Of a stretch of DNA of 64,000 nucleotides, positions 1 through 64,000 are shown in pieces. Both the position numbers and the translations under genes were made by a program. The notes below the pieces were generated by a model that had not been told where the DNA came from, ran no database searches, and was given only the letters and a program-made list of their open reading frames with translations. Positions within the stretch are counted from its first letter, which is position 1, and the number at the start of each line of letters is the position of its first letter. Source of the DNA: Bryobacterales bacterium (lineage in GTDB: Bacteria > Acidobacteriota > Terriglobia > Bryobacterales > UBA6623); contig OZ251486.1 in NCBI GenBank assembly GCA_965242705.1, forward strand, positions 202,736 to 266,735, read 5' to 3'.

Positions 1-914
1 AGGCACTGCCGCCCGAAGGCCCGCGTCTCATCCCGGTCCAGGCCGTAAGCCTCTTTCGTTCTTTCCCCTTCCGAGCCGAGATCGACGATGCCCGGAACCT
101 CGCTCTGCATGCGGAAGGCCAGCTCGTAGTTTTCCATGCGCGCGGCCAGCGCGCCGCCGTGGGACGGGCGCCTCGCGGCGTGTTTGCGGTTGAGCGCGGC
201 CAGCGCGTCGAGGCCGCGGCGCTGCTGTTCGCGCGTTTTCCACTTGGGCGGCTCGAGATCGAGTATCGGCGAACCCGAAGCGCGCAGCGTCGTGCCCTGG
301 TAGTGCGCCGGCAGAAAACCGTTCGACCAGTTGCCCGCGCCGCCCTGCGGATAGGCCAGTTCGGTCATCACCACGTAGCCCGGCAGGTTGCGGTTCAGCG
401 TTCCCAGGCCGTAGTTCACCCAGGCGCCGACCGCCGGATCGCCGCCCAGCGTCGAACCGGTGTTCAGGTGGTACAGCGCGTCCGGATGGTTGACCGATTG
501 CGCTTGGCAGCCGCGGTAGATGCAAAGCTCGTCGGCGACCGCGGCATCGGCCATATGCTGGAAGCGGTCGCACATCTCGATGCCCGACTTGCCCGCCTTG
601 CGGAAGCCGAACGGGCTGCCCACGTAGTAGGTTTTCGCCTTGACCTCGACCAGCACCTGGTTCGGGTCGCGCACCGACTCGGTCAGGTGCAGATCGTTGA
701 GCTTGGGCTTGGGGTCGAAGGTGTCCATGTGCCCGGGGCCGCCTTCGAGAACGATGAAGATGCAGGCCTTCGCCTTGGCCTCGACCATCGGCGCTTTCGG
801 CGCCAACGGCCCGGCGGGCGCCGCCGCGCGGGCTTCCTCGGCCAGCAGCGCGCTGAAGGCCGTTGCGCCCAGCGAAGCGCCCAGTCCGTAGAGAAGCTCG
901 CGGCGGCTGGTCAT
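1..914 (-). CDS. DUF1501 domain protein (sulfatase-like, Tat-type signal); 3' end lies outside the window
   Basis: Absent from the ORF track because no stop codon falls inside the window. Reading the minus strand from the ATG at 914-912 gives MTSRREFLYGLGASLGATAFSALLAEEARAAAPAGPLAPKAPMVEAKAKACIFIVLEGGPGHMDTFDPKPKLNDLH...GSPFGFRKAGKSGIEMCDRF...SVNHPDALYHLNTGS..., open down to position 1. It has a twin-arginine-like SRREFL signal and an LEGGxxHxDTFDPKP core typical of DUF1501. It sits 19 nt downstream of a DUF1549/DUF1553 gene, the usual pairing. Confidence 0.85.
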   Translation of the reverse strand, partial: MTSRRELLYGLGASLGATAFSALLAEEARAAAPAGPLAPKAPMVEAKAKACIFIVLEGGPGHMDTFDPKPKLNDLHLTESVRDPNQVLVEVKAKTYYVGSPFGFRKAGKSGIEMCDRFQHMADAAVADELCIYRGCQAQSVNHPDALYHLNTGSTLGGDPAVGAWVNYGLGTLNRNLPGYVVMTELAYPQGGAGNWSNGFLPAHYQGTTLRASGSPILDLEPPKWKTREQQRRGLDALAALNRKHAARRPSHGGALAARMENYELAFRMQSEVPGIVDLGSEGERTKEAYGLDRDETRAFGRQC

Positions 915-933
915 ACCCTGCATTTCGCGCCCC

Positions 934-3690
934 CTAATAAACGTACACGAACTCGTTGCTGTTGAAAAGCAGCAGGCCCAGATCGGCCAGAGCCCGCGTC
1001 TCCGGGCCGACTTGCCAAGCCTTGACGTCGGCCTTGTAGTCTTCGAATACCGGCAGCCGTTCCTCGTAATCGAACGGCTTGCCGCTGAACTCCTCGACCA
1101 GAGAGCGCCGCACGCGCGTCGGATAGGGTACGGGCTCGGGCTCGCGGGCGCGGTGATGCGCCTGCATCTCGCGCGCGTAACCGCGCATGGCGCGCAATTC
1201 TTCGGCGTCGGGCTCGCGCTGGTAGGCCAGCAGGAACGCTCGGGCGATCCGCCCGCGCAGCGTCGGGGCTTCCCCTTCGAGCCGCAGGGCGAAGGCGATC
1301 GAGCGGTCGGTCGCCGCGTCGGAGTTCATCATCGTCAACGCTTGCGGGCTTACTGAGGCCGAGTCGCGCCGCTCGCACGATTCGTTGGGGTTGGGCTGGT
1401 TGAGCACGTCGAGGAAGGGGTCGGCCTGCCCGCGCACGCGGTAGGCGTAGATCGAGCGGCGGTTGCGCTCCTCGGGCGTCGGCGAAGGTTGATGCGCCGG
1501 CGCGATCGAAAACTGGATCATGCGCGGCTGCAAGGCGGCTTCCATGTTGATTTCCGGCATGGCCGGCAAGCCGCCGATTTCGCGGTTCAACTCTCCCGAA
1601 ACGGCCAGCATGCTGTCGCGGATTTCCTCGGCAGCCAGCCGCCGCGGCTCGAACCGCGCCAGCAGCGCGTTGCCGGGATCGCGCTCGCGCAGACGCTCCG
1701 CCTCGGCGTGCTCGGTCGATTGCCGATAGAGATCGGAAGTCATGATCAGCCGGTGCAGCCGCTTGATCGACCAGCCGTGCGCCGTGAAGTCGGCCGTCAG
1801 CCAGTCGAGCAGTTGCGGATGGGTCGGCTTGGCGCCGGCGGCGCCGAAATTGTTGGGGTTGGCGGCCAGGCCGCGGCCGAAATGGTACGCCCATACCCGG
1901 TTGACGATCGAGCGGGTCGAGAGCGGGTTGCGCGGGTCGGCGATCCAGCGGGCAAGTTGCAGCCTGCGCCCTTCCAGGCCGGTCGGCAGCGCGTAGGGGT
2001 CGCCCGCCGGCTCGGCGTTCGCCGGCAGGCCGGCCGCGCTGAGCACGCCCGGAGTCACCGGCTCGGTCGGCGCGTGAACCGAGCCGCCGGCGAAAATCGC
2101 CGATTGCGGACGCCACTCCGGATCCATATCTTTCGGCATGCGCAGCTTGCGGCCGTTGCCCGGAATGTAGTCCGCTCCGTTGAATACCGACTGCGCCAGG
2201 GGTTCGTAGCGCTCGAGGCGGCGCGTCCAGATCCACTCGTCCTGCATGCGCACCTTTTGCCGCCCCTCTTCCACGTGCGTGAATCCGTAGTGGCGGGGAG
2301 GCTTTTCCGCGTCGGGCAGCTTGGCGCGCTCCGCTTTCGGCGCATAGGGCTTGCCCCGCTCGGCGTACCAGCGGCGCGCGGCGTCTTCGAGCATGTTGTC
2401 CAGCGCGGTTTTGCGCTCGCTTGCGAAATCCCTGAGCTTCTCGACGCGCCGCCGCCCGGACTCGAACCGCGCCAGATTTTCCCTCTCGCTGAACGCCGCC
2501 GGGCGCTCGGCGATCTGCGTGGCCGCGAACGCGGCGTAGAAGCGGTAATAGTCGCGCGTGGGGATCGGGTCGAACTTGTGGTCGTGGCACTTGGCGCAGC
2601 GCAGCGGCATCGAAAGAAACGTCTGGCCGACGCTGTGAACCACGTCGTCGAGATAGGCTTGGCGCGCGATTTTCTTGGGCAGCATGGCCGAACCCCACGG
2701 GCCCATGCGCAAAAAACCGGTCGCCACGAGCATTTCCGGGTTGTCCGGCTCGAGCTCGTCTCCGGCAATCTGCTCGACAACGAAACGGTCGTAGGGCTTG
2801 TCGTCGTTGAACGAGCGGATCACGTAGTCGCGGTAGCGCCAGGCGTTCGAGCGCTCGTAGTCGTTGGAATTGCCCGCGGTGTCGGCGTAGCGCGCGACGT
2901 CGAGCCAGTGGCGGCCCCATTGTTCGCCGTAATGAGGGCTTGCCAGCAGGCGGTCGATCAGCGCTTCCCAGGCCGCCGGCGAATCGTCTTCGAGAAAGGC
3001 GCGCGCCTCGGCGGGGTCCGGCGGCAGTCCGGTCAGGTCGTAGCTCGCCCGGCGCAGCAGCGTCAGCTTGTCCGCCGGCCCGGCGGGCGCGATGCCGGCC
3101 GCGTCGAGCTTCGCCCGGTGAAAGGCGTCGATCGGGTTGCCGCCGCCCGTTCGGGGGCGATCTGGAACGTCCGGTTGCTTCACCGGCCGGAACGCCCACA
3201 GGTCTTCCGGCTTGTAGCGGCGGTTGGTCCAATCGTCGGAGAGGCCGCCGCTGGTGGCCGCGCGGACGCCGCCGTCCGCGCTCGGCTCGCTTCGGTAGCG
3301 TTCGAGCGCTGCGTCGTCGGGCCAGGGAGCGCCCGCGTCGATCCAGGCGCGGATGCCGCCGATCTGCTCTTCGGTCAGGCGATCGTTCTGCTTGGGCGGC
3401 ATTTGCAGCTTGGGGTTGGCCCAAGAGACGGCCTCGACGACGGCGCTCGCCGCCGCGTCGCCCGGCGCGATGCCGGCGCGCCCCGAGTTTCCGCCGCGCA
3501 GCAGCCCTTCGCGGGTCGTCAGATCGAGTCCGCCGAGCGCCGGAACCGGGCCTTGCCCGTGGCAGGCGAAACACTTCGCCGCCAGCAGCGGCTGCACTTC
3601 GCGGGCGAACAGAGCCGCGGCGTCGAGCTCCGCCGCGGCGCCGGCCGCCGGCAGCCCCAAGGCAATCAGAGCGACAAGAAATCGAGCCAC
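934..3690 (-). CDS. PSCyt1/DUF1549/DUF1553 (PSD1) family protein with an N-terminal c-type haem motif
   Basis: 918-aa ORF with signal peptide MARFLVALIALGLPAAGAAA, a CFACHG (CxxCH) motif near the N-terminus, a central RCAKCHDHKFDPI motif characteristic of DUF1549, and a long DUF1553-like C-terminal part. It is followed by the DUF1501 partner gene. Confidence 0.9.
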   Translation of the reverse strand: MARFLVALIALGLPAAGAAAELDAAALFAREVQPLLAAKCFACHGQGPVPALGGLDLTTREGLLRGGNSGRAGIAPGDAAASAVVEAVSWANPKLQMPPKQNDRLTEEQIGGIRAWIDAGAPWPDDAALERYRSEPSADGGVRAATSGGLSDDWTNRRYKPEDLWAFRPVKQPDVPDRPRTGGGNPIDAFHRAKLDAAGIAPAGPADKLTLLRRASYDLTGLPPDPAEARAFLEDDSPAAWEALIDRLLASPHYGEQWGRHWLDVARYADTAGNSNDYERSNAWRYRDYVIRSFNDDKPYDRFVVEQIAGDELEPDNPEMLVATGFLRMGPWGSAMLPKKIARQAYLDDVVHSVGQTFLSMPLRCAKCHDHKFDPIPTRDYYRFYAAFAATQIAERPAAFSERENLARFESGRRRVEKLRDFASERKTALDNMLEDAARRWYAERGKPYAPKAERAKLPDAEKPPRHYGFTHVEEGRQKVRMQDEWIWTRRLERYEPLAQSVFNGADYIPGNGRKLRMPKDMDPEWRPQSAIFAGGSVHAPTEPVTPGVLSAAGLPANAEPAGDPYALPTGLEGRRLQLARWIADPRNPLSTRSIVNRVWAYHFGRGLAANPNNFGAAGAKPTHPQLLDWLTADFTAHGWSIKRLHRLIMTSDLYRQSTEHAEAERLRERDPGNALLARFEPRRLAAEEIRDSMLAVSGELNREIGGLPAMPEINMEAALQPRMIQFSIAPAHQPSPTPEERNRRSIYAYRVRGQADPFLDVLNQPNPNESCERRDSASVSPQALTMMNSDAATDRSIAFALRLEGEAPTLRGRIARAFLLAYQREPDAEELRAMRGYAREMQAHHRAREPEPVPYPTRVRRSLVEEFSGKPFDYEERLPVFEDYKADVKAWQVGPETRALADLGLLLFNSNEFVYVY

Positions 3691-3787
3691 GGATTTTCGC
3701 CCCTTACCCTACCATATCCTGCCTGCGGCTGCGCCCGCTGCTTTTTGCCTGCTTGTTCAGGCCTTCCCTGAAGGCATTCGCCGCGGT

Positions 3788-5593
3788 TCATTGCCGCGAC
3801 TTGGCGCGCTGCGAATAGGCGTTGAACAGATACTGCGCCACCATGCGGTGCGTATTGAAGAACGAGCCGTTGAGGGCGATTGTCGAGCGCATCACTGCTG
3901 CGTAATCGTTGGGGCGTTCGTAGAACATGGGAATCACCGGACGCTCGAGCTTGCCGTACAGCGAGTGCGCCACCGAGCCTTCGTCATCGGGCGCATTGCG
4001 GCGGTTGGCCGCCGACCAGCCGGTGACGCCCTCGACGTGGCCTTCGATCCACCAGCCGTCGAGAACGCTCAGGCTGGGCACGCCGTTGAGCGCCGACTTC
4101 ATGCCGCTGGTGCCCGATGCCTCGCGGGTTTTTTCCGGCGTGTTGAGCCACAGATCGACGCCGCTCGTCAGAAGCTGTCCCCAGCGCATATCGTAGTCTT
4201 CGACATAGACCAGGCGCACCGCCCCGCCGAGATCCCCGGCGGCGGCGAAGACGCGGCGGATGAGTTCCTTGCCGCCTTCGTCCCGCGGGTGGGCCTTGCC
4301 GCCGTAAACGAGCTGGATGGGCCCCATGTTTTGCGCGATCCAACGCAGCCTGTCGAGACTGTGGAAGAGCAGGTCGGCGCGCTTGTAGGGGGTGGCGCGC
4401 CGGGCGAAGCCGATCGTGAATACGCCGTCGTCGAGCCGGACGCCGGTTTTGCGTCCGACCGCCGCGAGCAGGTCGGCCTTGGCTTCGCGGTGCGCTTCGA
4501 CGATTTCGACGATGGGAATATCGACCGCATAGCGCAGGTAGGCGTTATCGAGCCGCCACTCGGGGACGTGCTTGTCGAAAAGGCGGCGCATGGGCGCGGC
4601 GGTCCAGGTTGCGGCGTGGACTCCGTTGGTGACGGCGCGGATGCGGTAGTTGGGAAACATGGCCTGCGAGACGCCCTGGTGGATGCGCGCGACGCCGTTG
4701 ACGTAATTGGCGCATTTCAGGGCCAGGTGGGTCATGTTCAGCTTTTCGTTTTCGAGCAGGCCGAGGGCGGCCAACGCGGTCGTCCGCTCGGCGCCCAGCA
4801 CGCTTTCGACCAGCGGCTTGGGGAAGGAATCGTGGCCGGCGGGCACCGGGGTGTGCGTGGTGAACACGCAGCGCCGCCGCACGGCCCCGACGTCCGCGCG
4901 GTCGGCGGCGGCGCCCTTGGCCGCCTCCCGCTGTTCGAGCAGGTAGAGGGCGAGCAGCGCCGAGTGGCCTTCGTTCATGTGGTAGGCGTCGAGGTCGGCG
5001 CGGCCCAGCGCGCGCAGCATCTGCATGCCGCCGATGCCCAGGATCGCTTCCTGGCAGAGGCGGTAGCGGTCGTCCCCGCCGTAGAGCGAATGCGTCAGTT
5101 CGCGGTCGAGCGGCGCGTTCGGCTCGACGTCGCTGTCGAGCAGGTAAACGGGGACGACGTGGCCGCCGACGCCGCGCACCATGTACCGCCAAGCGCGCAG
5201 GACGACCGTGCGCCCCTCGATCGGCACGGCAACGCGCGGCTCCATTTCGTCGAGATGGAGTTCCGGGCGCCACGAGGCGGCGCTTTCGCTCTGGTTGCCC
5301 GCGGCGTCGAGCGACTGGCGGAAGTAGCCTTTGCGGTAGAGCAGCGTCACGCCGACCATGCGGATGCCCAGATCGGCCGCCGAGCGCAGCGTATCGCCGG
5401 CAAGCATGCCCAGCCCGCCCGAAAACGTGGGCAAGTCGTTCTCCAGGCCGATTTCCATCGACAGGTAGCCGACCGTCGTGCCGTCGGCCGGGCCGAAGGC
5501 GCGGGGCGCTGCGGCGGCGGGGTTTTTCTGCGCGGCGCCGGCAAGCGCCGCGGTTGCCGCGGGCGCGGCGTTTTCTGTTTCCGGTTGTTTCAT
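3788..5593 (-). CDS. glgP: alpha-glucan (glycogen/maltodextrin) phosphorylase, GT35 'alpha-glucan family phosphorylase'
   Basis: 601-aa ORF starting at the ATG at 5593. It contains YLSMEIGLENDLPTFSGGLGMLAGDTLRSAADLG, YHMNEGHSALL and the PLP-lysine region EASGTSGMKSALNG. It lies within the glycogen gene cluster. Confidence 0.9.
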   Translation of the reverse strand: MKQPETENAAPAATAALAGAAQKNPAAAAPRAFGPADGTTVGYLSMEIGLENDLPTFSGGLGMLAGDTLRSAADLGIRMVGVTLLYRKGYFRQSLDAAGNQSESAASWRPELHLDEMEPRVAVPIEGRTVVLRAWRYMVRGVGGHVVPVYLLDSDVEPNAPLDRELTHSLYGGDDRYRLCQEAILGIGGMQMLRALGRADLDAYHMNEGHSALLALYLLEQREAAKGAAADRADVGAVRRRCVFTTHTPVPAGHDSFPKPLVESVLGAERTTALAALGLLENEKLNMTHLALKCANYVNGVARIHQGVSQAMFPNYRIRAVTNGVHAATWTAAPMRRLFDKHVPEWRLDNAYLRYAVDIPIVEIVEAHREAKADLLAAVGRKTGVRLDDGVFTIGFARRATPYKRADLLFHSLDRLRWIAQNMGPIQLVYGGKAHPRDEGGKELIRRVFAAAGDLGGAVRLVYVEDYDMRWGQLLTSGVDLWLNTPEKTREASGTSGMKSALNGVPSLSVLDGWWIEGHVEGVTGWSAANRRNAPDDEGSVAHSLYGKLERPVIPMFYERPNDYAAVMRSTIALNGSFFNTHRMVAQYLFNAYSQRAKSRQ

Positions 5594-5648
5594 CTCTCGG
5601 TTGGTTTTCGGGGTCGTATTTCGGGGGCGGGCGGTGGCGGAAGGGAGA

Positions 5649-7454
5649 TCAGGCCGCGCTCGCGGCGGCCGGGGCGGGCGGACGCTGCCGCTCCGCTTGG
5701 CGCGGCCGCAGCGCCTCGGCGTCGATTCCGTACAGCGGCGCGTAACGCGAGAAGACCGTTTCCCAACGGTAATTCTCGCGCACGTCGCGGTTCGCCGCCT
5801 GCTGCATTTCGGCCAGTTCCCGCGGCGCGGCGTAAAGCGAGAGCGCCCGCCGCATGGAGTTGACCAGCCCGCGCAGGTTCTCGCGGTCGTTGGTGGCGAA
5901 ATAACCGATGCCGGTCACGCCGTCGGCCACCTTGGCCAAGCCGCCGACCTGATTGACGATGGGAATGTTGCCGTTCAACTGGGCGATCATGTCGATCAGC
6001 CCGCAAGGCTCGAAGCGCGAAGGCACCAGGAAGAAGTCGCCCGCGGCGTAAATGTTGGCCGCCAGCCGCTCGCTGAACCCCTTGAGCACGACGACCCTGC
6101 CGGGGAACCGCTCGACCAGAGCTTTCAGGTTGCGCAGCAGAAACGGCTCGTTGCCCTCGCCGAACACGCAAAGCCCGGCGGAGGCGTGGATGCGCAGGAT
6201 TTCCTCGGCGGCGCGGGCGACGATATCGACACCCTTTTGCCCCGTCCAGCGGCCCACGAACGAAAACAGGCAGCCGTCGGAGGGCATGGCCTGCAAGCCG
6301 CCGAATTGATTTTCCGTCCCGATGCCCCAGCGCGCGGCGAACCCGTCGCGGGAAACCTGATGGATGAAACGGCCTTTGCACTCCTGCTTCCAGTCGAACG
6401 ACGCGCTCTGCGGGCGGGCGATTTCCAGCGCTTCCCACTGCGCCTCGGGACCCTTGATGTCGGGCGCGATGCCGTTGGTGATGCCGCGGATGGTAATGTT
6501 GTTCCGCCCCAAGAACTCCGAGAGAGCGCTGACCTCGCTGTCGCCTCCCGAGGTCGAAAGCCAGGCGCCTTGCACTTCCCAGGCGTAGCCGTCGCTGACG
6601 GTCGTCAGATAGTCGGCGTACAGTCCGGCCGCGCCCAGCGGATCGAATTCGCCTTCGATGACGCACTCTTCGACGTCGCGCCGATCGAGGCCGGCGACCG
6701 CCGCTACGTACTGCAAATCATGGCAGCGCTGGCGGTAGCCGGTTCCGCAATTGTGCGCCGTGACGAGAAAGCGGCTGCCGGCGAACGAAGCGTACGCCTC
6801 CGATTTGTTGGCCAGCATCGGCAGCAGCGCCGTGTGCGCGTCGTGGCAGTGGAACGCGGGGTTGCGCAAGCCCAGGCGCTCGGCCAGTTCCAGAGCGGCC
6901 TTCTGCAGCAGGACGTTCATGGCGAAGTAGTCGTAATGCCCGGCGCCCTCTTCGATGGGCGCGTCCCGCGGCGGCGGCTCGGCGCCGCAAAACGTCTCGG
7001 CGGCCGGGTCGAGGGCGGCGAACGCCTGCGCTTCGCGGCTGCTGTACACGTAGGGCTTGTCTTTGCCTGCGAAGCGCTCGGCGCGGATCAGCGCCAGGCG
7101 CAGACGCGCGCCGGCGCGAATGGCGATGGAATGCACGCCGACGCGCTCGCGCCGCGTCGGCGCGTCAGCGTAGGCCATATCGACCAGAAAATCTCCGACC
7201 GCCTCGCGGACGATCTGCGCTTCGGGAGCGGGCAGCGCGCGCGTCAGACGCGCGCCCATGCGCTCGAGCGATTCCTCGCGGAAGGGGCCGTAGCAGGGGA
7301 TGACGATCGTCGTGTCGAAGCCCTGCCGGACGCACTGCGCCGCCAACTGCAAGACGACGTCGCCTACGCCCCCGGCGACGGCCGCGCCGGCGCATTCGCG
7401 GGCGACGTGAACGATCTCGACCGGGGCTTCGCCGGCGTTTCCCGCGGATTTCAT
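5649..7454 (-). CDS. glgA: glycogen/starch synthase (GT5), about 600 aa and longer than typical GlgA
   Basis: The ORF 5649..7490 contains IVHVARECAGAAVAGGVGDVV (the KxGGL-like region), a GT1-type C-terminal half (FVGRWTGQKGVD...PSRFEPCGL) and a C-terminal Ala/Pro-rich tail. I place the start at the ATG 7454-7452 (MKSAGNAGEAPVEIVHV...) because it is preceded by AAGGAGG 5 nt upstream. The track start at 7490 is a non-ATG alternative. Confidence 0.85.
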   Translation of the reverse strand: MKSAGNAGEAPVEIVHVARECAGAAVAGGVGDVVLQLAAQCVRQGFDTTIVIPCYGPFREESLERMGARLTRALPAPEAQIVREAVGDFLVDMAYADAPTRRERVGVHSIAIRAGARLRLALIRAERFAGKDKPYVYSSREAQAFAALDPAAETFCGAEPPPRDAPIEEGAGHYDYFAMNVLLQKAALELAERLGLRNPAFHCHDAHTALLPMLANKSEAYASFAGSRFLVTAHNCGTGYRQRCHDLQYVAAVAGLDRRDVEECVIEGEFDPLGAAGLYADYLTTVSDGYAWEVQGAWLSTSGGDSEVSALSEFLGRNNITIRGITNGIAPDIKGPEAQWEALEIARPQSASFDWKQECKGRFIHQVSRDGFAARWGIGTENQFGGLQAMPSDGCLFSFVGRWTGQKGVDIVARAAEEILRIHASAGLCVFGEGNEPFLLRNLKALVERFPGRVVVLKGFSERLAANIYAAGDFFLVPSRFEPCGLIDMIAQLNGNIPIVNQVGGLAKVADGVTGIGYFATNDRENLRGLVNSMRRALSLYAAPRELAEMQQAANRDVRENYRWETVFSRYAPLYGIDAEALRPRQAERQRPPAPAAASAA

Positions 7455-7599
7455 GGCGCCCTCCTTTTTTTCCCGCGCCCCGCGCGGCAAACGGCGCAGG
7501 CGGCCGACTCGAACCCGGAGCCGGGCGATCGTCGATTCTGTAACGGGGGCAGGCGCAGAAGCCCGCGCCTGTCTTCAGTTTGACAGCAGCGCAGCCGGC

Positions 7600-9636
7600 G
7601 TGTCAAAAATATCTTCTTTGGAATCCCCGCCCAACGCCGGCGAAGCCGCCCCGGCCGAGTTCGCCTTGTTTTCGGAAAACGCCGAGCGGGTTACCCTCTG
7701 TTTTTTCGATTCGCCCGGCGACGCGCAAGAGTCCGCGGCTTTCGACTTGACGCGAGGCCCCGGCGGCGTCTGGCGCACGCATCTCGCGGGCATCGCTCCG
7801 GGGCAACTCTACGGCTACCGCGTACACGGCCCCAACCGACCGGAAAGCGGCCTGCTTTTCAACCCCGGCAACATTCTGCTCGACCCCTGTGCCCGGGCGA
7901 TCGGCCGCCCGGCGCGTTGGGCGGCGGCCGCGCCGAGCGGCGGCGCATACCCCGCCGACTGGCAGGCTCCGCTGGGCGCGGTCATCGACCCGCGCTTCGA
8001 CTGGCAGGACGACAGGCCGCCGAACACGCCTTGGCGCGATACCGTCATCTACGAGTTGCACGCGCGCGGCTTTTCGATGCGCAATCCCGCCGTACGCGCG
8101 CCGCTGCGCGGAACTTACGCCGGCCTCGCCGCGCCGGCTTCGGTGGAGCATCTGCTCAAGCTGGGCGTGACCGCCGTCGAGTTGCTGCCGGTGCAGCATC
8201 ACGTGGACGATTACCGCCTCGAACGGCTCGGCCTGACCAACTACTGGGGCTACCAGCCGTTGGCCTGGTTCGCCCCGGAGCCCTCTTACGCCGCCGCCGC
8301 GGAGCCGCAAGGGGTGGTCGATGAGTTCAAGAGCATGGTGCGCGCGCTGCACCGGGCGGGCATCGAAATCATTCTCGACGTGGTTTATAACCACACCGGC
8401 GAAGGCGGCCCCGACGCCCCGCCGCTTTCGCTGCGCGGCATCGACAACGCCTGCTACTACCGCCTTGCCGCCGACCGCCGCGAATATCTCGACTACTCGG
8501 GTTGCGGCAACTCGCTGAACATCAATCATCCGGCGGCGCTGCGGCTGGTGATGGACAGCCTGCGCTACTGGGTCGAGGAAATGCACGTGGACGGCTTCCG
8601 CTTCGACCTGGCGGCGAGTCTCGGCCGCACGCCGAGCGGATTCAAGCGCTGGGCGCCGTTTTTCATGGCCGTTTCCCAAGACCCCGTGCTGCGCCGGGTG
8701 AAGCTGATCGCGGAGCCGTGGGATCTGGGTCCCGGCGGCTACCGGTTGGGCCGGTTCCCCAGCGGCTGGGCGGAGTGGAACTCGTGGTTCCGCGACGACG
8801 CGCGCCGTTTCTGGCTGGGGGACGCCGAGGCGGGCAGGATGGGCATGCGCCTCGCCGGCAGCAGCGATCTTTTCGAACGCCGCGGCCGGACGCCGCAAGC
8901 CGGCATCAACCTGATCACCGCCCACGACGGCTTCACCCTGGCCGATCTCGTGTCGTACAACGAACGGCGCAACGAAGGCAACGGCGAGGACGGACGCGAC
9001 GGCGAACGCTCGAATCACAGTTGGAACCACGGCGTGGAAGGCCCGACGGACGACGAAGCGGTGCGCGCGCTCCGCCGGCGGCAGCAGCGCAATCTGACGG
9101 CCTCGCTGCTGCTTTCGCAGGGCGTTCCGATGCTGTTGGCGGGGGACGAGATCGGCAGAACGCAGCAGGGCAACAACAACGCCTATTGTCAGGACAATGC
9201 GATTTCCTGGCTCGATTGGGGTCTTGATGCCGACGGCGGGGCGCTCTGCGCGTTCACGGCCCGGCTGATTGCGCTGCGCAAGCGGTTCCCGACCCTGCGC
9301 CGCGCGGCTTTTTTCCGCGGGGAGCCCGAGCCGCCGTGTCCGGCGAAAGATATTCTCTGGCTCAGGCCGGACGGGCAGATGCGCTCCGCGGATTGGCGGG
9401 ATCGCAGCCGGCGCTGTTTCGGCGCGCGCATTGCCGGCAACGCGCAGGCGCCGGCGCTTCTGGCGCTGCTGAACCCGGCGGCGGAGGCGGTTTCGTTTGC
9501 GCTGCCCGGCGCGGCGGACTGGGAATTGCTGCTCGACACCGCCGACGATGCGGCTTGCGGCTCGCGGCACGGCGGCGCTTATCCGCTTGCGCCGCGATCG
9601 CTGGCCCTGTTCGAGCAGCCCGAGGCATGCGCATGA
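7600..9636 (+). CDS. glgX: glycogen debranching enzyme (GH13, GlgX-type isoamylase)
   Basis: The ORF 7453..9636 contains FALFSENAERVTLCFFD (the N-terminal CBM48 region) and the four GH13 regions DVVYNHT, GFRFDLA, LIAEPWD and LITAHDGFTL. The start is uncertain. The ATG at 7453 overlaps the divergent glgA start, and an in-frame GTG at 7600 gives an N-terminus of normal length. Confidence 0.85.
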   Translation: MSKISSLESPPNAGEAAPAEFALFSENAERVTLCFFDSPGDAQESAAFDLTRGPGGVWRTHLAGIAPGQLYGYRVHGPNRPESGLLFNPGNILLDPCARAIGRPARWAAAAPSGGAYPADWQAPLGAVIDPRFDWQDDRPPNTPWRDTVIYELHARGFSMRNPAVRAPLRGTYAGLAAPASVEHLLKLGVTAVELLPVQHHVDDYRLERLGLTNYWGYQPLAWFAPEPSYAAAAEPQGVVDEFKSMVRALHRAGIEIILDVVYNHTGEGGPDAPPLSLRGIDNACYYRLAADRREYLDYSGCGNSLNINHPAALRLVMDSLRYWVEEMHVDGFRFDLAASLGRTPSGFKRWAPFFMAVSQDPVLRRVKLIAEPWDLGPGGYRLGRFPSGWAEWNSWFRDDARRFWLGDAEAGRMGMRLAGSSDLFERRGRTPQAGINLITAHDGFTLADLVSYNERRNEGNGEDGRDGERSNHSWNHGVEGPTDDEAVRALRRRQQRNLTASLLLSQGVPMLLAGDEIGRTQQGNNNAYCQDNAISWLDWGLDADGGALCAFTARLIALRKRFPTLRRAAFFRGEPEPPCPAKDILWLRPDGQMRSADWRDRSRRCFGARIAGNAQAPALLALLNPAAEAVSFALPGAADWELLLDTADDAACGSRHGGAYPLAPRSLALFEQPEACA

Positions 9637-11681
9637 GGGGGGCCGGCGCGCCGCTCAAGCCGCTGCACCGCTTGGCGCGGGCCTACGGCGTGCTGCCGCG
9701 TTACCGCGACGGGTTCCGCGGGTGGCGCGAGTCGCCGGACGAATCGGTCGCCGCCGCGCTGCAGGCGCTCGGCGCGCCGCTGCGCGGCCCCGGCGGCGCC
9801 GAGCAGGCGTCGGCGGCCTGCCGCGAAGCTCATTGGCGGCGGGCGCTGCCGCCGGTCGTCGTTTCGTGGGCGCCCGGCCCCTTCGGTTTCCGCGCGCGCC
9901 TGCCGCGCCGTTTGGCCGAGACGCCGCTGGACTGCGCGCTCGAGCTCGAAAACGGCGAAACCCTGTCGTGGGCCGCGGCGGCCGGCGGGCCGCGCGTCGA
10001 GCGCGCGGCGCGGATGCATGGCGCCGACTACCGCGTTTTGCGGGTAACCGCGGGGGCGGACGTTCCCGCGGGCCGCCATACGCTGCACGTCACGGCCGGG
10101 CGGCAGACGTGGAGCGCCCGCGTGCTGCGCGCGCCGCGCGCCGCGCCGGCTCTCAAGAAAACCTGGGGCGTTTTTCTGCCGCTGTACGCGCTGCACAGCG
10201 AGCGCTCGCTCGGCGCGGGCGACCTGGGCGACCTCGCCGCGCTGCTCGATTGGGTCCACGGCCTCGGCGGCGGCCTGGCGGGCATCCTTCCCCTGTTGGC
10301 GGCGTTTCCGGACAATCCCAGCCCTTATACTCCGGTCAGCCGCCTGTTCTGGAACGAGTCGCACCTCGACCCGCGGCGCTTGCCGGAGTGGCCGCCGTGC
10401 TCCGCGGCGCAGGCGTATCTTGCCTCTGCTGAAGCGCGCGGCGTGGTTGCGCAGTCGCGTCAGGCGCGGCGCGTCGATTTCCGGGCGGTCGGGGCCGTCA
10501 AGCGGAAAACGATCGAGCTGCTTGCCCAATCGCTCGCCGGGGAGCGGCTCGGCGAATACGAGCAGGCGCTCGAAAACGACCCCGCGCTGCGGCGTTACGC
10601 CGCTTTCCGCGCGGGCGTCGAGCGGGAAGCGGGCGGTGGCGGCGGCGACCCCTTCCGCTACCACGCCTACGCCCAATGGGCCATGCGGCGGCAGTTGCGC
10701 GGCATCGCCGAAACGGCGCGGGCCGGCGGCGCCGGGCTGTATCTCGATCTACCGCTCGGCGTTCATCCGCGGGGCTTCGACCGCTTGGCGGAGCATCCGC
10801 GGTCGTTTGCCGACGGCGTTACCGGAGGCGCGCCGCCCGACCGTTTTTTCAGCAAGGGGCAGAACTGGGGCTTCGCCCCGCTCAACCCGATCGCGCAGCG
10901 CGAGGCCGGCCACAGCTACTTCATCGACTGCATCCGCGCGCAGATGCAATACGCCGGGGCGCTGCGCATCGACCACGCGATGGGGCTGCATCGGCAATAC
11001 TGGATTCCCGCGGGCGCCGAGGCCGATCAAGGCGTTTACGTGCAATACCCGGCCGACGAACTGTACGCCGTGTTGTGTCTGGAAGCGCAGCGGAGCGGGA
11101 CGGCCATCGTGGGCGAAGACCTGGGAACCGTGCCGGGCTATGTCCGCGGCCGGATGCGCGCGCACGGCCTGCAGCGCATGTACGTTGCTCAATTCGAGAT
11201 GCGGCCCGACGCCGCAAGCGCGCTGCCGCCGCCCGCGCGGGACGCGGCGGCCTCAATCGGCACGCACGACACGCCGACCTTCGCCGCGTTCTGGAACGGC
11301 GACGACATCCGCGATCAACAGGCGCTCGGCCTGCTCGAAGCCGGCCACGCCGCAGAGGCGGCGGAGCGCAGGCAAAAGATCAAGGCCGCCACGCGGCGCT
11401 ATTTCGGCAAAGCGCAAGGCGCCGCCGCGAACGCCATACTGGAAGAGTGCCTGTATGCGCTCGGCGCGTCGCAGGCGGCTTGCGTCGTGGTCAACCTCGA
11501 AGATCTGTGGGGCGAGCGGATGCCGCAGAATACGCCGGGAACCGACCGCGAGCGTCCGAACTGGTCGCGCCGCGCGCAATACGCTTTCGAAAAATTTTCC
11601 AAAGACCCCGAAATTTTGCGGATTCTGGGCAAGCTGAACGCGCTTCGCAAGACCGAAAACGCCGGGCCGCGCAAGCCATGA
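9627..11681 (+). CDS. malQ: 4-alpha-glucanotransferase (amylomaltase, GH77)
   Basis: The sequence MRMRGAGAPLKPLHRLARAYGVLPRYRDGFRGW... carries GH77 blocks (LPLLAAFPDNPSPYTPVSRLFWN, FFSKGQNWGFAPLNP, LRIDHAMGLHRQYWIP, VGEDLGTVP). ATGs at 9627 and 9633 overlap the glgX stop (ATGA at 9633-9636). The part of the track ORF upstream of 9627 is read-through inside glgX. Confidence 0.9.
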   Translation: MRMRGAGAPLKPLHRLARAYGVLPRYRDGFRGWRESPDESVAAALQALGAPLRGPGGAEQASAACREAHWRRALPPVVVSWAPGPFGFRARLPRRLAETPLDCALELENGETLSWAAAAGGPRVERAARMHGADYRVLRVTAGADVPAGRHTLHVTAGRQTWSARVLRAPRAAPALKKTWGVFLPLYALHSERSLGAGDLGDLAALLDWVHGLGGGLAGILPLLAAFPDNPSPYTPVSRLFWNESHLDPRRLPEWPPCSAAQAYLASAEARGVVAQSRQARRVDFRAVGAVKRKTIELLAQSLAGERLGEYEQALENDPALRRYAAFRAGVEREAGGGGGDPFRYHAYAQWAMRRQLRGIAETARAGGAGLYLDLPLGVHPRGFDRLAEHPRSFADGVTGGAPPDRFFSKGQNWGFAPLNPIAQREAGHSYFIDCIRAQMQYAGALRIDHAMGLHRQYWIPAGAEADQGVYVQYPADELYAVLCLEAQRSGTAIVGEDLGTVPGYVRGRMRAHGLQRMYVAQFEMRPDAASALPPPARDAAASIGTHDTPTFAAFWNGDDIRDQQALGLLEAGHAAEAAERRQKIKAATRRYFGKAQGAAANAILEECLYALGASQAACVVVNLEDLWGERMPQNTPGTDRERPNWSRRAQYAFEKFSKDPEILRILGKLNALRKTENAGPRKP

Positions 11682-13669
11682 ACAGCCGTTTTTCAGACAT
11701 TGACCTGCATCTCTTCAACGAGGGGCGTTTCTACGAAAACTACGCCAAGCTCGGCGCGCATCCGGGCGAGTCGGAAGGCCGCCGCGGCGTGTGGTTCGCG
11801 GTCTGGGCGCCGAACGCCGAGGCGGTTTCGGTGATCGGCGATTTCAATTCCTGGAAGCGGGAAGCGCATCCGCTGCGCTGCCTGGCCTCATCGGGCATCT
11901 GGGAGGGGTTCGTTCCCGGCCTCGAGCCCGGCGCGCTCTACAAGTATTTCATCCGTTCTCGGGAGCGCGGCTACAGCGTCGAGAAGGCCGACCCCTTCGC
12001 TTTCGCCGGCGAGCTGCGGCCGCGCACCGCGTCTCGAGTTTGCGATCTCGAAACCTACCGCTGGGGCGATGACCGCTGGATGAAAAGCAGGGGGGGGAGG
12101 AACAACCTCGAAGCGCCGCTTTCGATCTACGAGGTCCATTTGGGATCGTGGATGCGCGTTCCCGAGGAAGACGGACGGCTGCTGACCTACCGCGAGGCGG
12201 CTGCTCTGCTCGCCGTGTACGCGCGCAAGATGGCTTTCACCCACGTCGAGCTTCTGCCCGTGACGGAGCACCCGTTCGACGGCTCATGGGGCTACCAGAC
12301 TTTGGGCTATTTCGCGGCAACCTCTCGTTTCGGCGCGCCCGATGATTTCATGTTTCTCGTCGATACGCTGCATCAGGAGGGCATCGGCGTCATTCTCGAC
12401 TGGGCGCCCGCGCATTTCCCCAACGACGAGCACGGACTGGCTTTTTTCGACGGCACGCACCTTTACGAGCACGCCGACCCGCGCCAGAAGACGCATCCCC
12501 ACTGGGACAGCCTGATCTTCAACTACGGGCGCGCCGAAGTAGCCAATTTCCTGATCGGCAGCGCGCTTTTCTGGTTCGACAAATACCACGTCGACGGGCT
12601 GCGCATCGACGCCGTGGCCTCGATGCTCTATCTGGACTACGGCCGCAAAGAGGGGGGCTGGGTCGCCAACCGGCACGGCGGGAAGGAGAACATCGAGGCG
12701 GTCGATTTTCTGCAGCGGCTCAACACGCAAATCTACGCGCGGTTTCCCGAGGCGATGACCCTGGCCGAGGAATCGACTTCATGGCCCGGCGTGTCGCGGC
12801 CCGTTTCCAACGGAGGGCTGGGTTTCGGTTTCAAATGGAACATGGGCTGGATGCACGACGTGCTTCGATACATGAGCGCCGACCCCAAGCAGCGGCCGGA
12901 GCGGCACGATTCGCTGACCTTCGGCATGCTCTACGCCTACCATGAGAATTTCGTGCTGCCGTTCTCGCACGACGAGGTTGTGCATGGGAAAGGCTCGATG
13001 CTGGGCAAGATGCCCGGCGACGATTGGCGCAAGTTCGCCAATTTGCGCCTGCTCTACGCCTTCATGTTCGGCCATCCGGGGAAGAAGCTGCTTTTCATGG
13101 GCTGCGAGTTCGGGCAGCGCGGCGAATGGAATCACGACGTCAGCCTCGACTGGCATCTGGTTGACCATGCCGCGCACCTGGGGCTGCAGAAGCTCACGTC
13201 CGATCTCAACCGCCTGTACCGCAGCGAGCCTGCGCTGTTCCTGCTCGACTGCGAACCGGGCGGCTTCGAGTGGATCGACTGTTCCGATCGCAGCGGGGTC
13301 GTCTGTTTTGTGCGCGAATCGAGCATAGGCGACCCGCCCATCGTGGTCGTTTGCAACTTCATGCCGGAGCTGCGTTACGATTACCGCATCGGCGCGCCGC
13401 GCGCGGGGCGTTGGGAAGAGGTCTTGAACACAGACGCCGCGGTTTACGGCGGCAGCGGAGTCGGCAATCTGGGCGGCATGGAGGCCGAGCCGGTCGGCTG
13501 CCACGGGCATGCGCAGTCTCTGCGCCTGATTTTGCCGCCGCTGGGGGCGCTCTTTCTGAAAGCGGCCGACCGACCGCCCTCGTTGAGCAAGGTCAACCTG
13601 CAGCGCCTGGCTAATTTTCCCTGCCCAGAACGCCCGCGAAGTAGAACGGCCGCCATTGCGTCGAGTTGA
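11678..13669 (+). CDS. glgB: 1,4-alpha-glucan branching enzyme (GH13_9)
   Basis: The sequence MNSRFSDIDLHLFNEGRFYENYAKLGAH... carries DWAPAHF, GLRIDAVASMLY, AEESTSWP and PFSHDEVVHGK. The ATG at 11678 overlaps the malQ stop (ATGA). About 35 extra C-terminal residues run 59 bp into the 3' end of the convergent htrA gene. Confidence 0.92.
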   Translation: MNSRFSDIDLHLFNEGRFYENYAKLGAHPGESEGRRGVWFAVWAPNAEAVSVIGDFNSWKREAHPLRCLASSGIWEGFVPGLEPGALYKYFIRSRERGYSVEKADPFAFAGELRPRTASRVCDLETYRWGDDRWMKSRGGRNNLEAPLSIYEVHLGSWMRVPEEDGRLLTYREAAALLAVYARKMAFTHVELLPVTEHPFDGSWGYQTLGYFAATSRFGAPDDFMFLVDTLHQEGIGVILDWAPAHFPNDEHGLAFFDGTHLYEHADPRQKTHPHWDSLIFNYGRAEVANFLIGSALFWFDKYHVDGLRIDAVASMLYLDYGRKEGGWVANRHGGKENIEAVDFLQRLNTQIYARFPEAMTLAEESTSWPGVSRPVSNGGLGFGFKWNMGWMHDVLRYMSADPKQRPERHDSLTFGMLYAYHENFVLPFSHDEVVHGKGSMLGKMPGDDWRKFANLRLLYAFMFGHPGKKLLFMGCEFGQRGEWNHDVSLDWHLVDHAAHLGLQKLTSDLNRLYRSEPALFLLDCEPGGFEWIDCSDRSGVVCFVRESSIGDPPIVVVCNFMPELRYDYRIGAPRAGRWEEVLNTDAAVYGGSGVGNLGGMEAEPVGCHGHAQSLRLILPPLGALFLKAADRPPSLSKVNLQRLANFPCPERPRSRTAAIASS

Positions 13670-15179
13670 CCCGGCGCATCACCTTGAAGGCGACGTCGCC
13701 GCCCGCTTCGATCGACTTGCGGATCTCGCCGATATCCGCGGCGGCGGAGACCGCCTGCCGATTCATGGCGACGATGACGTCGCCCTCGGCCAAGCCGATG
13801 TCGGCGCTGAACGAACCGGGTTCGACCGCGGTGATCAACACGCCGCCGTCCGCTTCGTAGTTCATCTCGCGGCGCATGCGTTCGGTCATATCTTGCACGG
13901 TAATGCCGAACTCGACGCGCGTTTCGTCGTCTTCCGGCGGCTCTCCGCCGTTGTCGAAACGTCCGCTGAAGAGTTTTTCCCGATCGGCGATGGTGATGTT
14001 GACGGTCATCGGCTTGCCGCCGCGGATCAGCTTGACCGGCACGGTGGAGCCGACGCCCGTGGCGGCGACGACTTCGATCAGGTGGTCGCCGTCGCGGATG
14101 GCTACCCCGTCGATATGGGTGATGACGTCTTCGGCCTGCATGCCGGCCCTTTCAGCCGGGCCGCCTTCGACCACCTGGCTGACGAAGATGCCGCCCTCGC
14201 CGTCGCCGTAGGTGCGCAGCAGTGCCGGGTCTTGCGCGCTGCTGAACTGGATGCCGATCGAGCCGCGCGCTACGCGGCCGTACTTGATGATCTGGTTATA
14301 CACATTGACCGCGATGTTCGACGCCAGAGCGAAGCCCAGCCCGTCGTAGCCGCCGGTGCGCGAGATGATCGCCGTGTTGATGCCGATGATTTCGCCGCGG
14401 ACGTTGAGCAGCGGCCCGCCGCTGTTGCCCGGGTTGATGGCCGCATCGGTCTGCAGGAACTTCTGGAACGGACGGGTGAACGCGGCCATATTGACTTCGC
14501 GCGATTTGGCGCTGATGATGCCCGCCGTCACCGTTTCCCTGTAGCCGAAAGGCGAGCCGATGGCGATCGCCCAGTCGCCGACGTTGACCACGTCGGAATT
14601 GCCGATGGGCGCCGCCTCCATGTCTTTCTTGCCGGCTACGTAGATCACCGCCAGATCGGTTTCCTCGTCCGCGCCGATAATCTTGGCTTCGTATTTCTTG
14701 TCGTCGTCCACGAAGCGCACGTGAATCCGGTCGGCGTCGGCGACGACGTGCTGATTGGTGATGATGTAGCCCTTGGCATCGACGACCACGCCGGAACCCT
14801 CGCCGCGGCCCCGGCGCCGCGGGTCGGGCTGGTCGGGAGGCGAACCGAAAAAGCGGCGGAAGAAATCTTGCATCTCGCCCGGAATGTCTCCGCCCGGGTC
14901 TTGCCTGCGTCGTTCCGTACGCGATTCGGGCAGCGATTCCACCTCGATGTTGACCACGGACGGGCGGACTCGCCGGGCGATTTCGGAGAACTGGTTTTCG
15001 ACCGGCTCGCTCTTGGGCACGGTCAGCGGCGCGGCGTCGGAAACGGGTTCGCCTTCCGGCGCGGCCCCGACCGGGTCGGAAACGACCGTGCCGATGAGAA
15101 TGCCGATCAGCAGCGTACACAGGATGAGCGCCGCCGGCAGGAATTTCCTTTGCAAGAGTTGTTCGCGCATTGTGGTCAT
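13611..15179 (-). CDS. htrA: periplasmic serine endoprotease, HtrA/DegP/DegQ family (trypsin-like domain plus two PDZ domains)
   Basis: The sequence MTTMREQLLQRKFLPAALILCTLLIGILIG (membrane anchor or signal) has the catalytic triad contexts TNQHVV, DLAVI and GNSGGPLLN, followed by two PDZ-like regions. The start is the ATG at 15179 (another lies at 15170). The upstream 103 codons of the track ORF are Arg/Ala-rich read-through. Confidence 0.9.
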   Translation of the reverse strand: MTTMREQLLQRKFLPAALILCTLLIGILIGTVVSDPVGAAPEGEPVSDAAPLTVPKSEPVENQFSEIARRVRPSVVNIEVESLPESRTERRRQDPGGDIPGEMQDFFRRFFGSPPDQPDPRRRGRGEGSGVVVDAKGYIITNQHVVADADRIHVRFVDDDKKYEAKIIGADEETDLAVIYVAGKKDMEAAPIGNSDVVNVGDWAIAIGSPFGYRETVTAGIISAKSREVNMAAFTRPFQKFLQTDAAINPGNSGGPLLNVRGEIIGINTAIISRTGGYDGLGFALASNIAVNVYNQIIKYGRVARGSIGIQFSSAQDPALLRTYGDGEGGIFVSQVVEGGPAERAGMQAEDVITHIDGVAIRDGDHLIEVVAATGVGSTVPVKLIRGGKPMTVNITIADREKLFSGRFDNGGEPPEDDETRVEFGITVQDMTERMRREMNYEADGGVLITAVEPGSFSADIGLAEGDVIVAMNRQAVSAAADIGEIRKSIEAGGDVAFKVMRRVNSTQWRPFYFAGVLGREN

Positions 15180-15285
15180 CGCTCTGTATCTTTGACGCGC
15201 CGCCCGGCGCAGGGTAACCCGAAACTGAAAATCATTATATCCGCGGCGCCGATGCGCGCGCAAAAAACGCAAGGCGGCGGCGCCC

Positions 15286-16077
15286 CTATGCCGCGGCGGC
15301 AGGCTTGCCGGAAGCCCTGAGCCACAAGTACGCGCCGAGCGCGCCGAGCGCCAGGGCGGCGACCTGCGTCGTGCTGACGATTCCGCCGGCGATGATCGTG
15401 CGCGAGCCTTCCGCGCGGAAGAACTCCACGGCGAAGCGGAACGCCGCGTAGAGCAGCAGATAGCGTCCCAGGATGGCGCCGGGGGCATGCGGCCGCGCCC
15501 AGGCGCGCAGCAGATAGACCCCGATCAGCGCGGCGCCGGCGGCCTCGTAGAGTTGCGTCGGATGCAGATGGACGCCCAGCGGCGCGCCGGTGAACTCGTG
15601 CGCGGCGGGGTCGCTGAAAACGACGGCCCACGGGGCATCCGTTTCGCGGCCCCAGCAGCAGCCGGCCGCGAAGCAGCCGAGCCGCCCGACGGCGTGCCCG
15701 AAAGCTGCGGCCGGCGCCAGCACGTCGGCCGTCGGCAGCCAGGGCAGGCCGACTTTCCCGGCGTACGCGGCGGCAACGGCCAGCGCCGCCAGCAGGCCGC
15801 CGTAGAAGACGCCCCCGGCGCGCAAGGCCGAGAGCGAAAACAGGCGGCTGAAGTCGGCGGAATAGTAGCCCCAGTTGTTGAAAATCATGAACAGCTTCGC
15901 GCCGACGATCGCGGCGATGGCGATAAAGACGCCCAGATTGGCGACCTTTTCCGGGTCGAGCCGCGAGCGCCCGGCCAGCCGTCCGGCGATCTTGAGCCCG
16001 AGCAACAGGCCGGCCGCCACCAGCACGCCGTAAGTCGGAACGTCGAAAGAGCCGATGGAAAACAGGCGCGGATACAT
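15286..16077 (-). CDS. lgt: prolipoprotein diacylglyceryl transferase
   Basis: 263-aa ORF with an ATG start. The sequence MYPRLFSIGSFDVPTYGVLVAAGLLLG..., GHAVGRLGCFAAGCCWG and HPTQLYEA are typical Lgt signatures, and the protein is polytopic and hydrophobic. Confidence 0.93.
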   Translation of the reverse strand: MYPRLFSIGSFDVPTYGVLVAAGLLLGLKIAGRLAGRSRLDPEKVANLGVFIAIAAIVGAKLFMIFNNWGYYSADFSRLFSLSALRAGGVFYGGLLAALAVAAAYAGKVGLPWLPTADVLAPAAAFGHAVGRLGCFAAGCCWGRETDAPWAVVFSDPAAHEFTGAPLGVHLHPTQLYEAAGAALIGVYLLRAWARPHAPGAILGRYLLLYAAFRFAVEFFRAEGSRTIIAGGIVSTTQVAALALGALGAYLWLRASGKPAAAA

Positions 16078-16165
16078 GGGCGTTACCGGAATCGAGCGGC
16101 CAAAAGAGTAGTTTGCGCGTACAGCGCAGGGAAGGTCAACCGCGGCGGGCCGCGCCCAGCCGCCG

Positions 16166-16609
16166 CTATCGGGCGCCGCGAAGCTCTTCCACGCTCCAGT
16201 ATTCGCTGCGGCCCGCGTTCTGCTTGCGGACGCGGCGCACTTGCGCCTCGGAAACCGGCTTGCCCTCAGAGTTGAAGGCCGTTCGGACGAACGAGAGCAG
16301 GTCGGCGACCGTCTTGTCGGAAAGGATGCTGCCGAAACCCGGCATCTCGCGGTCGTAAACCTTGCCGTGCAATTCGATGCGCCCGCGCACGCCGTGCAGG
16401 ACGATCCGGATCAGCGGCTCCGCCTCGCCGTCAACCCAGGGCGAGTCGTGCAGCGGCGGGGCCTCGCCCATTTCCTGCCCGTCGTAGCGGTGGCAGGCGG
16501 CGCAATAGTCGCGGAACGTTTTCTCGCCCGGTCTCTCGGCGGCCTGCGCCGCGGCCGGGCAAACGGCGGCAATCGCCAGGGAAACCCAAAACGGCGCGGC
16601 GCGGCTCAT
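16166..16609 (-). CDS. small secreted c-type cytochrome (single CxxCH)
   Basis: From the ATG at 16609 the product reads MSRAAPFWVSLAIAAVCPAAAQAAERPGEKTFRDYCAACHRYDG...MPGFG, with a signal peptide, a CAACH haem motif and a distal Met-Pro. The start overlaps the lspA stop (ATGA at 16606-16609). The longer track ORF beginning at 16711 is rejected. Confidence 0.8.
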   Translation of the reverse strand: MSRAAPFWVSLAIAAVCPAAAQAAERPGEKTFRDYCAACHRYDGQEMGEAPPLHDSPWVDGEAEPLIRIVLHGVRGRIELHGKVYDREMPGFGSILSDKTVADLLSFVRTAFNSEGKPVSEAQVRRVRKQNAGRSEYWSVEELRGAR

Positions 16610-17106
16610 GGGGTTTCGCCTGCGGCCGGCTTCGGCTTGCGGAACGACCCGAGCAGCAGCAGCGCGGCCCCGACCGTGATCGCGCTGTCGGCGACGTTGA
16701 ATGCCGGCCAATGGTACGCGCCGACGTGAACATCGAGAAAATCGACCACGTAACCGTAGGCGAAACGGTCGTAAAGATTGCCCGCCGCGCCGGCGAGCAC
16801 GAGCGTCAACGCCGGCGTCGAAGCGCGTCCGGCGTCCGGCTGTCGGGCGAACAGGAAGACGATCAGCACGACCGCGGCAAGGGAAACCGCCGGCAGGACG
16901 ACGTTGCGCACCAACGGGGGCGAATCGGCGAACAGGCTGAAGGCGAGGCCGGTGTTGCGCGTATGCACGATGTCGAAAAACCCTTCGACGACCGTTTTCG
17001 AGGAATGGAGCGGCAGCCGCTCGGCAACCTCGATCTTCGACCAGCGGTCGAGCGCCGCGATTGCTGCGCCCAAGCCGCCGTAGATCGCATAGGGCGACAC
17101 GCTCAA
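16606..17106 (-). CDS. lspA: lipoprotein signal peptidase (signal peptidase II)
   Basis: 166-aa ORF with a TTG start at 17106. It contains the conserved blocks HTRNTGLAFS, NLYDRF, VVDFLD and WPAFNVAD, and has four hydrophobic segments. Confidence 0.9.
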   Translation of the reverse strand: MSVSPYAIYGGLGAAIAALDRWSKIEVAERLPLHSSKTVVEGFFDIVHTRNTGLAFSLFADSPPLVRNVVLPAVSLAAVVLIVFLFARQPDAGRASTPALTLVLAGAAGNLYDRFAYGYVVDFLDVHVGAYHWPAFNVADSAITVGAALLLLGSFRKPKPAAGETP

Positions 17107-17173
17107 GCGGTCAGTCTATCGCACGGGGCCGCCGCGGCTGCGATTGCCCCGCGGTTTTGCAGGCGCGTTCGAC

Positions 17174-17202
17174 TTGTAATGCGAAATGCATTCAGTCATA
17201 AT
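17174..17202 (+). promoter_or_regulatory. candidate sigma70-type promoter upstream of groES (TTGTAA-N17-CATAAT)
   Basis: TTGTAA lies at 17174-17179 and CATAAT at 17197-17202 with a 17-nt spacer, about 170 nt upstream of the groES ATG in the lspA/groES divergent intergenic region. This is a pattern match only. Confidence 0.3.
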
Positions 17203-17370
17203 GGAAGGTTCGAGTTCCGGCTTGGAACCGGATCCGGGAGCGCATTGCGGCAGGGGCGAGCATCCTGCGCATCGGCCGTTTTCCCGGAGCAAAAAACGCA
17301 CAGAGTTTCATTACAGTCCCGCGGCGTTCGCGCGCGCGGGCGAACCCAGACACTTGAGGAGGAAAATACT

Positions 17371-17661
17371 ATGGCACTGCGGCCCTTGGGCAACCGCGTC
17401 GTGGTCGAACGCGTGGAAGAAGAAGAACAGGTTTCGGGGGGCATCATCATCCCCGATTCCGCGAAGGAGAAAGGCCAGACGGCAAAAGTGATTGCCGTCG
17501 GCCCGGGCTCCAGGAAAGACGACGGCGGGGTCGTGCCGCTCGATGTCGGCGTCGGCGACACCGTGCTGATCGGCAAGTACGCCGGCAACGACGTCACTGT
17601 TGACGGCAACGATTACACGATCCTGAACGAGGACGAAATCCTCGGCATCGTCGAAGGGTAG
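17371..17661 (+). CDS. groES: co-chaperonin GroES
   Basis: 96 aa reading MALRPLGNRVVVERVEEEEQVSGGIIIPDSAKEKGQTAKVIAVGPG...ILGIVEG. A GAGGAGG ribosome-binding site lies at 17356-17362. The rest of the track ORF 16711..17661 is upstream read-through. Confidence 0.97.
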   Translation: MALRPLGNRVVVERVEEEEQVSGGIIIPDSAKEKGQTAKVIAVGPGSRKDDGGVVPLDVGVGDTVLIGKYAGNDVTVDGNDYTILNEDEILGIVEG

Positions 17662-19272
<1,611 letters not shown>

Positions 19273-19290
19273 TTTCCGACTGCCCGCAGC

Positions 19291-19327
19291 GCCCGGGGCC
19301 GCCGGCCGGCGGCCCGGGGCTTTCGTT
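19291..19327 (+). terminator. probable intrinsic terminator of groESL
   Basis: GC-rich hairpin at 19291-19320 (GCCCGGGGCCGCC GGCC GGCGGCCCGGGGC, 12 of 13 stem positions paired around a 4-nt loop), immediately followed by TTTCGTT. It begins 19 nt after the groEL stop. Confidence 0.6.
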
Positions 19328-19357
19328 CCGGCAAGCGCGCGGCGGAACTTGCCGATC

Positions 19358-20695
19358 ATGCGAAATTTGTCCGTTCGCTCGACGCTCCTTCTGTGGGTTT
19401 TCCCGGCGCTTTTGGCGCTTTCGGCGGGCGCTCCCCGGCTGCCCGCCCAGTCGTCCGACGCCGACCCGGGCAAGGATTTTCGGGCTTCGCTTCCCGCCTG
19501 GCTGGATATCCGCCCCGAAGCCCGCGCCCGCTACGAGGGACGCTCCGGCAATGCGTTCGAAATCGACGTCGCCAACAGCCTGCAGACGCGCTATCTGCTC
19601 GGGGTCGGCATACGACCGCACCGCCGTTTCCGCGTTTTCGCGCAAGGGATGGATGCGCGCATGCCGACCGCCGAGCGGCGGCAAGTCACGGCGCGCTACC
19701 GCGACGTGTTCGACTTGCGCGAGGCTTACGTGGAGATCGGCGATCCCGACAAAGACCCGTTCCGCGTCATCGTCGGCCGCCAGCTTTTGATCTACGGCTC
19801 GCAGCGGTTGATCTCGCATGCGAACTGGAGCAACTCCCGGCGCGCCTTCGACGCCGCGCGCCTGCGCTTCGAGAACAAGGCGGTCAGGATCGACGGCTTC
19901 ACCGGCTCGGTCGTCAACGATTTCGCCGACCTGCCCGACCGCTCCGACTACGGCGACGGCTTCCACGGCGTGTATTCCACCTGGAAGCGCGCGATACCGG
20001 GCGCCGAGATGGACGTTTATCTGCTCTACCGCACCCGGCGGCGGGTCATCGACGAGTTAGGACGCGCGGGCGACAGCGATCTGTGGGCGCCGGGACTGCG
20101 CATCGCCGGCAAGGCTCCGGCGGGCATGGACTACGAAATCGAAACCCTGATCCAGCGCGGCCGGCGGGCGCAGTCGCCGATCTCGGCCTGGTCTGCGTTC
20201 GTCGAGGCGGGCCGGCGCTTCTCAAGCCGGCCGGCGAAGCCGCGGCTTTTCTTTCTCTACCAGTACGCTTCGGGCGACGCGGACCCGACGGATGGGAAAT
20301 TCGGCACGCACGACCAGTTCTTCCCGGCCAACCACCGCCACCGCGGCATGCTTGACGTCATCGGCTACCGCAATCTCGAGGATTTCGGGGGCGGCGTCGA
20401 GGCCGCCCCGAGCGGCAAGCTCTCGCTGCGTCTGCAAATCGACTCGTACCGCTTGGCGAGCCGCCATGACGCCCACTATACTTTCGGCGGACAGGTGCTC
20501 GTTCCCCGCGCCGCCGGCGGCGCGCGCAGCCGCCGAATCGGCTATGAATGCGACTTTTCGGCGGACTACCGGCTCAATGCGTTCACCACGCTCTCGGCCG
20601 GGGTCGGGCGGCTTTTCCGCGGCGGTTTCCTGAAGCTGCACTCGAATATCGAATCTTCGACTTTCGGTTACGCGGCGATCGAATTCAAGCCTTGA
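19358..20695 (+). CDS. alginate export family outer-membrane beta-barrel protein
   Basis: From the ATG at 19358 the product reads MRNLSVRSTLLLWVFPALLALSAGAP, with a signal peptide. It contains REAYVEIGD...VGRQLLIYGSQRLISHANWSNSRRAFDAARL, which matches the GRQxLxYGxxRLIxxxxWxNxxRxFDG core of the Alginate_exp family, and ends in aromatic residues (AAIEFKP). The track start at 19349 is a TTG. Confidence 0.7.
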   Translation: MRNLSVRSTLLLWVFPALLALSAGAPRLPAQSSDADPGKDFRASLPAWLDIRPEARARYEGRSGNAFEIDVANSLQTRYLLGVGIRPHRRFRVFAQGMDARMPTAERRQVTARYRDVFDLREAYVEIGDPDKDPFRVIVGRQLLIYGSQRLISHANWSNSRRAFDAARLRFENKAVRIDGFTGSVVNDFADLPDRSDYGDGFHGVYSTWKRAIPGAEMDVYLLYRTRRRVIDELGRAGDSDLWAPGLRIAGKAPAGMDYEIETLIQRGRRAQSPISAWSAFVEAGRRFSSRPAKPRLFFLYQYASGDADPTDGKFGTHDQFFPANHRHRGMLDVIGYRNLEDFGGGVEAAPSGKLSLRLQIDSYRLASRHDAHYTFGGQVLVPRAAGGARSRRIGYECDFSADYRLNAFTTLSAGVGRLFRGGFLKLHSNIESSTFGYAAIEFKP

Positions 20696-20733
20696 ACCGG
20701 CGCCTGCGGGCGGCTTTGCCGCCCCTCCGCGCA

Positions 20734-21141
20734 TTACGGTTTCGCCGGTTCCCAAAGCTCGATCTTGTTGCCGTCCGGGTCGAAAATCCAGGCAAAGCGG
20801 CCGTAATCATGGCTTTCCCGCTTCGGGTCGATCTTCACGCCTTGGCTCTGGAGTTTTTCGAGCAGGGCGTCGAGATCGTCAACGACGTAGTTGATCATGA
20901 ACGGGGCGCTGCTCGGGTCGAAGTACGCTGAGCTCCGCGGAAACGCGCTCCATACGGTGTAATGCCGTTCGCCGGGGTCGTCGTCCGCGCGCCAATGCAG
21001 CAGTATTCCCCGGCCGGGCGACCGGCGCAGCCCCAGCTTCTGCCGATACCACGAGGCCAAAGCCCGATGGTCGGCCGACTTGAGGAACACGCCGCCGATG
21101 CCGATGACGCGGCCTTTGTCTCGATCTTCCGCTTGAGCCAT
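20734..21141 (-). CDS. VOC (glyoxalase/bleomycin-resistance/dioxygenase fold) family protein
   Basis: 135 aa with an ATG start. The sequences GIGGVFLKSADHRALASWYRQKLGL and DYGRFAWIFDPDGNKIELWEP show the typical paired beta-alpha-beta-beta-beta VOC pattern. Confidence 0.8.
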   Translation of the reverse strand: MAQAEDRDKGRVIGIGGVFLKSADHRALASWYRQKLGLRRSPGRGILLHWRADDDPGERHYTVWSAFPRSSAYFDPSSAPFMINYVVDDLDALLEKLQSQGVKIDPKRESHDYGRFAWIFDPDGNKIELWEPAKP

Positions 21142-21204
21142 CGGCTCAATGTATCAACGGCGGGCCGGCGGCAACCGCCGCTGCGGGGAACGCGGTCCGG
21201 AGCC

Positions 21205-22161
21205 TCAATCCACGCCGTCGAAGAGTTGGCTGCTCAGGTACCGCTCGCCCGCGTCGGGCAGGATGGCGGCGATGGTCTTGCCCTCGAACTCGGGCTCGTT
21301 GGCCAAACGGCAGGCGACGGCCGCCGCGGCGCCGCACGAAATGCCGCAGAGCAGCCCTTCTTCCCCCGCCAGGCGCCGGGCGTATTCCAACGCTTCCTCG
21401 TCGCTGCAGCTTTCAATGCGGTCAACCATTTCCAGATCGAGCGTGTCGGGGATGAAACCCGCGCCAATCCCCTGGATCGCCGTCTGGCCGGGCTGCATCG
21501 GCTTGCCCGCAAGGTGCTGCGCGATTACCGGACTGCTCTCCGGCTCCACGCCCACGGTGACGATCTGTTTTTTCCGGCGCAGCTTGAAATAGCGCGAGAT
21601 GCCGCTGATGGTCCCGCCGGTGCCGATTCCGGCAACGAGAACATCGACGTTGCCGTCGGTGTCGTCCCAGATTTCAGGGCCGGTGGTCTCGATGTGAATG
21701 CGCGGATTGGCGGGGTTCTTGAACTGTTCAAGGTGGATGTACCGTTCGGGATTGGCGGCGGCAAGCTGCTCGGCGCGCACCACGGCCCCGTACATGCCGT
21801 CGTCGCCGGGCGTAAGCTCGATTTTCGCGCCCAGCATCTTCAGCACGCGGCGGCGCTCGACGCTGTAACTGGCCGGCATCACGATGGTGATCGGATAGCC
21901 GCGGGCGGCGGCCACGAAAGCCAGCGCAATGCCGGTGTTGCCGCTGGTCGCTTCGATCAACTCCGCGCCGGGACGCAAACGCCCGCTCTTCTCGGCGTCC
22001 CAGATCATCGACGCGCCGATGCGGCACTTCACCGAGTAAGCCGGATTGCGCCCTTCCACCTTGCCCAGCACAACGGCCTTGGCGCCGCCGGGAACGCGGT
22101 TGAGACGCACCAGCGGCGTGTTGCCGATCGCCAGGGAGTTGTCGTCGAAGATGCGCGCCAA
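21205..22161 (-). CDS. cysK: cysteine synthase A (O-acetylserine sulfhydrylase)
   Basis: It contains ARIFDDNSLAIGNTPLVRLNR, the PLP lysine in NPAYSVKCRIG, and ATSGNTGIALAFVAAARGY. I place the start at the TTG 22161-22159 (LARIFDD...), which gives about 318 aa. The 358-aa track ORF would overlap the upstream rrf2 gene by about 115 nt. Confidence 0.88.
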   Translation of the reverse strand: MARIFDDNSLAIGNTPLVRLNRVPGGAKAVVLGKVEGRNPAYSVKCRIGASMIWDAEKSGRLRPGAELIEATSGNTGIALAFVAAARGYPITIVMPASYSVERRRVLKMLGAKIELTPGDDGMYGAVVRAEQLAAANPERYIHLEQFKNPANPRIHIETTGPEIWDDTDGNVDVLVAGIGTGGTISGISRYFKLRRKKQIVTVGVEPESSPVIAQHLAGKPMQPGQTAIQGIGAGFIPDTLDLEMVDRIESCSDEEALEYARRLAGEEGLLCGISCGAAAAVACRLANEPEFEGKTIAAILPDAGERYLSSQLFDGVD

Positions 22162-22166
22162 GGTTC

Positions 22167-22604
22167 CTATATCTCCCAGTTTACGACGCGCTTGGCGCGC
22201 TTCTGCTTCCAACGCTCGACAAGGTCGGCAAAAGTCGTGCGGTCGATGACGCTCGAAAGCGCCCGCTCGGCCCGCGTCCACAACTCGGGAAACGGCGAGT
22301 CGGCCGATTCGTTGGCGATCGGCTTGCGCGAAAGCCGCACCGGGCCGTCGATCACGCGCAAGACGGCGCCCACGGTAATCTGATCGGCCGGGCGCGCCAG
22401 AAAATAGCCGCCGTCGGCGCCGCGCTTCGATCCGAGAAAACCGCTCTGCTTGAGTTGCGACAGGATCAACTCGAGAAATTTCTGCGGAATCTTCTGCCGC
22501 TCAGCGATCTTGGCGATCTTGGTCGGGTCGGGAGCATTGCGGCAGGCCAGATCGAAAACCGCCCGCAGCGCGTACTCGCCTTTCACGGAAACGTCCATGA
22601 GCAA
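22167..22604 (-). CDS. Rrf2 family transcriptional regulator (CymR/IscR-like), directly upstream of cysK
   Basis: 145 aa containing the Rrf2 winged-helix N-terminus VKGEYALRAVFDLACRNAPDPTKIAKIAERQKIPQKFLELILSQLKQSGFLGSKRGADGGYFLARP. The track start at 22604 is a TTG, and an in-frame ATG lies two codons downstream (22598). Confidence 0.9.
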   Translation of the reverse strand: MLMDVSVKGEYALRAVFDLACRNAPDPTKIAKIAERQKIPQKFLELILSQLKQSGFLGSKRGADGGYFLARPADQITVGAVLRVIDGPVRLSRKPIANESADSPFPELWTRAERALSSVIDRTTFADLVERWKQKRAKRVVNWEI

Positions 22605-22922
22605 TCCCCACTAGTTTACTAGGGAAAGCCCGAACAAGCAGGCGCCGCGGCGGGCGCAGCCGCCCGACTCAACCCCCGACGCACAAACACTGCGCCGCCC
22701 TCAAGCATGACGGGGTTCATGCAGTTAAAAGAAGGGCTTCATGCGCAAATGTTCAGCAATGTTCAGCAATGATCACTTGTTTTCGAAGTCTCGCCGCCGG
22801 AAATCGACCGGATGCGTTCAGAGCTTCTTGGGCCGAAGCCGTATAGACGAAAATCGACGGATTGTCCCTGCCCGGAACCGATCGCGGCGGCTCCCGCCGG
22901 TCAGGTTCGGATCGGGAGCCGC

Positions 22923-23897
22923 CTACTCCTTCAGCGCCGCGATCAACGCCGGCGCCACCTCGAAAAGGTCGCCAACGATGCCGTAGTCGGCAATCTCGAA
23001 GATCGGCGCGCTCTCGTCCTTGTTGATGGCGACGATGGTTTTGGCGCCCTTCATGCCGACGACGTGCTGAATGGCCCCGGAAATGCCCAGCGCAAGGTAG
23101 AGATTCGGCGAGACGGTCTGGCCGGAACTGCCGATCTGGCGTTCGAGCGGCAGCCAGCCGTTGTCGCAGATCGGCCGCGAGGCGGCCAACTCGCCGCCGA
23201 GCGCCTTGGCCAACTCCTCGGCCAGCGGAATGTTCTCCGGGTCTTTGATGCCGCGGCCGACCGAAACGATGATGTCGGCGGCCGTCAAATCGACGGCGCC
23301 CTTCGCTTCCTGAAACGGCGCCTCGGTCCGCGTGCGGATTTGCGCCGGGTCGATGGCGGCTTCCAGCTTGCGAATCGGCGCCGGGGAGCCTCCGCCGGCC
23401 GGCGCGTCCGCGCGGAATACGCCCGACTGAACCGAGGCGAAATACGGCGGTTCGCCCTCCGGCGCCGTGTCGGCATTGAGCTTCCCTTGGAAAAGCTGGC
23501 GGACGAAAATGGGCCGGCCTTCCTCCGCGGCTATGCCTACCGCGTCGCTGAGAAACGCCTTGCCCAAGCCGGCGGTCAGCTTCGGAGCGAAGTCGCGCAC
23601 TTGGTAGGTGTGCGGGAACAGCACCAAGGTCGGCTCCAACTGCTCGACGGCCTGCCCCACGGCGGCGGCGAAGCCGTCGGGCGTATAGTCGACCAGCGCC
23701 GGGTCGTCGATGACCACCACCTCGGACACGCTCCTGGCGGCGGCTTCCGCGGCCAAAGACTCGACCCCCGAGCCAATCACGGCGACTTGCAGCGGGCAGT
23801 CGAGCAGAGCTGCCGCTTCCGCCCCGGCGGCGACCGCCTCGAACGACATGCCGTGCCACACGCCGCCCGTCTGTTCACTGACGACCAGAACGCTCAT
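22923..23897 (-). CDS. etfA: electron transfer flavoprotein, alpha subunit
   Basis: 324 aa whose C-terminal FAD-binding half contains ELAASRPICDNGWLP, QIGSSGQTVSPNLYLALGISGAIQHVVGMKGAKTIVAINKD. The start ATG overlaps the etfB stop by 4 nt (23894-23897). Confidence 0.95.
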   Translation of the reverse strand: MSVLVVSEQTGGVWHGMSFEAVAAGAEAAALLDCPLQVAVIGSGVESLAAEAAARSVSEVVVIDDPALVDYTPDGFAAAVGQAVEQLEPTLVLFPHTYQVRDFAPKLTAGLGKAFLSDAVGIAAEEGRPIFVRQLFQGKLNADTAPEGEPPYFASVQSGVFRADAPAGGGSPAPIRKLEAAIDPAQIRTRTEAPFQEAKGAVDLTAADIIVSVGRGIKDPENIPLAEELAKALGGELAASRPICDNGWLPLERQIGSSGQTVSPNLYLALGISGAIQHVVGMKGAKTIVAINKDESAPIFEIADYGIVGDLFEVAPALIAALKE

Positions 23898-24664
23898 AAC
23901 ACCCTCGCTTCGAATTTCAGCTTTTCGAGCAACGCCGCGGCGGCCTCCTTGCCGCTGCCGGCGATGAATTGCGTCTGCTTCGTTTTCTGCGGAGGATACA
24001 GGCGGCGCACCGTCTGGCTTGCCTCCGGCTCGACGCCGAGCTCGCCGGCCGTGCGGACGGTCAGCGGTTTCTTCCTGGCCCGCTTGATGCCCATCAAAGT
24101 TGCGTAACGCACCTTGTTGATGCCGCTCTGAATGGTCAGCAGCGCGGGCAGCGGCATGGAAACATGCTGGAACCAGCCGGCCTCGAGCTCGCGCTTGACC
24201 CGCAGCCCGCCGTTCTCGGCGCGCACTTCCATGATGATCGTGGCGTGCGGCAGGTTCAGCAACTCGGCCAGGATGACGCCGACCTGCCCGAAACCGAAAT
24301 CGTCGGACTGCAAGCCGGTGAGCACCAGATCGTGCGCTTCCCGTCCGACGGCGGCCGCGAGCGCGCGGGCGATGCTCAGGGCGTCGGCTTGCGCAAAGCG
24401 CTCGTCCTCGATCAGAATGCCGCGGTCCGCGCCCTTGGCCAGCGCTTCGCGGATAGTCGAAGCCGCGCGCGCCGGTCCGGCCGAGACCGCGGCCACCTCG
24501 CCGCCGTGCCGCTCCTTGAGGCGCAGGGCTTCCTCCAGGGCGAAGGCGTCCGGCTCGTTCATTTCGAAATTGAGGTCTTCGTCCTCAATCCATTTGCGGC
24601 CGGCGGCAATGCGCAGCGCCGAGTCGCGCGCGCCGACTTGTTTCAGGCAAACAAAAATGTTCAT
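23894..24664 (-). CDS. etfB: electron transfer flavoprotein, beta subunit
   Basis: From the ATG at 24664 the product reads MNIFVCLKQVGARDSALRI...NEPDAFALEEALRLKE...VLTGLQSDDFGFGQVG...KVRYATLMGIKRARKKP, about 256 aa. The 390-aa track ORF extends upstream through non-coding sequence and into the first CRISPR repeat, so it is rejected. Confidence 0.93.
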   Translation of the reverse strand: MNIFVCLKQVGARDSALRIAAGRKWIEDEDLNFEMNEPDAFALEEALRLKERHGGEVAAVSAGPARAASTIREALAKGADRGILIEDERFAQADALSIARALAAAVGREAHDLVLTGLQSDDFGFGQVGVILAELLNLPHATIIMEVRAENGGLRVKRELEAGWFQHVSMPLPALLTIQSGINKVRYATLMGIKRARKKPLTVRTAGELGVEPEASQTVRRLYPPQKTKQTQFIAGSGKEAAAALLEKLKFEARVL

Positions 24665-24806
24665 GCGGGCTTCGGGCGCGCGACGGCGCCAACGAACGAT
24701 TCTATCAATTCCGCCCTGCCAATTCCGCGGACGGGGCGCGGAGCGCCGCCGCTTGCTAAGGAACCTCTGAACAAGAGCCCTGCGGGTTGGGATAATAGGG
24801 GGTTGC

Positions 24807-24998
24807 GGAAGGCGCGGAGAATAAGGGGGAGAGCGATGAGCCGGCGGACGTTTGCGGATATGGAGTACGAAGGGAAGAAAAAACAGACGAGGCGGGAGAA
24901 GTTTCTGGGGCGGATGGAGGCGTTGATTCCCTGGCAGCGGCTGGAGGAGCGCATCCGCCCGTATTACCCGCAAGCGGGGCGGGGGCGGCGAACGAACT
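24807..24998 (+). mobile_element. IS5-family insertion sequence remnant (left terminal inverted repeat plus the 5' end of the transposase gene), truncated at the CRISPR boundary
   Basis: GGAAGGCGCGGAGAATAAGGGGGA at 24807 resembles the IS5 terminal inverted repeat as I recall it (GGAAGGTGCGAATAAGCGGGGA). Twenty-nine nt later an ATG opens an IS5/InsH-type (DUF772) transposase N-terminus. Homology stops near 24988, about 10 nt before the first CRISPR repeat. No right end and no DDE domain are present. Confidence 0.75.
24836..24991 (+). pseudogene. truncated IS5-family (DDE_Tnp_1/DUF772) transposase; only about the first 52 codons remain
   Basis: The product MSRRTFADMEYEGKKKQTRREKFLGRMEALIPWQRLEERIRPYYPQAGRGRR matches the conserved N-terminal pattern FADxEYxxKxKxTRREKFLxEMExxxPWxxLxxxIxPxYPKAGxGRP of IS5-group transposases. 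The reading frame then runs straight into CRISPR repeat sequence (…TNCFNGAGVFRPRK). Confidence 0.75.
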
Positions 24999-27900
24999 GC
25001 TTCAATGGGGCCGGGGTCTTTCGACCCCGGAAATACTCGGGAAAAACTCAATGAATTCTTGCTCATCAGCGCTTCAATGGGGCCGGGGTCTTTCGACCCC
25101 GGAAATCAGTACTACAAGGTTACGACGCGCTGGAATCCATGTGCTTCAATGGGGCCGGGGTCTTTCGACCCCGGAAATTCACTGCCCCGCCGGGGCGGCG
25201 CAACCCGCCGCCCCGCTTCAATGGGGCCGGGGTCTTTCGACCCCGGAAATGGGACCAGCTCCTCGCGCATGCAGCGCAAGGGACTGCTTCAATGGGGCCG
25301 GGGTCTTTCGACCCCGGAAATAACGCCGGCCTCGTTCGCCGCGTTATGCACCAACAGGCTTCAATGGGGCCGGGGTCTTTCGACCCCGGAAATAAATAGG
25401 TAAATTCCGAGTTCAACTCGAATTCCACCTGCTTCAATGGGGCCGGGGTCTTTCGACCCCGGAAATCCGCCGCCGGATGCTCGGCCTCAGCTGATCCCAT
25501 ACGCTTCAATGGGGCCGGGGTCTTTCGACCCCGGAAATCATCTGCGGGGGGGGCGATCGCCCCCCCCACCGCAGCTTCAATGGGGCCGGGGTCTTTCGAC
25601 CCCGGAAATGGCAGCCGACTTCGCTAAAAGAACTTCGCCTAGTGGCTTCAATGGGGCCGGGGTCTTTCGACCCCGGAAATCTGCGCGGATTCAAGGCTTT
25701 ACAGATGCCGAGTCCACGCTTCAATGGGGCCGGGGTCTTTCGACCCCGGAAATGGCTGTGCAGGATCCCGTTCCCGAACTGGTTGCTCGTGCTTCAATGG
25801 GGCCGGGGTCTTTCGACCCCGGAAATAAGAAGATACAAACAATACGAACTTGCGACAGGCAAGCTTCAATGGGGCCGGGGTCTTTCGACCCCGGAAATCG
25901 GCCGCGCGCTGATCGCCGACTCGGCGAATACCGGGCTTCAATGGGGCCGGGGTCTTTCGACCCCGGAAATGGGCGGAGAGGTCGCGGATGCTGATTCCGG
26001 CAGAGAGCTTCAATGGGGCCGGGGTCTTTCGACCCCGGAAATATGCGGTCAGCTTCGATGTTTTTCCGGGCGCGGTCTTGCTTCAATGGGGCCGGGGTCT
26101 TTCGACCCCGGAAATACCAGCAAGAAACGCAAATTGCCCGTTCGCAAAACAGCTTCAATGGGGCCGGGGTCTTTCGACCCCGGAAATGGACTGACCCGCC
26201 GGGCGCGAAACTCCTCCTCTCCGGCTTCAATGGGGCCGGGGTCTTTCGACCCCGGAAATGTGGCCGGCGACGCTTGGGGTAAGTACCAAGCGCGGCTTCA
26301 ATGGGGCCGGGGTCTTTCGACCCCGGAAATCCGGCGAGGTCAACGCCGCGCTGAAACGCCTCGCCGAGCTTCAATGGGGCCGGGGTCTTTCGACCCCGGA
26401 AATGCCATCGCGCGCATCCAATCCATCGCCCGGCACGCCGGCTTCAATGGGGCCGGGGTCTTTCGACCCCGGAAATCGGAGATTCCGCGGCCGACCCCGC
26501 GGAATCGAGCCGGGCTTCAATGGGGCCGGGGTCTTTCGACCCCGGAAATGCCGGCGACATGCGCATCGTATCCGATGGCGGCAAGCTTCAATGGGGCCGG
26601 GGTCTTTCGACCCCGGAAATGCCCGCGCCCTGGTCGATCGCGTCATCGCCGCCATTGCTTCAATGGGGCCGGGGTCTTTCGACCCCGGAAATCAGGAGCG
26701 CGTGCGTTTCGCCGCGCTCCAGAATGCCGCTTCAATGGGGCCGGGGTCTTTCGACCCCGGAAATAAGATCGGATCAGCGCCGCCTCGCCCGACGAAATCG
26801 CTTCAATGGGGCCGGGGTCTTTCGACCCCGGAAATCAAGCTCCGCGAAGAGATCGGAAAATGGCCGGGGAGCTTCAATGGGGCCGGGGTCTTTCGACCCC
26901 GGAAATCAGTGAAATCGCTTTTTTTCCGTCCGGCCGCAGCCAGCTTCAATGGGGCCGGGGTCTTTCGACCCCGGAAATATCGCCCAGGGACACCTAGCAA
27001 TAGCGGAATACAACGCTTCAATGGGGCCGGGGTCTTTCGACCCCGGAAATGCGGCGCCCTCATAATCCTCGGCCTCGATGTCGATGCTTCAATGGGGCCG
27101 GGGTCTTTCGACCCCGGAAATCTCGTACTGCCGCACGATGCCATCGAGATCGCCCGGCGCTTCAATGGGGCCGGGGTCTTTCGACCCCGGAAATTCACGG
27201 CTTGCGCGACATGATCCCCGTCGAAGATCAGCTTCAATGGGGCCGGGGTCTTTCGACCCCGGAAATCGCCAGCGAGGCCGAAACGTCGGAAAATTTCAGC
27301 GGGCTTCAATGGGGCCGGGGTCTTTCGACCCCGGAAATGCGAGATCGAGTTTTCGGCGGCGGACGGATCGGCCGAGCTTCAATGGGGCCGGGGTCTTTCG
27401 ACCCCGGAAATTCGCGCAGATGGCCAAGGAAGATTTGCTCGCCGACGCGCTTCAATGGGGCCGGGGTCTTTCGACCCCGGAAATAGCTTGCCTGTGGAAA
27501 TCGTCACTCGAATCGATCGAGCTTCAATGGGGCCGGGGTCTTTCGACCCCGGAAATGTACACATGGCGGCGGCAAGAGACCCGGAACAGACGCTTCAATG
27601 GGGCCGGGGTCTTTCGACCCCGGAAATATCCCCCCCCCCTATACGGGTGATATTGTTCAACCGGCTTCAATGGGGCCGGGGTCTTTCGACCCCGGAAATT
27701 TGACTAAGGACAGTTGGCATATCTTCAAACACAGGCTTCAATGGGGCCGGGGTCTTTCGACCCCGGAAATCTATTGGGTGGTTTTCGATTCCCACCTGAT
27801 GACAATGCTTCAATGGGGCCGGGGTCTTTCGACCCCGGAAATCGAACGCCGTTGTTGATATCCTCATCGATAAGATGGGCTTCAATGGGGCCGGGGTCTT

Positions 27901-28600
27901 TCGACCCCGGAAATCGGCGGAGTCTATTATTGCTCGACGCCGCCCGTAACGGCTTCAATGGGGCCGGGGTCTTTCGACCCCGGAAATCTCAAAGGGAGCG
28001 GGGTAAAGGTTTTACCTATCGCGCTTCAATGGGGCCGGGGTCTTTCGACCCCGGAAATCTTCTCCTAACTGTCCATTTAGCGACGACCTGGAAGAGGCTT
28101 CAATGGGGCCGGGGTCTTTCGACCCCGGAAATCGGAGTCTGTGAGCTCAACGCCGCCCGTAACGTAAGGCTTCAATGGGGCCGGGGTCTTTCGACCCCGG
28201 AAATGAGTTTTAGGAAGATAACTATTTCCATCACCACCACGCTTCAATGGGGCCGGGGTCTTTCGACCCCGGAAATACGTGCACACGGCCGCCCGTGCAG
28301 GTTCGCGAACGCGCTTCAATGGGGCCGGGGTCTTTCGACCCCGGAAATTTGCCTAACAGCCTATTCGAGGCGACTTGGCAATAGGGCTTCAATGGGGCCG
28401 GGGTCTTTCGACCCCGGAAATCCCGCCTTATATCCGGCCCATAGGGGCTTTGTCAACGCTTCAATGGGGCCGGGGTCTTTCGACCCCGGAAATAAAACAA
28501 TGAACGACAAAATGATCGACGCCGTAATGCTTCAATGGGGCCGGGGTCTTTCGACCCCGGAAATGAGGCGACTCGGCAATAGGAAGGAAACTATTATGAC

Positions 28601-29934
28601 ACTTCAATGGGGCCGGGGTCTTTCGACCCCGGAAATTCCTTGCCCCACCACCCGGCCTTCTCGAATTTTTCCTCACTTCAATGGGGCCGGGGTCTTTCGA
28701 CCCCGGAAATATCTACGACCAGGCGCGGGCCAACGTCGTCGTCGTACTTCAATGGGGCCGGGGTCTTTCGACCCCGGAAATACGCCGTCCGTATCGACCT
28801 GGCCGGCGCCGGCGAGGTACTTCAATGGGGCCGGGGTCTTTCGACCCCGGAAATGGGCTGCGGCTGGGTCATGTGGCCTTTCTGGGGGCGACTTCAATGG
28901 GGCCGGGGTCTTTCGACCCCGGAAATATTCGATCTCACCCCGAAGAATTTTCCCGATGTGTCACTTCAATGGGGCCGGGGTCTTTCGACCCCGGAAATCA
29001 TTTTTTCCCGCAACTGCTTGATGCAGTCCGGAATACTTCAATGGGGCCGGGGTCTTTCGACCCCGGAAATGTTTTCCACTGGTGCTTGTTGATGGTGCAC
29101 CCTCCAAACTTCAATGGGGCCGGGGTCTTTCGACCCCGGAAATTTCCGCCGCCAAGGGGGATTTCGCGCGGCGGAGCCGCACTTCAATGGGGCCGGGGTC
29201 TTTCGACCCCGGAAATGCCCTGGGTCGGATTTTCGAAAAATCGATGGATCAGACTTCAATGGGGCCGGGGTCTTTCGACCCCGGAAATAAAGTTTATCAG
29301 AATCATCCGTAGATAATTCTGATACTTCAATGGGGCCGGGGTCTTTCGACCCCGGAAATCTCTCTTTCCCGCTAAGCGCGATTCCCCGGCGTCTCACTTC
29401 AATGGGGCCGGGGTCTTTCGACCCCGGAAATGCCCAATGGCCAAGATGAGCGGAAACACCTTCGCCACTTCAATGGGGCCGGGGTCTTTCGACCCCGGAA
29501 ATTACCGACTGTATTTGTGTCGCCTTCATAAGATATTGACTTCAATGGGGCCGGGGTCTTTCGACCCCGGAAATAACCCACGTTGTCGGAATCGACAAGA
29601 AGGGTAACAGAACTTCAATGGGGCCGGGGTCTTTCGACCCCGGAAATCCCGGAATGAATCTTGTGCTTAGGTATAAGATTATTACTTCAATGGGGCCGGG
29701 GTCTTTCGACCCCGGAAATAGGTTATGGCGCGGGCGAAGCCCGCCTTGATAGCCGACTTCAATGGGGCCGGGGTCTTTCGACCCCGGAAATAAGAAGGAA
29801 GGAACAAACAATGATTGAACGCGAAATACTTCAATGGGGCCGGGGTCTTTCGACCCCGGAAATGGGCGGGCGAAGCCCGCCTCGATAACCGCAACAAAAC
29901 TTCAATGGGGCCGGGGTCTTTCGACCCCGGAAAT
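28601..29934 (-). repeat. block of 19 consecutive variant CRISPR repeats (plus-strand position 1 G->A, giving ACTTCAATGG...)
   Basis: The repeats starting at 28601, 28675, 28746, 28819, 28891, 28963, 29035, 29108, 29181, 29253, 29324, 29396, 29467, 29539, 29612, 29684, 29756, 29828 and 29899 all begin with A. The flanking repeats at 28529 and 29970 begin with G, as did every other repeat I read. Confidence 0.9.
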
Positions 29935-30224
29935 ATGCTCCGCCTCATCCGCGCCGATGCGGTGAGCAAGCTTCAATGGGGCCGGGGTCTTTCGACCCCG
30001 GAAATAGCGCCCGCCACAGGGCGGCCACGGTTGGCGCATTCGCTTCAATGGGGCCGGGGTCTTTCGACCCCGGAAATGACGGCGCTGACTGTCCGGGCGT
30101 TGGAGACGGAAGCGGGCTTCAATGGGGCCGGGGTCTTTCGACCCCGGAAATTCCGATGCATACGCTCACCCTCGATTCCGGCCACCCGGCTTCAATGGGG
30201 CCGGGGTCTTTCGACCCCGGAAAT

Positions 30225-30332
30225 CAATCCCAGCCCGACTTCGACGACGAAGACATCTTCGCTTCAATGGGGCCGGGGTCTTTCGACCCCGGAAATCAAT
30301 CCCAGCCCGACTTCGACGACGAAGACATCTTC
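30225..30332 (-). repeat. tandem duplication of one spacer-repeat unit inside the array
   Basis: The spacer CAATCCCAGCCCGACTTCGACGACGAAGACATCTTC occurs at 30225-30260 and again, identically, at 30297-30332, in adjacent units. Confidence 0.95.
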
Positions 30333-33300
30333 GCTTCAATGGGGCCGGGGTCTTTCGACCCCGGAAATGGGGGGCGGTGAGGTGAAGGTGTTGATAGCGT
30401 CAGGCTTCAATGGGGCCGGGGTCTTTCGACCCCGGAAATGCGCCGGGGGTCGATTGTGATAATTGCGGTTGCCGTGCTTCAATGGGGCCGGGGTCTTTCG
30501 ACCCCGGAAATGACTGGATTGCCATGCAGCAGCAAAAGCAAGCCGCCGGCTTCAATGGGGCCGGGGTCTTTCGACCCCGGAAATGCCTGACGCCATGCCC
30601 CATCCGAAGCAATACATCGTCGCTTCAATGGGGCCGGGGTCTTTCGACCCCGGAAATCTGCATTGCGCCATTCCGTGGAGTCCAAGCCGTGGCGGGCTTC
30701 AATGGGGCCGGGGTCTTTCGACCCCGGAAATCGGGGGCGGTCGTTCGGGCGGCCGCTCGGCGGTCGCGCTTCAATGGGGCCGGGGTCTTTCGACCCCGGA
30801 AATCCAAGCAGCCCGATGGGCCGCCAGCGAAAACCAAAAGGCTTCAATGGGGCCGGGGTCTTTCGACCCCGGAAATGCCTTCGAGCGGCGCGAATCGCAA
30901 GGCGCAATCACCGCTTCAATGGGGCCGGGGTCTTTCGACCCCGGAAATGAAGAAATGGAAACTGATCTTCCAAACCCAAAACTGCTTCAATGGGGCCGGG
31001 GTCTTTCGACCCCGGAAATGCGCCGGCAGCCATCCAAGCGGCGCTGAAGCGCCTCGCTTCAATGGGGCCGGGGTCTTTCGACCCCGGAAATCAGGTCGGA
31101 CGGCTCAACTCCGTCTTGAATCCCTCGCTTCAATGGGGCCGGGGTCTTTCGACCCCGGAAATCAGCGGCTCCCCAAGCACCAGAGACGCCGGATCGTAAG
31201 CTTCAATGGGGCCGGGGTCTTTCGACCCCGGAAATCGGCTTGGGGGTCGGCGTAATCGGAGACGGCTTCGTCGCTTCAATGGGGCCGGGGTCTTTCGACC
31301 CCGGAAATGCGTGTCCCATCCCAAGCAAACGAGTACCGGGTCGATGCTTCAATGGGGCCGGGGTCTTTCGACCCCGGAAATGGCGCCAACTGCGACCGGC
31401 CGCCCCATGACGCCGGTTGCTTCAATGGGGCCGGGGTCTTTCGACCCCGGAAATGCGTTCAACCGCATTTGATTTTGGCTGATGAGCCTTCGGCTTCAAT
31501 GGGGCCGGGGTCTTTCGACCCCGGAAATCGGGGGGTGTCGCATGATCCGCCGCGGGACCGTAATCGCTTCAATGGGGCCGGGGTCTTTCGACCCCGGAAA
31601 TATAGCCCAAGCGGTCTATCGCGGCTACGCGGTCATCGCTTCAATGGGGCCGGGGTCTTTCGACCCCGGAAATGGGCTTTGGCGATCGCGAGGCGGCGGA
31701 GGCCTGGGGCGCTTCAATGGGGCCGGGGTCTTTCGACCCCGGAAATGGGAAAGAAAAATGACGAATCGCGGCGAAGCGGTGGCTTCAATGGGGCCGGGGT
31801 CTTTCGACCCCGGAAATGCCGAGATGTTCCGTTTTCAGGAGTTAGGCAGCCGCGCTTCAATGGGGCCGGGGTCTTTCGACCCCGGAAATCCGCTGGTCGG
31901 GCTGTGGGCCGACAGCAACCGCTTCGCTTCAATGGGGCCGGGGTCTTTCGACCCCGGAAATATCCGGCGCTTGCGGCCCGGCGCCGCTGCCGGGCGGGCT
32001 TCAATGGGGCCGGGGTCTTTCGACCCCGGAAATCACCAGCGGCGCTTGCAGCGCGGAAACGCTCGACTGGCTTCAATGGGGCCGGGGTCTTTCGACCCCG
32101 GAAATGCCTGGAGATAAGCAATGAGACGTACGTATACGTCGTGCTTCAATGGGGCCGGGGTCTTTCGACCCCGGAAATTTGGTCTTGGTGTCGGTCTTGG
32201 CGGCGGCCGCATACGGCTTCAATGGGGCCGGGGTCTTTCGACCCCGGAAATGCGATGCGGGCGAGCAGCGCCGCTTTCTCCGTTTGGCTTCAATGGGGCC
32301 GGGGTCTTTCGACCCCGGAAATCTGCCCAGTCGCCTTTGGTATGCCGAAGGCAGATACGCTTCAATGGGGCCGGGGTCTTTCGACCCCGGAAATGTGCAG
32401 GGCGCAGAGAAACCCGGCGGTGGCAAGATAGCTTCAATGGGGCCGGGGTCTTTCGACCCCGGAAATGTTCAGCGCCGCATCATCGCGGCGCGAACAACCG
32501 GCCCGGCTTCAATGGGGCCGGGGTCTTTCGACCCCGGAAATGCGCCGTATCGGAAACGGAAAAGATGCCAAATCCGATAGCTTCAATGGGGCCGGGGTCT
32601 TTCGACCCCGGAAATCAGTCGAGCGTTTCCGCGCTGCAAGCGCCGGCGGTGCTTCAATGGGGCCGGGGTCTTTCGACCCCGGAAATACGCGCATTGGCGG
32701 AACGAGTTCGTGTAGGTACGAGCTTCAATGGGGCCGGGGTCTTTCGACCCCGGAAATCAGAAAATGATCGGGCAGCTAAACCAGCTTCGGCAGGCTTCAA
32801 TGGGGCCGGGGTCTTTCGACCCCGGAAATGCGCTCATAGACAGTAAGCTGCACGCGCCCGTCATCGCTTCAATGGGGCCGGGGTCTTTCGACCCCGGAAA
32901 TCGCCGCCTGCTGCGCGTTGCCGCGCCGCTTCGCGGTGCTTCAATGGGGCCGGGGTCTTTCGACCCCGGAAATTCCAACTGCAGGCGCGATTTGACTTGC
33001 GGCGCGATGCTTCAATGGGGCCGGGGTCTTTCGACCCCGGAAATGCCTTCCCCCTTGCCCTCCGCGCCGTCGGAGGCCAAGCTTCAATGGGGCCGGGGTC
33101 TTTCGACCCCGGAAATCGCCATTGCCGGCGTTACGGCTGCGATGCTTGCGGGTGCTTCAATGGGGCCGGGGTCTTTCGACCCCGGAAATGGCGGCGAAGC
33201 AGGCCGAGATCGAAGCGCTGGAAGGCGCTTCAATGGGGCCGGGGTCTTTCGACCCCGGAAATGCCGAATCCGCGCGTTGCCAACTCCCGCATATACTCCG

Positions 33301-36300
33301 CTTCAATGGGGCCGGGGTCTTTCGACCCCGGAAATTTGAGTGGAGGCAAAGGCATGATCGCGAATTCCGAAGCTTCAATGGGGCCGGGGTCTTTCGACCC
33401 CGGAAATAAGCTGGAGATGGATACGAAGCAGAACCGGTTCCGCTAGCTTCAATGGGGCCGGGGTCTTTCGACCCCGGAAATGCCGGTTGGCACCATCATC
33501 ATGCACCGGCGGCCCGAGCTTCAATGGGGCCGGGGTCTTTCGACCCCGGAAATGTGACCGGCTTGCCGGCGCGCCGCTCGATCTCGGTCGCTTCAATGGG
33601 GCCGGGGTCTTTCGACCCCGGAAATCGGACATGGGTATTAAATAGTGGATGGAAAATTATCGCTTCAATGGGGCCGGGGTCTTTCGACCCCGGAAATCTT
33701 CATGTCCCACGTCGAAATCTTGAATCCAGCGGCTGCTTCAATGGGGCCGGGGTCTTTCGACCCCGGAAATATTCCGTTCCACGATTGAATGGTATCACGG
33801 GCTATTTGCTTCAATGGGGCCGGGGTCTTTCGACCCCGGAAATAGACGGCGGAATCGGAATTTCGCGAGAAGATAGCGAGCTTCAATGGGGCCGGGGTCT
33901 TTCGACCCCGGAAATCAGCACTTCCCACGCCTTTGGCTTTGGATTCAATGCGCTTCAATGGGGCCGGGGTCTTTCGACCCCGGAAATCCCCACCCACCAC
34001 CGCAAACCCCCCCCGCAGATGATCGCTTCAATGGGGCCGGGGTCTTTCGACCCCGGAAATGGCCGAAGCGCGGCGGAAGCAGGCGGCGGCCGAAGCCGGC
34101 TTCAATGGGGCCGGGGTCTTTCGACCCCGGAAATTTGCCCAGGGTCCTCAAAGACAAAGATAAACAAATGGCTTCAATGGGGCCGGGGTCTTTCGACCCC
34201 GGAAATTTATTTGTACCAGAAGGCTTTTATTTTCACTCAGAGGCTTCAATGGGGCCGGGGTCTTTCGACCCCGGAAATCTGTAGCTGAGAAGAATGCTGC
34301 GACAAGGCAAGCTGCTTCAATGGGGCCGGGGTCTTTCGACCCCGGAAATTCCAACCGTCATCAACGACGTGACCCGCACTATCGGTGCTTCAATGGGGCC
34401 GGGGTCTTTCGACCCCGGAAATGATTGACGAAAGCCGCATACCACGCAGCGCGGCGGCGCTTCAATGGGGCCGGGGTCTTTCGACCCCGGAAATAAGGAA
34501 ACCGAGGCGGACGCCGCCTGGGTAGCCTCGGCTTCAATGGGGCCGGGGTCTTTCGACCCCGGAAATCGGCGGGAATTCCCGCGTGATCCACGCGCGGACG
34601 GTCGCTTCAATGGGGCCGGGGTCTTTCGACCCCGGAAATCGCGGTCTGGATGATTTCCGTCCCGGTCTTCGTGGTGCTTCAATGGGGCCGGGGTCTTTCG
34701 ACCCCGGAAATATTGACGCGCCCATCGTCCGCCCGAAGATAATCAATGCTTCAATGGGGCCGGGGTCTTTCGACCCCGGAAATGGGGAGGCCTGGGGGTG
34801 ACGGAGCAGACGGTAGCCCAGGCTTCAATGGGGCCGGGGTCTTTCGACCCCGGAAATCGGCAACGGCCACACAGGCGGACGCATCGGCCAGACGCTTCAA
34901 TGGGGCCGGGGTCTTTCGACCCCGGAAATGCGCAGCCAGTACGTGCGCTTCTGGAGCGTCAATCCGCTTCAATGGGGCCGGGGTCTTTCGACCCCGGAAA
35001 TTACCGACCCGGGGTTGCGCGCGGCGTGGGCATTGGCGGCTTCAATGGGGCCGGGGTCTTTCGACCCCGGAAATAGGCCGAAACCACGGCGGCAGGGACG
35101 CCGACGAAACGGCTTCAATGGGGCCGGGGTCTTTCGACCCCGGAAATAAGCAAGTGAAAATCACGGATAGCCGGATACCGCGAAGCTTCAATGGGGCCGG
35201 GGTCTTTCGACCCCGGAAATGTTGGCGGGCAACCACGGCTATGTTTTCCAACTGCTTGCTTCAATGGGGCCGGGGTCTTTCGACCCCGGAAATCCGCATA
35301 CCGGAAAGCGACGGCAACATGCCCATCGTGCTTCAATGGGGCCGGGGTCTTTCGACCCCGGAAATTTGCGTGACGCCCACTTGCTCCTGTCGAAGCTGGT
35401 TGCTTCAATGGGGCCGGGGTCTTTCGACCCCGGAAATGTCTTTCCCACGGCTTCGCTGCCATATCCTTACCTGCTTCAATGGGGCCGGGGTCTTTCGACC
35501 CCGGAAATGAGAAGCAGTTCCAACAGCAGGTCATCGACCTGGCGGCTTCAATGGGGCCGGGGTCTTTCGACCCCGGAAATGCGCAAGCATCGAAACGGCC
35601 AGTCCGAGCAAGTAAAGCTTCAATGGGGCCGGGGTCTTTCGACCCCGGAAATGACCGAACCCTGGTTGTTCAGATTCTTGACGCCCCAGCTTCAATGGGG
35701 CCGGGGTCTTTCGACCCCGGAAATACGCCGATACACCACCGGCACGTGGTGGCACAGGTCGCTTCAATGGGGCCGGGGTCTTTCGACCCCGGAAATCATT
35801 TGGTCGGCGAGTGCGATGCGGTCGACGAGGAAGCTTCAATGGGGCCGGGGTCTTTCGACCCCGGAAATGCGATTACCACCACAAGGCGACTTCGGCGATA
35901 GCCGCTTCAATGGGGCCGGGGTCTTTCGACCCCGGAAATTTGCTTGTTGTCTTGCCAACGCAGAGTGCTATCGGAGCTTCAATGGGGCCGGGGTCTTTCG
36001 ACCCCGGAAATGTGGCGAGCGGCACCACGGCGGCGCCTCTGGCGCATGGCTTCAATGGGGCCGGGGTCTTTCGACCCCGGAAATGGCGACCGTCACGCGA
36101 AATGCAATGGATGCTGCCAGGCTTCAATGGGGCCGGGGTCTTTCGACCCCGGAAATCGGACGGGCGGACGGCCATCACGATGGCCGTCCACACGCTTCAA
36201 TGGGGCCGGGGTCTTTCGACCCCGGAAATCAGGTGACAAGGCTGTGAAAAACTACGCCAAAGAAGCTTCAATGGGGCCGGGGTCTTTCGACCCCGGAAAT

Positions 36301-39300
36301 ATCGTCTGCTTCGGCGAATGTTCCGTAATGCAATTGCTTCAATGGGGCCGGGGTCTTTCGACCCCGGAAATGTGGCCTTTGCAGCGGATAACGACGGCGA
36401 CTTCGCCGCTTCAATGGGGCCGGGGTCTTTCGACCCCGGAAATGCGGCTCCTTCTGCCAATGCCAGGGATTACCCTGCCCCGCTTCAATGGGGCCGGGGT
36501 CTTTCGACCCCGGAAATGCGGTCAGCGCCGTCCGCGAAGAAGCGGACGACGCCGCTTCAATGGGGCCGGGGTCTTTCGACCCCGGAAATGGGTTGATCCA
36601 CGGCACTCGCGCCGCTTGGCTCTCGCTTCAATGGGGCCGGGGTCTTTCGACCCCGGAAATATGCGGCTGCGCTCCAGGTCCTCGGCTCCGCGCTCGAGCT
36701 TCAATGGGGCCGGGGTCTTTCGACCCCGGAAATGCGACGCTGCCAAAGCGGTACTGGACGCGCGCCGAGGGCTTCAATGGGGCCGGGGTCTTTCGACCCC
36801 GGAAATGGCGCGGTTCGGCGCCCCGCCCGCATTCCCAAGACCAGCTTCAATGGGGCCGGGGTCTTTCGACCCCGGAAATTCGCTGGCTATCGCCGGCGCG
36901 CTGAGCGGCGCTGTCGCTTCAATGGGGCCGGGGTCTTTCGACCCCGGAAATCTGCCGCCATGCCGGATTACTGGAAGGGCTGGGTGGAGCTTCAATGGGG
37001 CCGGGGTCTTTCGACCCCGGAAATGACGTGATGATCGCATGGGCCGGCGATCCCGCGCTGGCTTCAATGGGGCCGGGGTCTTTCGACCCCGGAAATGGTT
37101 CGTCGGCACACAATCAGGATAGCGCTTACGGCACGCTTCAATGGGGCCGGGGTCTTTCGACCCCGGAAATATCCGCTCGTGCGCCAACCAAAGACATCGC
37201 GGCTGCCGCTTCAATGGGGCCGGGGTCTTTCGACCCCGGAAATGCGACCGGCTACGGCATGGGCATGGCTGACCACCTTGCTTCAATGGGGCCGGGGTCT
37301 TTCGACCCCGGAAATTCGAAGACGGCTGGCAACAGGTCAAGGTCTCCGGCGCTTCAATGGGGCCGGGGTCTTTCGACCCCGGAAATGTCGCAACGGCTGC
37401 CGGTTACGCCGCGCGCTGCAAGGCTTCAATGGGGCCGGGGTCTTTCGACCCCGGAAATACGCGCCACATCACGGAACAAAACCCCGCGCTGTTGGGCTTC
37501 AATGGGGCCGGGGTCTTTCGACCCCGGAAATGCGCATTACGGAGCGCGGCGTGGATGCGGTTGCCGCGCTTCAATGGGGCCGGGGTCTTTCGACCCCGGA
37601 AATCTGCGTGGCGGTCACTACCGGAACGAATACGGCTTCGCTTCAATGGGGCCGGGGTCTTTCGACCCCGGAAATGCGCATCAACCTGCCCCTGTTGCCT
37701 CAGAACCAAGAGGCTTCAATGGGGCCGGGGTCTTTCGACCCCGGAAATATGGATGGGATCGGAAGCCCCGGCTGCGGTATCCGGCTTCAATGGGGCCGGG
37801 GTCTTTCGACCCCGGAAATATGATGTGCGCCAAGCCTTCGCACGGCCCGGCGCTGCTTCAATGGGGCCGGGGTCTTTCGACCCCGGAAATCAGTGGCAAA
37901 GCGGAGGCAACGTCAGCGCCGGATGGGCTTCAATGGGGCCGGGGTCTTTCGACCCCGGAAATGGGAGCGCTTGTTGCACTTTTCCAAAACCACAGACATG
38001 CTTCAATGGGGCCGGGGTCTTTCGACCCCGGAAATGCGCATGGTCGGTATCCGTAGTCAATGGGCTGGGGCGCTTCAATGGGGCCGGGGTCTTTCGACCC
38101 CGGAAATATGCCCTTGGTGACGGCTTCGGACAGCCAGTGCGTGCTTCAATGGGGCCGGGGTCTTTCGACCCCGGAAATCGGAACCACAGTCGCCGCTTGG
38201 CGGAAAGCAGCAAAGCTTCAATGGGGCCGGGGTCTTTCGACCCCGGAAATGGGTGCCTTTTGGCGCATGTTTAGAAGCAGCGTCCAGCTTCAATGGGGCC
38301 GGGGTCTTTCGACCCCGGAAATCTGAGGTTGACGGCCGTCATTTTGTGCGCTTTGGCGGCTTCAATGGGGCCGGGGTCTTTCGACCCCGGAAATGATTTT
38401 GGCGGCGGTCATTGGTCTTGCTCTCGGAAAGCTTCAATGGGGCCGGGGTCTTTCGACCCCGGAAATGAAAGACATCGAACGCGCCGAATGGGACGCCTAC
38501 GGCTTCAATGGGGCCGGGGTCTTTCGACCCCGGAAATACGACAAACCCGTACGCATTGTCTCGAATATCCAAGTGCTTCAATGGGGCCGGGGTCTTTCGA
38601 CCCCGGAAATGCCATCGCATCGGCCACCTCGATGACTTTCTTTGCGGCTTCAATGGGGCCGGGGTCTTTCGACCCCGGAAATGCGAATGGCGAAAAGCAT
38701 ATCGCGCCGTACTGCGGGCTTCAATGGGGCCGGGGTCTTTCGACCCCGGAAATCGGACGCGATGGGCGTTCGGGGAACCAACCGCAAGGCTTCAATGGGG
38801 CCGGGGTCTTTCGACCCCGGAAATGCGACAAATGCGACGATTTCTAATCCTCGCCACGCTGCTTCAATGGGGCCGGGGTCTTTCGACCCCGGAAATGCGT
38901 GTCCCATCCCAAGCAAACGAGTACCGGGTCGATGCTTCAATGGGGCCGGGGTCTTTCGACCCCGGAAATCAGCCGCCCGGCTTCCGTTGCCCATTGCAAC
39001 GGCCCGCTTCAATGGGGCCGGGGTCTTTCGACCCCGGAAATGGCGGACGCTTGGACGGCGCCGAGCGGGAGTTGAACGCTTCAATGGGGCCGGGGTCTTT
39101 CGACCCCGGAAATATGAGTCCTTCCTTTCGGTTATCTCCACCGCAGCCTGCTTCAATGGGGCCGGGGTCTTTCGACCCCGGAAATAAGGTCAACGCAAGC
39201 GTCGTTGACGGAATCCATGCGGCTTCAATGGGGCCGGGGTCTTTCGACCCCGGAAATCCCCGCGCCGGATCAGGTCCCGACCGACCAGGCCGAGCTTCAA

Positions 39301-40559
39301 TGGGGCCGGGGTCTTTCGACCCCGGAAATCATGGAGCCGCTGAAATGCTTCCGGGCCGTCACCAAGCTTCAATGGGGCCGGGGTCTTTCGACCCCGGAAA
39401 TCGCCGAATGCCTGATCGAGGCGCCCGACGACAAAGCGGCTTCAATGGGGCCGGGGTCTTTCGACCCCGGAAATAGCATCCGCGCCTTTGGCTGGCAACA
39501 GCCGCTCGTAGGCTTCAATGGGGCCGGGGTCTTTCGACCCCGGAAATACCTTGACGCACGGCTGTGGCAAGCGCCGCCGACCGTCGCTTCAATGGGGCCG
39601 GGGTCTTTCGACCCCGGAAATATGGCGGTCGCTGTCGAGTTTGTCTTCAATGGCGCGGCTTCAATGGGGCCGGGGTCTTTCGACCCCGGAAATGCGCTGG
39701 CCAGCATCGAGGCCGACCAAGCCGCCGCCGCTTCAATGGGGCCGGGGTCTTTCGACCCCGGAAATATTGGAGTCCCTGGAACAACTCTCCGCCCAAGCAT
39801 GGCTTCAATGGGGCCGGGGTCTTTCGACCCCGGAAATTCACCTTAACCCGCAGATGGTCAGGCCGGATACAGTGCTTCAATGGGGCCGGGGTCTTTCGAC
39901 CCCGGAAATGCGCGCAATGCGCCAGCATTCGAGAGCGGTACGAAGCTTCAATGGGGCCGGGGTCTTTCGACCCCGGAAATGACGGCGACGCGGCGGAGTT
40001 GGCCGCCTTGGCCGTCGCTTCAATGGGGCCGGGGTCTTTCGACCCCGGAAATAGGCACCTCATGGCCGAAATCACCCGGCTACAAGAGGCTTCAATGGGG
40101 CCGGGGTCTTTCGACCCCGGAAATCTGGCAAAGCGGCAACGCAAGCCAGAATGCGAGGCAGCTTCAATGGGGCCGGGGTCTTTCGACCCCGGAAATACAT
40201 TGCCAATGCGAATCTCATTGGCCAGAATCATTTGCTTCAATGGGGCCGGGGTCTTTCGACCCCGGAAATGTAGGCCTGTTTGACCCGCAGATGGTCGACT
40301 TCGGCGCTTCAATGGGGCCGGGGTCTTTCGACCCCGGAAATGTCGTGCTGCACCGAGTTTCCGAAACCGAAGCCGAAAGGCTTCAATGGGGCCGGGGTCT
40401 TTCGACCCCGGAAATCGGCTACGACCATCGCGCCTACGTCCATCCCGCCACGCTTCAATGGGGCCGGGGTCTTTCGACCCCGGAAATATCGCCGGAATCA
40501 TCTACGCCGCCATCTACACGGGCGCTTCAATGGGGCCGGGGTCTTTCGACCCCGGAAAT

Positions 40560-40989
40560 GCTGATGGCGATTGCGATGCCGTCCGCCGCTGCAGCGCTTC
40601 AATGGGGCCGGGGTCTTTCGACCCCGGAAATGCGCCTGCCGCTGTCGCAACGGCTGCCGGTTCCGCCGCTTCAATGGGGCCGGGGTCTTTCGACCCCGGA
40701 AATATGATCTCGATGCTGTTGCTGATCTCCGCCAGCGAGCTTCAATGGGGCCGGGGTCTTTCGACCCCGGAAATGCTGATGGCGATTGCGATGCCGTCCG
40801 CCGCTGCAGCGCTTCAATGGGGCCGGGGTCTTTCGACCCCGGAAATGCGCCTGCCGCTGTCGCAACGGCTGCCGGTTCCGCCGCTTCAATGGGGCCGGGG
40901 TCTTTCGACCCCGGAAATATGATCTCGATGCTGTTGCTGATCTCCGCCAGCGAGCTTCAATGGGGCCGGGGTCTTTCGACCCCGGAAAT
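40560..40989 (-). repeat. tandem duplication of a three-unit (215-bp) spacer-repeat block inside the array
   Basis: The spacers GCTGATGGCGATTGCGATGCCGTCCGCCGCTGCAGC, GCGCCTGCCGCTGTCGCAACGGCTGCCGGTTCCGCC and ATGATCTCGATGCTGTTGCTGATCTCCGCCAGCGA (40560-40774 with their repeats) recur in the same order at 40775-40989. Confidence 0.95.
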
Positions 40990-43900
40990 ACGTCACCTTC
41001 CATTCGGTCGGTTCGATAGCTTCGTTGCTTCAATGGGGCCGGGGTCTTTCGACCCCGGAAATCGGAAGATGAAGCAGACCGAGGCGCAGTTCGCCAACTG
41101 GGCTTCAATGGGGCCGGGGTCTTTCGACCCCGGAAATGTATTCGCTGGCTATTTGGTGCTGCGGGCCAAGCTGGCTTCAATGGGGCCGGGGTCTTTCGAC
41201 CCCGGAAATGCGATGCAGTCCTTGCCGACAAGCCTCCACACAATCGCTTCAATGGGGCCGGGGTCTTTCGACCCCGGAAATTACATGGGCGACAACCAAT
41301 GCGACAAGCGTGAGCATGCTTCAATGGGGCCGGGGTCTTTCGACCCCGGAAATCTGCACCGCTACGCCGATCTGGAGAAAGATGTCGTGCTTCAATGGGG
41401 CCGGGGTCTTTCGACCCCGGAAATATGCCGAGCTGAGCGCGCAGATCGGCAAGACGAATGCCGCTTCAATGGGGCCGGGGTCTTTCGACCCCGGAAATCA
41501 CGGGGAAGGCATCGCAGACACCTTCCGCACTATCGGCTTCAATGGGGCCGGGGTCTTTCGACCCCGGAAATGCGCGAAACCACGTCGACCTGACCGTACT
41601 CGTCAAGCTTCAATGGGGCCGGGGTCTTTCGACCCCGGAAATCGCCGCGCTGATGGAGATCGTTCGTCGGCAGGCGCATGCTTCAATGGGGCCGGGGTCT
41701 TTCGACCCCGGAAATAATTTCTTCGGCGAATGCCAATTCGCAAGCACGGTCGCTTCAATGGGGCCGGGGTCTTTCGACCCCGGAAATGTGTTCAAGAAGG
41801 GCGATATGTTTCGCATGGGCGGGCTTCAATGGGGCCGGGGTCTTTCGACCCCGGAAATCAGCAGCAGCAGACCCAGTCGCAGCAGCAAATGCAGGCTTCA
41901 ATGGGGCCGGGGTCTTTCGACCCCGGAAATGGGCAGCGAGACCAAGCGCGAGACCAGGCGCAAGGAACGCTTCAATGGGGCCGGGGTCTTTCGACCCCGG
42001 AAATGGCTCGCTGGTGCGCCCCAAAGTCGTCTCCGGGACGCGCTTCAATGGGGCCGGGGTCTTTCGACCCCGGAAATGGAGCGCCTGGTCGAAATTTGCA
42101 ATCGCGAAATCAGGCTTCAATGGGGCCGGGGTCTTTCGACCCCGGAAATTCGAAACCGCGCAAGTAGGGGTGGCCGGGCGTCCCGGCTTCAATGGGGCCG
42201 GGGTCTTTCGACCCCGGAAATGTGCCGGCTGCGGCGCGTGCATGTCGAGGAGATCGCCGGCGCTTCAATGGGGCCGGGGTCTTTCGACCCCGGAAATCTC
42301 CCGCGACCCGCGCGAAACCGCGCCGACCGCATCGCTTCAATGGGGCCGGGGTCTTTCGACCCCGGAAATGCAAGCTATAATCGAGCGATGGACAAGAACG
42401 AACAAGGCTTCAATGGGGCCGGGGTCTTTCGACCCCGGAAATATACGGCGGGATGTTCGCCCGCTGCGGGCTCAACTTGCTTCAATGGGGCCGGGGTCTT
42501 TCGACCCCGGAAATGGGAACGGCATAATCGACGTCACCGTCGTAACGCCTTGCTTCAATGGGGCCGGGGTCTTTCGACCCCGGAAATACGCAGGACGGAT
42601 ACGGATACGACAGGACAGCCGGCGGCTTCAATGGGGCCGGGGTCTTTCGACCCCGGAAATCCTCGCCGAACCAGTCTATCCACTTTGATGTGGCCTCGCT
42701 TCAATGGGGCCGGGGTCTTTCGACCCCGGAAATGAAGACCCATCCGCAGACCCGGCCGGGCGCGGCCAGCTTCAATGGGGCCGGGGTCTTTCGACCCCGG
42801 AAATGTGACGATATTAGTGGCAACACGGATAAGCTGTCGCTGCTTCAATGGGGCCGGGGTCTTTCGACCCCGGAAATCCGCGCGTTCGCGCCCGGCGGCT
42901 GCGGCGGTTTCGTGCTTCAATGGGGCCGGGGTCTTTCGACCCCGGAAATGCTCGGCGATGTCGTTCGGCCCGGCGGCCCAACCGCGCTTCAATGGGGCCG
43001 GGGTCTTTCGACCCCGGAAATGCGCCTCTCCACGTCCCGCGCCGCCGAAGATGCTCTGCTTCAATGGGGCCGGGGTCTTTCGACCCCGGAAATACGCGGG
43101 ACGAACGGATCACGATCCGCCTGTCCGCCGCTTCAATGGGGCCGGGGTCTTTCGACCCCGGAAATGCGGCGGATGCCGCCGCCCCACGCTCGCACCTCGT
43201 CGCTTCAATGGGGCCGGGGTCTTTCGACCCCGGAAATCTTCGCCGCCGACCTCACCGCCGGGCAATGCTCGGCGGGCTTCAATGGGGCCGGGGTCTTTCG
43301 ACCCCGGAAATATCGAGCGGCAGGCCGGTGAGCATGACCGGCGTGCGGCTTCAATGGGGCCGGGGTCTTTCGACCCCGGAAATCCGACGTTTTGTTTGGT
43401 CTCCGCATAACGTCCATTGTGCTTCAATGGGGCCGGGGTCTTTCGACCCCGGAAATTACCATGAGATTGCCCGACAGTGGCAGCGATTGTCCGCTTCAAT
43501 GGGGCCGGGGTCTTTCGACCCCGGAAATGCATCAACGACGCGGTCGAGTTCTTGCGACCGCCGGGCTTCAATGGGGCCGGGGTCTTTCGACCCCGGAAAT
43601 AAGGACATTGGAGGTGTCCCTATGCCTGACTCTACGCTTCAATGGGGCCGGGGTCTTTCGACCCCGGAAATCATCTTGATTTCCTTTCCATTGCCGGCGG
43701 CAATGTCGCTTCAATGGGGCCGGGGTCTTTCGACCCCGGAAATCTGGATGTCGGTCGCGTCGAGCGGGTGCGGGAGAAGCGCTTCAATGGGGCCGGGGTC
43801 TTTCGACCCCGGAAATACGCCGCCTATGACCAAGCGTCCGCCGAAGAGACCGTGCTTCAATGGGGCCGGGGTCTTTCGACCCCGGAAATCCGAAAGGACC

Positions 43901-46900
43901 CGACCGACCAATGCCCCGACACATCGCTTCAATGGGGCCGGGGTCTTTCGACCCCGGAAATTGCGGTAGAAGCCTGCCGGATCGGGTTTCCAATCGCCGC
44001 TTCAATGGGGCCGGGGTCTTTCGACCCCGGAAATGGTAAGACGCTGTACGTGGCGCATCGGGATGGCGCGGCTTCAATGGGGCCGGGGTCTTTCGACCCC
44101 GGAAATAACGCCTCCGCGACTGAAAGGAGAAAGACCAATGACGCTTCAATGGGGCCGGGGTCTTTCGACCCCGGAAATGGCAAGGTCATGTGCCCCGAAT
44201 GCCGAGCATATGACGCTTCAATGGGGCCGGGGTCTTTCGACCCCGGAAATGCGCTTGTTACCACCGGCCTCTCAGCCGACTCTTATGGCTTCAATGGGGC
44301 CGGGGTCTTTCGACCCCGGAAATCGATTTGCCGCCCCAGACGTGCTGCCCGCTGACGTTGCTTCAATGGGGCCGGGGTCTTTCGACCCCGGAAATGCCGA
44401 CGAATGACACGGTCTATACCGCAGTGGCCGAGCTTCAATGGGGCCGGGGTCTTTCGACCCCGGAAATCTGCGGCCCGTTCCAGTACGGAAGGTCACACAA
44501 CTCGCTTCAATGGGGCCGGGGTCTTTCGACCCCGGAAATCTGCGATTGGCCAGCCAAAAAGACAAGAACTCCGGCGCTTCAATGGGGCCGGGGTCTTTCG
44601 ACCCCGGAAATGGGATGCCTGCTTCTTCGGCGGCGGGGTTGAATTCCGGGCTTCAATGGGGCCGGGGTCTTTCGACCCCGGAAATACCCCCCAAACCCCC
44701 GCATGGCCGCCGCCCGCCGCGCTTCAATGGGGCCGGGGTCTTTCGACCCCGGAAATCCGGCAGCTTCCCGCTCATCGAACGCAGCGAAGACCTGCTTCAA
44801 TGGGGCCGGGGTCTTTCGACCCCGGAAATCGGTGACGAATGATGCCAATCGGAAGCAGGCGTTATCGCTTCAATGGGGCCGGGGTCTTTCGACCCCGGAA
44901 ATATGCTCCGCGCCGTGGAGTCCCAGATCGAAAAGGAGAGCTTCAATGGGGCCGGGGTCTTTCGACCCCGGAAATCTCCCAGTCCGCCGAGCGCACGGGT
45001 TACCCGACGCAGCTTCAATGGGGCCGGGGTCTTTCGACCCCGGAAATGTGGACTCTCCCCACCCCAACGCCGGAGCCGGAGCCGCTTCAATGGGGCCGGG
45101 GTCTTTCGACCCCGGAAATGGGCGTTATCCGCCCCATGACGGCGGCGGCCTTGTCGCTTCAATGGGGCCGGGGTCTTTCGACCCCGGAAATCCCCAAGTG
45201 CTTGGCGGACTCAAAATCAATGAAGCCGCTTCAATGGGGCCGGGGTCTTTCGACCCCGGAAATGCGGAAGGCTGAGGGGTATTGCGTAACCTGTCCTCGC
45301 TTCAATGGGGCCGGGGTCTTTCGACCCCGGAAATGCCGAAACTCACCCGCTGATTTCCGAGATCGAGTAGCTTCAATGGGGCCGGGGTCTTTCGACCCCG
45401 GAAATCTGATCGAACCGGATGATCCAGTGCATCAGGTCATGCGGCTTCAATGGGGCCGGGGTCTTTCGACCCCGGAAATGCCCGGCGAAATCTGGATCAA
45501 CACCAGGCAAGTGACGGCTTCAATGGGGCCGGGGTCTTTCGACCCCGGAAATCTTCCCCGTTCCCAGCGCCTGAAAAAACTTGCGTTGCTTCAATGGGGC
45601 CGGGGTCTTTCGACCCCGGAAATTTCCACCGGCAAAACGACCCTGGCCATGACCGCCAGCTTCAATGGGGCCGGGGTCTTTCGACCCCGGAAATACGCGC
45701 CGCTCAACCGACACACGACGGCGGCGACCGCTTCAATGGGGCCGGGGTCTTTCGACCCCGGAAATGCCCATATCGCGCAAGCCGATAGCGTCCGGGCCGC
45801 TGCTTCAATGGGGCCGGGGTCTTTCGACCCCGGAAATGCCGCAGAAGCCCGGCTGCTCGCGCCAGACAAAGACGCTTCAATGGGGCCGGGGTCTTTCGAC
45901 CCCGGAAATCAATTCCACACCGAGCGGCGTCGCCATAACTGCGCTGCTTCAATGGGGCCGGGGTCTTTCGACCCCGGAAATCGCCACTCGCGCCTTCGCG
46001 TACAGCGCCGACAGCGGGCTTCAATGGGGCCGGGGTCTTTCGACCCCGGAAATAGAATGTTTGAAGGTCGATGCCGCTCCGCTCGTCATGCTTCAATGGG
46101 GCCGGGGTCTTTCGACCCCGGAAATCCAAAATGAAGCTGACACTGCAACGGCTGCGCGAAGGCTTCAATGGGGCCGGGGTCTTTCGACCCCGGAAATCCG
46201 ACCACAATCAAACGCATCCTCGCCGCGCACGGGCTTCAATGGGGCCGGGGTCTTTCGACCCCGGAAATTCGCGGCCCGATAACCGGCGCATTGATGGTCA
46301 GCGTGCTTCAATGGGGCCGGGGTCTTTCGACCCCGGAAATGCGCTCTGAATCCGCTCAGGTCAATCGGCCTTGACTCGCTTCAATGGGGCCGGGGTCTTT
46401 CGACCCCGGAAATACCGGCGAATGGTAAGCCTGCGCAAGGATACCGAGCGCTTCAATGGGGCCGGGGTCTTTCGACCCCGGAAATTCGAAACCGCCAAGA
46501 AGCACAGCCCCGATTGGGCGCTTCAATGGGGCCGGGGTCTTTCGACCCCGGAAATGCGGCAGGGGTGCTCGGCGAGCGTGTACTCGCCGGGGCTTCAATG
46601 GGGCCGGGGTCTTTCGACCCCGGAAATCCGCTACGCGGTTGATCGCGCCGCGGACGCACTAGAGGCTTCAATGGGGCCGGGGTCTTTCGACCCCGGAAAT
46701 CTCAATGCCCTGGAGGCCGCCCGCATTCAAGGCTTCGCTTCAATGGGGCCGGGGTCTTTCGACCCCGGAAATAACCAACTACACGCAGCACACAGCCAAG
46801 GGACAATTGCTTCAATGGGGCCGGGGTCTTTCGACCCCGGAAATAAGGGGCACGTGTTTACCGCCGCCGGCCAAAGCACGCTTCAATGGGGCCGGGGTCT

Positions 46901-49900
46901 TTCGACCCCGGAAATCTACAAGCTGCGTTGCGTGTTCGGCGCGCAGGTGATGCTTCAATGGGGCCGGGGTCTTTCGACCCCGGAAATCCAAGTGGGAAGC
47001 GCTGGTCGCGCGCACGCTGCAAAGCTTCAATGGGGCCGGGGTCTTTCGACCCCGGAAATCTCGTTGGCCGCCCGGTTGCCGATTACCCAAGCGTGCCGCT
47101 TCAATGGGGCCGGGGTCTTTCGACCCCGGAAATTTGCAGCGCGCGGCGGAACCGGCAGCCGTTGCGACGCGCTTCAATGGGGCCGGGGTCTTTCGACCCC
47201 GGAAATTGGCCGTAAGTCGCTGAAAACGCGGCACTTACAAAAGCTTCAATGGGGCCGGGGTCTTTCGACCCCGGAAATCCCGACGCCGATGCCGACCCGC
47301 GCCGAAACCGCAATGCTTCAATGGGGCCGGGGTCTTTCGACCCCGGAAATGCGCCCGCCGTCGTGCGCATGGCGGCCGCCCGGCGGCTTCAATGGGGCCG
47401 GGGTCTTTCGACCCCGGAAATAAACGGATTTGAAGAAGTTTCGCGCTCGGATAACAGCTTCAATGGGGCCGGGGTCTTTCGACCCCGGAAATGTCAAGGA
47501 ATGCGAATGGACGATCACGCTCGAACCCGCTTCAATGGGGCCGGGGTCTTTCGACCCCGGAAATGCAGGAGATCGCTGGTTCGATTCCAGCCGCCCAGAC
47601 GCTTCAATGGGGCCGGGGTCTTTCGACCCCGGAAATCTGACTCACCCGCGCGATCTGCCGACGAAAGCCTTGCGCTTCAATGGGGCCGGGGTCTTTCGAC
47701 CCCGGAAATCGGCAAGCAAACCAGCCCGGGATAAACAAACATAACGCTTCAATGGGGCCGGGGTCTTTCGACCCCGGAAATGCCTCGAACGCCGAGACCC
47801 TGCCTGAAAAAACTTGCAGCTTCAATGGGGCCGGGGTCTTTCGACCCCGGAAATGGCGCGGCGGCCTTCGGCGACGGTGACGAAAGAGGCGCTTCAATGG
47901 GGCCGGGGTCTTTCGACCCCGGAAATGCGATCTGTACGAAGCAGGCGTTGCTGGACATTTGGCTTCAATGGGGCCGGGGTCTTTCGACCCCGGAAATGCC
48001 TGCCGGCGCAAGCGGCAACGAGAGCTTGATCGGCTTCAATGGGGCCGGGGTCTTTCGACCCCGGAAATTCGCTACTACATCGCTCGACTTGTAAGCCGGC
48101 TTGTGCTTCAATGGGGCCGGGGTCTTTCGACCCCGGAAATGGGTCTTGCGCGCGGGAAGCAATTCGCCGCTCCGCTCCGCTTCAATGGGGCCGGGGTCTT
48201 TCGACCCCGGAAATGATCTCGAACCGCACGATCCAGCGGCGCAACGTGGGGCTTCAATGGGGCCGGGGTCTTTCGACCCCGGAAATGCAGCGGAACGCAT
48301 CTGATTGGATGGCGGCAGAGGAGCTTCAATGGGGCCGGGGTCTTTCGACCCCGGAAATCGCCTTACGCCGAACCGTTGGCCAAGCAGCCCAACGGCTTCA
48401 ATGGGGCCGGGGTCTTTCGACCCCGGAAATGTCTCGGATGTCGAAGAATCCGGCTTGCCCCATGTTGCTTCAATGGGGCCGGGGTCTTTCGACCCCGGAA
48501 ATCTCCGCTTCGGCTGAAGATGGAAGCTGTCAGCCGGCGCTTCAATGGGGCCGGGGTCTTTCGACCCCGGAAATCGACCGCATGAAGAGGTCGCGCGACG
48601 GGTGGCAGCGGCTTCAATGGGGCCGGGGTCTTTCGACCCCGGAAATATCGGAGTTGCCGCCATTCGCCTGTCCGCCCGTCCAGCTTCAATGGGGCCGGGG
48701 TCTTTCGACCCCGGAAATAAGAGCAGACCTTCACCATGCCGGATGTCGAGGATCAGCTTCAATGGGGCCGGGGTCTTTCGACCCCGGAAATGAGCATCTG
48801 CAGGACGGGATGACATGACGCCTCAGGCTTCAATGGGGCCGGGGTCTTTCGACCCCGGAAATTCTGCAGCAGCTTTCCAACAACATCCGCGCCGGGAACG
48901 CTTCAATGGGGCCGGGGTCTTTCGACCCCGGAAATAAGCGGCGCCCGCATGCCCTCAGGCGCCGCTTCCGACGCTTCAATGGGGCCGGGGTCTTTCGACC
49001 CCGGAAATACGAATGGCCGCCACGAGAACGCAACTCGACCAACTGCTTCAATGGGGCCGGGGTCTTTCGACCCCGGAAATGTGATCGACGAGATACCGGT
49101 AATCCCGCTGGCGGTCGCTTCAATGGGGCCGGGGTCTTTCGACCCCGGAAATCCGGCGTCTTGCAGCGCCGTCAACCCATGCGTGTACACGCTTCAATGG
49201 GGCCGGGGTCTTTCGACCCCGGAAATGCGATATGGTCGGCGCTGTCGGAAACGGCGAACAAGCTTCAATGGGGCCGGGGTCTTTCGACCCCGGAAATCTA
49301 CCGCCGCAAGACCGGCAAGTGGTTTGTCGTCCTGGCTTCAATGGGGCCGGGGTCTTTCGACCCCGGAAATGCCGGCTATAGCGTGGTCGTCGAGCCGGTC
49401 GAGGTGCTTCAATGGGGCCGGGGTCTTTCGACCCCGGAAATTTGCGCGCCTGCCGTCAACGTACCAATGGCAGTCCCGCGCTTCAATGGGGCCGGGGTCT
49501 TTCGACCCCGGAAATGCGATGTCCACGTCGATCTCGCGCGTCAACTCCTCGCTTCAATGGGGCCGGGGTCTTTCGACCCCGGAAATAAACCGCTCGCGCA
49601 GCCACATCTCGGCGATCAGGTCGCTTCAATGGGGCCGGGGTCTTTCGACCCCGGAAATGCGGTCGGAACCTGATCGTGCGCCAGCAGCGGCCCCTCGCTT
49701 CAATGGGGCCGGGGTCTTTCGACCCCGGAAATCACGAGCGCCAACTCCGCCGCACAATCGCCCTGTGGCTTCAATGGGGCCGGGGTCTTTCGACCCCGGA
49801 AATGCCTCATGGCGCTGATCGTCGATGGCGATGACCCAATGCTTCAATGGGGCCGGGGTCTTTCGACCCCGGAAATGTCGATATCCCAATAGGAATCCCC

Positions 49901-52900
49901 TCCACAGTGGCCGCTTCAATGGGGCCGGGGTCTTTCGACCCCGGAAATCTGCTTCTCGATCTTCACCGGCTCCGAGGCGAGAGCGCTTCAATGGGGCCGG
50001 GGTCTTTCGACCCCGGAAATTCCTCGATGTGGTCTTGCTGCTCGGAGCGACCGCCGCTTCAATGGGGCCGGGGTCTTTCGACCCCGGAAATCAGAAGCAA
50101 ACGTCACGCCCGTTAGCAGTGCGCCGCGCTTCAATGGGGCCGGGGTCTTTCGACCCCGGAAATGCGCATCAACGAAACCGCCACGGCCGTCGACCGCGAC
50201 GCTTCAATGGGGCCGGGGTCTTTCGACCCCGGAAATTCTCCAGTGAGGGTCAGCTTGATCCGATCAAGCTGCTGCTTCAATGGGGCCGGGGTCTTTCGAC
50301 CCCGGAAATATCAGTATCGACGCCAATGACCTGGAGCGCCTGCGCGCTTCAATGGGGCCGGGGTCTTTCGACCCCGGAAATCTATGAGCTTCGCAGTTCG
50401 ACGCCCGATGCCGATGGGCTTCAATGGGGCCGGGGTCTTTCGACCCCGGAAATGGGCAACGAATCCGCCTGTGCGGGCAAGCGTCAACGGCTTCAATGGG
50501 GCCGGGGTCTTTCGACCCCGGAAATGGAATCCGTAAGCTCTGCGCCGCCCAGCGCCACATGGCTTCAATGGGGCCGGGGTCTTTCGACCCCGGAAATGCG
50601 CCGGGCGCGGTTCTGCTGAACGGCGCGCATGCGGCTTCAATGGGGCCGGGGTCTTTCGACCCCGGAAATCGGTAGTGCCGTCAAGCTCCATTTCGATGAC
50701 CAAGCTGCTTCAATGGGGCCGGGGTCTTTCGACCCCGGAAATCCGGCTGCGCCCGAACCGCCAACCCAGCCCAATCAGGCTTCAATGGGGCCGGGGTCTT
50801 TCGACCCCGGAAATTTCCAAGCCGCCAAAGAATGGGCCTTCGCCAACGACGCTTCAATGGGGCCGGGGTCTTTCGACCCCGGAAATGAATCGGTATTCGA
50901 ATGCTTCGGCGTCCGGCTCCAGCTTCAATGGGGCCGGGGTCTTTCGACCCCGGAAATATCCTCGTCGCCGGCCGCACGAAGCGAACCCTCTCCGCTTCAA
51001 TGGGGCCGGGGTCTTTCGACCCCGGAAATGCCGACCTCCTCGAACACGGCGTTCTGCGTATCCCAGCTTCAATGGGGCCGGGGTCTTTCGACCCCGGAAA
51101 TAGGATCGCTTGCCGCGCAACGAGGCCGGGCAAATCGACTAGCTTCAATGGGGCCGGGGTCTTTCGACCCCGGAAATTTCGGCCTCGCCGAATACGCGCT
51201 GGTTGATATCACGGCTTCAATGGGGCCGGGGTCTTTCGACCCCGGAAATCTCGCTGACAGTCGTCGGCAAGGGCAACCGCCAGCGGCTTCAATGGGGCCG
51301 GGGTCTTTCGACCCCGGAAATGAGCGCCGCGCGCGCCTGCCTGCGCATCGACGAAGCGCTTCAATGGGGCCGGGGTCTTTCGACCCCGGAAATGCCGGGT
51401 TCCGACTTCGCTCTCGCCTCGGAGCCGGTGCTTCAATGGGGCCGGGGTCTTTCGACCCCGGAAATAGCCACTCGCAAATGCCTCCGAAACCCGAAGAGCG
51501 GCTTCAATGGGGCCGGGGTCTTTCGACCCCGGAAATCTGATATCATGCAAGACACCAACGCCCGCCGCCTGGCTTCAATGGGGCCGGGGTCTTTCGACCC
51601 CGGAAATTCGGCTAACGGTGTTAGTAGCGTGACGGTATTACCACGCTTCAATGGGGCCGGGGTCTTTCGACCCCGGAAATCCGGTTCCAACCACAACCCT
51701 ATGGGGAACAGAGATAGTGCTTCAATGGGGCCGGGGTCTTTCGACCCCGGAAATCGACCTGCTCGCCGCCTTGATAGCGAGCGAAAACCCGCTTCAATGG
51801 GGCCGGGGTCTTTCGACCCCGGAAATTGGCCGCCGAAACGGCCGAGATCAAGCATCTACTCGCTTCAATGGGGCCGGGGTCTTTCGACCCCGGAAATGCC
51901 GAAAGAGACGCCCTCGAGGCCGAAGCCGAGGCGGCTTCAATGGGGCCGGGGTCTTTCGACCCCGGAAATATGCGCAACGCATACGGGCCGCGCGCCACTA
52001 CGACCCCGCTTCAATGGGGCCGGGGTCTTTCGACCCCGGAAATAGTGATGGGCTTTGCCGGGCGCATTACGGCGCCGGCGCTTCAATGGGGCCGGGGTCT
52101 TTCGACCCCGGAAATTGGTTGTTGAAGTGGAATTCCGCGAGACGGCTTTCGAGCTTCAATGGGGCCGGGGTCTTTCGACCCCGGAAATAGCCGAATTCCG
52201 AAAAAAAGTGCGAATTCGCAAAAAGCTTCAATGGGGCCGGGGTCTTTCGACCCCGGAAATACGCCGGGGCGGACGCCAGCTACCGCATCGTCCCCACGCT
52301 TCAATGGGGCCGGGGTCTTTCGACCCCGGAAATACCGGAACCCCCAGCGACCGCGCAGGCGCTCCAGCGGGCTTCAATGGGGCCGGGGTCTTTCGACCCC
52401 GGAAATATCGAGTCATCCGCTTCGACGGCATAACGCCGCTGACGCTTCAATGGGGCCGGGGTCTTTCGACCCCGGAAATCCGGACTCACGATGCAAGACC
52501 GCCGCCGCATTTTGGGCTTCAATGGGGCCGGGGTCTTTCGACCCCGGAAATTCGCCGCCGTCCTTGTATCCTTGCCCGCGAAAACTGCTTCAATGGGGCC
52601 GGGGTCTTTCGACCCCGGAAATACGGCCAAGATCACGCTCTACAAGAGCGAATGGGCCGCTTCAATGGGGCCGGGGTCTTTCGACCCCGGAAATACGGGC
52701 AACCCCGCGCCCGCACTGGCCGCCCGCTTGGGCTTCAATGGGGCCGGGGTCTTTCGACCCCGGAAATTAGTGACATCCATTGCTCTTCGAGGCGGAAGAG
52801 ACAGCTTCAATGGGGCCGGGGTCTTTCGACCCCGGAAATAGCCAGCGGTCATGTCCATCGCGGGTCTGGTGGTAGTAGCTTCAATGGGGCCGGGGTCTTT

Positions 52901-55900
52901 CGACCCCGGAAATCTTGCGTTATCCTCGACAGAGACGAAGCCGGATGCATGGCTTCAATGGGGCCGGGGTCTTTCGACCCCGGAAATGACGGCCCTGATG
53001 GGAATGCCTATATATACGAGCCGGCTTCAATGGGGCCGGGGTCTTTCGACCCCGGAAATCGATCCATACTGAAACCGTGGCGGCGAAACGCAGCCGCTTC
53101 AATGGGGCCGGGGTCTTTCGACCCCGGAAATTGGCTTGGCCAGGTGCTTCGGCGCGAAAAAAGAGGAAGCTTCAATGGGGCCGGGGTCTTTCGACCCCGG
53201 AAATTCCGACTCCTGCCGAGGATGCTTCTGACAGCGACTGCTTCAATGGGGCCGGGGTCTTTCGACCCCGGAAATCGCCTGCAACCAATGGCAGGAGAGA
53301 AAGGACTGACCGCTTCAATGGGGCCGGGGTCTTTCGACCCCGGAAATGAGGCTGAGAGGGTAAAGGAAAACCCGCCGCCCCGGGCTTCAATGGGGCCGGG
53401 GTCTTTCGACCCCGGAAATCCAGAGACCGCGCCGGCGAATGGGCCGTTGCCGTGGGCTTCAATGGGGCCGGGGTCTTTCGACCCCGGAAATACGAGCCTC
53501 CGCCGAACGCGCCGCACAAGCCAGCAAGCTTCAATGGGGCCGGGGTCTTTCGACCCCGGAAATATCGAAGCACACGGCGCGCTTGCCATCGAAAGCGATG
53601 GCTTCAATGGGGCCGGGGTCTTTCGACCCCGGAAATATGGCCGCCAGTGAATATCAGGGCGCCGCGCCGTCGCTTCAATGGGGCCGGGGTCTTTCGACCC
53701 CGGAAATCGGCCTTGAGTGCTTGCGCCATCGGTTCGATGAATTCGCTTCAATGGGGCCGGGGTCTTTCGACCCCGGAAATAAGCGGCAATCGACGCCGTT
53801 GCGGACAGCATCCGCGCTTCAATGGGGCCGGGGTCTTTCGACCCCGGAAATCGTCTTCCAGGATTTCCACTTCGAGATTCGCGAAGAAGCTTCAATGGGG
53901 CCGGGGTCTTTCGACCCCGGAAATGGCCGCTGATCAGATGCGACACGCTGTCGATCATGAAGCTTCAATGGGGCCGGGGTCTTTCGACCCCGGAAATCAA
54001 AAGGAGAAAGATCATGGCGAACATCGCAACCGCCGCTTCAATGGGGCCGGGGTCTTTCGACCCCGGAAATTCATCGACACCGTTGACCAACTGGCTGGCT
54101 TCCAACGCTTCAATGGGGCCGGGGTCTTTCGACCCCGGAAATGCCTGATCCGTATGGACGCATGCCAGTTGCTCCATTGCTTCAATGGGGCCGGGGTCTT
54201 TCGACCCCGGAAATTCGCGCCTGCCACCGGTTGCAGGCGTCTTTGGGATCGCTTCAATGGGGCCGGGGTCTTTCGACCCCGGAAATAAGCGTCAAGCGGG
54301 TATTCGGCGGGATATCCACAAGCTTCAATGGGGCCGGGGTCTTTCGACCCCGGAAATCCCAATTGGTGACCGAAGCCAGCTATGACGTGCTCGCTTCAAT
54401 GGGGCCGGGGTCTTTCGACCCCGGAAATGCCACGCTGATGGCGCGAATCATCGACGAAGCGCTGCTTCAATGGGGCCGGGGTCTTTCGACCCCGGAAATC
54501 GGCAAGCTCGATAGCGATGCCGTGGCGGCCCTCCCAGCTTCAATGGGGCCGGGGTCTTTCGACCCCGGAAATGGCGCTCCGGCGGGACGGGTTGCCAATG
54601 CAGCCGCGCTTCAATGGGGCCGGGGTCTTTCGACCCCGGAAATTGAAGATGGAAGCTGTCAGCCGGCGGACTTGGGGCAGCTTCAATGGGGCCGGGGTCT
54701 TTCGACCCCGGAAATAAGACGAAGAGGTCGCCGAGATCACCCGGCAGGTTTTGCTTCAATGGGGCCGGGGTCTTTCGACCCCGGAAATTCGGAATGCGGC
54801 GAAGACCGCTATGACCGCAAGACAGGCTTCAATGGGGCCGGGGTCTTTCGACCCCGGAAATGATGCGAAAAGATCGCACGGCTGACGGCTGAGGCGGGCT
54901 TCAATGGGGCCGGGGTCTTTCGACCCCGGAAATTGGAAAGGAACCAATAAGCCGAAAATGGCGCTGAACGCTTCAATGGGGCCGGGGTCTTTCGACCCCG
55001 GAAATAAGTGGCGAAAACTCTGCACCGATAACCTCGGAGCCGCTTCAATGGGGCCGGGGTCTTTCGACCCCGGAAATTGGCTTGGCCAGGTGCTTCGGCC
55101 TGGCGGGGTTGATGGCTTCAATGGGGCCGGGGTCTTTCGACCCCGGAAATGACTACAGCTTTCTGCTCATGGCTGACAGCGCCGCCGCTTCAATGGGGCC
55201 GGGGTCTTTCGACCCCGGAAATCCGCGCCGAAATCGAGAAGAATGCCCGCTTCATGGTGCTTCAATGGGGCCGGGGTCTTTCGACCCCGGAAATCTTGCG
55301 CTTCTTCGGAGGCGGCCCTATCCGCAACGGCGGCGCTTCAATGGGGCCGGGGTCTTTCGACCCCGGAAATGCGCTACCACCTCCCGCAATACCACCGGCT
55401 TGAGCTGCTTCAATGGGGCCGGGGTCTTTCGACCCCGGAAATGGCTCAGGCGCGTTGAGAAGCCTCACTGTGATGGCGGGGCTTCAATGGGGCCGGGGTC
55501 TTTCGACCCCGGAAATCGGATGTATTCTCTTAGGGTAGGAGATATGCGGGGACGCTTCAATGGGGCCGGGGTCTTTCGACCCCGGAAATGTTGATTCGCT
55601 TGATCGCCCGCGCCGCTTCATAGGCGCTTCAATGGGGCCGGGGTCTTTCGACCCCGGAAATTCGTCATAAGCATATAGAATAGTAATCATTATTGTTGGC
55701 TTCAATGGGGCCGGGGTCTTTCGACCCCGGAAATGGGACTTCCCCGTTACGGGATCCTTGTCCCGCGGGTTGCTTCAATGGGGCCGGGGTCTTTCGACCC
55801 CGGAAATCGCTTCGCTTGAGTCCGCCATACGTGAGGCGGTCGAGCTTCAATGGGGCCGGGGTCTTTCGACCCCGGAAATATGGCGACTCAGGACAAAATC

Positions 55901-58900
55901 GAAAACCTCCTCATGCTTCAATGGGGCCGGGGTCTTTCGACCCCGGAAATCATCATGGGGCGGCGCAACCCGCCGCCCCGCACCTCGCTTCAATGGGGCC
56001 GGGGTCTTTCGACCCCGGAAATATTACTCCGCCGGAGCCGGCCATGCCGTCATCATAGCTTCAATGGGGCCGGGGTCTTTCGACCCCGGAAATCTCGTCT
56101 CGCCGCGCAGCACGCCGCAAAGCCTCAGCTAGCTTCAATGGGGCCGGGGTCTTTCGACCCCGGAAATAGGACGAGCAATGAGCGGAGCCGATTGGTGCAT
56201 AGCGCTTCAATGGGGCCGGGGTCTTTCGACCCCGGAAATCCCCCATCCGGCGCCACCAGCGGGCGCCGTTCTTGGCGCTTCAATGGGGCCGGGGTCTTTC
56301 GACCCCGGAAATGTTGTACCGCGAAAGCGAAAGCCGCCCTCCGGTAACCGCTTCAATGGGGCCGGGGTCTTTCGACCCCGGAAATAAGACCTGCTCGTCG
56401 AAATCGACTACGGAGAGACGCGCTTCAATGGGGCCGGGGTCTTTCGACCCCGGAAATCTCAGGCCGCGCCTGTCGAGTGCCAATCGCGCGGTTGGCTTCA
56501 ATGGGGCCGGGGTCTTTCGACCCCGGAAATCCATGCTGACCGACGCCGTGTACAGGATATGCAAAGCGCTTCAATGGGGCCGGGGTCTTTCGACCCCGGA
56601 AATGCGAAGGCCTCGAAATCCTCTACCGCGAATCCTGGGGCTTCAATGGGGCCGGGGTCTTTCGACCCCGGAAATGCGCAGCCGTCGTCAATCACGGCTT
56701 TTTCAAAGACCGAGGCTTCAATGGGGCCGGGGTCTTTCGACCCCGGAAATTGGCTTGTGCGGCGCGTTCGGCGGAGGCTCGTTCATGGTCGCTTCAATGG
56801 GGCCGGGGTCTTTCGACCCCGGAAATGCCGTCGCCGTTGTCGAGGCTTTGCAAGCGCCAGTGCTTCAATGGGGCCGGGGTCTTTCGACCCCGGAAATGCG
56901 GCAAGCGCGAACGGCGTGGATGCCGCCTTCGTCGCTTCAATGGGGCCGGGGTCTTTCGACCCCGGAAATCAGCAGGATTGCTCGCCGCCATCGTCAGCGG
57001 CCAATGGCTTCAATGGGGCCGGGGTCTTTCGACCCCGGAAATATGCGCAAAGCTATCGAGAACGCCATGCGCGCCCTCGCTTCAATGGGGCCGGGGTCTT
57101 TCGACCCCGGAAATCCGGCTGCATCGAGCAGACCGTCCACTGGCGGCACGGCTTCAATGGGGCCGGGGTCTTTCGACCCCGGAAATTCCTTTCGGCCTCC
57201 GCGCATCGGGCCACGCTGCACCGCTTCAATGGGGCCGGGGTCTTTCGACCCCGGAAATTCGAAGAAGAACCCCAACCCCGCAATCCAGATCAAGGCTTCA
57301 ATGGGGCCGGGGTCTTTCGACCCCGGAAATCGGCCTGCTTGGAGCGCGGCGGCGCGATGTTTTCGGCGCTTCAATGGGGCCGGGGTCTTTCGACCCCGGA
57401 AATCGGCTTGGATTCGCTGCTGATTTCGGTGGCGATCAGCGCTTCAATGGGGCCGGGGTCTTTCGACCCCGGAAATACCGCACTGATGATGCTGGCCGAT
57501 GCCGTGCGCAAAGCTTCAATGGGGCCGGGGTCTTTCGACCCCGGAAATCCACCGAAGGAGACCATGACCATGCCCGAACACCCCGCTTCAATGGGGCCGG
57601 GGTCTTTCGACCCCGGAAATCTACTGGGCTACGATTGGCGCATCGTGCCCGGCGGCGCTTCAATGGGGCCGGGGTCTTTCGACCCCGGAAATTCGTTCAG
57701 CGCCGATGCTGCTTCCGCCCATGCCGCAGCTTCAATGGGGCCGGGGTCTTTCGACCCCGGAAATGGGCAATCCAATCGCTCAGCATGGCGCGCCCGAACA
57801 GCTTCAATGGGGCCGGGGTCTTTCGACCCCGGAAATGTCTGCGAATTCCGGGACATCTCCTACAGCATCCCCGCTTCAATGGGGCCGGGGTCTTTCGACC
57901 CCGGAAATGGAGGTGCAGACGAGCACCTTGTCGAAGCCGACGGCGCTTCAATGGGGCCGGGGTCTTTCGACCCCGGAAATCACCTTCGAGCCGTGCGCCC
58001 TGCCCATGCTCGCCTCGCTTCAATGGGGCCGGGGTCTTTCGACCCCGGAAATTCTTCTTCGGGGGAGTCGGGTTTCTCCAGGCCGACTTGCTTCAATGGG
58101 GCCGGGGTCTTTCGACCCCGGAAATTGCCTCCGACGATGAGGCATACGGCTCCGTCACGCTTGCTTCAATGGGGCCGGGGTCTTTCGACCCCGGAAATGG
58201 GTTCTTATCGCTTCGGCGTGGCGGCGCGGGACGTTGCTTCAATGGGGCCGGGGTCTTTCGACCCCGGAAATCGGCCATATCACCGCCTGCCATGCGGCCG
58301 CCTGCCTCGCTTCAATGGGGCCGGGGTCTTTCGACCCCGGAAATGTGGGCGCGCCAGGTCATTTTGCGGGTTGCCGCCCACATGCTTCAATGGGGCCGGG
58401 GTCTTTCGACCCCGGAAATAATGCGCAAATGGGATGGGCAGTCCGCATGCGGGTAGCTTCAATGGGGCCGGGGTCTTTCGACCCCGGAAATCCTATCGAG
58501 TGCCAATCGCGCAACTGCAAGCATCCGCCGCTTCAATGGGGCCGGGGTCTTTCGACCCCGGAAATGCGCCGCCCGTGACGCCCTCGCCGCTTATGAGGCG
58601 CCGCTTCAATGGGGCCGGGGTCTTTCGACCCCGGAAATGTTGACATCGACGACGGCGACGACAACCCCATCGACCTCGCTTCAATGGGGCCGGGGTCTTT
58701 CGACCCCGGAAATATCGCTGGCGGTCAGACCGCTTGGCCATCACTGCGCGGCTTCAATGGGGCCGGGGTCTTTCGACCCCGGAAATCGGTCACTGAAACC
58801 AGCGCAAGACTCGATACTGGATTGCTTCAATGGGGCCGGGGTCTTTCGACCCCGGAAATGCCACCGCCGGTTACCAGCCGAACGACTGGCCGACCGCTTC

Positions 58901-61900
58901 AATGGGGCCGGGGTCTTTCGACCCCGGAAATACCGGGCGGGCGGCCTATGCGGCTGCGCCGCTTGCGGCTTCAATGGGGCCGGGGTCTTTCGACCCCGGA
59001 AATTTCGCGGTAGAGGATTTCGAGGCCTTCGCGGATGTAGCTTCAATGGGGCCGGGGTCTTTCGACCCCGGAAATGTCACAGCGTCGGGTTTTGGCGTCG
59101 AGTTCGGGGCAGCTTCAATGGGGCCGGGGTCTTTCGACCCCGGAAATGGGGCGTCTCCGGCAGTGGGTCGGTGGCGGCGTCGAGCTTCAATGGGGCCGGG
59201 GTCTTTCGACCCCGGAAATGCTCTGGTTGAGGTTGCGAAACGGCGGGCGGAAACCGCTTCAATGGGGCCGGGGTCTTTCGACCCCGGAAATAGATGATTT
59301 TGGATTGCCGCAGGCTTGAAGCCACGAGCTTCAATGGGGCCGGGGTCTTTCGACCCCGGAAATTTGTGCGGCGCGTTCGGCGGAGGCTCGTTCATGGTCG
59401 CTTCAATGGGGCCGGGGTCTTTCGACCCCGGAAATCGGTTCCAACCACAACCATATGGGGAACCGAGATAGTGCTTCAATGGGGCCGGGGTCTTTCGACC
59501 CCGGAAATCTCGTGTGGGATGAGACGGAAAACTACCGCATCGAGCTTCAATGGGGCCGGGGTCTTTCGACCCCGGAAATGGCAACTACGTCTTCACGATC
59601 ACCTTCGTCAACTCGCTTCAATGGGGCCGGGGTCTTTCGACCCCGGAAATAAGACCTGCTCGTCGAAATCGACTACGGAGAGACGCGCTTCAATGGGGCC
59701 GGGGTCTTTCGACCCCGGAAATAATCGTCGGCCATCGCACCATCGACGGAGTGCCGCTGCTTCAATGGGGCCGGGGTCTTTCGACCCCGGAAATGCCCTA
59801 CGTCGACCCCTACGCCCCGCCGGTTATCGAGCTTCAATGGGGCCGGGGTCTTTCGACCCCGGAAATTGGCAATAACCCCCCCCCGCGCCGGAAGCCGCAG
59901 CCGCTTCAATGGGGCCGGGGTCTTTCGACCCCGGAAATGCCGCCTCAACCGCATCGATCAACGCTCTACCGTTGGCTTCAATGGGGCCGGGGTCTTTCGA
60001 CCCCGGAAATCACGGTCTCGCCGCGCCCCATCACCATCGAGACGCCGCTTCAATGGGGCCGGGGTCTTTCGACCCCGGAAATCGGCACGGAGGCTGTCGA
60101 GTTCGCTCTCGACGCGGCGCTTCAATGGGGCCGGGGTCTTTCGACCCCGGAAATACATGCCAGGAGACGATCTCGACGCAGCCGCCCGCGCTTCAATGGG
60201 GCCGGGGTCTTTCGACCCCGGAAATCTTCTACCGCAGAGAGGAGCGGACGTAATGGCTACCGGCTTCAATGGGGCCGGGGTCTTTCGACCCCGGAAATGG
60301 ATTCGACGGCTGCCAGCAGCCGAGCAACCCCGCGGCTTCAATGGGGCCGGGGTCTTTCGACCCCGGAAATCGCCGCCAGTGTTTTTTCCAGTCGAGGCAC
60401 CGCCGGGCTTCAATGGGGCCGGGGTCTTTCGACCCCGGAAATGCCTTGATCGAGATCGACGCTTCCGAAGCCGTCACCGTCGCTTCAATGGGGCCGGGGT
60501 CTTTCGACCCCGGAAATATATGGCAAAGTGCCGATGTGGAAAAGCAACCGAAAGCTTCAATGGGGCCGGGGTCTTTCGACCCCGGAAATAACTTCACGAA
60601 CGAGCAGTGGAAAGCGCTGACTCTGGGCTTCAATGGGGCCGGGGTCTTTCGACCCCGGAAATGTTTCCTTTTTGCAATGCTCGGCAAAGGCTTTGCGGCT
60701 TCAATGGGGCCGGGGTCTTTCGACCCCGGAAATGTTGAAACCGCGGGTTCAGTCGCAAAACGGGACAAGCTGCTTCAATGGGGCCGGGGTCTTTCGACCC
60801 CGGAAATGGCTGCGGCGACGTTCTCCACCGAGACGCTGAAGCCGGCTTCAATGGGGCCGGGGTCTTTCGACCCCGGAAATCAGCCCGGCGCAGGCGCATT
60901 GGCTGGCGGCGTTATCGCTTCAATGGGGCCGGGGTCTTTCGACCCCGGAAATACGAGAGCGAATGGGCCGAGGTCTTCGCCCTGGCGGCTTCAATGGGGC
61001 CGGGGTCTTTCGACCCCGGAAATCCGATGCCTGAACCTCATGAAAACCCTGCGCCGGCGGCTTCAATGGGGCCGGGGTCTTTCGACCCCGGAAATATGCT
61101 GACGCCGACGAATCCGCTCGCATCGCCATGCGGCTTCAATGGGGCCGGGGTCTTTCGACCCCGGAAATCCCAGATCGTCGAAATCAAGCATGGCTACACG
61201 CCGGCGCTTCAATGGGGCCGGGGTCTTTCGACCCCGGAAATACATCGCCGAGCGGGGACAGCGGCAACCCATCGTGGGCTTCAATGGGGCCGGGGTCTTT
61301 CGACCCCGGAAATGAGGCTTTGCGGCGTGCTGCGCGGCGGGATGAGAGCGCTTCAATGGGGCCGGGGTCTTTCGACCCCGGAAATATGGGATAGCCTCCT
61401 GCATCGTTCAATTCTCCGAACGCTTCAATGGGGCCGGGGTCTTTCGACCCCGGAAATGGGACGGCTCCGCGGGATTCAGCATCGGCGCAGCGGTGCTTCA
61501 ATGGGGCCGGGGTCTTTCGACCCCGGAAATCCGCGATTATCCGGACGCCGATCAAATCGCCAAATGGCGCGCTTCAATGGGGCCGGGGTCTTTCGACCCC
61601 GGAAATCAAGGCGACGGGGTGCTCGTCCGGCAGCACGACGGGCTTCAATGGGGCCGGGGTCTTTCGACCCCGGAAATAAGCCGCTGGTTGACTGGGCGGA
61701 AGCGTTGGAACAGGCTTCAATGGGGCCGGGGTCTTTCGACCCCGGAAATGAGCGGCTTGGGAACGGATACGGGAACGCTCGAACCCGGCTTCAATGGGGC
61801 CGGGGTCTTTCGACCCCGGAAATTTGCCCGGCAGGCCGCACGGGGCGCCTTGGATAGCAGCTTCAATGGGGCCGGGGTCTTTCGACCCCGGAAATGGCCG

Positions 61901-64000
61901 CCAAGAAAGACGACCTGCTGCAGCGCTTGCACGGCTTCAATGGGGCCGGGGTCTTTCGACCCCGGAAATCGCCCGGCGCGGATCGCCGCGAACGACCGCG
62001 AAGCGGGCTTCAATGGGGCCGGGGTCTTTCGACCCCGGAAATCCGCCCGGCGCGGATCGCCGCGAACGACCGCGAAGCGGCTTCAATGGGGCCGGGGTCT
62101 TTCGACCCCGGAAATCCCAGCGAACCCGCCCAGACGCCCAGACCGCCGGCGCTTCAATGGGGCCGGGGTCTTTCGACCCCGGAAATCGTGCCGCCAAAGA
62201 TAAATAGACTAGCCGCCAAGCAGCTTCAATGGGGCCGGGGTCTTTCGACCCCGGAAATATCGTAGCCGCGCTGTCGAGCCGTGCCGCCAAAGATGCTTCA
62301 ATGGGGCCGGGGTCTTTCGACCCCGGAAATCCGTTGGTCTGCCAGGGCGGGGCAGCGAGGAGGATGCTGCTTCAATGGGGCCGGGGTCTTTCGACCCCGG
62401 AAATGCCTTGAAGCCGAACCGCAATCTGCGCATCAGCGGCGCTTCAATGGGGCCGGGGTCTTTCGACCCCGGAAATGCGACTGAACCCAATGAAACCCCT
62501 TGCAGTTTTGCCCGCTTCAATGGGGCCGGGGTCTTTCGACCCCGGAAATCCGCGAAGAGCCGCCTCGCCAAGCGGCTGCGAACCGCTTCAATGGGGCCGG
62601 GGTCTTTCGACCCCGGAAATTCGTTGCCGTGCGTTGGCGATGGCGGAATGCTTCCGGGCTTCAATGGGGCCGGGGTCTTTCGACCCCGGAAATATGGGCC
62701 GCTCGACCCGCCCCGCCGAAGCCCAAGCCGCTTCAATGGGGCCGGGGTCTTTCGACCCCGGAAATGAGCGGTGGGATGCCGATCTGCGCACGATTGTTGC
62801 CGGGCTTCAATGGGGCCGGGGTCTTTCGACCCCGGAAATAGCCGCCCAGACCGCGCGGGAACTCGTCGAAGAGCAGCTTCAATGGGGCCGGGGTCTTTCG
62901 ACCCCGGAAATGCGGCGGCTGCAAGGCGGCGGAACAAGTAGCCGGGGTTGCTTCAATGGGGCCGGGGTCTTTCGACCCCGGAAATCCCCTGGCCAAGTCC
63001 GACTTTCGCCGGGAGGCCGCGCTTCAATGGGGCCGGGGTCTTTCGACCCCGGAAATGCTGCGGTTTTTCGCACCATTGCCTGGGCTTCTTCGCGCTTCAA
63101 TGGGGCCGGGGTCTTTCGACCCCGGAAATTAGCTTGCGCCTCTATGAGGCTAACGATGGCATCCGTGCTTCAATGGGGCCGGGGTCTTTCGACCCCGGAA
63201 ATCACCTTGTCTTGCATTGCCATCGCGAAGTCCCGCCGGCTTCAATGGGGCCGGGGTCTTTCGACCCCGGAAATATCGCCGTCTCTGAACGCATCCGAGG
63301 CTTGGATGCTGCTTCAATGGGGCCGGGGTCTTTCGACCCCGGAAATGCCGTTGCGCACGGCACGCGATACACCGGAGCGGTCGGCTTCAATGGGGCCGGG
63401 GTCTTTCGACCCCGGAAATATCCACGGACTGAGCGAACGAGCCGACGTAGTCCTCGCTTCAATGGGGCCGGGGTCTTTCGACCCCGGAAATGACGCTGCG
63501 ACCGCAAGAGCATATCGAGGCCACGTTGCTTCAATGGGGCCGGGGTCTTTCGACCCCGGAAATGCCCGGCGCGGCTAACCCGCGCTAAGTCGGGCCGGAG
63601 CTTCAATGGGGCCGGGGTCTTTCGACCCCGGAAATCGGCTCCGAAGGCGCTGTTGCCGATTCTGGTGAACGTGCTTCAATGGGGCCGGGGTCTTTCGACC
63701 CCGGAAATGCGGGAGCCGACATCGCACGATGCCGGATGCAGCCTGCTTCAATGGGGCCGGGGTCTTTCGACCCCGGAAATCATCTTCCGCCCGCCTCAAA
63801 CGAACAGAAGGAGTCGGCTTCAATGGGGCCGGGGTCTTTCGACCCCGGAAATCTCCCAATTGGTGACCGAAGCCAGCTATGACGTACTGCTTCAATGGGG
63901 CCGGGGTCTTTCGACCCCGGAAATGCGTTGCCCGGCGCAACAGGCCGAAGATGGATGCCGCTTCAATGGGGCCGGGGTCTTTCGACCCCGGAAATTGGAT

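Follow-up and report, generated by a model that had tools for sequence, protein, structure and literature searches.

A truncated IS5-family element joined to the end of a long CRISPR array in a Bryobacterales genome

In the window (the whole stretch of DNA that was analysed from this soil acidobacterium of the Bryobacterales, 64,000 nucleotides), an IS5-family insertion sequence (IS) that breaks off inside its transposase gene is joined, through seven bases, to a perfect repeat at one end of a CRISPR array of at least 540 repeats, as the array continues beyond the window (Table 1). The IS evidently entered the fabF-etfB intergenic region 95 nt upstream of etfB, at a CTAA that shares bases with the stop codon of fabF. 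The junction is probably a rearrangement scar without a function of its own, and would be one of the breakpoints in some larger event. It is most likely real, although it is known from a single assembly.

Table 1. Features at the junction of the IS remnant and the CRISPR array (positions in the window)
Feature	Position	Strand	Remarks
etfB (electron transfer flavoprotein beta subunit)	23894..24664	-	Conserved gene beside the IS insertion site; Pfam ETF, E 4e-42; exact protein also in L001 and L002
Remaining ancestral etfB-fabF intergenic DNA	24665..24759	.	Ends in CTAA (24756-24759), the IS target site, and includes the fabF stop codon TAG in complement
IS5-family remnant	24760..24991	+	232 bp of a ~1,190-bp element: left inverted repeat, 76-nt leader and transposase codons 1-52; 100% identity with L001 as far as 24991
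IS left terminal inverted repeat, GGAACCTCTGAACAAG	24760..24775	+	Matches both ends of the L003 relative; starts where the empty-site homology stops
Promoter-like site in the IS leader	24768-24796	.	Within the remnant
Transposase codons 1-52	24836..24991	+	Frame stays open into the array as far as the stop at 25052-25054; chimeric ORF of 72 aa
ACGAACT, seven bases, spacer stump or junction filler	24992..24998	.	Differs from the IS continuation CCGTACG (L001) at 3/7 positions
CRISPR array	24999..63995	-	539 spacers of 34-40 nt between 540 identical repeats; continues past the right-hand limit of the window
Terminal (putatively promoter-distal) CRISPR repeat, perfect copy	24999..25034	-	crRNA sense ATTTCCGGGGTCGAAAGACCCCGGCCCCATTGAAGC; Rfam CRISPR-DR16 on the minus strand, 33.7 bits

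The IS5-family remnant and its boundaries

The open reading frame that starts at ATG 24836 on the plus strand encodes MSRRTFADMEYEGKKKQTRREKFLGRMEALIPWQRLEERIRPYYPQAGRGRR, the N-terminus of an IS5-family transposase. In tblastn comparisons, plasmid genes annotated as 'IS5 family transposase' matched this frame with an E-value of 1e-15 and 67% identity (60-67% across the annotated ones), and orfA of a relative (L003) matched it with 79% identity over amino acids 1-52 (E 1.3e-24), the alignment ending exactly at 24991. The 52-aa fragment also matched an intact relative of 319 aa (L086; BLASTP, 2e-23), which scores 328.8 bits on NCBIfam NF033581 ('transpos_IS5_4') and contains the domains DUF772 and DDE_Tnp_1, and environmental relatives of 316 aa are 79-84% identical to the transposase N-terminus. 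Profile HMMs scored weakly (no Pfam match for a 54-aa fragment; E 0.0015 for the fragment with NCBIfam IS5_4) because the fragment is short and ends at amino acid 52, where DUF772 begins; the identity of the element was therefore settled by the BLAST-type comparisons.

A tblastn search with the DDE part of the relative found neither DDE-domain nor right-end IS sequence anywhere in the window, and the right inverted repeat is absent from it. Judged from its sequence, the element is a remnant and not an active IS: the catalytic DDE domain of a functional IS5 element is missing, and only the left member of the terminal inverted repeat pair is present. The original prediction of a truncated IS5-family element, with its left end and gene start intact and pointing into the array, its transposase frame breaking off after about 52 codons and its DDE domain and right end missing, agrees with the tblastn and BLASTP matches and with the end of homology at 24991. 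In a search of public protein data for intact copies of the same IS, none exceeds 84% identity over the N-terminal 80 aa. The element is an IS5-group member without a name, its closest public relatives being 84% identical over that stretch. IS relatives in JGI metagenomes, at most 73% identical at the amino acid level, served for inverted repeat conservation only.

The left boundary of the element was located by comparison with relatives. An IS of about 1.19 kb (L003) carries GGAACCTCTGAA(T/C)AAG at both of its ends in inverted orientation, and the same sequence is found in the window at 24760-24775, as a 16-bp terminal inverted repeat that begins with GGAA. In L086 and L087 this left inverted repeat is conserved and the GGAAGG motif of 24807 is not. 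Seven contigs from strains that are 96.8-98.1% identical align to the window only up to 24759. The L003 ends, the conservation in L086 and L087 and the seven empty-site contigs together place the true end at 24760, not at 24807 as had been proposed; GGAAGGCGCGGAG at the latter position was rejected as an inverted repeat, since it sits 47 nt within the element and relatives do not conserve it.

The right boundary is given by a closely related strain. L001 (99.27% identity) has no mismatch to the window through 24991 and then continues with CCGTACGAGTTG... (RRPYELSAMLRIHC...), normal transposase sequence, for 85 more bases to the end of its contig. A closely related strain with the same IS insertion continuing past the breakpoint had been named beforehand as support, and L001 provides it. 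L001 is a short-read scaffold, and its IS extension could in principle stem from other IS copies in that metagenome. The L002 sequence (99.03% identity) ends after 26 nt of the IS, a pattern that a multi-copy element would be expected to give. The IS homology runs to 24991, so the gap or stump of about 10 nt originally placed at 24989-24998 is reduced to 7 nt (24992-24998). Four of these seven bases match the IS continuation, which has a probability of about 7% by chance, and all three mismatches fall at first codon positions, which makes it unlikely that the stump is diverged IS sequence; that reading was rejected. What remains for the seven bases is an origin as a spacer stump or as junction filler.

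The CRISPR array and its polarity

The array consists of regularly spaced identical repeats and unique spacers of uniform length, an arrangement of which none is expected by chance. All 540 copies of CTTCAATGGGGCCGGGGTCTTTCGACCCCGGAAAT are free of mismatches, including the first repeat (24999-25034), which had been described as perfect; the preceding base is G in 521 copies and A in 19 (repeat of 35/36 nt). The 25 kb to the left of the array contain no cas genes, only housekeeping genes. The repeat pattern is absent from JGI metagenome contigs and viral contigs, its matches to plasmids are partial and attributable to chance, and in a six-frame query of the array against the protein database every array recovered had different repeats. 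Searches of viral contigs with four spacer cores turned up no protospacers, hence no direct PAM.

Features of the repeats and spacers point to transcription of the array on the minus strand, with the leader beyond the window. The repeat matches Rfam CRISPR-DR16 (RF01330) on the minus strand with 33.7-34.5 bits (E ~1e-6, best 5e-07), just under the gathering score of 35. The two have the stem in the same position, and the 12-nt 3' tail is CCCCAUUGAAGC in the array repeat versus CCUCAUUGAAaC in the consensus, but the stem and loop sequences differ. In minus orientation the repeat ends with ATTGAAGC, and the 5' protospacer flanks obtained from overlapping spacers (TTC, TTC, CTC, TCC, CGC, CCG and TTT) give a weak TTC-like signal, the other side being patternless. 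The Rfam strand, the repeat end and the TTC-like flank together indicate that 24999 is the promoter-distal (old) end of the array. The support for this polarity comes from conventions on repeat sequence and from an Rfam score below threshold, and the window shows neither leader nor cas genes.

Terminal repeats are usually polymorphic, and trailer ends are conserved (PMC8047081). At the old end of this array, the typical degenerate terminal repeat and trailer are not found; a perfect repeat is followed, after 7 nt, by IS DNA. A perfect terminal repeat that abuts foreign DNA after so short an interval implies that the original end of the array is gone, and the earlier proposal that the old end was affected and its original trailer lost is upheld by a promoter-distal end that has neither trailer nor degenerate terminal repeat.

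The insertion site and the origin of the junction

The ancestral state of the locus was examined by comparing the window with the contigs of the 13 members of the EtfB 90% cluster. Strains of the same species and a lineage at ~89.5% identity share the gene order cytochrome c, acpP, fabF, etfB, etfA, Rrf2 and cysteine synthase, and the contigs with this order contain no IS or CRISPR array within 10 kb. In the seven empty-site contigs, homology to the window is lost exactly at 24759, and fabF, acpP and cytochrome c follow. The empty site in the alignment reads ...GCTTGCTAA up to the insertion point and CCGCGGTAGCGG... after it, with a single CTAA in the seven relatives, whose first three bases, CTA, complement the stop codon of fabF. 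In the window, CTAA forms the left flank of the IS, and the right end, where the second copy of a 4-bp target duplication would lie, is missing. CTAA fits the IS5 target motif YTAR (PMC5009759). The IS stands directly after CTAA in the window, L001 and L002, and the insertion evidently took place in one sub-lineage of this Bryobacterales species, represented by three strains. The empty fabF-etfB site in the relatives and the position of the IS after CTAA in the window imply, contrary to the original prediction, that neither the array nor its immediate surroundings were the target of the insertion. Eighty GTDB relatives of EtfB (at most 79% identity) showed no similar repeat and poor synteny, and were uninformative on the ancestral boundary; a look-up of the exact EtfA protein gave no match.

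An IS that sits at the fabF stop codon would have had fabF directly beyond its right end, and a deletion reaching from it to the array would have taken out fabF, acpP, cytochrome c and thiF. None of these genes is present in the window, and all appear to have been retained: a contig of 4,969,973 bp (4.97 Mb) that encodes the exact EtfB protein, and is presumably the source of the window, also holds orthologues of FabF, ACP, cytochrome c and ThiF that are 99.4-100% identical to those of relatives (FabF P0141, 1 difference in 422 aa, 99.8%, with an intact C-terminus; ACP, 100%; ThiF, 99.4%). A single local deletion, therefore, cannot explain the junction. The model first put forward, in which the IS lay in or beside the array and one later local deletion took its right part, the trailer and the old repeat-spacer units, can appeal to a truncated IS lying just 7 nt from a perfect terminal repeat, and to deletion being the commonest kind of illegitimate event. 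It is unlikely, given an insertion site in the fabF-etfB intergenic region, where the seven related contigs have no array, and the retention of all four genes in the 4.97-Mb contig; it can be kept only as the opening step of a two-stage history at a different locus.

In the preferred history, an IS5-family element of ~1.2 kb (NF033581 type, with DUF772 and DDE_Tnp_1) evidently inserted at CTAA at the fabF stop codon, and the copy in the genome of the window was evidently broken after base 232 (codon 52) and joined via seven bases to the perfect, promoter-distal repeat. From the apparent presence of fabF, acpP, cytochrome c and thiF in the same chromosome, we infer a rearrangement on a larger scale or a history of several steps. 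One possibility is a two-break inversion or translocation, with illegitimate recombination joints inside the IS and inside a spacer. Alternatively, an IS copy beside the array may first have been truncated by a deletion reaching into the array, after which homologous recombination within the shared 232 bp would have put the truncated copy onto the etfB flank, or a DNA segment ending inside the array may have inserted into the IS. Any of these routes may apply, and the evidence does not separate them. By every route, the oldest repeat-spacer units would either have been lost or now be located elsewhere in the chromosome.

An assembly artefact, whether from a chimeric read or from a strain-mixture misjoin that fused the IS locus to the array in the metagenome-assembled chromosome, would account for the lack of a second assembly with the junction (exact-protein look-ups of the 72-aa chimeric ORF and two array ORFs returned no record and no independent junction contig) and for the continuation in the IS of the sole related contig that crosses 24991; samples of the same study also contain many co-occurring strains at 97-99% identity. 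Such an artefact is very unlikely, however. A repeat-graph misjoin would lack a substrate, since the IS interior has no sequence in common with the array; the break lies neither at an IS end nor at a repeat boundary; 540 error-free repeats imply accurate long reads, which would easily span 232 bp; and the left-side sequence is collinear with relatives right up to the junction.

It is harder still to credit that CRISPR self-targeting produced the fusion, either by recombination of an anti-transposase spacer with its protospacer or by repair onto the array of a Cas-mediated break in the IS. The 29 nt before the 7-nt stump are IS sequence, and stump and IS together make up one spacer length; a match of 4/7 stump bases to the IS continuation and the active priming-type system suggested by clusters of overlapping spacers also fit. 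That match has the chance level given above, however, and mismatches at first codon positions run opposite to the pattern expected of a diverged IS copy. The would-be PAM flank is ACT, not the weak TTC-like motif, and 0/539 spacers match the IS family or any of 178 fetched loci beyond chance, all matches being of 18-22 nt and at chance level. The corollary that the fusion is not accidental but arose via self-targeting, with the terminal repeat and the antisense IS sequence after it able, given minus-strand polarity, to yield a crRNA-like transcript, is equally far-fetched. If it were true, that RNA could pair with transposase mRNA or DNA from intact copies over ~29 of its first 36 nt, allowing for seed mismatches, and might serve as a guide that primes against the IS or regulates it.

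Comparison with known systems

Viewed as a rearrangement scar, the junction can be compared with several known systems. The remnant resembles the IS5 group (E. coli IS5 and its relatives) in its transposase N-terminus, its terminal inverted repeat and the fit of its CTAA to YTAR (PMC5009759), but differs in that only 232 of ~1,190 bp are present, without the DDE domain, the right inverted repeat or a second copy of the target duplication. IS6110 in the CRISPR (DR) locus of Mycobacterium tuberculosis has been implicated in the loss or rearrangement of array segments, and there, as here, an IS borders a block of missing repeat-spacer units (PMC7708916); of the documented cases in which an IS has remodelled a CRISPR locus, this is the most thoroughly described. 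The deletions in M. tuberculosis arise by homologous recombination of two IS copies and leave at the junction a complete IS, inserted within repeats or cas genes. In contrast, the IS in the window is broken internally at base 232, with the joint apparently in a spacer; no complete IS is found at a deletion junction inside the array; the insertion site of the IS lies outside any array; and the other flank is non-CRISPR chromosomal DNA.

Recombination between inverted IS copies inverts the segment between them (PMC5009759), and the junction shares with IS-mediated large-scale rearrangements the presence of an IS at a synteny breakpoint, ISs being commonplace where inversions or deletions have their breakpoints (PMC5009759). 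A plain IS-IS exchange leaves full-length elements, whereas truncation at base 232 needs at least one extra illegitimate joint. No new biology is involved: loss of CRISPR units in association with an IS is already well known, and so is the occurrence of IS remnants at the breakpoints of rearrangements.

The junction marks a strain-specific chromosomal rearrangement, involving an IS, in an uncultured Bryobacterales species. Because the old end of the array is not original, the visible length is a minimum for the history of the array, and spacer dating from the 'oldest' spacer would be wrong. The array is among the longest CRISPR arrays on record, and its size is a more notable feature than the junction.

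Size of the array and related repeats

The CRISPR array comprises 540 repeats, all identical over their common core, and 539 spacers within the window, counts that are lower bounds since the array continues beyond position 64000. It is in the same class as, or larger than, the array of Haliangium ochraceum, the published record at 587 spacers (PMC7145573, PMC10076291). The host genome of this giant array is that of an uncultured member of the Bryobacterales (Acidobacteriota). Three "proteins" of 740-770 aa from ENA contigs of 6.6-36.6 kb (P0291-P0293) are translated CRISPR arrays in public assemblies, whose repeats share the start GCTTCAATGGGGCC with the window repeat and differ in their stems; these records are artefacts of gene calling in arrays whose repeats belong to a related family.

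Coordinates of the array, its internal features and the DNA adjoining its old (promoter-distal) end
Feature	Position	Strand
etfB upstream region	24665-24759	
Promoter-like site	24768-24796	+
CRISPR array	24999-63995	
Spacers used for mean G+C	25035-63959	
Variant repeats 51-69	28601-29899	
Spacers 73 and 74	30225-30332	
Spacers 216-221	40560-40953	
Spacers 512 and 513	61970-62079	

Internal structure of the array

Nineteen successive repeats (51-69) have A instead of G as the first plus-strand base (ATTGAAGC to ATTGAAGT in the inferred crRNA sense), and are bordered by normal repeats, 50 of them towards the old end and 471 towards the new end. Because the variants are contiguous, either a leader-proximal repeat mutated and later reverted, or the block was imported by recombination. 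The three-unit blocks of spacers 216-218 and 219-221 are tandem duplicates of each other, spacers 73 and 74 are identical and side by side, and the pair 512 and 513 is offset by one base; several identical spacers are distant from each other (88/193, 435/480, 440/476). Mean spacer G+C is approximately 0.60 at the old end and climbs to about 0.65 close to the end of the window; the chromosome flanking the array has a G+C of 0.67.

Overlapping spacers

Clusters of overlapping spacers (172/217/220/307, 395/440/476, 346/366, 326/411 and 407/538) were drawn from both strands of common targets, as expected for primed adaptation in a type I system. Judging from the flanks visible in these overlaps, the PAM may be a weak 5'-TTC-like motif in the minus orientation. 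No protospacers for four spacer cores were found in a viral contig collection.

IS left end and the etfB upstream region

Within the left end of the IS5-family remnant, a promoter-like site (TGAACA, 17 nt, TG-GATAAT) is directed into the transposase stump, and hence onwards into the array in antisense orientation. Three strains (that of the window and those of the related loci L001 and L002) carry the same IS 95 nt upstream of etfB, a location from which it could affect etfBA expression. Between strains of the species, the etfB upstream region differs by a 14-nt indel, CAATTTCGCCTGAG (window versus related loci L172 and L174).

Follow-up and report, generated by a model that had tools for sequence, protein, structure and literature searches.

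Very probably, the region is the trailer-proximal stretch, at least 39 kb long, of a single, very large CRISPR array of type I-G in an Acidobacteriota chromosome. We analysed a stretch of 64,000 nucleotides, called the window below, in which the array occupies the high-coordinate side and is still running at the edge. The array is genuine, of near-record size and of an already known kind, and ordinary CRISPR working is predicted for it.

24999..64000, minus strand: CRISPR array of 540 repeats and 539 complete spacers (core search, Rfam CRISPR-DR16, order in relatives)

The repeats were almost uniform. We searched the window for a 35-nt core, CTTCAATGGGGCCGGGGTCTTTCGACCCCGGAAAT, tolerating up to 6 substitutions, and found 540 copies, all exact and on the plus strand, between 25000 and 63995, and none elsewhere in the window or on the other strand. 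The repeat-to-repeat distance was 70-76 nt with a mode of 72, and Tandem Repeats Finder independently reported a 72-nt period at 30189-63995. The repeat is 36 nt long, with repeat 1 starting at 24999, and the positions that flank it on both sides are unconserved. G precedes the core in 521 of the 540 copies, and A in the other 19. Every one of the 540 repeats is intact: 521 are identical, the A variants lie in a single block, and the 19.4 kb of repeat sequence contain no private mutation.

28601..29934, minus strand: 19 variant repeats in a row, nos. 51-69, with A for G at plus-strand position 1

The transcribed repeat in this block has T as its final base (ATTGAAGT). After the last visible repeat, which ends at 63995, come 5 nt of another spacer, so the array runs past the window edge. 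An earlier note on this DNA had counted 540 repeats and 539 complete spacers, had described the array as open at 64000 and had reported one SNP class in 19 copies; the core search gave exactly the same counts, and the other two observations held as well.

The segments between the repeats were those of a CRISPR array rather than a satellite. Spacer lengths were 36 nt (268 spacers), 37 (134), 35 (89), 38 (36), 39 (6), 40 (5) and 34 (1), so that 98% of the 539 are 35-38 nt long and the mode of 36 nt (268/539) coincides with the 36-bp centre of type I-G spacers (PMC6547450). There were 533 distinct spacers, and only 6 spacer sequences were present twice. Constant short direct repeats thus alternate with non-repetitive spacers of similar length, as in CRISPR arrays generally. 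A satellite or minisatellite, or a protein-coding repeat, could give the perfectly regular period of ~72 nt across 39 kb and the long ORFs, up to 620 aa, that cross the array. However, there are 533 different sequences between the repeats, one of the CRISPR repeat families of Rfam matches the repeat, near-identical repeats adjoin cas operons elsewhere, and neither of the two ORF products that we checked is recorded as a gene. The earlier note had named a few spacers repeated many times as the sign of a satellite; the diversity of the spacers refutes that reading, to which we give practically no chance. The ORFs are spurious, and gene callers will put long ORFs of this sort into arrays of such kind.

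The repeat is that of a type I-G (formerly I-U) array read on the minus strand. When transcribed, it has the layout ATTT-CCGGGGTC-GAAA-GACCCCGG-CCCC-ATTGAAGC.

24999..25034, minus strand: trailer-most repeat, transcribed ATTTCCGGGGTCGAAAGACCCCGGCCCCATTGAAGC, with an 8-bp hairpin, a GAAA loop, CCCC and the 8-nt handle ATTGAAGC (fold)

The fold has an energy of -17.4 kcal/mol (z = -3.5). Csb2 cuts the type I-G repeat 4 nt 3' of the hairpin base, leaving an 8-nt handle, and the published architecture (36 nt, hairpin, 4 nt, 8-nt handle) is also that of the window repeat (PMC9638904). The I-G substrate of Thioalkalivibrio sulfidiphilus has an equal hairpin, 4 nt and 8-nt handle, in a 36-nt repeat and a 72-nt unit (PMC9638904), and the I-U array of Geobacter sulfurreducens likewise has a spacer mode of 36 nt and a repeat that ends in AGC (PMC6547450). 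Unlike the arrays of these two species, the window array has at least 540 units, and the two target flanks deduced from it (see below) are not TTN.

The Rfam family CRISPR-DR16 (RF01330) matched on the minus strand only, over the full model, with 34.5 bits (E = 3e-6), which is below the gathering score of 35. All 37 model positions align on that strand, with an equal hairpin and CAUUGAA tail, whereas the window repeat is 36 nt long, differs in loop and stem sequence, and has a handle that ends in GC, not AC. The window repeat is a close relative of CRISPR-DR16 rather than a formal member. The minus-strand reading follows from this match together with the cas4/cas1-leader-array order in relatives, and it makes 24999 the trailer (oldest) end, with the leader and cas genes expected beyond 64000. 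Another measure of orientation, depletion of T-runs on the RNA-sense strand, was unsupported, as the minus strand has more T than A. Depletion of terminators was uninformative because shuffles destroy the repeats. The exact repeat had no match in 185,579 species-representative genomes and none in JGI metagenomes.

In relatives, closely similar arrays adjoin type I-G cas genes. We surveyed species-representative genomes with a degenerate repeat pattern, which gave at least 118 stretches. In almost all of the 33 loci with a usable leader-side flank, an ORF of ~570-600 aa adjoins the array on the leader side. Three loci annotated with NCBIfam (L077, L023 and L100) have Csb2, Cas3g, Cas3-extension and Cas4g/Cas1g (730-770 bits), followed by the array. 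For L121 and L123-L128 we used recorded gene calls and Pfam matches; L121, L123, L124, L125 and L128 are cas-adjacent and have repeats 1-3 mismatches from the window repeat. In these five the order is cas2, cas4/cas1, a gap of 184 bp (183 bp in L128) and the first repeat, and where the contig reaches there are upstream Pfam matches to Cas3-like, GSU0053 and, in L123 and L125, GSU0054. L100, whose repeat has 1 mismatch, likewise has the cas4/cas1-leader-array junction. Across L100 and the five, the leader has 83% mean column identity, and its conserved motif is absent from the 64-kb window. The type I-G signature genes (the Csb2 Cas5-Cas6 fusion, Cas3g and the Cas4/Cas1 fusion) were thus found beside the array in relatives only. 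In L121, 4 repeats have the variant of repeats 51-69, and in L043, L092, L111 and L119 it is the consensus.

We considered whether the closest Cas4/Cas1 clusters could be the cas locus of the window species and rejected this, since their repeats are 1-3 mismatches off and no spacer is in common. There were no spacers common to the window and the arrays L121-L125. The host looks like a Bryobacterales-like member of the Acidobacteriota. The best relatives of the window GroEL are 94% identical, one of them on a contig with a Cas4/Cas1 cluster of a Bryobacterales MAG, and the only organism-named match in the GroEL search was to Acidobacteriia/Terriglobia.

The visible flank is the trailer side of the array. 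The interval 1-24664 encodes a PSCyt/PSD1 protein, glycogen enzymes, HtrA, Lgt, LspA, cytochrome c, GroEL, an alginate-export porin, CysK, Rrf2, and ETF alpha and beta, and no Cas families were found in it. The features nearest to the array are as follows.

23894..24664, minus strand: ETF beta subunit (PF01012), the last housekeeping gene before the array
24807..24991, plus strand: IS5-family remnant, with inverted-repeat-like end GGAAGGCGCGGAGAATAAG and ATG at 24836 (translation)
24992..24998, no strand: 7-nt junction ACGAACT between the IS remnant and repeat 1 (comparison of the window with L001)

The ETF beta gene, whose identical protein occurs on two other assemblies, marks the chromosomal context. 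The earlier note was right that the 25-kb flank holds no cas gene, but this is no anomaly: with the minus-strand reading, the flank in view lies on the trailer side, and every close relative has its leader and cas genes at the opposite end. At a minus-strand array, having no cas genes nearby merely reflects which end is visible. The IS remnant has just 52 transposase codons and then breaks off at the array. The transposase ORF reads on in L001, which is 99.2% identical in the flank, and its product matches Pfam DUF772, a transposase domain; the two sequences part ways after GGCGGCGA. The ACGAACT junction is probably left over from a spacer that was truncated, and the truncated IS5-family transposase at the trailer looks like a deletion scar.

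The array includes one short duplication and a run of spacers with unusual composition.

40560..40953, minus strand: tandem duplication of 3 repeat-spacer units, S216-S218 = S219-S221 (spacer comparison)
27628..29898, minus strand: low-GC spacer run S37-S68 (GC per spacer; start approximate)

In the low-GC run, the spacer pairs S41/S44, S47/S50 and S66/S68 overlap in part. Mean GC was 0.545 in S50-S68, the 19 spacers with variant repeats, versus 0.629 in the rest (Mann-Whitney p = 0.008), and the newer edge of the low-GC run (S68/S69) is the end of the variant-repeat block. An assembly that chained the arrays of several strains, or two loci, through their identical repeats could produce such a discontinuity, in which repeat variant and spacer GC change together, and also the three-unit duplication. 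The source is probably a metagenome assembly, as all of the relatives appear to be, and the junction of IS and array is in the window only, another assembly continuing into the IS. However, chained strain variants share old spacers and should yield collinear repeated blocks, and there were none besides the three-unit tandem copy and isolated single duplicates. At the scale of long reads the array is not repetitive, since the 36-nt spacer of every 72-nt unit is unique, and unit spacing always stays within 70-76 nt. Independently assembled relatives also have long arrays, those in long-read MAGs running to at least 251 units: one array is bounded at both ends and has 173, another has at least 201, and others of at least 131 are open at the locus edge. 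We therefore regard inflation by assembly as improbable and take the array to be one locus.

Among these relatives, the Bryobacterales MAGs OY282420.1 and CBDCCP010000003.1 and the ENA contigs ERZ21742408 ctg6236c and ERZ25070786 ctg150460c have repeats that differ from the window repeat at 1-3 of 36 positions, with at least 201, 79 + 42, at least 131 and at least 135 units, respectively. CBDCCP010000003.1 and the two ENA contigs have an equal leader and cas2-cas4/cas1 arrangement, and GroEL on the two ENA contigs is 85-86% identical to that of the window. The visible arrays of all four are 2-4 times shorter than the window array.

The length of the array approaches the published record, which is 587 spacers in Haliangium ochraceum (PMC7145573, PMC8047081) and was still given as such in 2023 (PMC10076291); a typical bacterial array has fewer than 50 (PMC8047081). 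The earlier note had given ~590 units for the same species and had placed the array at or near the upper limit. The literature bears out the first, and so do our counts the second: with at least 539 spacers, the array is ~8% short of the record and still running. Like the window array, that of H. ochraceum DSM 14365 exceeds 500 units without a break, and its host too is a high-GC bacterium whose genome is large (PMC7145573, PMC8047081). It is complete and from an isolate genome, whereas the window array is open-ended and probably from a metagenome assembly. We think it somewhat better than an even bet that the whole array, with more than 587 spacers, is the longest on record, in a Bryobacterales-like Acidobacteriota I-G lineage where hundreds of units are normal. 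Dilution of crRNAs and loss of spacers are believed to limit array length. If the array is that long, the lineage would have either unusually low spacer loss or crRNA expression tens of kilobases from the leader. Arrays of such length are rare, and this one of at least 540 units, with relatives of 130 to more than 250, makes a system for asking how far from the leader crRNAs are made and how recombinational collapse is avoided.

Spacer acquisition may be off now, perhaps having recently stopped. Five window proteins were located on one contig of 4,969,973 bp. This source contig encodes an intact Cas2 (96 aa) and P0183, the C-terminal 218 aa of Cas4/Cas1 (99% identical to P0006), which starts at an internal Met and is the only such product that we found on record there; the expected length is 592 aa. 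A search with the N-terminal 374 aa of Cas4/Cas1 gave no source-contig product among the best 120 matches, a weak negative since shorter fragments fall below the cut-off and cluster members other than representatives are not displayed. The orthologue closest to the fragment (L128, 99%) adjoins repeats with a TTAA loop, whereas the window array has GAAA, so the source contig could hold two arrays. By analogy with the relatives, array and cas genes are presumably adjacent on the source contig.

These findings bear on whether the array is a frozen archive, real but with cas4/cas1 truncated and no new spacers, serving as inherited memory or slowly decaying as an orphan. The 218-aa fragment and the N-terminal search are what this would predict, and there was IS activity at the opposite end of the array. 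Against it, Cas2 is intact, the N-terminal result is weak, and a frameshift error in the assembly would yield the same Cas4/Cas1 gene call; interference genes on the source contig were neither found nor excluded. All repeats are intact and free of private mutations, which means that any loss of function was recent. We consider a frozen archive possible but doubtful. The earlier note had described the array as young or actively homogenised. The homogeneity does speak against long decay. A new repeat is a copy of the leader-proximal repeat, so active homogenisation is unnecessary and we rejected it; youth and activity are not established, given the Cas4/Cas1 fragment and the truncated IS at the trailer end.

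Based on the relatives and on I-G biochemistry, we propose that the array works as follows. A leader of ~184 bp beyond 64000 would drive transcription of the minus strand, and the Cas6-like domain of Csb2 would cut 4 nt after each hairpin to give crRNAs of ~72 nt with the 5' handle AUUGAAGC. These would guide a Cas8g/Cas7/Csb2 Cascade, with Cas3, against invading DNA. The array would have grown unit by unit at the leader end through Cas4/Cas1-Cas2, and the copying of the first repeat at every insertion would explain why the repeats are identical. The old end was probably clipped later by a deletion that took most of the adjacent IS5 element; the junction itself is visible in the window.

No target of the spacers was found in the collections searched. 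At megablast sensitivity, the array matched no protospacer in GenBank phages or PLSDB plasmids, five exact scans of IMG/VR gave none, and no spacer targeted the 25-kb flank. One spacer, S373, had a single 20-nt match to an IS21 istB gene. The several hundred sequential spacers are a possible record of a virus community missing from current databases. A bias to C at -3 was considered as a general property of the adaptation machinery and rejected, as it was weak or absent in the nearest relatives; pooling of relatives for this bias is confounded by differences in repeat boundaries. Two flanks deduced from overlapping spacers were TCC and CGC, versus the published PAM, TTN 5' of the protospacer (n = 2). 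The pairs S440/S476 and S370/S477 have their minus-strand 5' ends in common and unlike 3' ends, as predicted if the PAM defines the 5' end.

The array that begins at position 24999 is a real CRISPR array of type I-G, viewed from the trailer end; it is known in kind and exceptional in size. We searched the window for the 35-nt repeat core, allowing up to six substitutions, and found 540 copies, all exact and on one strand, and none outside the array. The next base is conserved (G in 521 copies, A in 19) and its neighbours are not, indicating that the repeat is 36 nt long; the 19 variant copies follow one another without interruption (repeats 51-69). Repeats are spaced 70-76 nt apart, and the 539 spacers (S1-S539, numbered upward from 24999; 533 distinct) are 34-40 nt long with a mode of 36, giving a modal unit of 72 nt (36 + 36). 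Another spacer begins after repeat 540, whose last base is 63995, so the array continues beyond the window. Every figure that the earlier note had given for the array was reproduced. The local duplications are:

40560-40953, three-unit tandem copy, S216-218 identical to S219-221
30225-30332, adjacent identical spacers S73 and S74
61970-62079, adjacent pair S512/S513, the same sequence offset by 1 nt

In two further pairs, the duplicate spacers lie far apart in the array. Long spurious open reading frames run through the array on both strands (25005-63940), the longest of 620 aa (56559-58421, plus strand), and gene callers have placed such frames within the arrays of the related loci L121, L124, L125 and L127.

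The direction in which the array is read was deduced from the repeat, from the order of cas genes, leader and array in relatives, and from re-sampled spacers. The Rfam family CRISPR-DR16 aligned over its full length to each repeat on the minus strand only, scoring 34.5 bits, where the family's gathering score is 35. Read on the minus strand, the repeat is ATTT-CCGGGGTC-GAAA-GACCCCGG-CCCC-ATTGAAGC, and it folds into an 8-bp hairpin (-17.4 kcal/mol). This architecture is that shown biochemically for type I-G, in which the Cas6-like domain of Csb2 cleaves the 36-nt repeat 4 nt 3' of the hairpin base, so that the crRNAs are 72 nt long and start with an 8-nt 5' handle (PMC9638904). The spacer mode of 36 bp and the repeat ending AGC are likewise those of the Geobacter I-U/I-G system (PMC6547450). 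In each of the pairs S440/S476 and S370/S477, the two spacers were taken from the same protospacer; in both pairs the minus-strand 5' end is common and the length differs at the 3' end, which is the pattern predicted for a PAM-defined end lying 5' on the minus strand. Based on these results and on the relatives described below, we conclude that the array is read from right to left and that 24999 is its trailer end.

A visible side free of cas genes is the normal situation for an array read in this direction, and its leader and cas genes should lie past 64000. The earlier note had described the 25-kb low-coordinate flank as free of cas genes, and this was borne out: all the large open reading frames with coding-like GC3 in 1-24664 are ordinary chromosomal genes, and none matched a Cas family. 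They encode:

PSCyt/PSD1 protein
glycogen phosphorylase, glycogen synthase, debranching and branching enzymes, and MalQ
HtrA, Lgt and LspA
cytochrome c, GroEL and an alginate-export porin
CysK and Rrf2; electron transfer flavoprotein (ETF) alpha and beta

The old end of the array looks as though it was clipped by a deletion. Directly left of repeat 1 are 7 nt (ACGAACT), preceded by:

24807-24991, 5' end of an IS5-family element, with an inverted-repeat-like end and the first 52 transposase codons

An independent metagenome scaffold of the same species (L001) is 99.2% identical across 6.1 kb of the flank and has the same element, and there the transposase frame reads on, its product matching the DUF772 transposase domain. 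Because the element is broken off in the window and its frame continues in L001, we attribute the junction to a deletion in the window genome, with one end within the insertion sequence and the other apparently within a spacer. The old end may originally have extended further. The natural trailer ends of relatives also carry perfect terminal repeats, so an intact last repeat is by itself uninformative.

Relatives of the array lie next to type I-G cas genes. The exact repeat had no match in 185,579 species-representative genomes or in JGI metagenomes, and a degenerate pattern that kept the stem and handle was found in at least 118 stretches of the species-representative genomes. Among the matches listed, the closest repeats (one mismatch) were in two metagenome-assembled genomes (MAGs) titled Bryobacterales, and many carriers of the repeat family may be sponge or coral symbionts, as their record titles suggest. 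In almost all of 33 loci with a usable leader-side flank, an open reading frame of about 570-600 aa adjoins the array, upstream relative to the orientation ending in ATTGAAGC. NCBIfam models identified the order Csb2, Cas3g, Cas3-extension, Cas4g/Cas1g fusion and then the array in three loci, the fusion scoring 730-770 bits (cut-off 560 bits). We used the Cas4/Cas1 of one of these two Bryobacterales-titled MAGs (locus L100) as a query and obtained five more cas-adjacent loci, with repeats one to three mismatches from that of the window. Their order is cas2, cas4/cas1, a leader of 184 bp (183 bp in L128) and the array, with Pfam matches to Cas3-like, GSU0053 and sometimes GSU0054 proteins upstream. 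The six leaders have 83% column identity and carry a TACAAT box and, just before repeat 1, the motif TCTTTGAAAACAAAATAGTAAC, which is absent from the window.

The source genome has type I-G adaptation genes. Five window proteins all mapped to a single contig of 4,969,973 bp. This contig encodes an intact Cas2 (96 aa, identical to those of the cas-adjacent loci L125 and L128) and a 218-aa protein, P0183, that corresponds to the C-terminal 218 residues of a 592-aa Cas4/Cas1 (99% identity to P0006). As recorded, cas4/cas1 looks truncated or split: no N-terminal product from this contig was among the best 120 matches, a weak negative. The 90% clusters of Csb1, Csb2 and Cas3 from one relative had no member from the contig, which at that clustering level says little either way about these genes. 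The apparent truncation raises the possibility that spacer acquisition has stopped; the repeats, 19.4 kb in all, carry no private mutation whatever, which speaks for a recent date of any such loss. L128 encodes a full-length, 99% identical orthologue of the Cas4/Cas1, and the adjoining repeats have a TTAA loop, not GAAA, so there may be a second array on the source contig, or the repeat sequence may switch closer to the leader.

The best relatives of the window's GroEL were 94% identical. The contig of one of them also has the Cas4/Cas1 cluster that occurs in OY282420.1, a MAG titled Bryobacterales, and the sole organism-named match in this search was to Acidobacteriia/Terriglobia. These matches make a member of the Acidobacteriota, within the Bryobacterales lineage, the most likely host. 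The source contig has a second GroEL paralogue (P0225, 87% identical).

The end of the block of variant repeats coincides with a change in spacer composition. Spacers S37-S68 (27628 onward) form a low-GC run; the 19 that accompany variant repeats (S50-S68) have a mean GC of 0.545 versus 0.629 in all others (p = 0.008). Three spacer pairs within the run overlap in part, consistent with a rapid series of acquisitions from a single lower-GC element. The variant block ends at 29934, exactly at the newer boundary of the run (S68/S69). The last transcribed base of the variant repeats is T, not C. If growth is polarised, every later unit would inherit a mutation of the first repeat, and a return to the standard base therefore needs back-mutation or recombination. 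Simple growth at the leader end does not account for the switch at S68/S69. The same terminal-base variant recurs in relatives.

The non-PAM end of the spacers also has a composition bias. At position -3 of the minus-strand 3' end, C was present in 267 of the 539 spacers (50%; background 0.30; 0.144 bits) and was favoured in every length class. The bias was weaker in L125 and L121 and absent from the related arrays L033 and L021, and it suggests a sequence preference where this end is cut. S98 (32034-32069) and S106 (32616-32650) derive from nearly the same protospacer in opposite orientations, and several other regions are each represented by two to four spacers from either strand (S395/S440/S476; S172/S217/S220/S307).

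No spacer matched the window flank beyond chance, a megablast search of the array against GenBank phages and PLSDB plasmids gave no match, and five exact scans of IMG/VR with the most re-sampled spacers found none. S373 (51898-51933) has an exact 20 nt in common with an IS21-type istB gene (L100:698-717) that sits between two arrays of a Bryobacterales MAG; this identity is the only hint of a target class.

The size of the array is at or near the known limit, as the earlier note had claimed. The record that it named, about 590 units in Haliangium ochraceum, is given in the literature consulted as 587 spacers (PMC7145573; PMC8047081) and was still cited in 2023 (PMC10076291); the window holds at least 540 units, and 49 more (~3.5 kb) would take the array past it. 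Maxima in sponge-microbiome studies are 158-169 spacers (PMC5099237; PMC11410982). We consider it improbable that assembly inflated the length: strain variants chained together would show up as repeated collinear spacer blocks, of which there are none, each unit is unique at long-read scale, the spacing is strictly regular, and independently assembled relatives have very long arrays too. Bounded arrays among the fetched relatives had 173, 120 and 80 units, open-ended ones at least 251, at least 201 and at least 177, and those of four cas-adjacent loci were still going after 131-135. Two of these open-ended arrays, of the same repeat family as that of the window, run past the fetched tiles:

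OZ243958.1 (L093+L022+L089), at least 251 units
OY282420.1 (L033+L021), at least 201 units

Very long I-G arrays appear common in long-read MAGs. Compared with these relatives, the window array stands at the extreme of a lineage in which arrays tend to be long. The array of L125 (ENA ERZ23496165, PANK22-1_SAMN12291153 scaffold_130, 54 kb) starts at about contig position 25264 and had run through 134 repeats without ending where the fetched stretch stops; should it extend to the end of the scaffold, it would comprise about 400 units.

Follow-up and report, generated by a model that had tools for sequence, protein, structure and literature searches.

In the type I-E system of E. coli, the last nucleotide of the CRISPR repeat is derived from the PAM, and engineered repeat mutations have reportedly given rise to duplications of aberrant size. 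The array described here varies at the same repeat position, and its usual junction base, C, coincides with the commonest base at protospacer position -1. Unlike in type I-E, however, this base is copied from the repeat: in arrays with a uniform junction base, protospacer position -1 differs from it in 45 to 60% of cases.

In the type I-F system of Legionella pneumophila, a repeat variant that differs in the last base and is located beside the leader is copied into every new repeat, as demonstrated by experiment (Deecker & Ensminger 2020, PMC7056967), and it has been read as a molecular scar of the history of the array (PMC7056967; reviewed in PMC8047081). In that system, the array collapses onto its terminal repeat, which brings the variant next to the leader, and every repeat added afterwards carries it. 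The variant repeats analyzed here likewise differ at the last repeat base (in Legionella, ...TTAGAAA versus ...TTAGAAG) and likewise record the history of the array. They are contiguous, as expected of such a scar, with 19 of them in a row, as are, independently, the changed repeats of a related array (L003, 42 repeats and then 176). Unlike in Legionella, however, the run is bounded on both sides and lies deep in a 540-repeat, type I-G-like array. It does not extend up to the leader: repeats R70 to R540, as well as the leader-end repeats encoded in P0081 (see below), are ordinary, so a second event is required to account for its newer end. Scars of repeat copying were already known, and the present case is a further example, from a type I-G-like array and bounded on both sides; it refines, but does not alter, the understanding of CRISPR systems.

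In the type I-B system of Haloarcula hispanica, a ruler mechanism fixes where the duplicated repeat ends, irrespective of the sequence found there, and mutated repeat ends are copied accurately (PMC4872114). The array described here appears similar in that an internal motif, and not the terminal bases, would set how far away the leader-distal cut is made. A cut placed in this way leaves the last base free to vary, and a 1-nt mis-measurement could rewrite it. The aberrant duplications in Haloarcula arose from engineered repeat mutations, whereas the off-by-one event considered below would have been a natural one. In its repeat, the array resembles the type I-G systems of Geobacter sulfurreducens, Thioalkalivibrio, and Methanosarcina, all with a 36-nt repeat that ends in ...AGC and comprises a hairpin, 4 further nt, and then the 8-nt handle. 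It also shares with the type I-G systems studied so far spacers of ∼36 nt; its PAM appears to be TTN-like, and its relatives carry the genes for a Cas4-Cas1 fusion, Cas2, GSU0054, and GSU0053. The differences from those systems are the lack of cas genes in the stretch analyzed and the far larger size of the array, at least 540 repeats.

The window, i.e., the whole 64-kb stretch of DNA that was analyzed, carries housekeeping genes in its left 25 kb (PSCyt/PSD1-type proteins, glycogen metabolism, GroES/EL, and ETF), and no cas genes were found either in that part or elsewhere within it. The CRISPR array occupies positions 24999 to 63995 (minus strand) and comprises 540 repeats of 36 nt, which read ATTTCCGGGGTCGAAAGACCCCGGCCCCATTGAAGC in the crRNA sense, and 539 spacers of 34 to 40 nt. 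Exact-match tabulation over the 64-kb window yielded 540 copies of the 35-nt repeat core CTTCAATGGGGCCGGGGTCTTTCGACCCCGGAAAT, with no mismatches or indels, each of them accompanied by a single junction base. The array continues past the high end of the window, with its leader and cas genes located beyond that end, so that its size of at least 540 repeats, already 2 to 5 times that of the arrays in its relatives (86 to 285 repeats), is a lower bound. At the opposite, trailer end, the 5' end of a truncated IS5-like transposase gene (∼53 codons, positions 24837 to 24998, plus strand) abuts the terminal repeat directly; this gene reads straight into the repeat, which shows that the trailer end seen here is not the native one. 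The array further contains a tandem duplication, with spacers S216 to S218 repeated as S219 to S221, and S73 is identical to S74, which indicates that crossovers between repeats do happen in it. Searches with the exact 35-nt repeat sequence returned no matches in species-representative genomes, and those with a 31-nt repeat core returned none in the JGI metagenomes; a shorter core matched a single contig, OY282420.1. A protein search that used an open reading frame (ORF) from the block of variant repeats as the query retrieved 129 ORFs called inside arrays, 10 of which map within the window.

The orientation of the array follows from one of these ORFs, P0081, which lies on the same contig outside the window and reads from array repeats through the leader and then, in antisense, into the 3' end of cas1. 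Accordingly, a homologous leader and the cas1 3' end are present in the source genome, the leader lies past the high end of the window, and the crRNAs correspond to the minus strand. In relatives that carry the same repeat, the cas4/1 gene and a conserved leader are found on the side equivalent to the high end of the window, with Cas2 and the Cas4/Cas1 fusion encoded directly upstream of the leader. The 285-repeat array of OY282420.1 (L004 to L006) is preceded by a gene for a 592-aa Cas4-Cas1 fusion, as recognized by Pfam, and by a leader of ∼190 bp. In L009, the array is followed by cas4/1, cas2, Cas_GSU0054, and Cas_GSU0053, and this is the only locus with both GSU families recorded beside the array; L011, L012, and L013 encode cas4/1, cas2, and Cas_GSU0053, with a gene without annotation in between. 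Judging from these cas genes of its relatives, the window array is assigned to the type I-G (formerly I-U) repeat family. The predicted repeat fold agrees with this assignment: positions 5 to 24 of the 36-nt repeat form a stable hairpin (8-bp stem, GAAA loop), CCCC serves as the 4-nt linker, and ATTGAAGC makes up the 8-nt 5' handle. In type I-G, Csb2 cleaves the precursor 4 nt 3' of the hairpin, leaving an 8-nt handle (PMC9638904). Given this cleavage geometry and the orientation of the array, the variable base is handle position -1, which abuts the PAM-proximal end of the spacer. A reading made earlier from the sequence alone (hereafter the sequence-only reading) had placed the change at the last base of the minus-strand repeat and at position -1 of the handle; both placements are upheld by P0081 and the relatives, on the one hand, and the published 8-nt handle (PMC9638904), on the other.

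At plus-strand repeat position 1, just before the core, 521 repeats have G and the remaining 19 have A. These 19 form an uninterrupted block, R51 to R69 (positions 28601 to 29934, minus strand), in which the last repeat base in the crRNA sense is T instead of C; the variant bases themselves occupy plus-strand positions from 28601 to 29899, and R69 ends at 29934. With all 540 repeats of the window tabulated, no A-type repeat was found outside R51 to R69, and 19 variants among 540 would be contiguous by chance with a probability of ∼1e-32. The full tabulation thus agrees, with exact coordinates, with the description in the sequence-only reading of 19 adjacent repeats, numbers 51 to 69, that carry this G-to-A change and of none elsewhere, and it shows one contiguous run, not a scatter of A-type repeats. 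Each variant base adjoins the spacer on its low-coordinate side, and the 19 spacers in question, S50 to S68 (positions 28565 to 29898, minus strand), are predicted to yield crRNAs with U at handle position -1. The older boundary of the block (28529 to 28600, minus strand) is formed by the ordinary repeat R50 (28529 to 28564) and then S50 (28565 to 28600). The newer boundary (29935 to 30005, minus strand) is formed by S69 (29935 to 29969) and the ordinary repeat R70 (29970 to 30005), and it represents either a point of reversion or a recombination junction.

The source of the window, a 4.97-Mb contig of an uncultured organism with an odd trailer junction to a truncated IS, could raise the suspicion that the block is an artefact of assembly, polishing, or base calling, or else a chimera of two strains. 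However, the 19 variant positions are preceded by differing bases, with no common motif, and the assembled sequence shows no flaw at any of the remaining 18,900 repeat bases, which makes a base-calling or assembly artefact unlikely: 19 identical contiguous changes would have had to be introduced within 1.3 kb, next to differing bases, while the 521 other repeats were left perfect and free of homopolymer errors. For a chimera of strains, two exact switches would have to fall within the length of a single long read. Explanations of this kind are therefore regarded as extremely improbable.

Whether the junction base is copied from the repeat or supplied by the incoming DNA can be judged from protospacer flanks, which were rebuilt from pairs of spacers that overlap on one target, with 1,925 spacers pooled from nine arrays. 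The 50 reconstructed 5' flanks, which are inferred flanks and not real protospacers, have T at position -3 in 27 cases and at position -2 in 32, and so appear consistent with TTN, the PAM of type I-U (PMC6547450). The base at protospacer position -1 equals the junction base in 22 of 40 flanks from C-junction arrays and in 4 of 10 from G-junction arrays (26 of 50 in total), although the junction base is fully uniform in the arrays used. Because mismatches at position -1 are common despite this uniformity, the junction base must be a copy of that in the existing repeat, with no contribution from the prespacer, and the whole leader-proximal repeat, last base included, is duplicated at each acquisition. 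This bears out the premise of the sequence-only reading that new repeats are copied from the leader-proximal one. With the block, full-length duplication by a type I-G array is confirmed for an uncultured organism and across hundreds of acquisitions.

The same counts of matches lead to rejection of another suggestion made in that reading, namely, that the junction base was templated by the incoming protospacer. The block would then represent a period of altered specificity of PAM recognition or trimming, during which each prespacer contributed its own T. The proportion of flanks from C-junction arrays that have C at position -1 (22 of 40) is indeed above the expectation from base composition, so that the usual C might in principle come from the PAM now and then, but the remaining 18 of 40, along with 6 of 10 flanks from G-junction arrays, are mismatched in arrays that are uniform. 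Within the block itself, the flank of S66, reconstructed with a looser mismatch limit, has G at position -1 and not T. Furthermore, as the sequence-only reading had anticipated, templating is not expected to produce a contiguous block of 19 successive T's with none elsewhere. The probability left to this explanation is close to nil.

The block partly coincides with a run of AT-rich spacers, as had been noticed in the first reading. In this run, S38 to S67 (positions 27700 to 29827), 13 of 31 spacers have less than 50% GC, compared with 27 of 508 elsewhere (p = 2e-8); among the block spacers alone, 8 of 19 fall below this limit (p = 2e-5). The older boundary lies within the run, which begins 12 spacers before the block, among ordinary repeats, and ends no more than about one spacer away from the newer edge, with the likelihood profile for its end covering roughly S64 to S74. 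In addition, S50 overlaps the protospacer of S47 (positions 28349 to 28385) over 19 nt with a single mismatch, the pattern expected when spacers are acquired anew from an escape variant. Because both the AT-rich episode and the target of S47 and S50 span the older boundary, the array is continuous there, meaning that the change originated in place, within this lineage.

This continuity argues against two explanations of the block. One of them is import of the 19 units as a cassette, from an array made of T-type repeats, through two crossovers within repeats. Such an import might be suggested by the repeat-repeat recombination seen in the window array, by the presence of other junction alleles in metagenomes from the same project (L007), and by block spacers that are AT-richer than average. 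However, the AT-rich episode starts 12 spacers too early for an imported cassette, among ordinary repeats; S47 and S50, on opposite sides of the edge, share a protospacer; and two crossovers would be required in homologies of only 35 bp. A donor was not seen, either. The sequence-only reading had envisaged a related array with the A-type repeat throughout, but no T-type array was found among the ∼120 array-derived ORFs, on either strand; a query with a minus-strand ORF brought in three more array ORFs, again with no T-type repeat, and none of the 120 array-derived ORFs listed has spacers in common with the window. Of the recombination proposed in the sequence-only reading, import of the whole block is thus disfavored by the continuous older edge and the single target site of S47 and S50, and we consider it quite unlikely, while a single recombination junction at the newer edge is a possibility that is taken up below.

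The other explanation is ectopic acquisition, whereby an internal repeat downstream of S69 would have acquired the variant a single time and then been duplicated 19 times, with S69 acting as a pseudo-leader and the true first repeat staying ordinary. Its attraction is that one change would account for a block bounded on both sides, with no need for reversion, and ectopic integration does occur in other CRISPR types. Against it, the 3' end of S69 matches the conserved repeat-proximal part of the leader in only 2 to 3 of 7 positions, although this is a weak test; the sequence of the leader in this genome comes solely from a protein translation. In addition, spacers acquired at an internal site should be unrelated to the adjacent older ones, whereas S50 to S68 have the AT-rich episode and a target in common with them. 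Ectopic acquisition accordingly appears very unlikely.

Related arrays point to the junction base as the place where such changes happen. In L003, which shares its trailer flank with OY282420.1, the 42 repeats at the trailer end are ancestral and the subsequent 176 carry a changed junction base in a one-way switch; because the opposite end of the repeat still has the core allele peculiar to L003, this change arose in place, and it has been copied from then on. Repeat 47 of L003 looked like a lone revertant, but this was an alignment artefact: the long-read contig is noisy and contains a TT-to-T indel there. It was left out of the switch count. In L007, the exact 35-nt core of the window array is combined with a third junction allele in 238 of 238 repeats. 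L007 comes from the same project as L001, a contig that shares the flank of the window. Five further arrays of the family are uniform. In all, the nine arrays with 1,939 repeats contain three block-type switches, and all three affect the junction base (p of ∼8e-4 if all 36 sites were equal, a value that rests on three events). The only switching position in ∼1,900 repeats of the family is also the spacer-side integration site, which makes these arrays a natural test of the measuring accuracy of Cas4/1-Cas2.

The simplest verbal model of the block invokes two ordinary point mutations, C to T and, 19 acquisitions later, an exact back-mutation, with nothing special about the site. The pattern of the block is compatible with it, and both changes are transitions. 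However, there are no substitutions at all in the other 18,900 bases of the window repeats, which, if internal repeats are assumed to be neutral, limits the expected number of changes over the lifetime of the array (mu*T) to less than ∼3e-4 per site, a bound that becomes invalid if mutated internal repeats are purged. Even a single point mutation at the junction base would then be improbable, and two hits at one site would have a probability of ∼5e-8. Moreover, all three switches in the 1,939 repeats of the family fall on one base. An ordinary mutation followed by its exact reversal therefore lacks credibility, and something about the site itself must be special; as stated, the model is judged highly improbable. 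The scenario in the sequence-only reading of a first repeat that mutated, was copied 19 times, and reverted stands in part: the course of events is possible, but, with no changes in 18,900 bases, ordinary point mutation does not suffice and a junction-specific process is needed. Relaxed selection at the junction base could imitate a raised rate of change if deletions also promoted internal repeats that carry variants.

The block is very probably a historical record, left by a variant of the leader-proximal repeat that was copied, and not a functional element. In the proposed scenario, all 36 bases of the leader-proximal repeat would be duplicated at each acquisition, and at, or just after, the acquisition of S50 the last base of that repeat would have changed from C to T in the crRNA sense. 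Subsequent acquisitions would then have copied the T, producing the 19 variant units. The labile position of the family is the spacer-side integration site, which the integrase presumably locates by measurement and not by reading the sequence. A likely occasion for the change would be integration itself: an off-by-one attack on the spacer side, the origin favored here, would turn the first base of the incoming spacer into the new last base of the repeat. Alternatively, an error might have occurred at the last nucleotide of gap filling and been copied faithfully from then on. In vitro, only 60 to 70% of spacer-side integrations in type I-G take place at the correct site (PMC10504553).

As to how the block ended, two possibilities carry most of the weight. 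Homologous recombination that joined a C-type leader-side segment to what was then the first, T-type repeat is given close to an even chance. The segment could have come from a sibling strain or from a second array. A second change at the labile base, restoring C, is considered somewhat less probable; before the edge is examined, the lability of the site would assign only a rather low probability to a return to C in place during the 470 or more acquisitions that followed. Since the variant base is the terminal one, a crossover anywhere in the 35-nt core would keep the variant with its spacer. This is the behavior expected of inter-strain array recombination, in which a core crossover retains the junction base with the spacer and generates a mosaic of repeat alleles; here, such recombination would apply to the newer boundary only, and neither a partner array sharing spacers nor a T-type array was found among the array-derived ORFs. 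Several features of the locus fit a recombination ending, namely, the crossovers between repeats, the length of the array compared with those of its relatives, the rearranged trailer, and a difference in spacer length (means of 36.06 nt in S1 to S68 and 36.32 nt in S69 to S539, p = 0.04), even if the latter is too weak to separate recombination from reversion. Outside the AT-rich run, the GC content of S1 to S68 does not differ from that of S69 to S539 (p = 0.68). The end of the AT-rich run near the newer edge mildly favors a discontinuity there, by roughly threefold, but it could instead reflect weakening of immunity by the T variant, with reversion then bringing the phage episode to an end. 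Since the whole repeat is copied, repeat variants can serve as markers of time and of recombination in very long arrays.

A bolder proposal is that the last repeat base in type I-G is rewritten about once per thousand acquisitions by off-by-one integration and that both edges of the block are such events. This is put forward tentatively, as the less likely state of affairs. If true, giant natural arrays would be a readable record of integrase infidelity, and a specific prediction would follow: T should be found directly 5' of the protospacer of S50 and C directly 5' of that of S69, with the TT of the PAM shifted by one base. Searches of phage records returned no protospacers for the block region, and the plasmid collection gave one irrelevant match. 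In IMG/VR and the JGI metagenomes, there were no matches to 22- to 24-mers or shared cores of S47/S50, S66/S68, S69, S60, S65, and S63. Across these phage, plasmid, IMG/VR, and JGI collections, there was thus no protospacer for any block spacer, including S50, or for S69.

The T at the last repeat base is probably neutral, being located outside the hairpin, at a position, -1, that corresponds to the N of the TTN PAM. According to RNA folding, the substitution leaves the repeat hairpin unaltered. Within the type I-G effector, Cas7.1 is the sole subunit in contact with the 5' handle (PMC9638904), and the repeat-derived AGC, which reads AGT in the window variant, does not license interference (PMC6547450). 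From these published data on type I-G, an effect of the base at position -1 on self-discrimination or interference seems unlikely. Within the family, handle position -1 evidently accepts T and G as well as C.

The CRISPR array in the window (24999-63995 and beyond) contains at least 540 repeats of a type I-G-like family and continues past the window edge; arrays of relatives with the same repeat carry 86-285 repeats each. Its size is comparable to that of the largest arrays described, and no degenerate repeats were found in it, the trailer end included. At that end, the first repeat is directly abutted by a truncated IS5-like transposase gene that retains only its first ~53 codons (24837-24998), the junction reading …GGCGGCGA/ACGAACT/GCTTCAATGG. 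In L001, a sibling metagenome contig that shares the window's flank, the transposase is intact beyond the truncation point (L001 1-240), and the ETF gene is identical to the one in the window. The oldest end of the array has been either truncated or rearranged via the interior of the IS, or else misjoined.

Several spacers, numbered here from the trailer (oldest) end, occur more than once. Unequal crossing-over, with repeats of this array as the exchange sites, produced the tandem duplication of S216-218 as S219-221 (40560-40953) and the adjacent identical spacers S73 and S74 (30225-30332). Identical spacers are also found far apart, namely S88 and S193 (31309-31345 and 38897-38933) and S435 and S480 (56386-56421 and 59651-59686), while S440 and S476 (56751-56790 and 59364-59399) derive from one protospacer trimmed to 40 and 36 nt, respectively. 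The S435/S480 and S440/S476 pairs are in inverted order, so the duplicates arose by independent acquisition on more than one occasion, not by duplication of a block. The adjacent spacers S512 and S513 (61970-62079) come from a single protospacer with an offset of exactly 1 nt, a natural case in which this system's trimming of prespacers varied by 1 nt.

Spacers S38-S67 (27700-29827) stand apart as an AT-rich episode. Overlapping target sites are seen for S47/S50, S66/S68 and, by eye, S41/S44; these pairs suggest that a single AT-rich mobile element, along with its escape variants, was sampled over a long period, probably by primed acquisition. No such element turned up in any of the collections searched (phage, plasmid, IMG/VR, and metagenome).

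The junction base, i.e., the last repeat base in the crRNA sense, also varies among relatives. The L003 array (3805-19555) shows a one-way switch, independent of the change in the window, with 42 ancestral repeats at the trailer followed by 176 changed ones. Its trailer flank is the same as those of OY282420.1 and the loci L012 and L013, but almost no spacers are held in common, which indicates that spacer turnover between these close relatives has been complete. The metagenome project behind L001 also supplied two further arrays: L007 (38-17267) has a 35-nt repeat core identical to the window's and a plus-strand junction base C in all 238 repeats, and L010 (15-10823) carries the loop variant GAAA to AAAA (crRNA sense) in 150 of 150. 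A single 172-bp period is present in L007.

Several pairs of spacers drawn from the arrays of different genomes (the window, L003, L007, L009-L013, and OY282420.1) target overlapping protospacers, as do the spacers at window 30225-30332 and their counterparts in L003, so these organisms encounter mobile elements in common. OY282420.1 is labelled Bryobacterales, which suggests a related organism as the source of the window, despite the Planctomycete names borne by Pfam domains in the window.

At the leader-proximal end, covered by P0081, an ORF of the source genome that lies outside the window and reads from the array through the leader into the antisense 3' end of cas1, the units are irregular, as back-calculated from the ORF rather than read as DNA. 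The apparent spacers, obtained by the same back-calculation, measure ~42, 25, and 38 nt and are followed by a 50-nt unit with a 14-nt partial repeat, then by 24 nt, and finally by only 5 nt ahead of the last repeat and the leader. These unit lengths suggest that the active end of the array has undergone aberrant integration events or has suffered deletions.

Follow-up and report, generated by a model that had tools for sequence, protein, structure and literature searches.

Three overlapping spacers of one 44-bp target in an unusually long type I-G-like CRISPR array of a Bryobacterales bacterium

Three spacers in a long CRISPR array of a Bryobacterales bacterium are independent copies of one 44-bp stretch of invader DNA. 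The explanation that we consider likely is that a single I-G integrase acquired all three from the same stretch, 44 bp or more in length, with one spacer end fixed by the PAM and a loosely set distal end. Spacer 394 (53492..53527, minus strand, 36 nt, TTGCTGGCTTGTGCGGCGCGTTCGGCGGAGGCTCGT in crRNA sense), spacer 439 (56751..56790, minus strand, 40 nt, GACCATGAACGAGCCTCCGCCGAACGCGCCGCACAAGCCA in crRNA sense) and spacer 475 (59364..59399, minus strand, 36 nt, GACCATGAACGAGCCTCCGCCGAACGCGCCGCACAA in crRNA sense) tile the 44-nt composite TTGCTGGCTTGTGCGGCGCGTTCGGCGGAGGCTCGTTCATGGTC without mismatches in an ungapped comparison. Spacer 394, the oldest of the three, covers composite positions 1-36, and spacer 475 is the newest. 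On the plus strand, spacers 439 and 475 finish at the same base but begin 4 nt from each other, and they are identical over 36 nt. In the overlap, spacer 394 is their reverse complement, sharing 32 nt with spacer 439 and 28 nt with spacer 475, again with no mismatches, and it derives from the strand opposite to that of the other two. The coordinates and sequences that a first-pass annotation of this DNA had given for the three spacers proved exact, and the spread that it had put at about 80 units was measured as 81 (indices 394 to 475). Its reading of them as three separate acquisitions from both strands also holds: the adjacent spacers are not co-duplicated, and the length difference lies at the naturally variable end. 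It had further singled out spacer 439 as the longest; 40 nt is indeed the maximum, but this length is shared by 5 of the 539 spacers.

Parsing of the window, that is, the whole stretch of 64,000 nucleotides analysed, placed 540 repeats and 539 spacers at 24999..63995 on the minus strand. The size of at least 540 repeats is a lower bound, the array extending beyond the window end. The 36-nt repeat (GCTTCAATGGGGCCGGGGTCTTTCGACCCCGGAAAT on the plus strand, ATTTCCGGGGTCGAAAGACCCCGGCCCCATTGAAGC in crRNA sense) is identical in all copies, terminates in AGC when read in crRNA sense, and has a predicted hairpin with 8 bp in the stem and GAAA in the loop, followed by a 12-nt tail that ends in ATTGAAGC. 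Spacers are 34-40 nt long, with a mode of 36. The spacer length, the repeat length and the hairpin with its 3' tail all agree with what is expected of type I-G (about 36 bp, 36-37 nt and ATTGAAxC/AGC, respectively). No cas genes were found at positions 1-24998 of the window.

The repeat belongs to a family that is found beside I-G cas genes. With a relaxed repeat pattern, 117 loci were recovered that form one conserved repeat family, and the genes near the family arrays encode Cas8g1/Csx17, Csb1/Cas7g, Csb2, Cas4g/Cas1g and a Cas2-sized ORF. The Cas4g/Cas1g proteins near these arrays scored 779.7 and 731.3 bits against a curated cut-off of 560. The closest repeat, identical at 35/36 positions, comes from Bryobacterales MAGs in which the array is followed by Cas4g/Cas1g (731 bits). 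In all 40 related loci whose array flank is readable, Cas4-Cas1 is found on one and the same side of the array and on the same strand, with the arrays downstream of the type I-G cas genes; the one locus examined in full (L032) carries Cas8g1, Csb1, Csb2 and Cas4g/Cas1g. Judged by its repeat family, the array is therefore type I-G-like (I-G was formerly named I-U), and the genome's own integrase is presumably of type I-G. The best match to the Rfam family CRISPR-DR16 (RF01330) was on the minus strand, covered the full length (37/37) and, at 34.5 bits (E=1.6e-6), fell just short of the gathering score of 35. Because the side and strand of Cas4-Cas1 are constant in the 40 loci, the array must be read on the minus strand, with its leader past position 64000. 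It follows from this orientation that the end common to spacers 439 and 475 is the 5', PAM-proximal end, and spacer 439 is the longer by 4 nt on the PAM-distal side. The first-pass annotation had given no orientation of the array, which decides which end is the anchor.

The PAM side was examined in flanks read from overlapping partner spacers, which gave 19 cases in 82 arrays. Upstream of the protospacers, T occupies position -3 in 13/19 flanks (p=4e-6) and position -2 in 10/19, and the triplet TTN is present in 7/19 (p=3e-6, family-wide), while flanks read in the same way from the 82 arrays had no T enrichment on the 3' side of the protospacers. The family-wide flanks thus contain the 5'-TTN PAM upstream of protospacers that is typical of type I-G. 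Within the window, three of the six reliable PAM-side triplets are TTN, or 3/10 if weaker overlaps of 11-12 nt are included. When same-strand pairs have one end in common, this is the 5' end in four pairs and the 3' end in none (p=5e-4). The pattern of 439/475 recurs in three other pairs, two of which (369/476, and 14/47 in locus L101) have 2 internal mismatches. Spacers 369 (51681..51718, minus strand, 38 nt) and 476 (59436..59472, minus strand, 37 nt) are the older and the newer partner of one of these pairs, and spacer 476 adjoins spacer 475; their PAM-proximal end is common and their distal end differs by 1 nt. The 2 internal mismatches of this pair indicate that variant targets were sampled. 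In type I-G, the PAM is TTN/TTC and the Cas4 cut at the PAM is precise (PMC10504553, PMC6547450), whereas the Cas1 domain trims the non-PAM end to overhangs of 6-8 nt, with some longer ends being integrated (PMC10504553). The suggestion that the fixed end tells something about the anchor is hence borne out: it is the PAM-proximal end beside the crRNA 5' handle, where the Cas4 domain cuts precisely (PMC10504553, PMC6547450). The common end is the PAM-anchored end expected for type I-G, a real but ordinary feature.

Re-sampling is frequent across the array. An exact 14-mer is common to 38 spacer pairs versus 0-5 pairs in 40 shuffled or Markov controls, which places the overlaps of the three spacers far above chance. 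About 18 re-sampled pairs are independent, 10 of them same-strand and 8 opposite-strand. As had been anticipated, spacers neighbouring those of the triple are re-sampled too. Besides 369/476, these are spacer 430 (56094..56131, minus strand), which overlaps spacer 502 (61314-61349) by 33 nt on opposite strands with 2 mismatches; spacer 434 (56386..56421, minus strand), which is identical to spacer 479 (59651-59686), 45 units away; and spacer 437 (56604..56639, minus strand), which overlaps spacer 470 (59004-59039) by 29 nt on opposite strands with 0 mismatches. Since the units adjacent to spacer 434 are not duplicated, we read 434/479 as the same protospacer acquired again. Elsewhere in the array, spacers 171/216/306 overlap with 1-2 mismatches, and 97/105 and 171/306 are opposite-strand pairs that are nearly co-extensive. 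Re-sampled partners are on average 58 units apart versus 179 at random, a value reached in 0/20,000 permutations. The recurrent invader proposed by the first-pass annotation is supported by this clustering of partners and by the four spacers near 439 that were re-sampled near 475, but the acquisition hotspot that it had also proposed is not needed, as uniform sampling at the array-wide overlap rate would by itself yield about 0.3 triples of mutually overlapping spacers. Re-sampling is clustered in time, and the four neighbouring spacers re-sampled in one later stretch suggest one recurrent invader or primed uptake.

Based on what is known of type I-G, the acquisition of the three spacers probably proceeded as follows. 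A Cas4/Cas1-Cas2 integrase of type I-G would have taken them from the same foreign DNA, or from close variants of it, in the order 394, 439 and 475. Spacers 439 and 475 would derive from the same strand and the same predicted PAM, and because the Cas4 domain cuts exactly at the PAM, they would start at the same base. This PAM-side base would come to adjoin the leader-proximal repeat and, in the crRNA, the 5' handle ATTGAAGC. The non-PAM end would have been trimmed irrespective of sequence and somewhat variably, leaving 40 nt once and 36 nt once. Spacer 394 would come from the opposite strand, using a second predicted PAM that borders the 44-bp segment at its other end, and the predicted target reads 5'-TTN-[44 bp]-NAA-3'. 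The same invader lineage may also have provided spacers 369, 430, 434 and 437 and, later, spacers 470, 476, 479 and 502. A single invader is the probable source, and the uptake pattern would fit repeated encounters as well as primed (interference-driven) uptake.

Priming deserves consideration as a possible, though not the favoured, route. Older spacers (369, 394 and 430-439) would then have recognised a returning or mutated invader, after which the I-G machinery took spacers 463-502 from the same small region, including sites already held. Such a course would account for the small target pool: spacers 430-439 and 463-502 form 4 overlapping pairs out of 400 possible ones, implying a pool of about 4.5 kb versus about 360 kb for the whole array, although naive re-sampling of a small replicon, such as a small plasmid or a phage of about 5 kb, gives the same picture. 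The 2 mismatches in 369/476 and in 430/502 are what would be seen if an imperfect old spacer had primed on a variant, but 439/475, 434/479 and 437/470 match perfectly, and a mismatch trigger is not evident in them. Also in favour of priming, older spacers are re-sampled in two successive units, 475 and 476, and priming by the I-U system of Geobacter sulfurreducens proceeds with no strand or location bias (PMC6547450), in line with the balanced strands observed here (10 vs 8). Primed adaptation refines, and does not replace, the explanation by one integrase acting on one stretch.

It is improbable that the three spacers were taken from different mobile elements, or from different copies of an element, that have this sequence in common, for example as the start of a conserved gene or as a repeat dispersed among them. 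The composite has a strong third-position GC periodicity and its reverse strand reads ACC ATG AAC GAG CCT ..., so that it could be a gene start, and conserved genes are common to related elements; moreover, the 1-2 mismatches in 369/476, 430/502 and 171/216/306 indicate that variant targets were sampled. However, the three spacers overlap without a single mismatch, even over the 4 nt that are present in 394 and 439 but not in 475. The first-pass annotation had proposed to compare the composite and the spacers with viral and plasmid databases, and the target was not found in them: no protospacer was recovered from any collection, phages and plasmids included, the composite with all wobble positions freed had no match in IMG/VR or JGI metagenomes, and its 22-nt exact core had none in IMG/VR. 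There is therefore no sign of a widespread repeat. No other spacer of the array extends the composite beyond 44 nt.

Far less probable still is that spacer 475 arose as a recombination copy of spacer 439 that then lost 4 nt where the spacer meets the repeat. Segmental duplications do exist in this array (units 215-217 are repeated as 218-220, and 72 as 73), and related arrays contain them likewise, but true duplications copy adjacent units in order, whereas 438/474 and 440/476 do not match and the partners are not collinear (434 pairs with 479, 437 with 470, 439 with 475 and 430 with 502). The end at which the two spacers differ by 4 nt is precisely the one expected to vary naturally in length, the same pattern is seen in three other pairs, and copying leaves the 2 internal mismatches in two of these unexplained. 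A segmental duplication leading from 439 to 475 was accordingly rejected. The handle-like motif ATTGAAGC is also common in type III-associated repeats, and the window holds no cas genes; nevertheless, a PAM-less type III array, possibly with a reverse transcriptase-Cas1, in which the common end would be a preferred end of RNA or DNA fragments, was already disfavoured and is barely credible given the Cas4g/Cas1g at 40/40 related arrays with a readable flank, the additional Csb1, Csb2 and Cas8g of L032, and the confinement of the upstream T-rich motif to the 5' side.

The preferred reading, one I-G integrase with a PAM-fixed end and a loose distal end, agrees with what has been described for other systems. 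In G. sulfurreducens, the I-U/I-G module consists of a Cas4/Cas1 fusion and Cas2, the array lies downstream of cas4/1-cas2-leader, spacers are taken up from both strands following PAM density, and the system is capable of priming (PMC6547450); these are traits which, judging from the array and its relatives, the Bryobacterales system would share. Also alike are the repeat ending in AGC, the predominance of 36-bp spacers and the upstream TTN PAM (PMC6547450). TTN accompanies about 50% of the unique spacers of G. sulfurreducens (PMC6547450), compared with 3 of the 6-10 readable cases in the window. Unlike the material of that study, ours is an array that occurs naturally in an uncultured Bryobacterales bacterium and numbers at least 540 repeats. 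In Methanosarcina barkeri, the I-G Cas4/1 is a dual nuclease, whose Cas4 domain produces a fixed end by cutting just upstream of the PAM, which reads GAA on the overhang strand and TTC on the protospacer strand, and whose Cas1 trims the non-PAM end independently of sequence, a minority of longer ends being integrated, which gives a variable end (PMC10504553). This mechanism accounts for the fixed and variable ends of the Bryobacterales spacers. In type I-E of Escherichia coli, one protospacer gives spacers in both orientations and overlaps are common under heavy sampling (Shmakov et al. 2014, PMC4027179). The nearly co-extensive opposite-strand pairs 97/105 and 171/306 resemble these, although the E. 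coli data come from population-level sequencing after induced priming and ours from the array of one chromosome. Spacer 394, in turn, is offset by 8 nt from its partners and therefore represents a separate prespacer, not a flipped copy.

The three spacers illustrate the Cas4-Cas1 integrase in a wild genome, with its PAM-fixed end and its loosely trimmed other end, for type I-G, the least studied type I subtype. With its perfectly conserved repeats and many re-sampling events, this unusually long array would, if the invader sequences are found, provide rich natural data on PAM choice, spacer length rules and possible priming. No new principle is involved, and the only element that may be new is a preference for C near the PAM-distal end. 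The third-from-last base is C in 49% of the 533 unique spacers of the window (background 30%, p=2e-23), A in 9% and T in 11%. The preference is present at every spacer length, and the same enrichment of C occurs at -4 or -3 in 63 related arrays. It is obeyed by all five spacers concerned here, namely those of the two shared-end pairs (439/475 and 369/476) and spacer 394. We tentatively propose that the distal end of I-G spacers is not set by distance alone, and that the integrase or a trimming partner prefers to cut two bases after a C. If true, I-G would have a second sequence determinant, hitherto undescribed, at a cut that has been reported to be sequence-independent, and the array with its clustered re-sampling would document in nature how both spacer ends are selected in I-G. 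The M. barkeri work was biochemistry on defined substrates and does not describe a C preference near the distal end of natural spacers (PMC10504553). An additional, weaker sequence preference on the non-PAM side has a precedent in the Cas4-containing system of Pyrococcus furiosus, in which a weak PAM-distal motif (NW) lies downstream of the protospacer (PMC5737086); that motif is outside the spacer, whereas the C preference is inside it, at -3 or -4.

At the opposite extremity, the trailer (oldest) end of the array is at position 24999, where the first repeat begins exactly at the end of a truncated start of an IS5-family transposase gene (24836..24998, plus strand, MSRRTFADMEYEGKKKQTRREKFLGRMEALIPWQRLEERIRPYYPQAGRGRRTN); the array no longer has its original trailer end. 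The 54-aa transposase fragment had no Pfam match, and its DNA is 72% identical to the sequence that immediately precedes an intact IS5-type DDE transposase ORF in locus L085.

Spacers 394 (53492-53527), 439 (56751-56790; 40 nt) and 475 (59364-59399; 36 nt), numbered from the end of the array at 24999, have the positions and sequences that the first-pass annotation assigned to them, and an ungapped comparison without any mismatch confirmed that they tile a single stretch, here called the 44-nt composite. Spacers 439 and 475 are identical over 36 nt and have a common last base on the plus strand, and spacer 394 is the reverse complement of the region of overlap, comprising 32 nt with spacer 439 and 28 nt with spacer 475. 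An exact 14-mer is common to 38 spacer pairs of the array, compared with 0-5 in control sets (shuffled or second-order Markov), showing that the overlaps do not arise from chance.

The three spacers are part of one CRISPR array of 540 repeats (24999-63995) that runs on past the end of the window. The repeats are highly uniform, 521 of the 540 being identical and 19 having a one-base difference, and the 539 spacers have lengths of 34-40 nt with a mode of 36. In the minus-strand sense, the repeat folds into an 8-bp stem that is capped by a GAAA loop and followed by a 12-nt tail ending in ATTGAAGC, and its last three bases, AGC, are the same as those of the Geobacter sulfurreducens repeat (PMC6547450). 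It matches Rfam family CRISPR-DR16 on the minus strand at 34.5 bits, where the gathering score is 35; the exact repeat was not found in GTDB representative genomes or JGI metagenomes. Nineteen consecutive repeats (units 50-68; 28601-29934) end in T in place of C when read in the crRNA sense (ATTGAAGT), and this block is flanked on both sides by consensus repeats. The arrangement fits a history in which the leader-proximal repeat acquired a mutation, passed it on to 19 successive units, and later reverted or was replaced through recombination.

The 25 kb preceding the array (1-24998) lack cas genes and contain housekeeping genes, which encode a PSCyt/PSD1 protein, glycogen enzymes, HtrA, GroES/GroEL, an alginate-export protein and ETF. 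PSCyt/PSD1 domains would suggest a planctomycete, but the relatives of the repeat and of GroEL (17671-19269) identify the host as a Bryobacterales acidobacterium. A relaxed repeat pattern retrieved 117 loci that form one tightly conserved family of 36-37-nt repeats distributed over many phyla, and its four members nearest to the window repeat (identical at 33-35 of 36 positions) all come from Bryobacterales MAGs. Related arrays are adjoined by genes of type I-G (formerly I-U), namely those for Cas4g/Cas1g, Csb2, Csb1/Cas7g, Cas8g1/Csx17 and a Cas2-sized ORF of 97 aa; Cas4g/Cas1g exceeds the NCBIfam curated cut-off (for the closest relative, 731 bits against a cut-off of 560). By analogy, the window array would belong to type I-G, an assignment based on its repeat family and not on cas genes of its own. 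It is possible that the genome has a fragmented or more divergent Cas4g/Cas1g gene, or that the array is an orphan. Wherever a flank could be read (40 of 40 loci), Cas4-Cas1 is found on what would be the high-coordinate side of the window, encoded on the strand opposite to that of the repeat in its window plus-strand form. Considering also that the order in the I-U locus of G. sulfurreducens is cas genes, leader, array (PMC6547450), we conclude that the array is transcribed from the minus strand, in agreement with the strand of the sub-threshold Rfam match, that its leader lies beyond 64000, and that 24999 is its old end. At this old (trailer) end, the array is adjoined by an IS5-family transposase gene (24836-24998) that is cut after 54 codons, exactly at the first repeat, which indicates that an IS-associated event truncated the array and that it was formerly longer at its old end. 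The closest related array (122 repeats, 35/36 repeat identity), in a Bryobacterales MAG (CBDCCP010000003.1, 664001-680000), is split by a 3.2-kb insert encoding an IstB/IS21-type ATPase, and insertion sequences seem to strike such long arrays repeatedly.

In the crRNA sense, spacer 475 reads GACCATGAACGAGCC...GCACAA, spacer 439 is spacer 475 extended by GCCA, and spacer 394 reads TTGCTGGC...GGCTCGT. Read in this sense, the end common to spacers 439 and 475 is therefore the spacer 5' end, which lies beside the 5' handle and is PAM-proximal in type I systems. The PAM of I-U systems is TTN, located upstream (PMC6547450), and the Cas4 domain of I-G cuts just upstream of the PAM, which is GAA on the overhang strand and TTC on the protospacer strand (PMC10504553). 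The non-PAM end is processed by the Cas1 domain of I-G, which leaves overhangs of 6-8 nt whatever the sequence, and integration of some longer ends also occurs. The fixed and the variable end of spacers 439 and 475 can thus be explained by a precise Cas4 cut on one side and loose Cas1 trimming on the other (PMC10504553).

Flanking bases were inferred from overlapping spacers, each of which reads the flank of its partner, in 82 arrays comprising 2,912 spacers. On the 5' flank, position -3 is T in 13 of 19 cases (p=4e-6), position -2 is T in 10/19 and position -1 is C in 13/23, and a complete TTN occurs in 7/19 (p=3e-6); the same read-out revealed no T enrichment on the 3' flank. In the window array alone, TTN is present in 3 of the 6 cases that can be read reliably (3 of 10 with weaker overlaps of 11-12 nt included), and a TTN share of about 50% has been reported for unique spacers (PMC6547450). 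Among same-strand pairs with exactly one common end, four share the 5' end and none the 3' end (p=5e-4); these are 439/475 and 369/476 of the window array and pairs 42/52 and 14/47 of two related loci (L094 and L101, respectively). We view the window array as a very large further array of a known kind and with known behaviour, whose fixed end is the PAM end, and the earlier proposal that the fixed end is informative about the anchor of the adaptation machinery holds. Spacer 394 is offset from its partners by 8 nt, indicating that it is no flipped copy and derives from a prespacer of its own, anchored on the opposite strand. The predicted target would be 5'-TTN-[44 bp]-NAA-3'. The composite stops at both PAM-proximal ends, and terminal overlaps of at least 7 nt with other spacers gave no extension of it.

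The array contains about 18 independent overlapping pairs, 10 on the same strand and 8 on opposite strands. Under uniform sampling, this number corresponds to an effective target pool of ~360 kb, from which ~0.3 mutually overlapping triples are expected; a single triple is therefore no indication of a special hotspot, and the acquisition hotspot put forward in the first-pass annotation is not needed. The re-sampling partners are strongly clustered in time: their mean index distance of 58 (179 for random pairs) was attained in none of 20,000 permutations. Neighbouring spacers are re-sampled too, as had been noticed; the pairs are 430/502, 434/479 and 437/470, and spacer 476, beside 475, re-samples 369. 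The partners of spacers 430, 434, 437 and 439 (502, 479, 470 and 475, respectively) all fall within 463-502, and four overlaps among the 400 possible pairs between 430-439 and 463-502 correspond to a local pool of ~4.5 kb. Pairs 369/476 and 430/502 have two mismatches each, and hence variant targets were sampled. The clustered re-sampling around 430-439 and 463-502 fits one recurrent invader lineage, in line with the earlier suggestion of a long-lived or recurrent invader. The clustering could be caused by a small replicon, and it could also be caused by primed uptake, which is documented for I-U systems and proceeds without strand or location bias (PMC6547450).

Segmental duplications exist within the array, where spacers 215-217 recur in the same order as 218-220 (40560-40953) and the adjacent spacers 72 and 73 are identical (30225-30332), and block duplications are likewise present in related arrays. 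Spacer 475 could in principle be a copy of spacer 439 that acquired a 4-nt deletion. This is unlikely, however: the neighbours of the two spacers are unrelated, the order of partners is not collinear, and the same end pattern recurs in pairs with internal mismatches. The view that the composite is a repeat dispersed in many genomes is not supported, given that the overlaps among the three spacers are perfect, that neither the wobble-freed composite (restricted by amino acid) nor its exact 22-nt core had a match in IMG/VR, and that the wobble-freed composite had none in JGI metagenomes. A PAM-less type III (or RNA-derived) origin was rejected, being contradicted by the cas context and the one-sided T-rich motif.

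Independent uptake from one target is the preferred reading, and searches for targets of the array were negative throughout. Megablast of the whole array against curated phage and plasmid collections gave no near-exact matches, and mismatch-tolerant blastn of 52000-59999 against phages and plasmids gave chance-level matches only (E >= 0.2). Wobble-freed patterns of composites 437/470, 345/365, 406/537, 434/479, 369/476 and 430/502 were without match in IMG/VR. No spacer targets the window's own flank (1-24998), and none recurs in the 117 related loci; an exact 20-mer common to spacer 372 and part of the closest related array (locus L077, which with L042 makes up that array) was dropped because the match ends at 20 of 36 nt.

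The variable end has a sequence feature of its own. The third base from the spacer end, in the crRNA sense, is C in 49%, A in 9% and T in 11% of the 533 unique spacers, against a C background of 30% (chi-square p=2e-23), and the enrichment is present at all spacer lengths. After boundary correction, 63 related I-G arrays display a C enrichment as well, which lies at -4 (41%) in some and at -3 in others. The last three bases of spacers 475 (CAA), 439 (CCA), 394 (CGT), 369 (CGG) and 476 (CCG) all conform. Judging from the sequences, this bias may reflect a preference of the non-PAM cut, whereas trimming of that end by I-G has been described as sequence-independent (PMC10504553). By itself it does not explain the rare 40-nt variant, since a model combining length and C(-3) raises the expected share of that variant from 0.9% to just 1.4%. 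Pyrococcus furiosus has a weak PAM-distal motif, but outside the spacer (PMC5737086), whereas the C of the window array lies inside it; no PAM-distal motif was seen in V-A/V-B systems (PMC9419969). We found no description of a C preference near the distal spacer end in the I-G literature examined.

Several other spacers deserve mention. Adjacent spacers 511 and 512 (61970-62079) cover the same 37-nt stretch with a 1-nt shift, and spacers 514 and 515 (62187-62294) have a same-strand overlap of 15 nt, which suggests uptake bursts from one DNA fragment or a PAM-side cut that slips by 1 nt. The opposite-strand pairs 97/105 (32034-32069 and 32616-32650) and 171/306 (37387-37422 and 47134-47170) are nearly co-extensive, with ends within 1-2 nt, and resemble the "flipped" spacers of Escherichia coli adaptation experiments. 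Finally, spacers 312 (47565-47600) and 523 (62840-62875) overlap by 12 nt, and the joined sequence resembles the 3' half of a tRNA gene (T-arm GCTGG/TTCGATT/CCAGC, then CGCCCAG-A-CC) followed by downstream sequence; their target may be an integrative element's attachment region.
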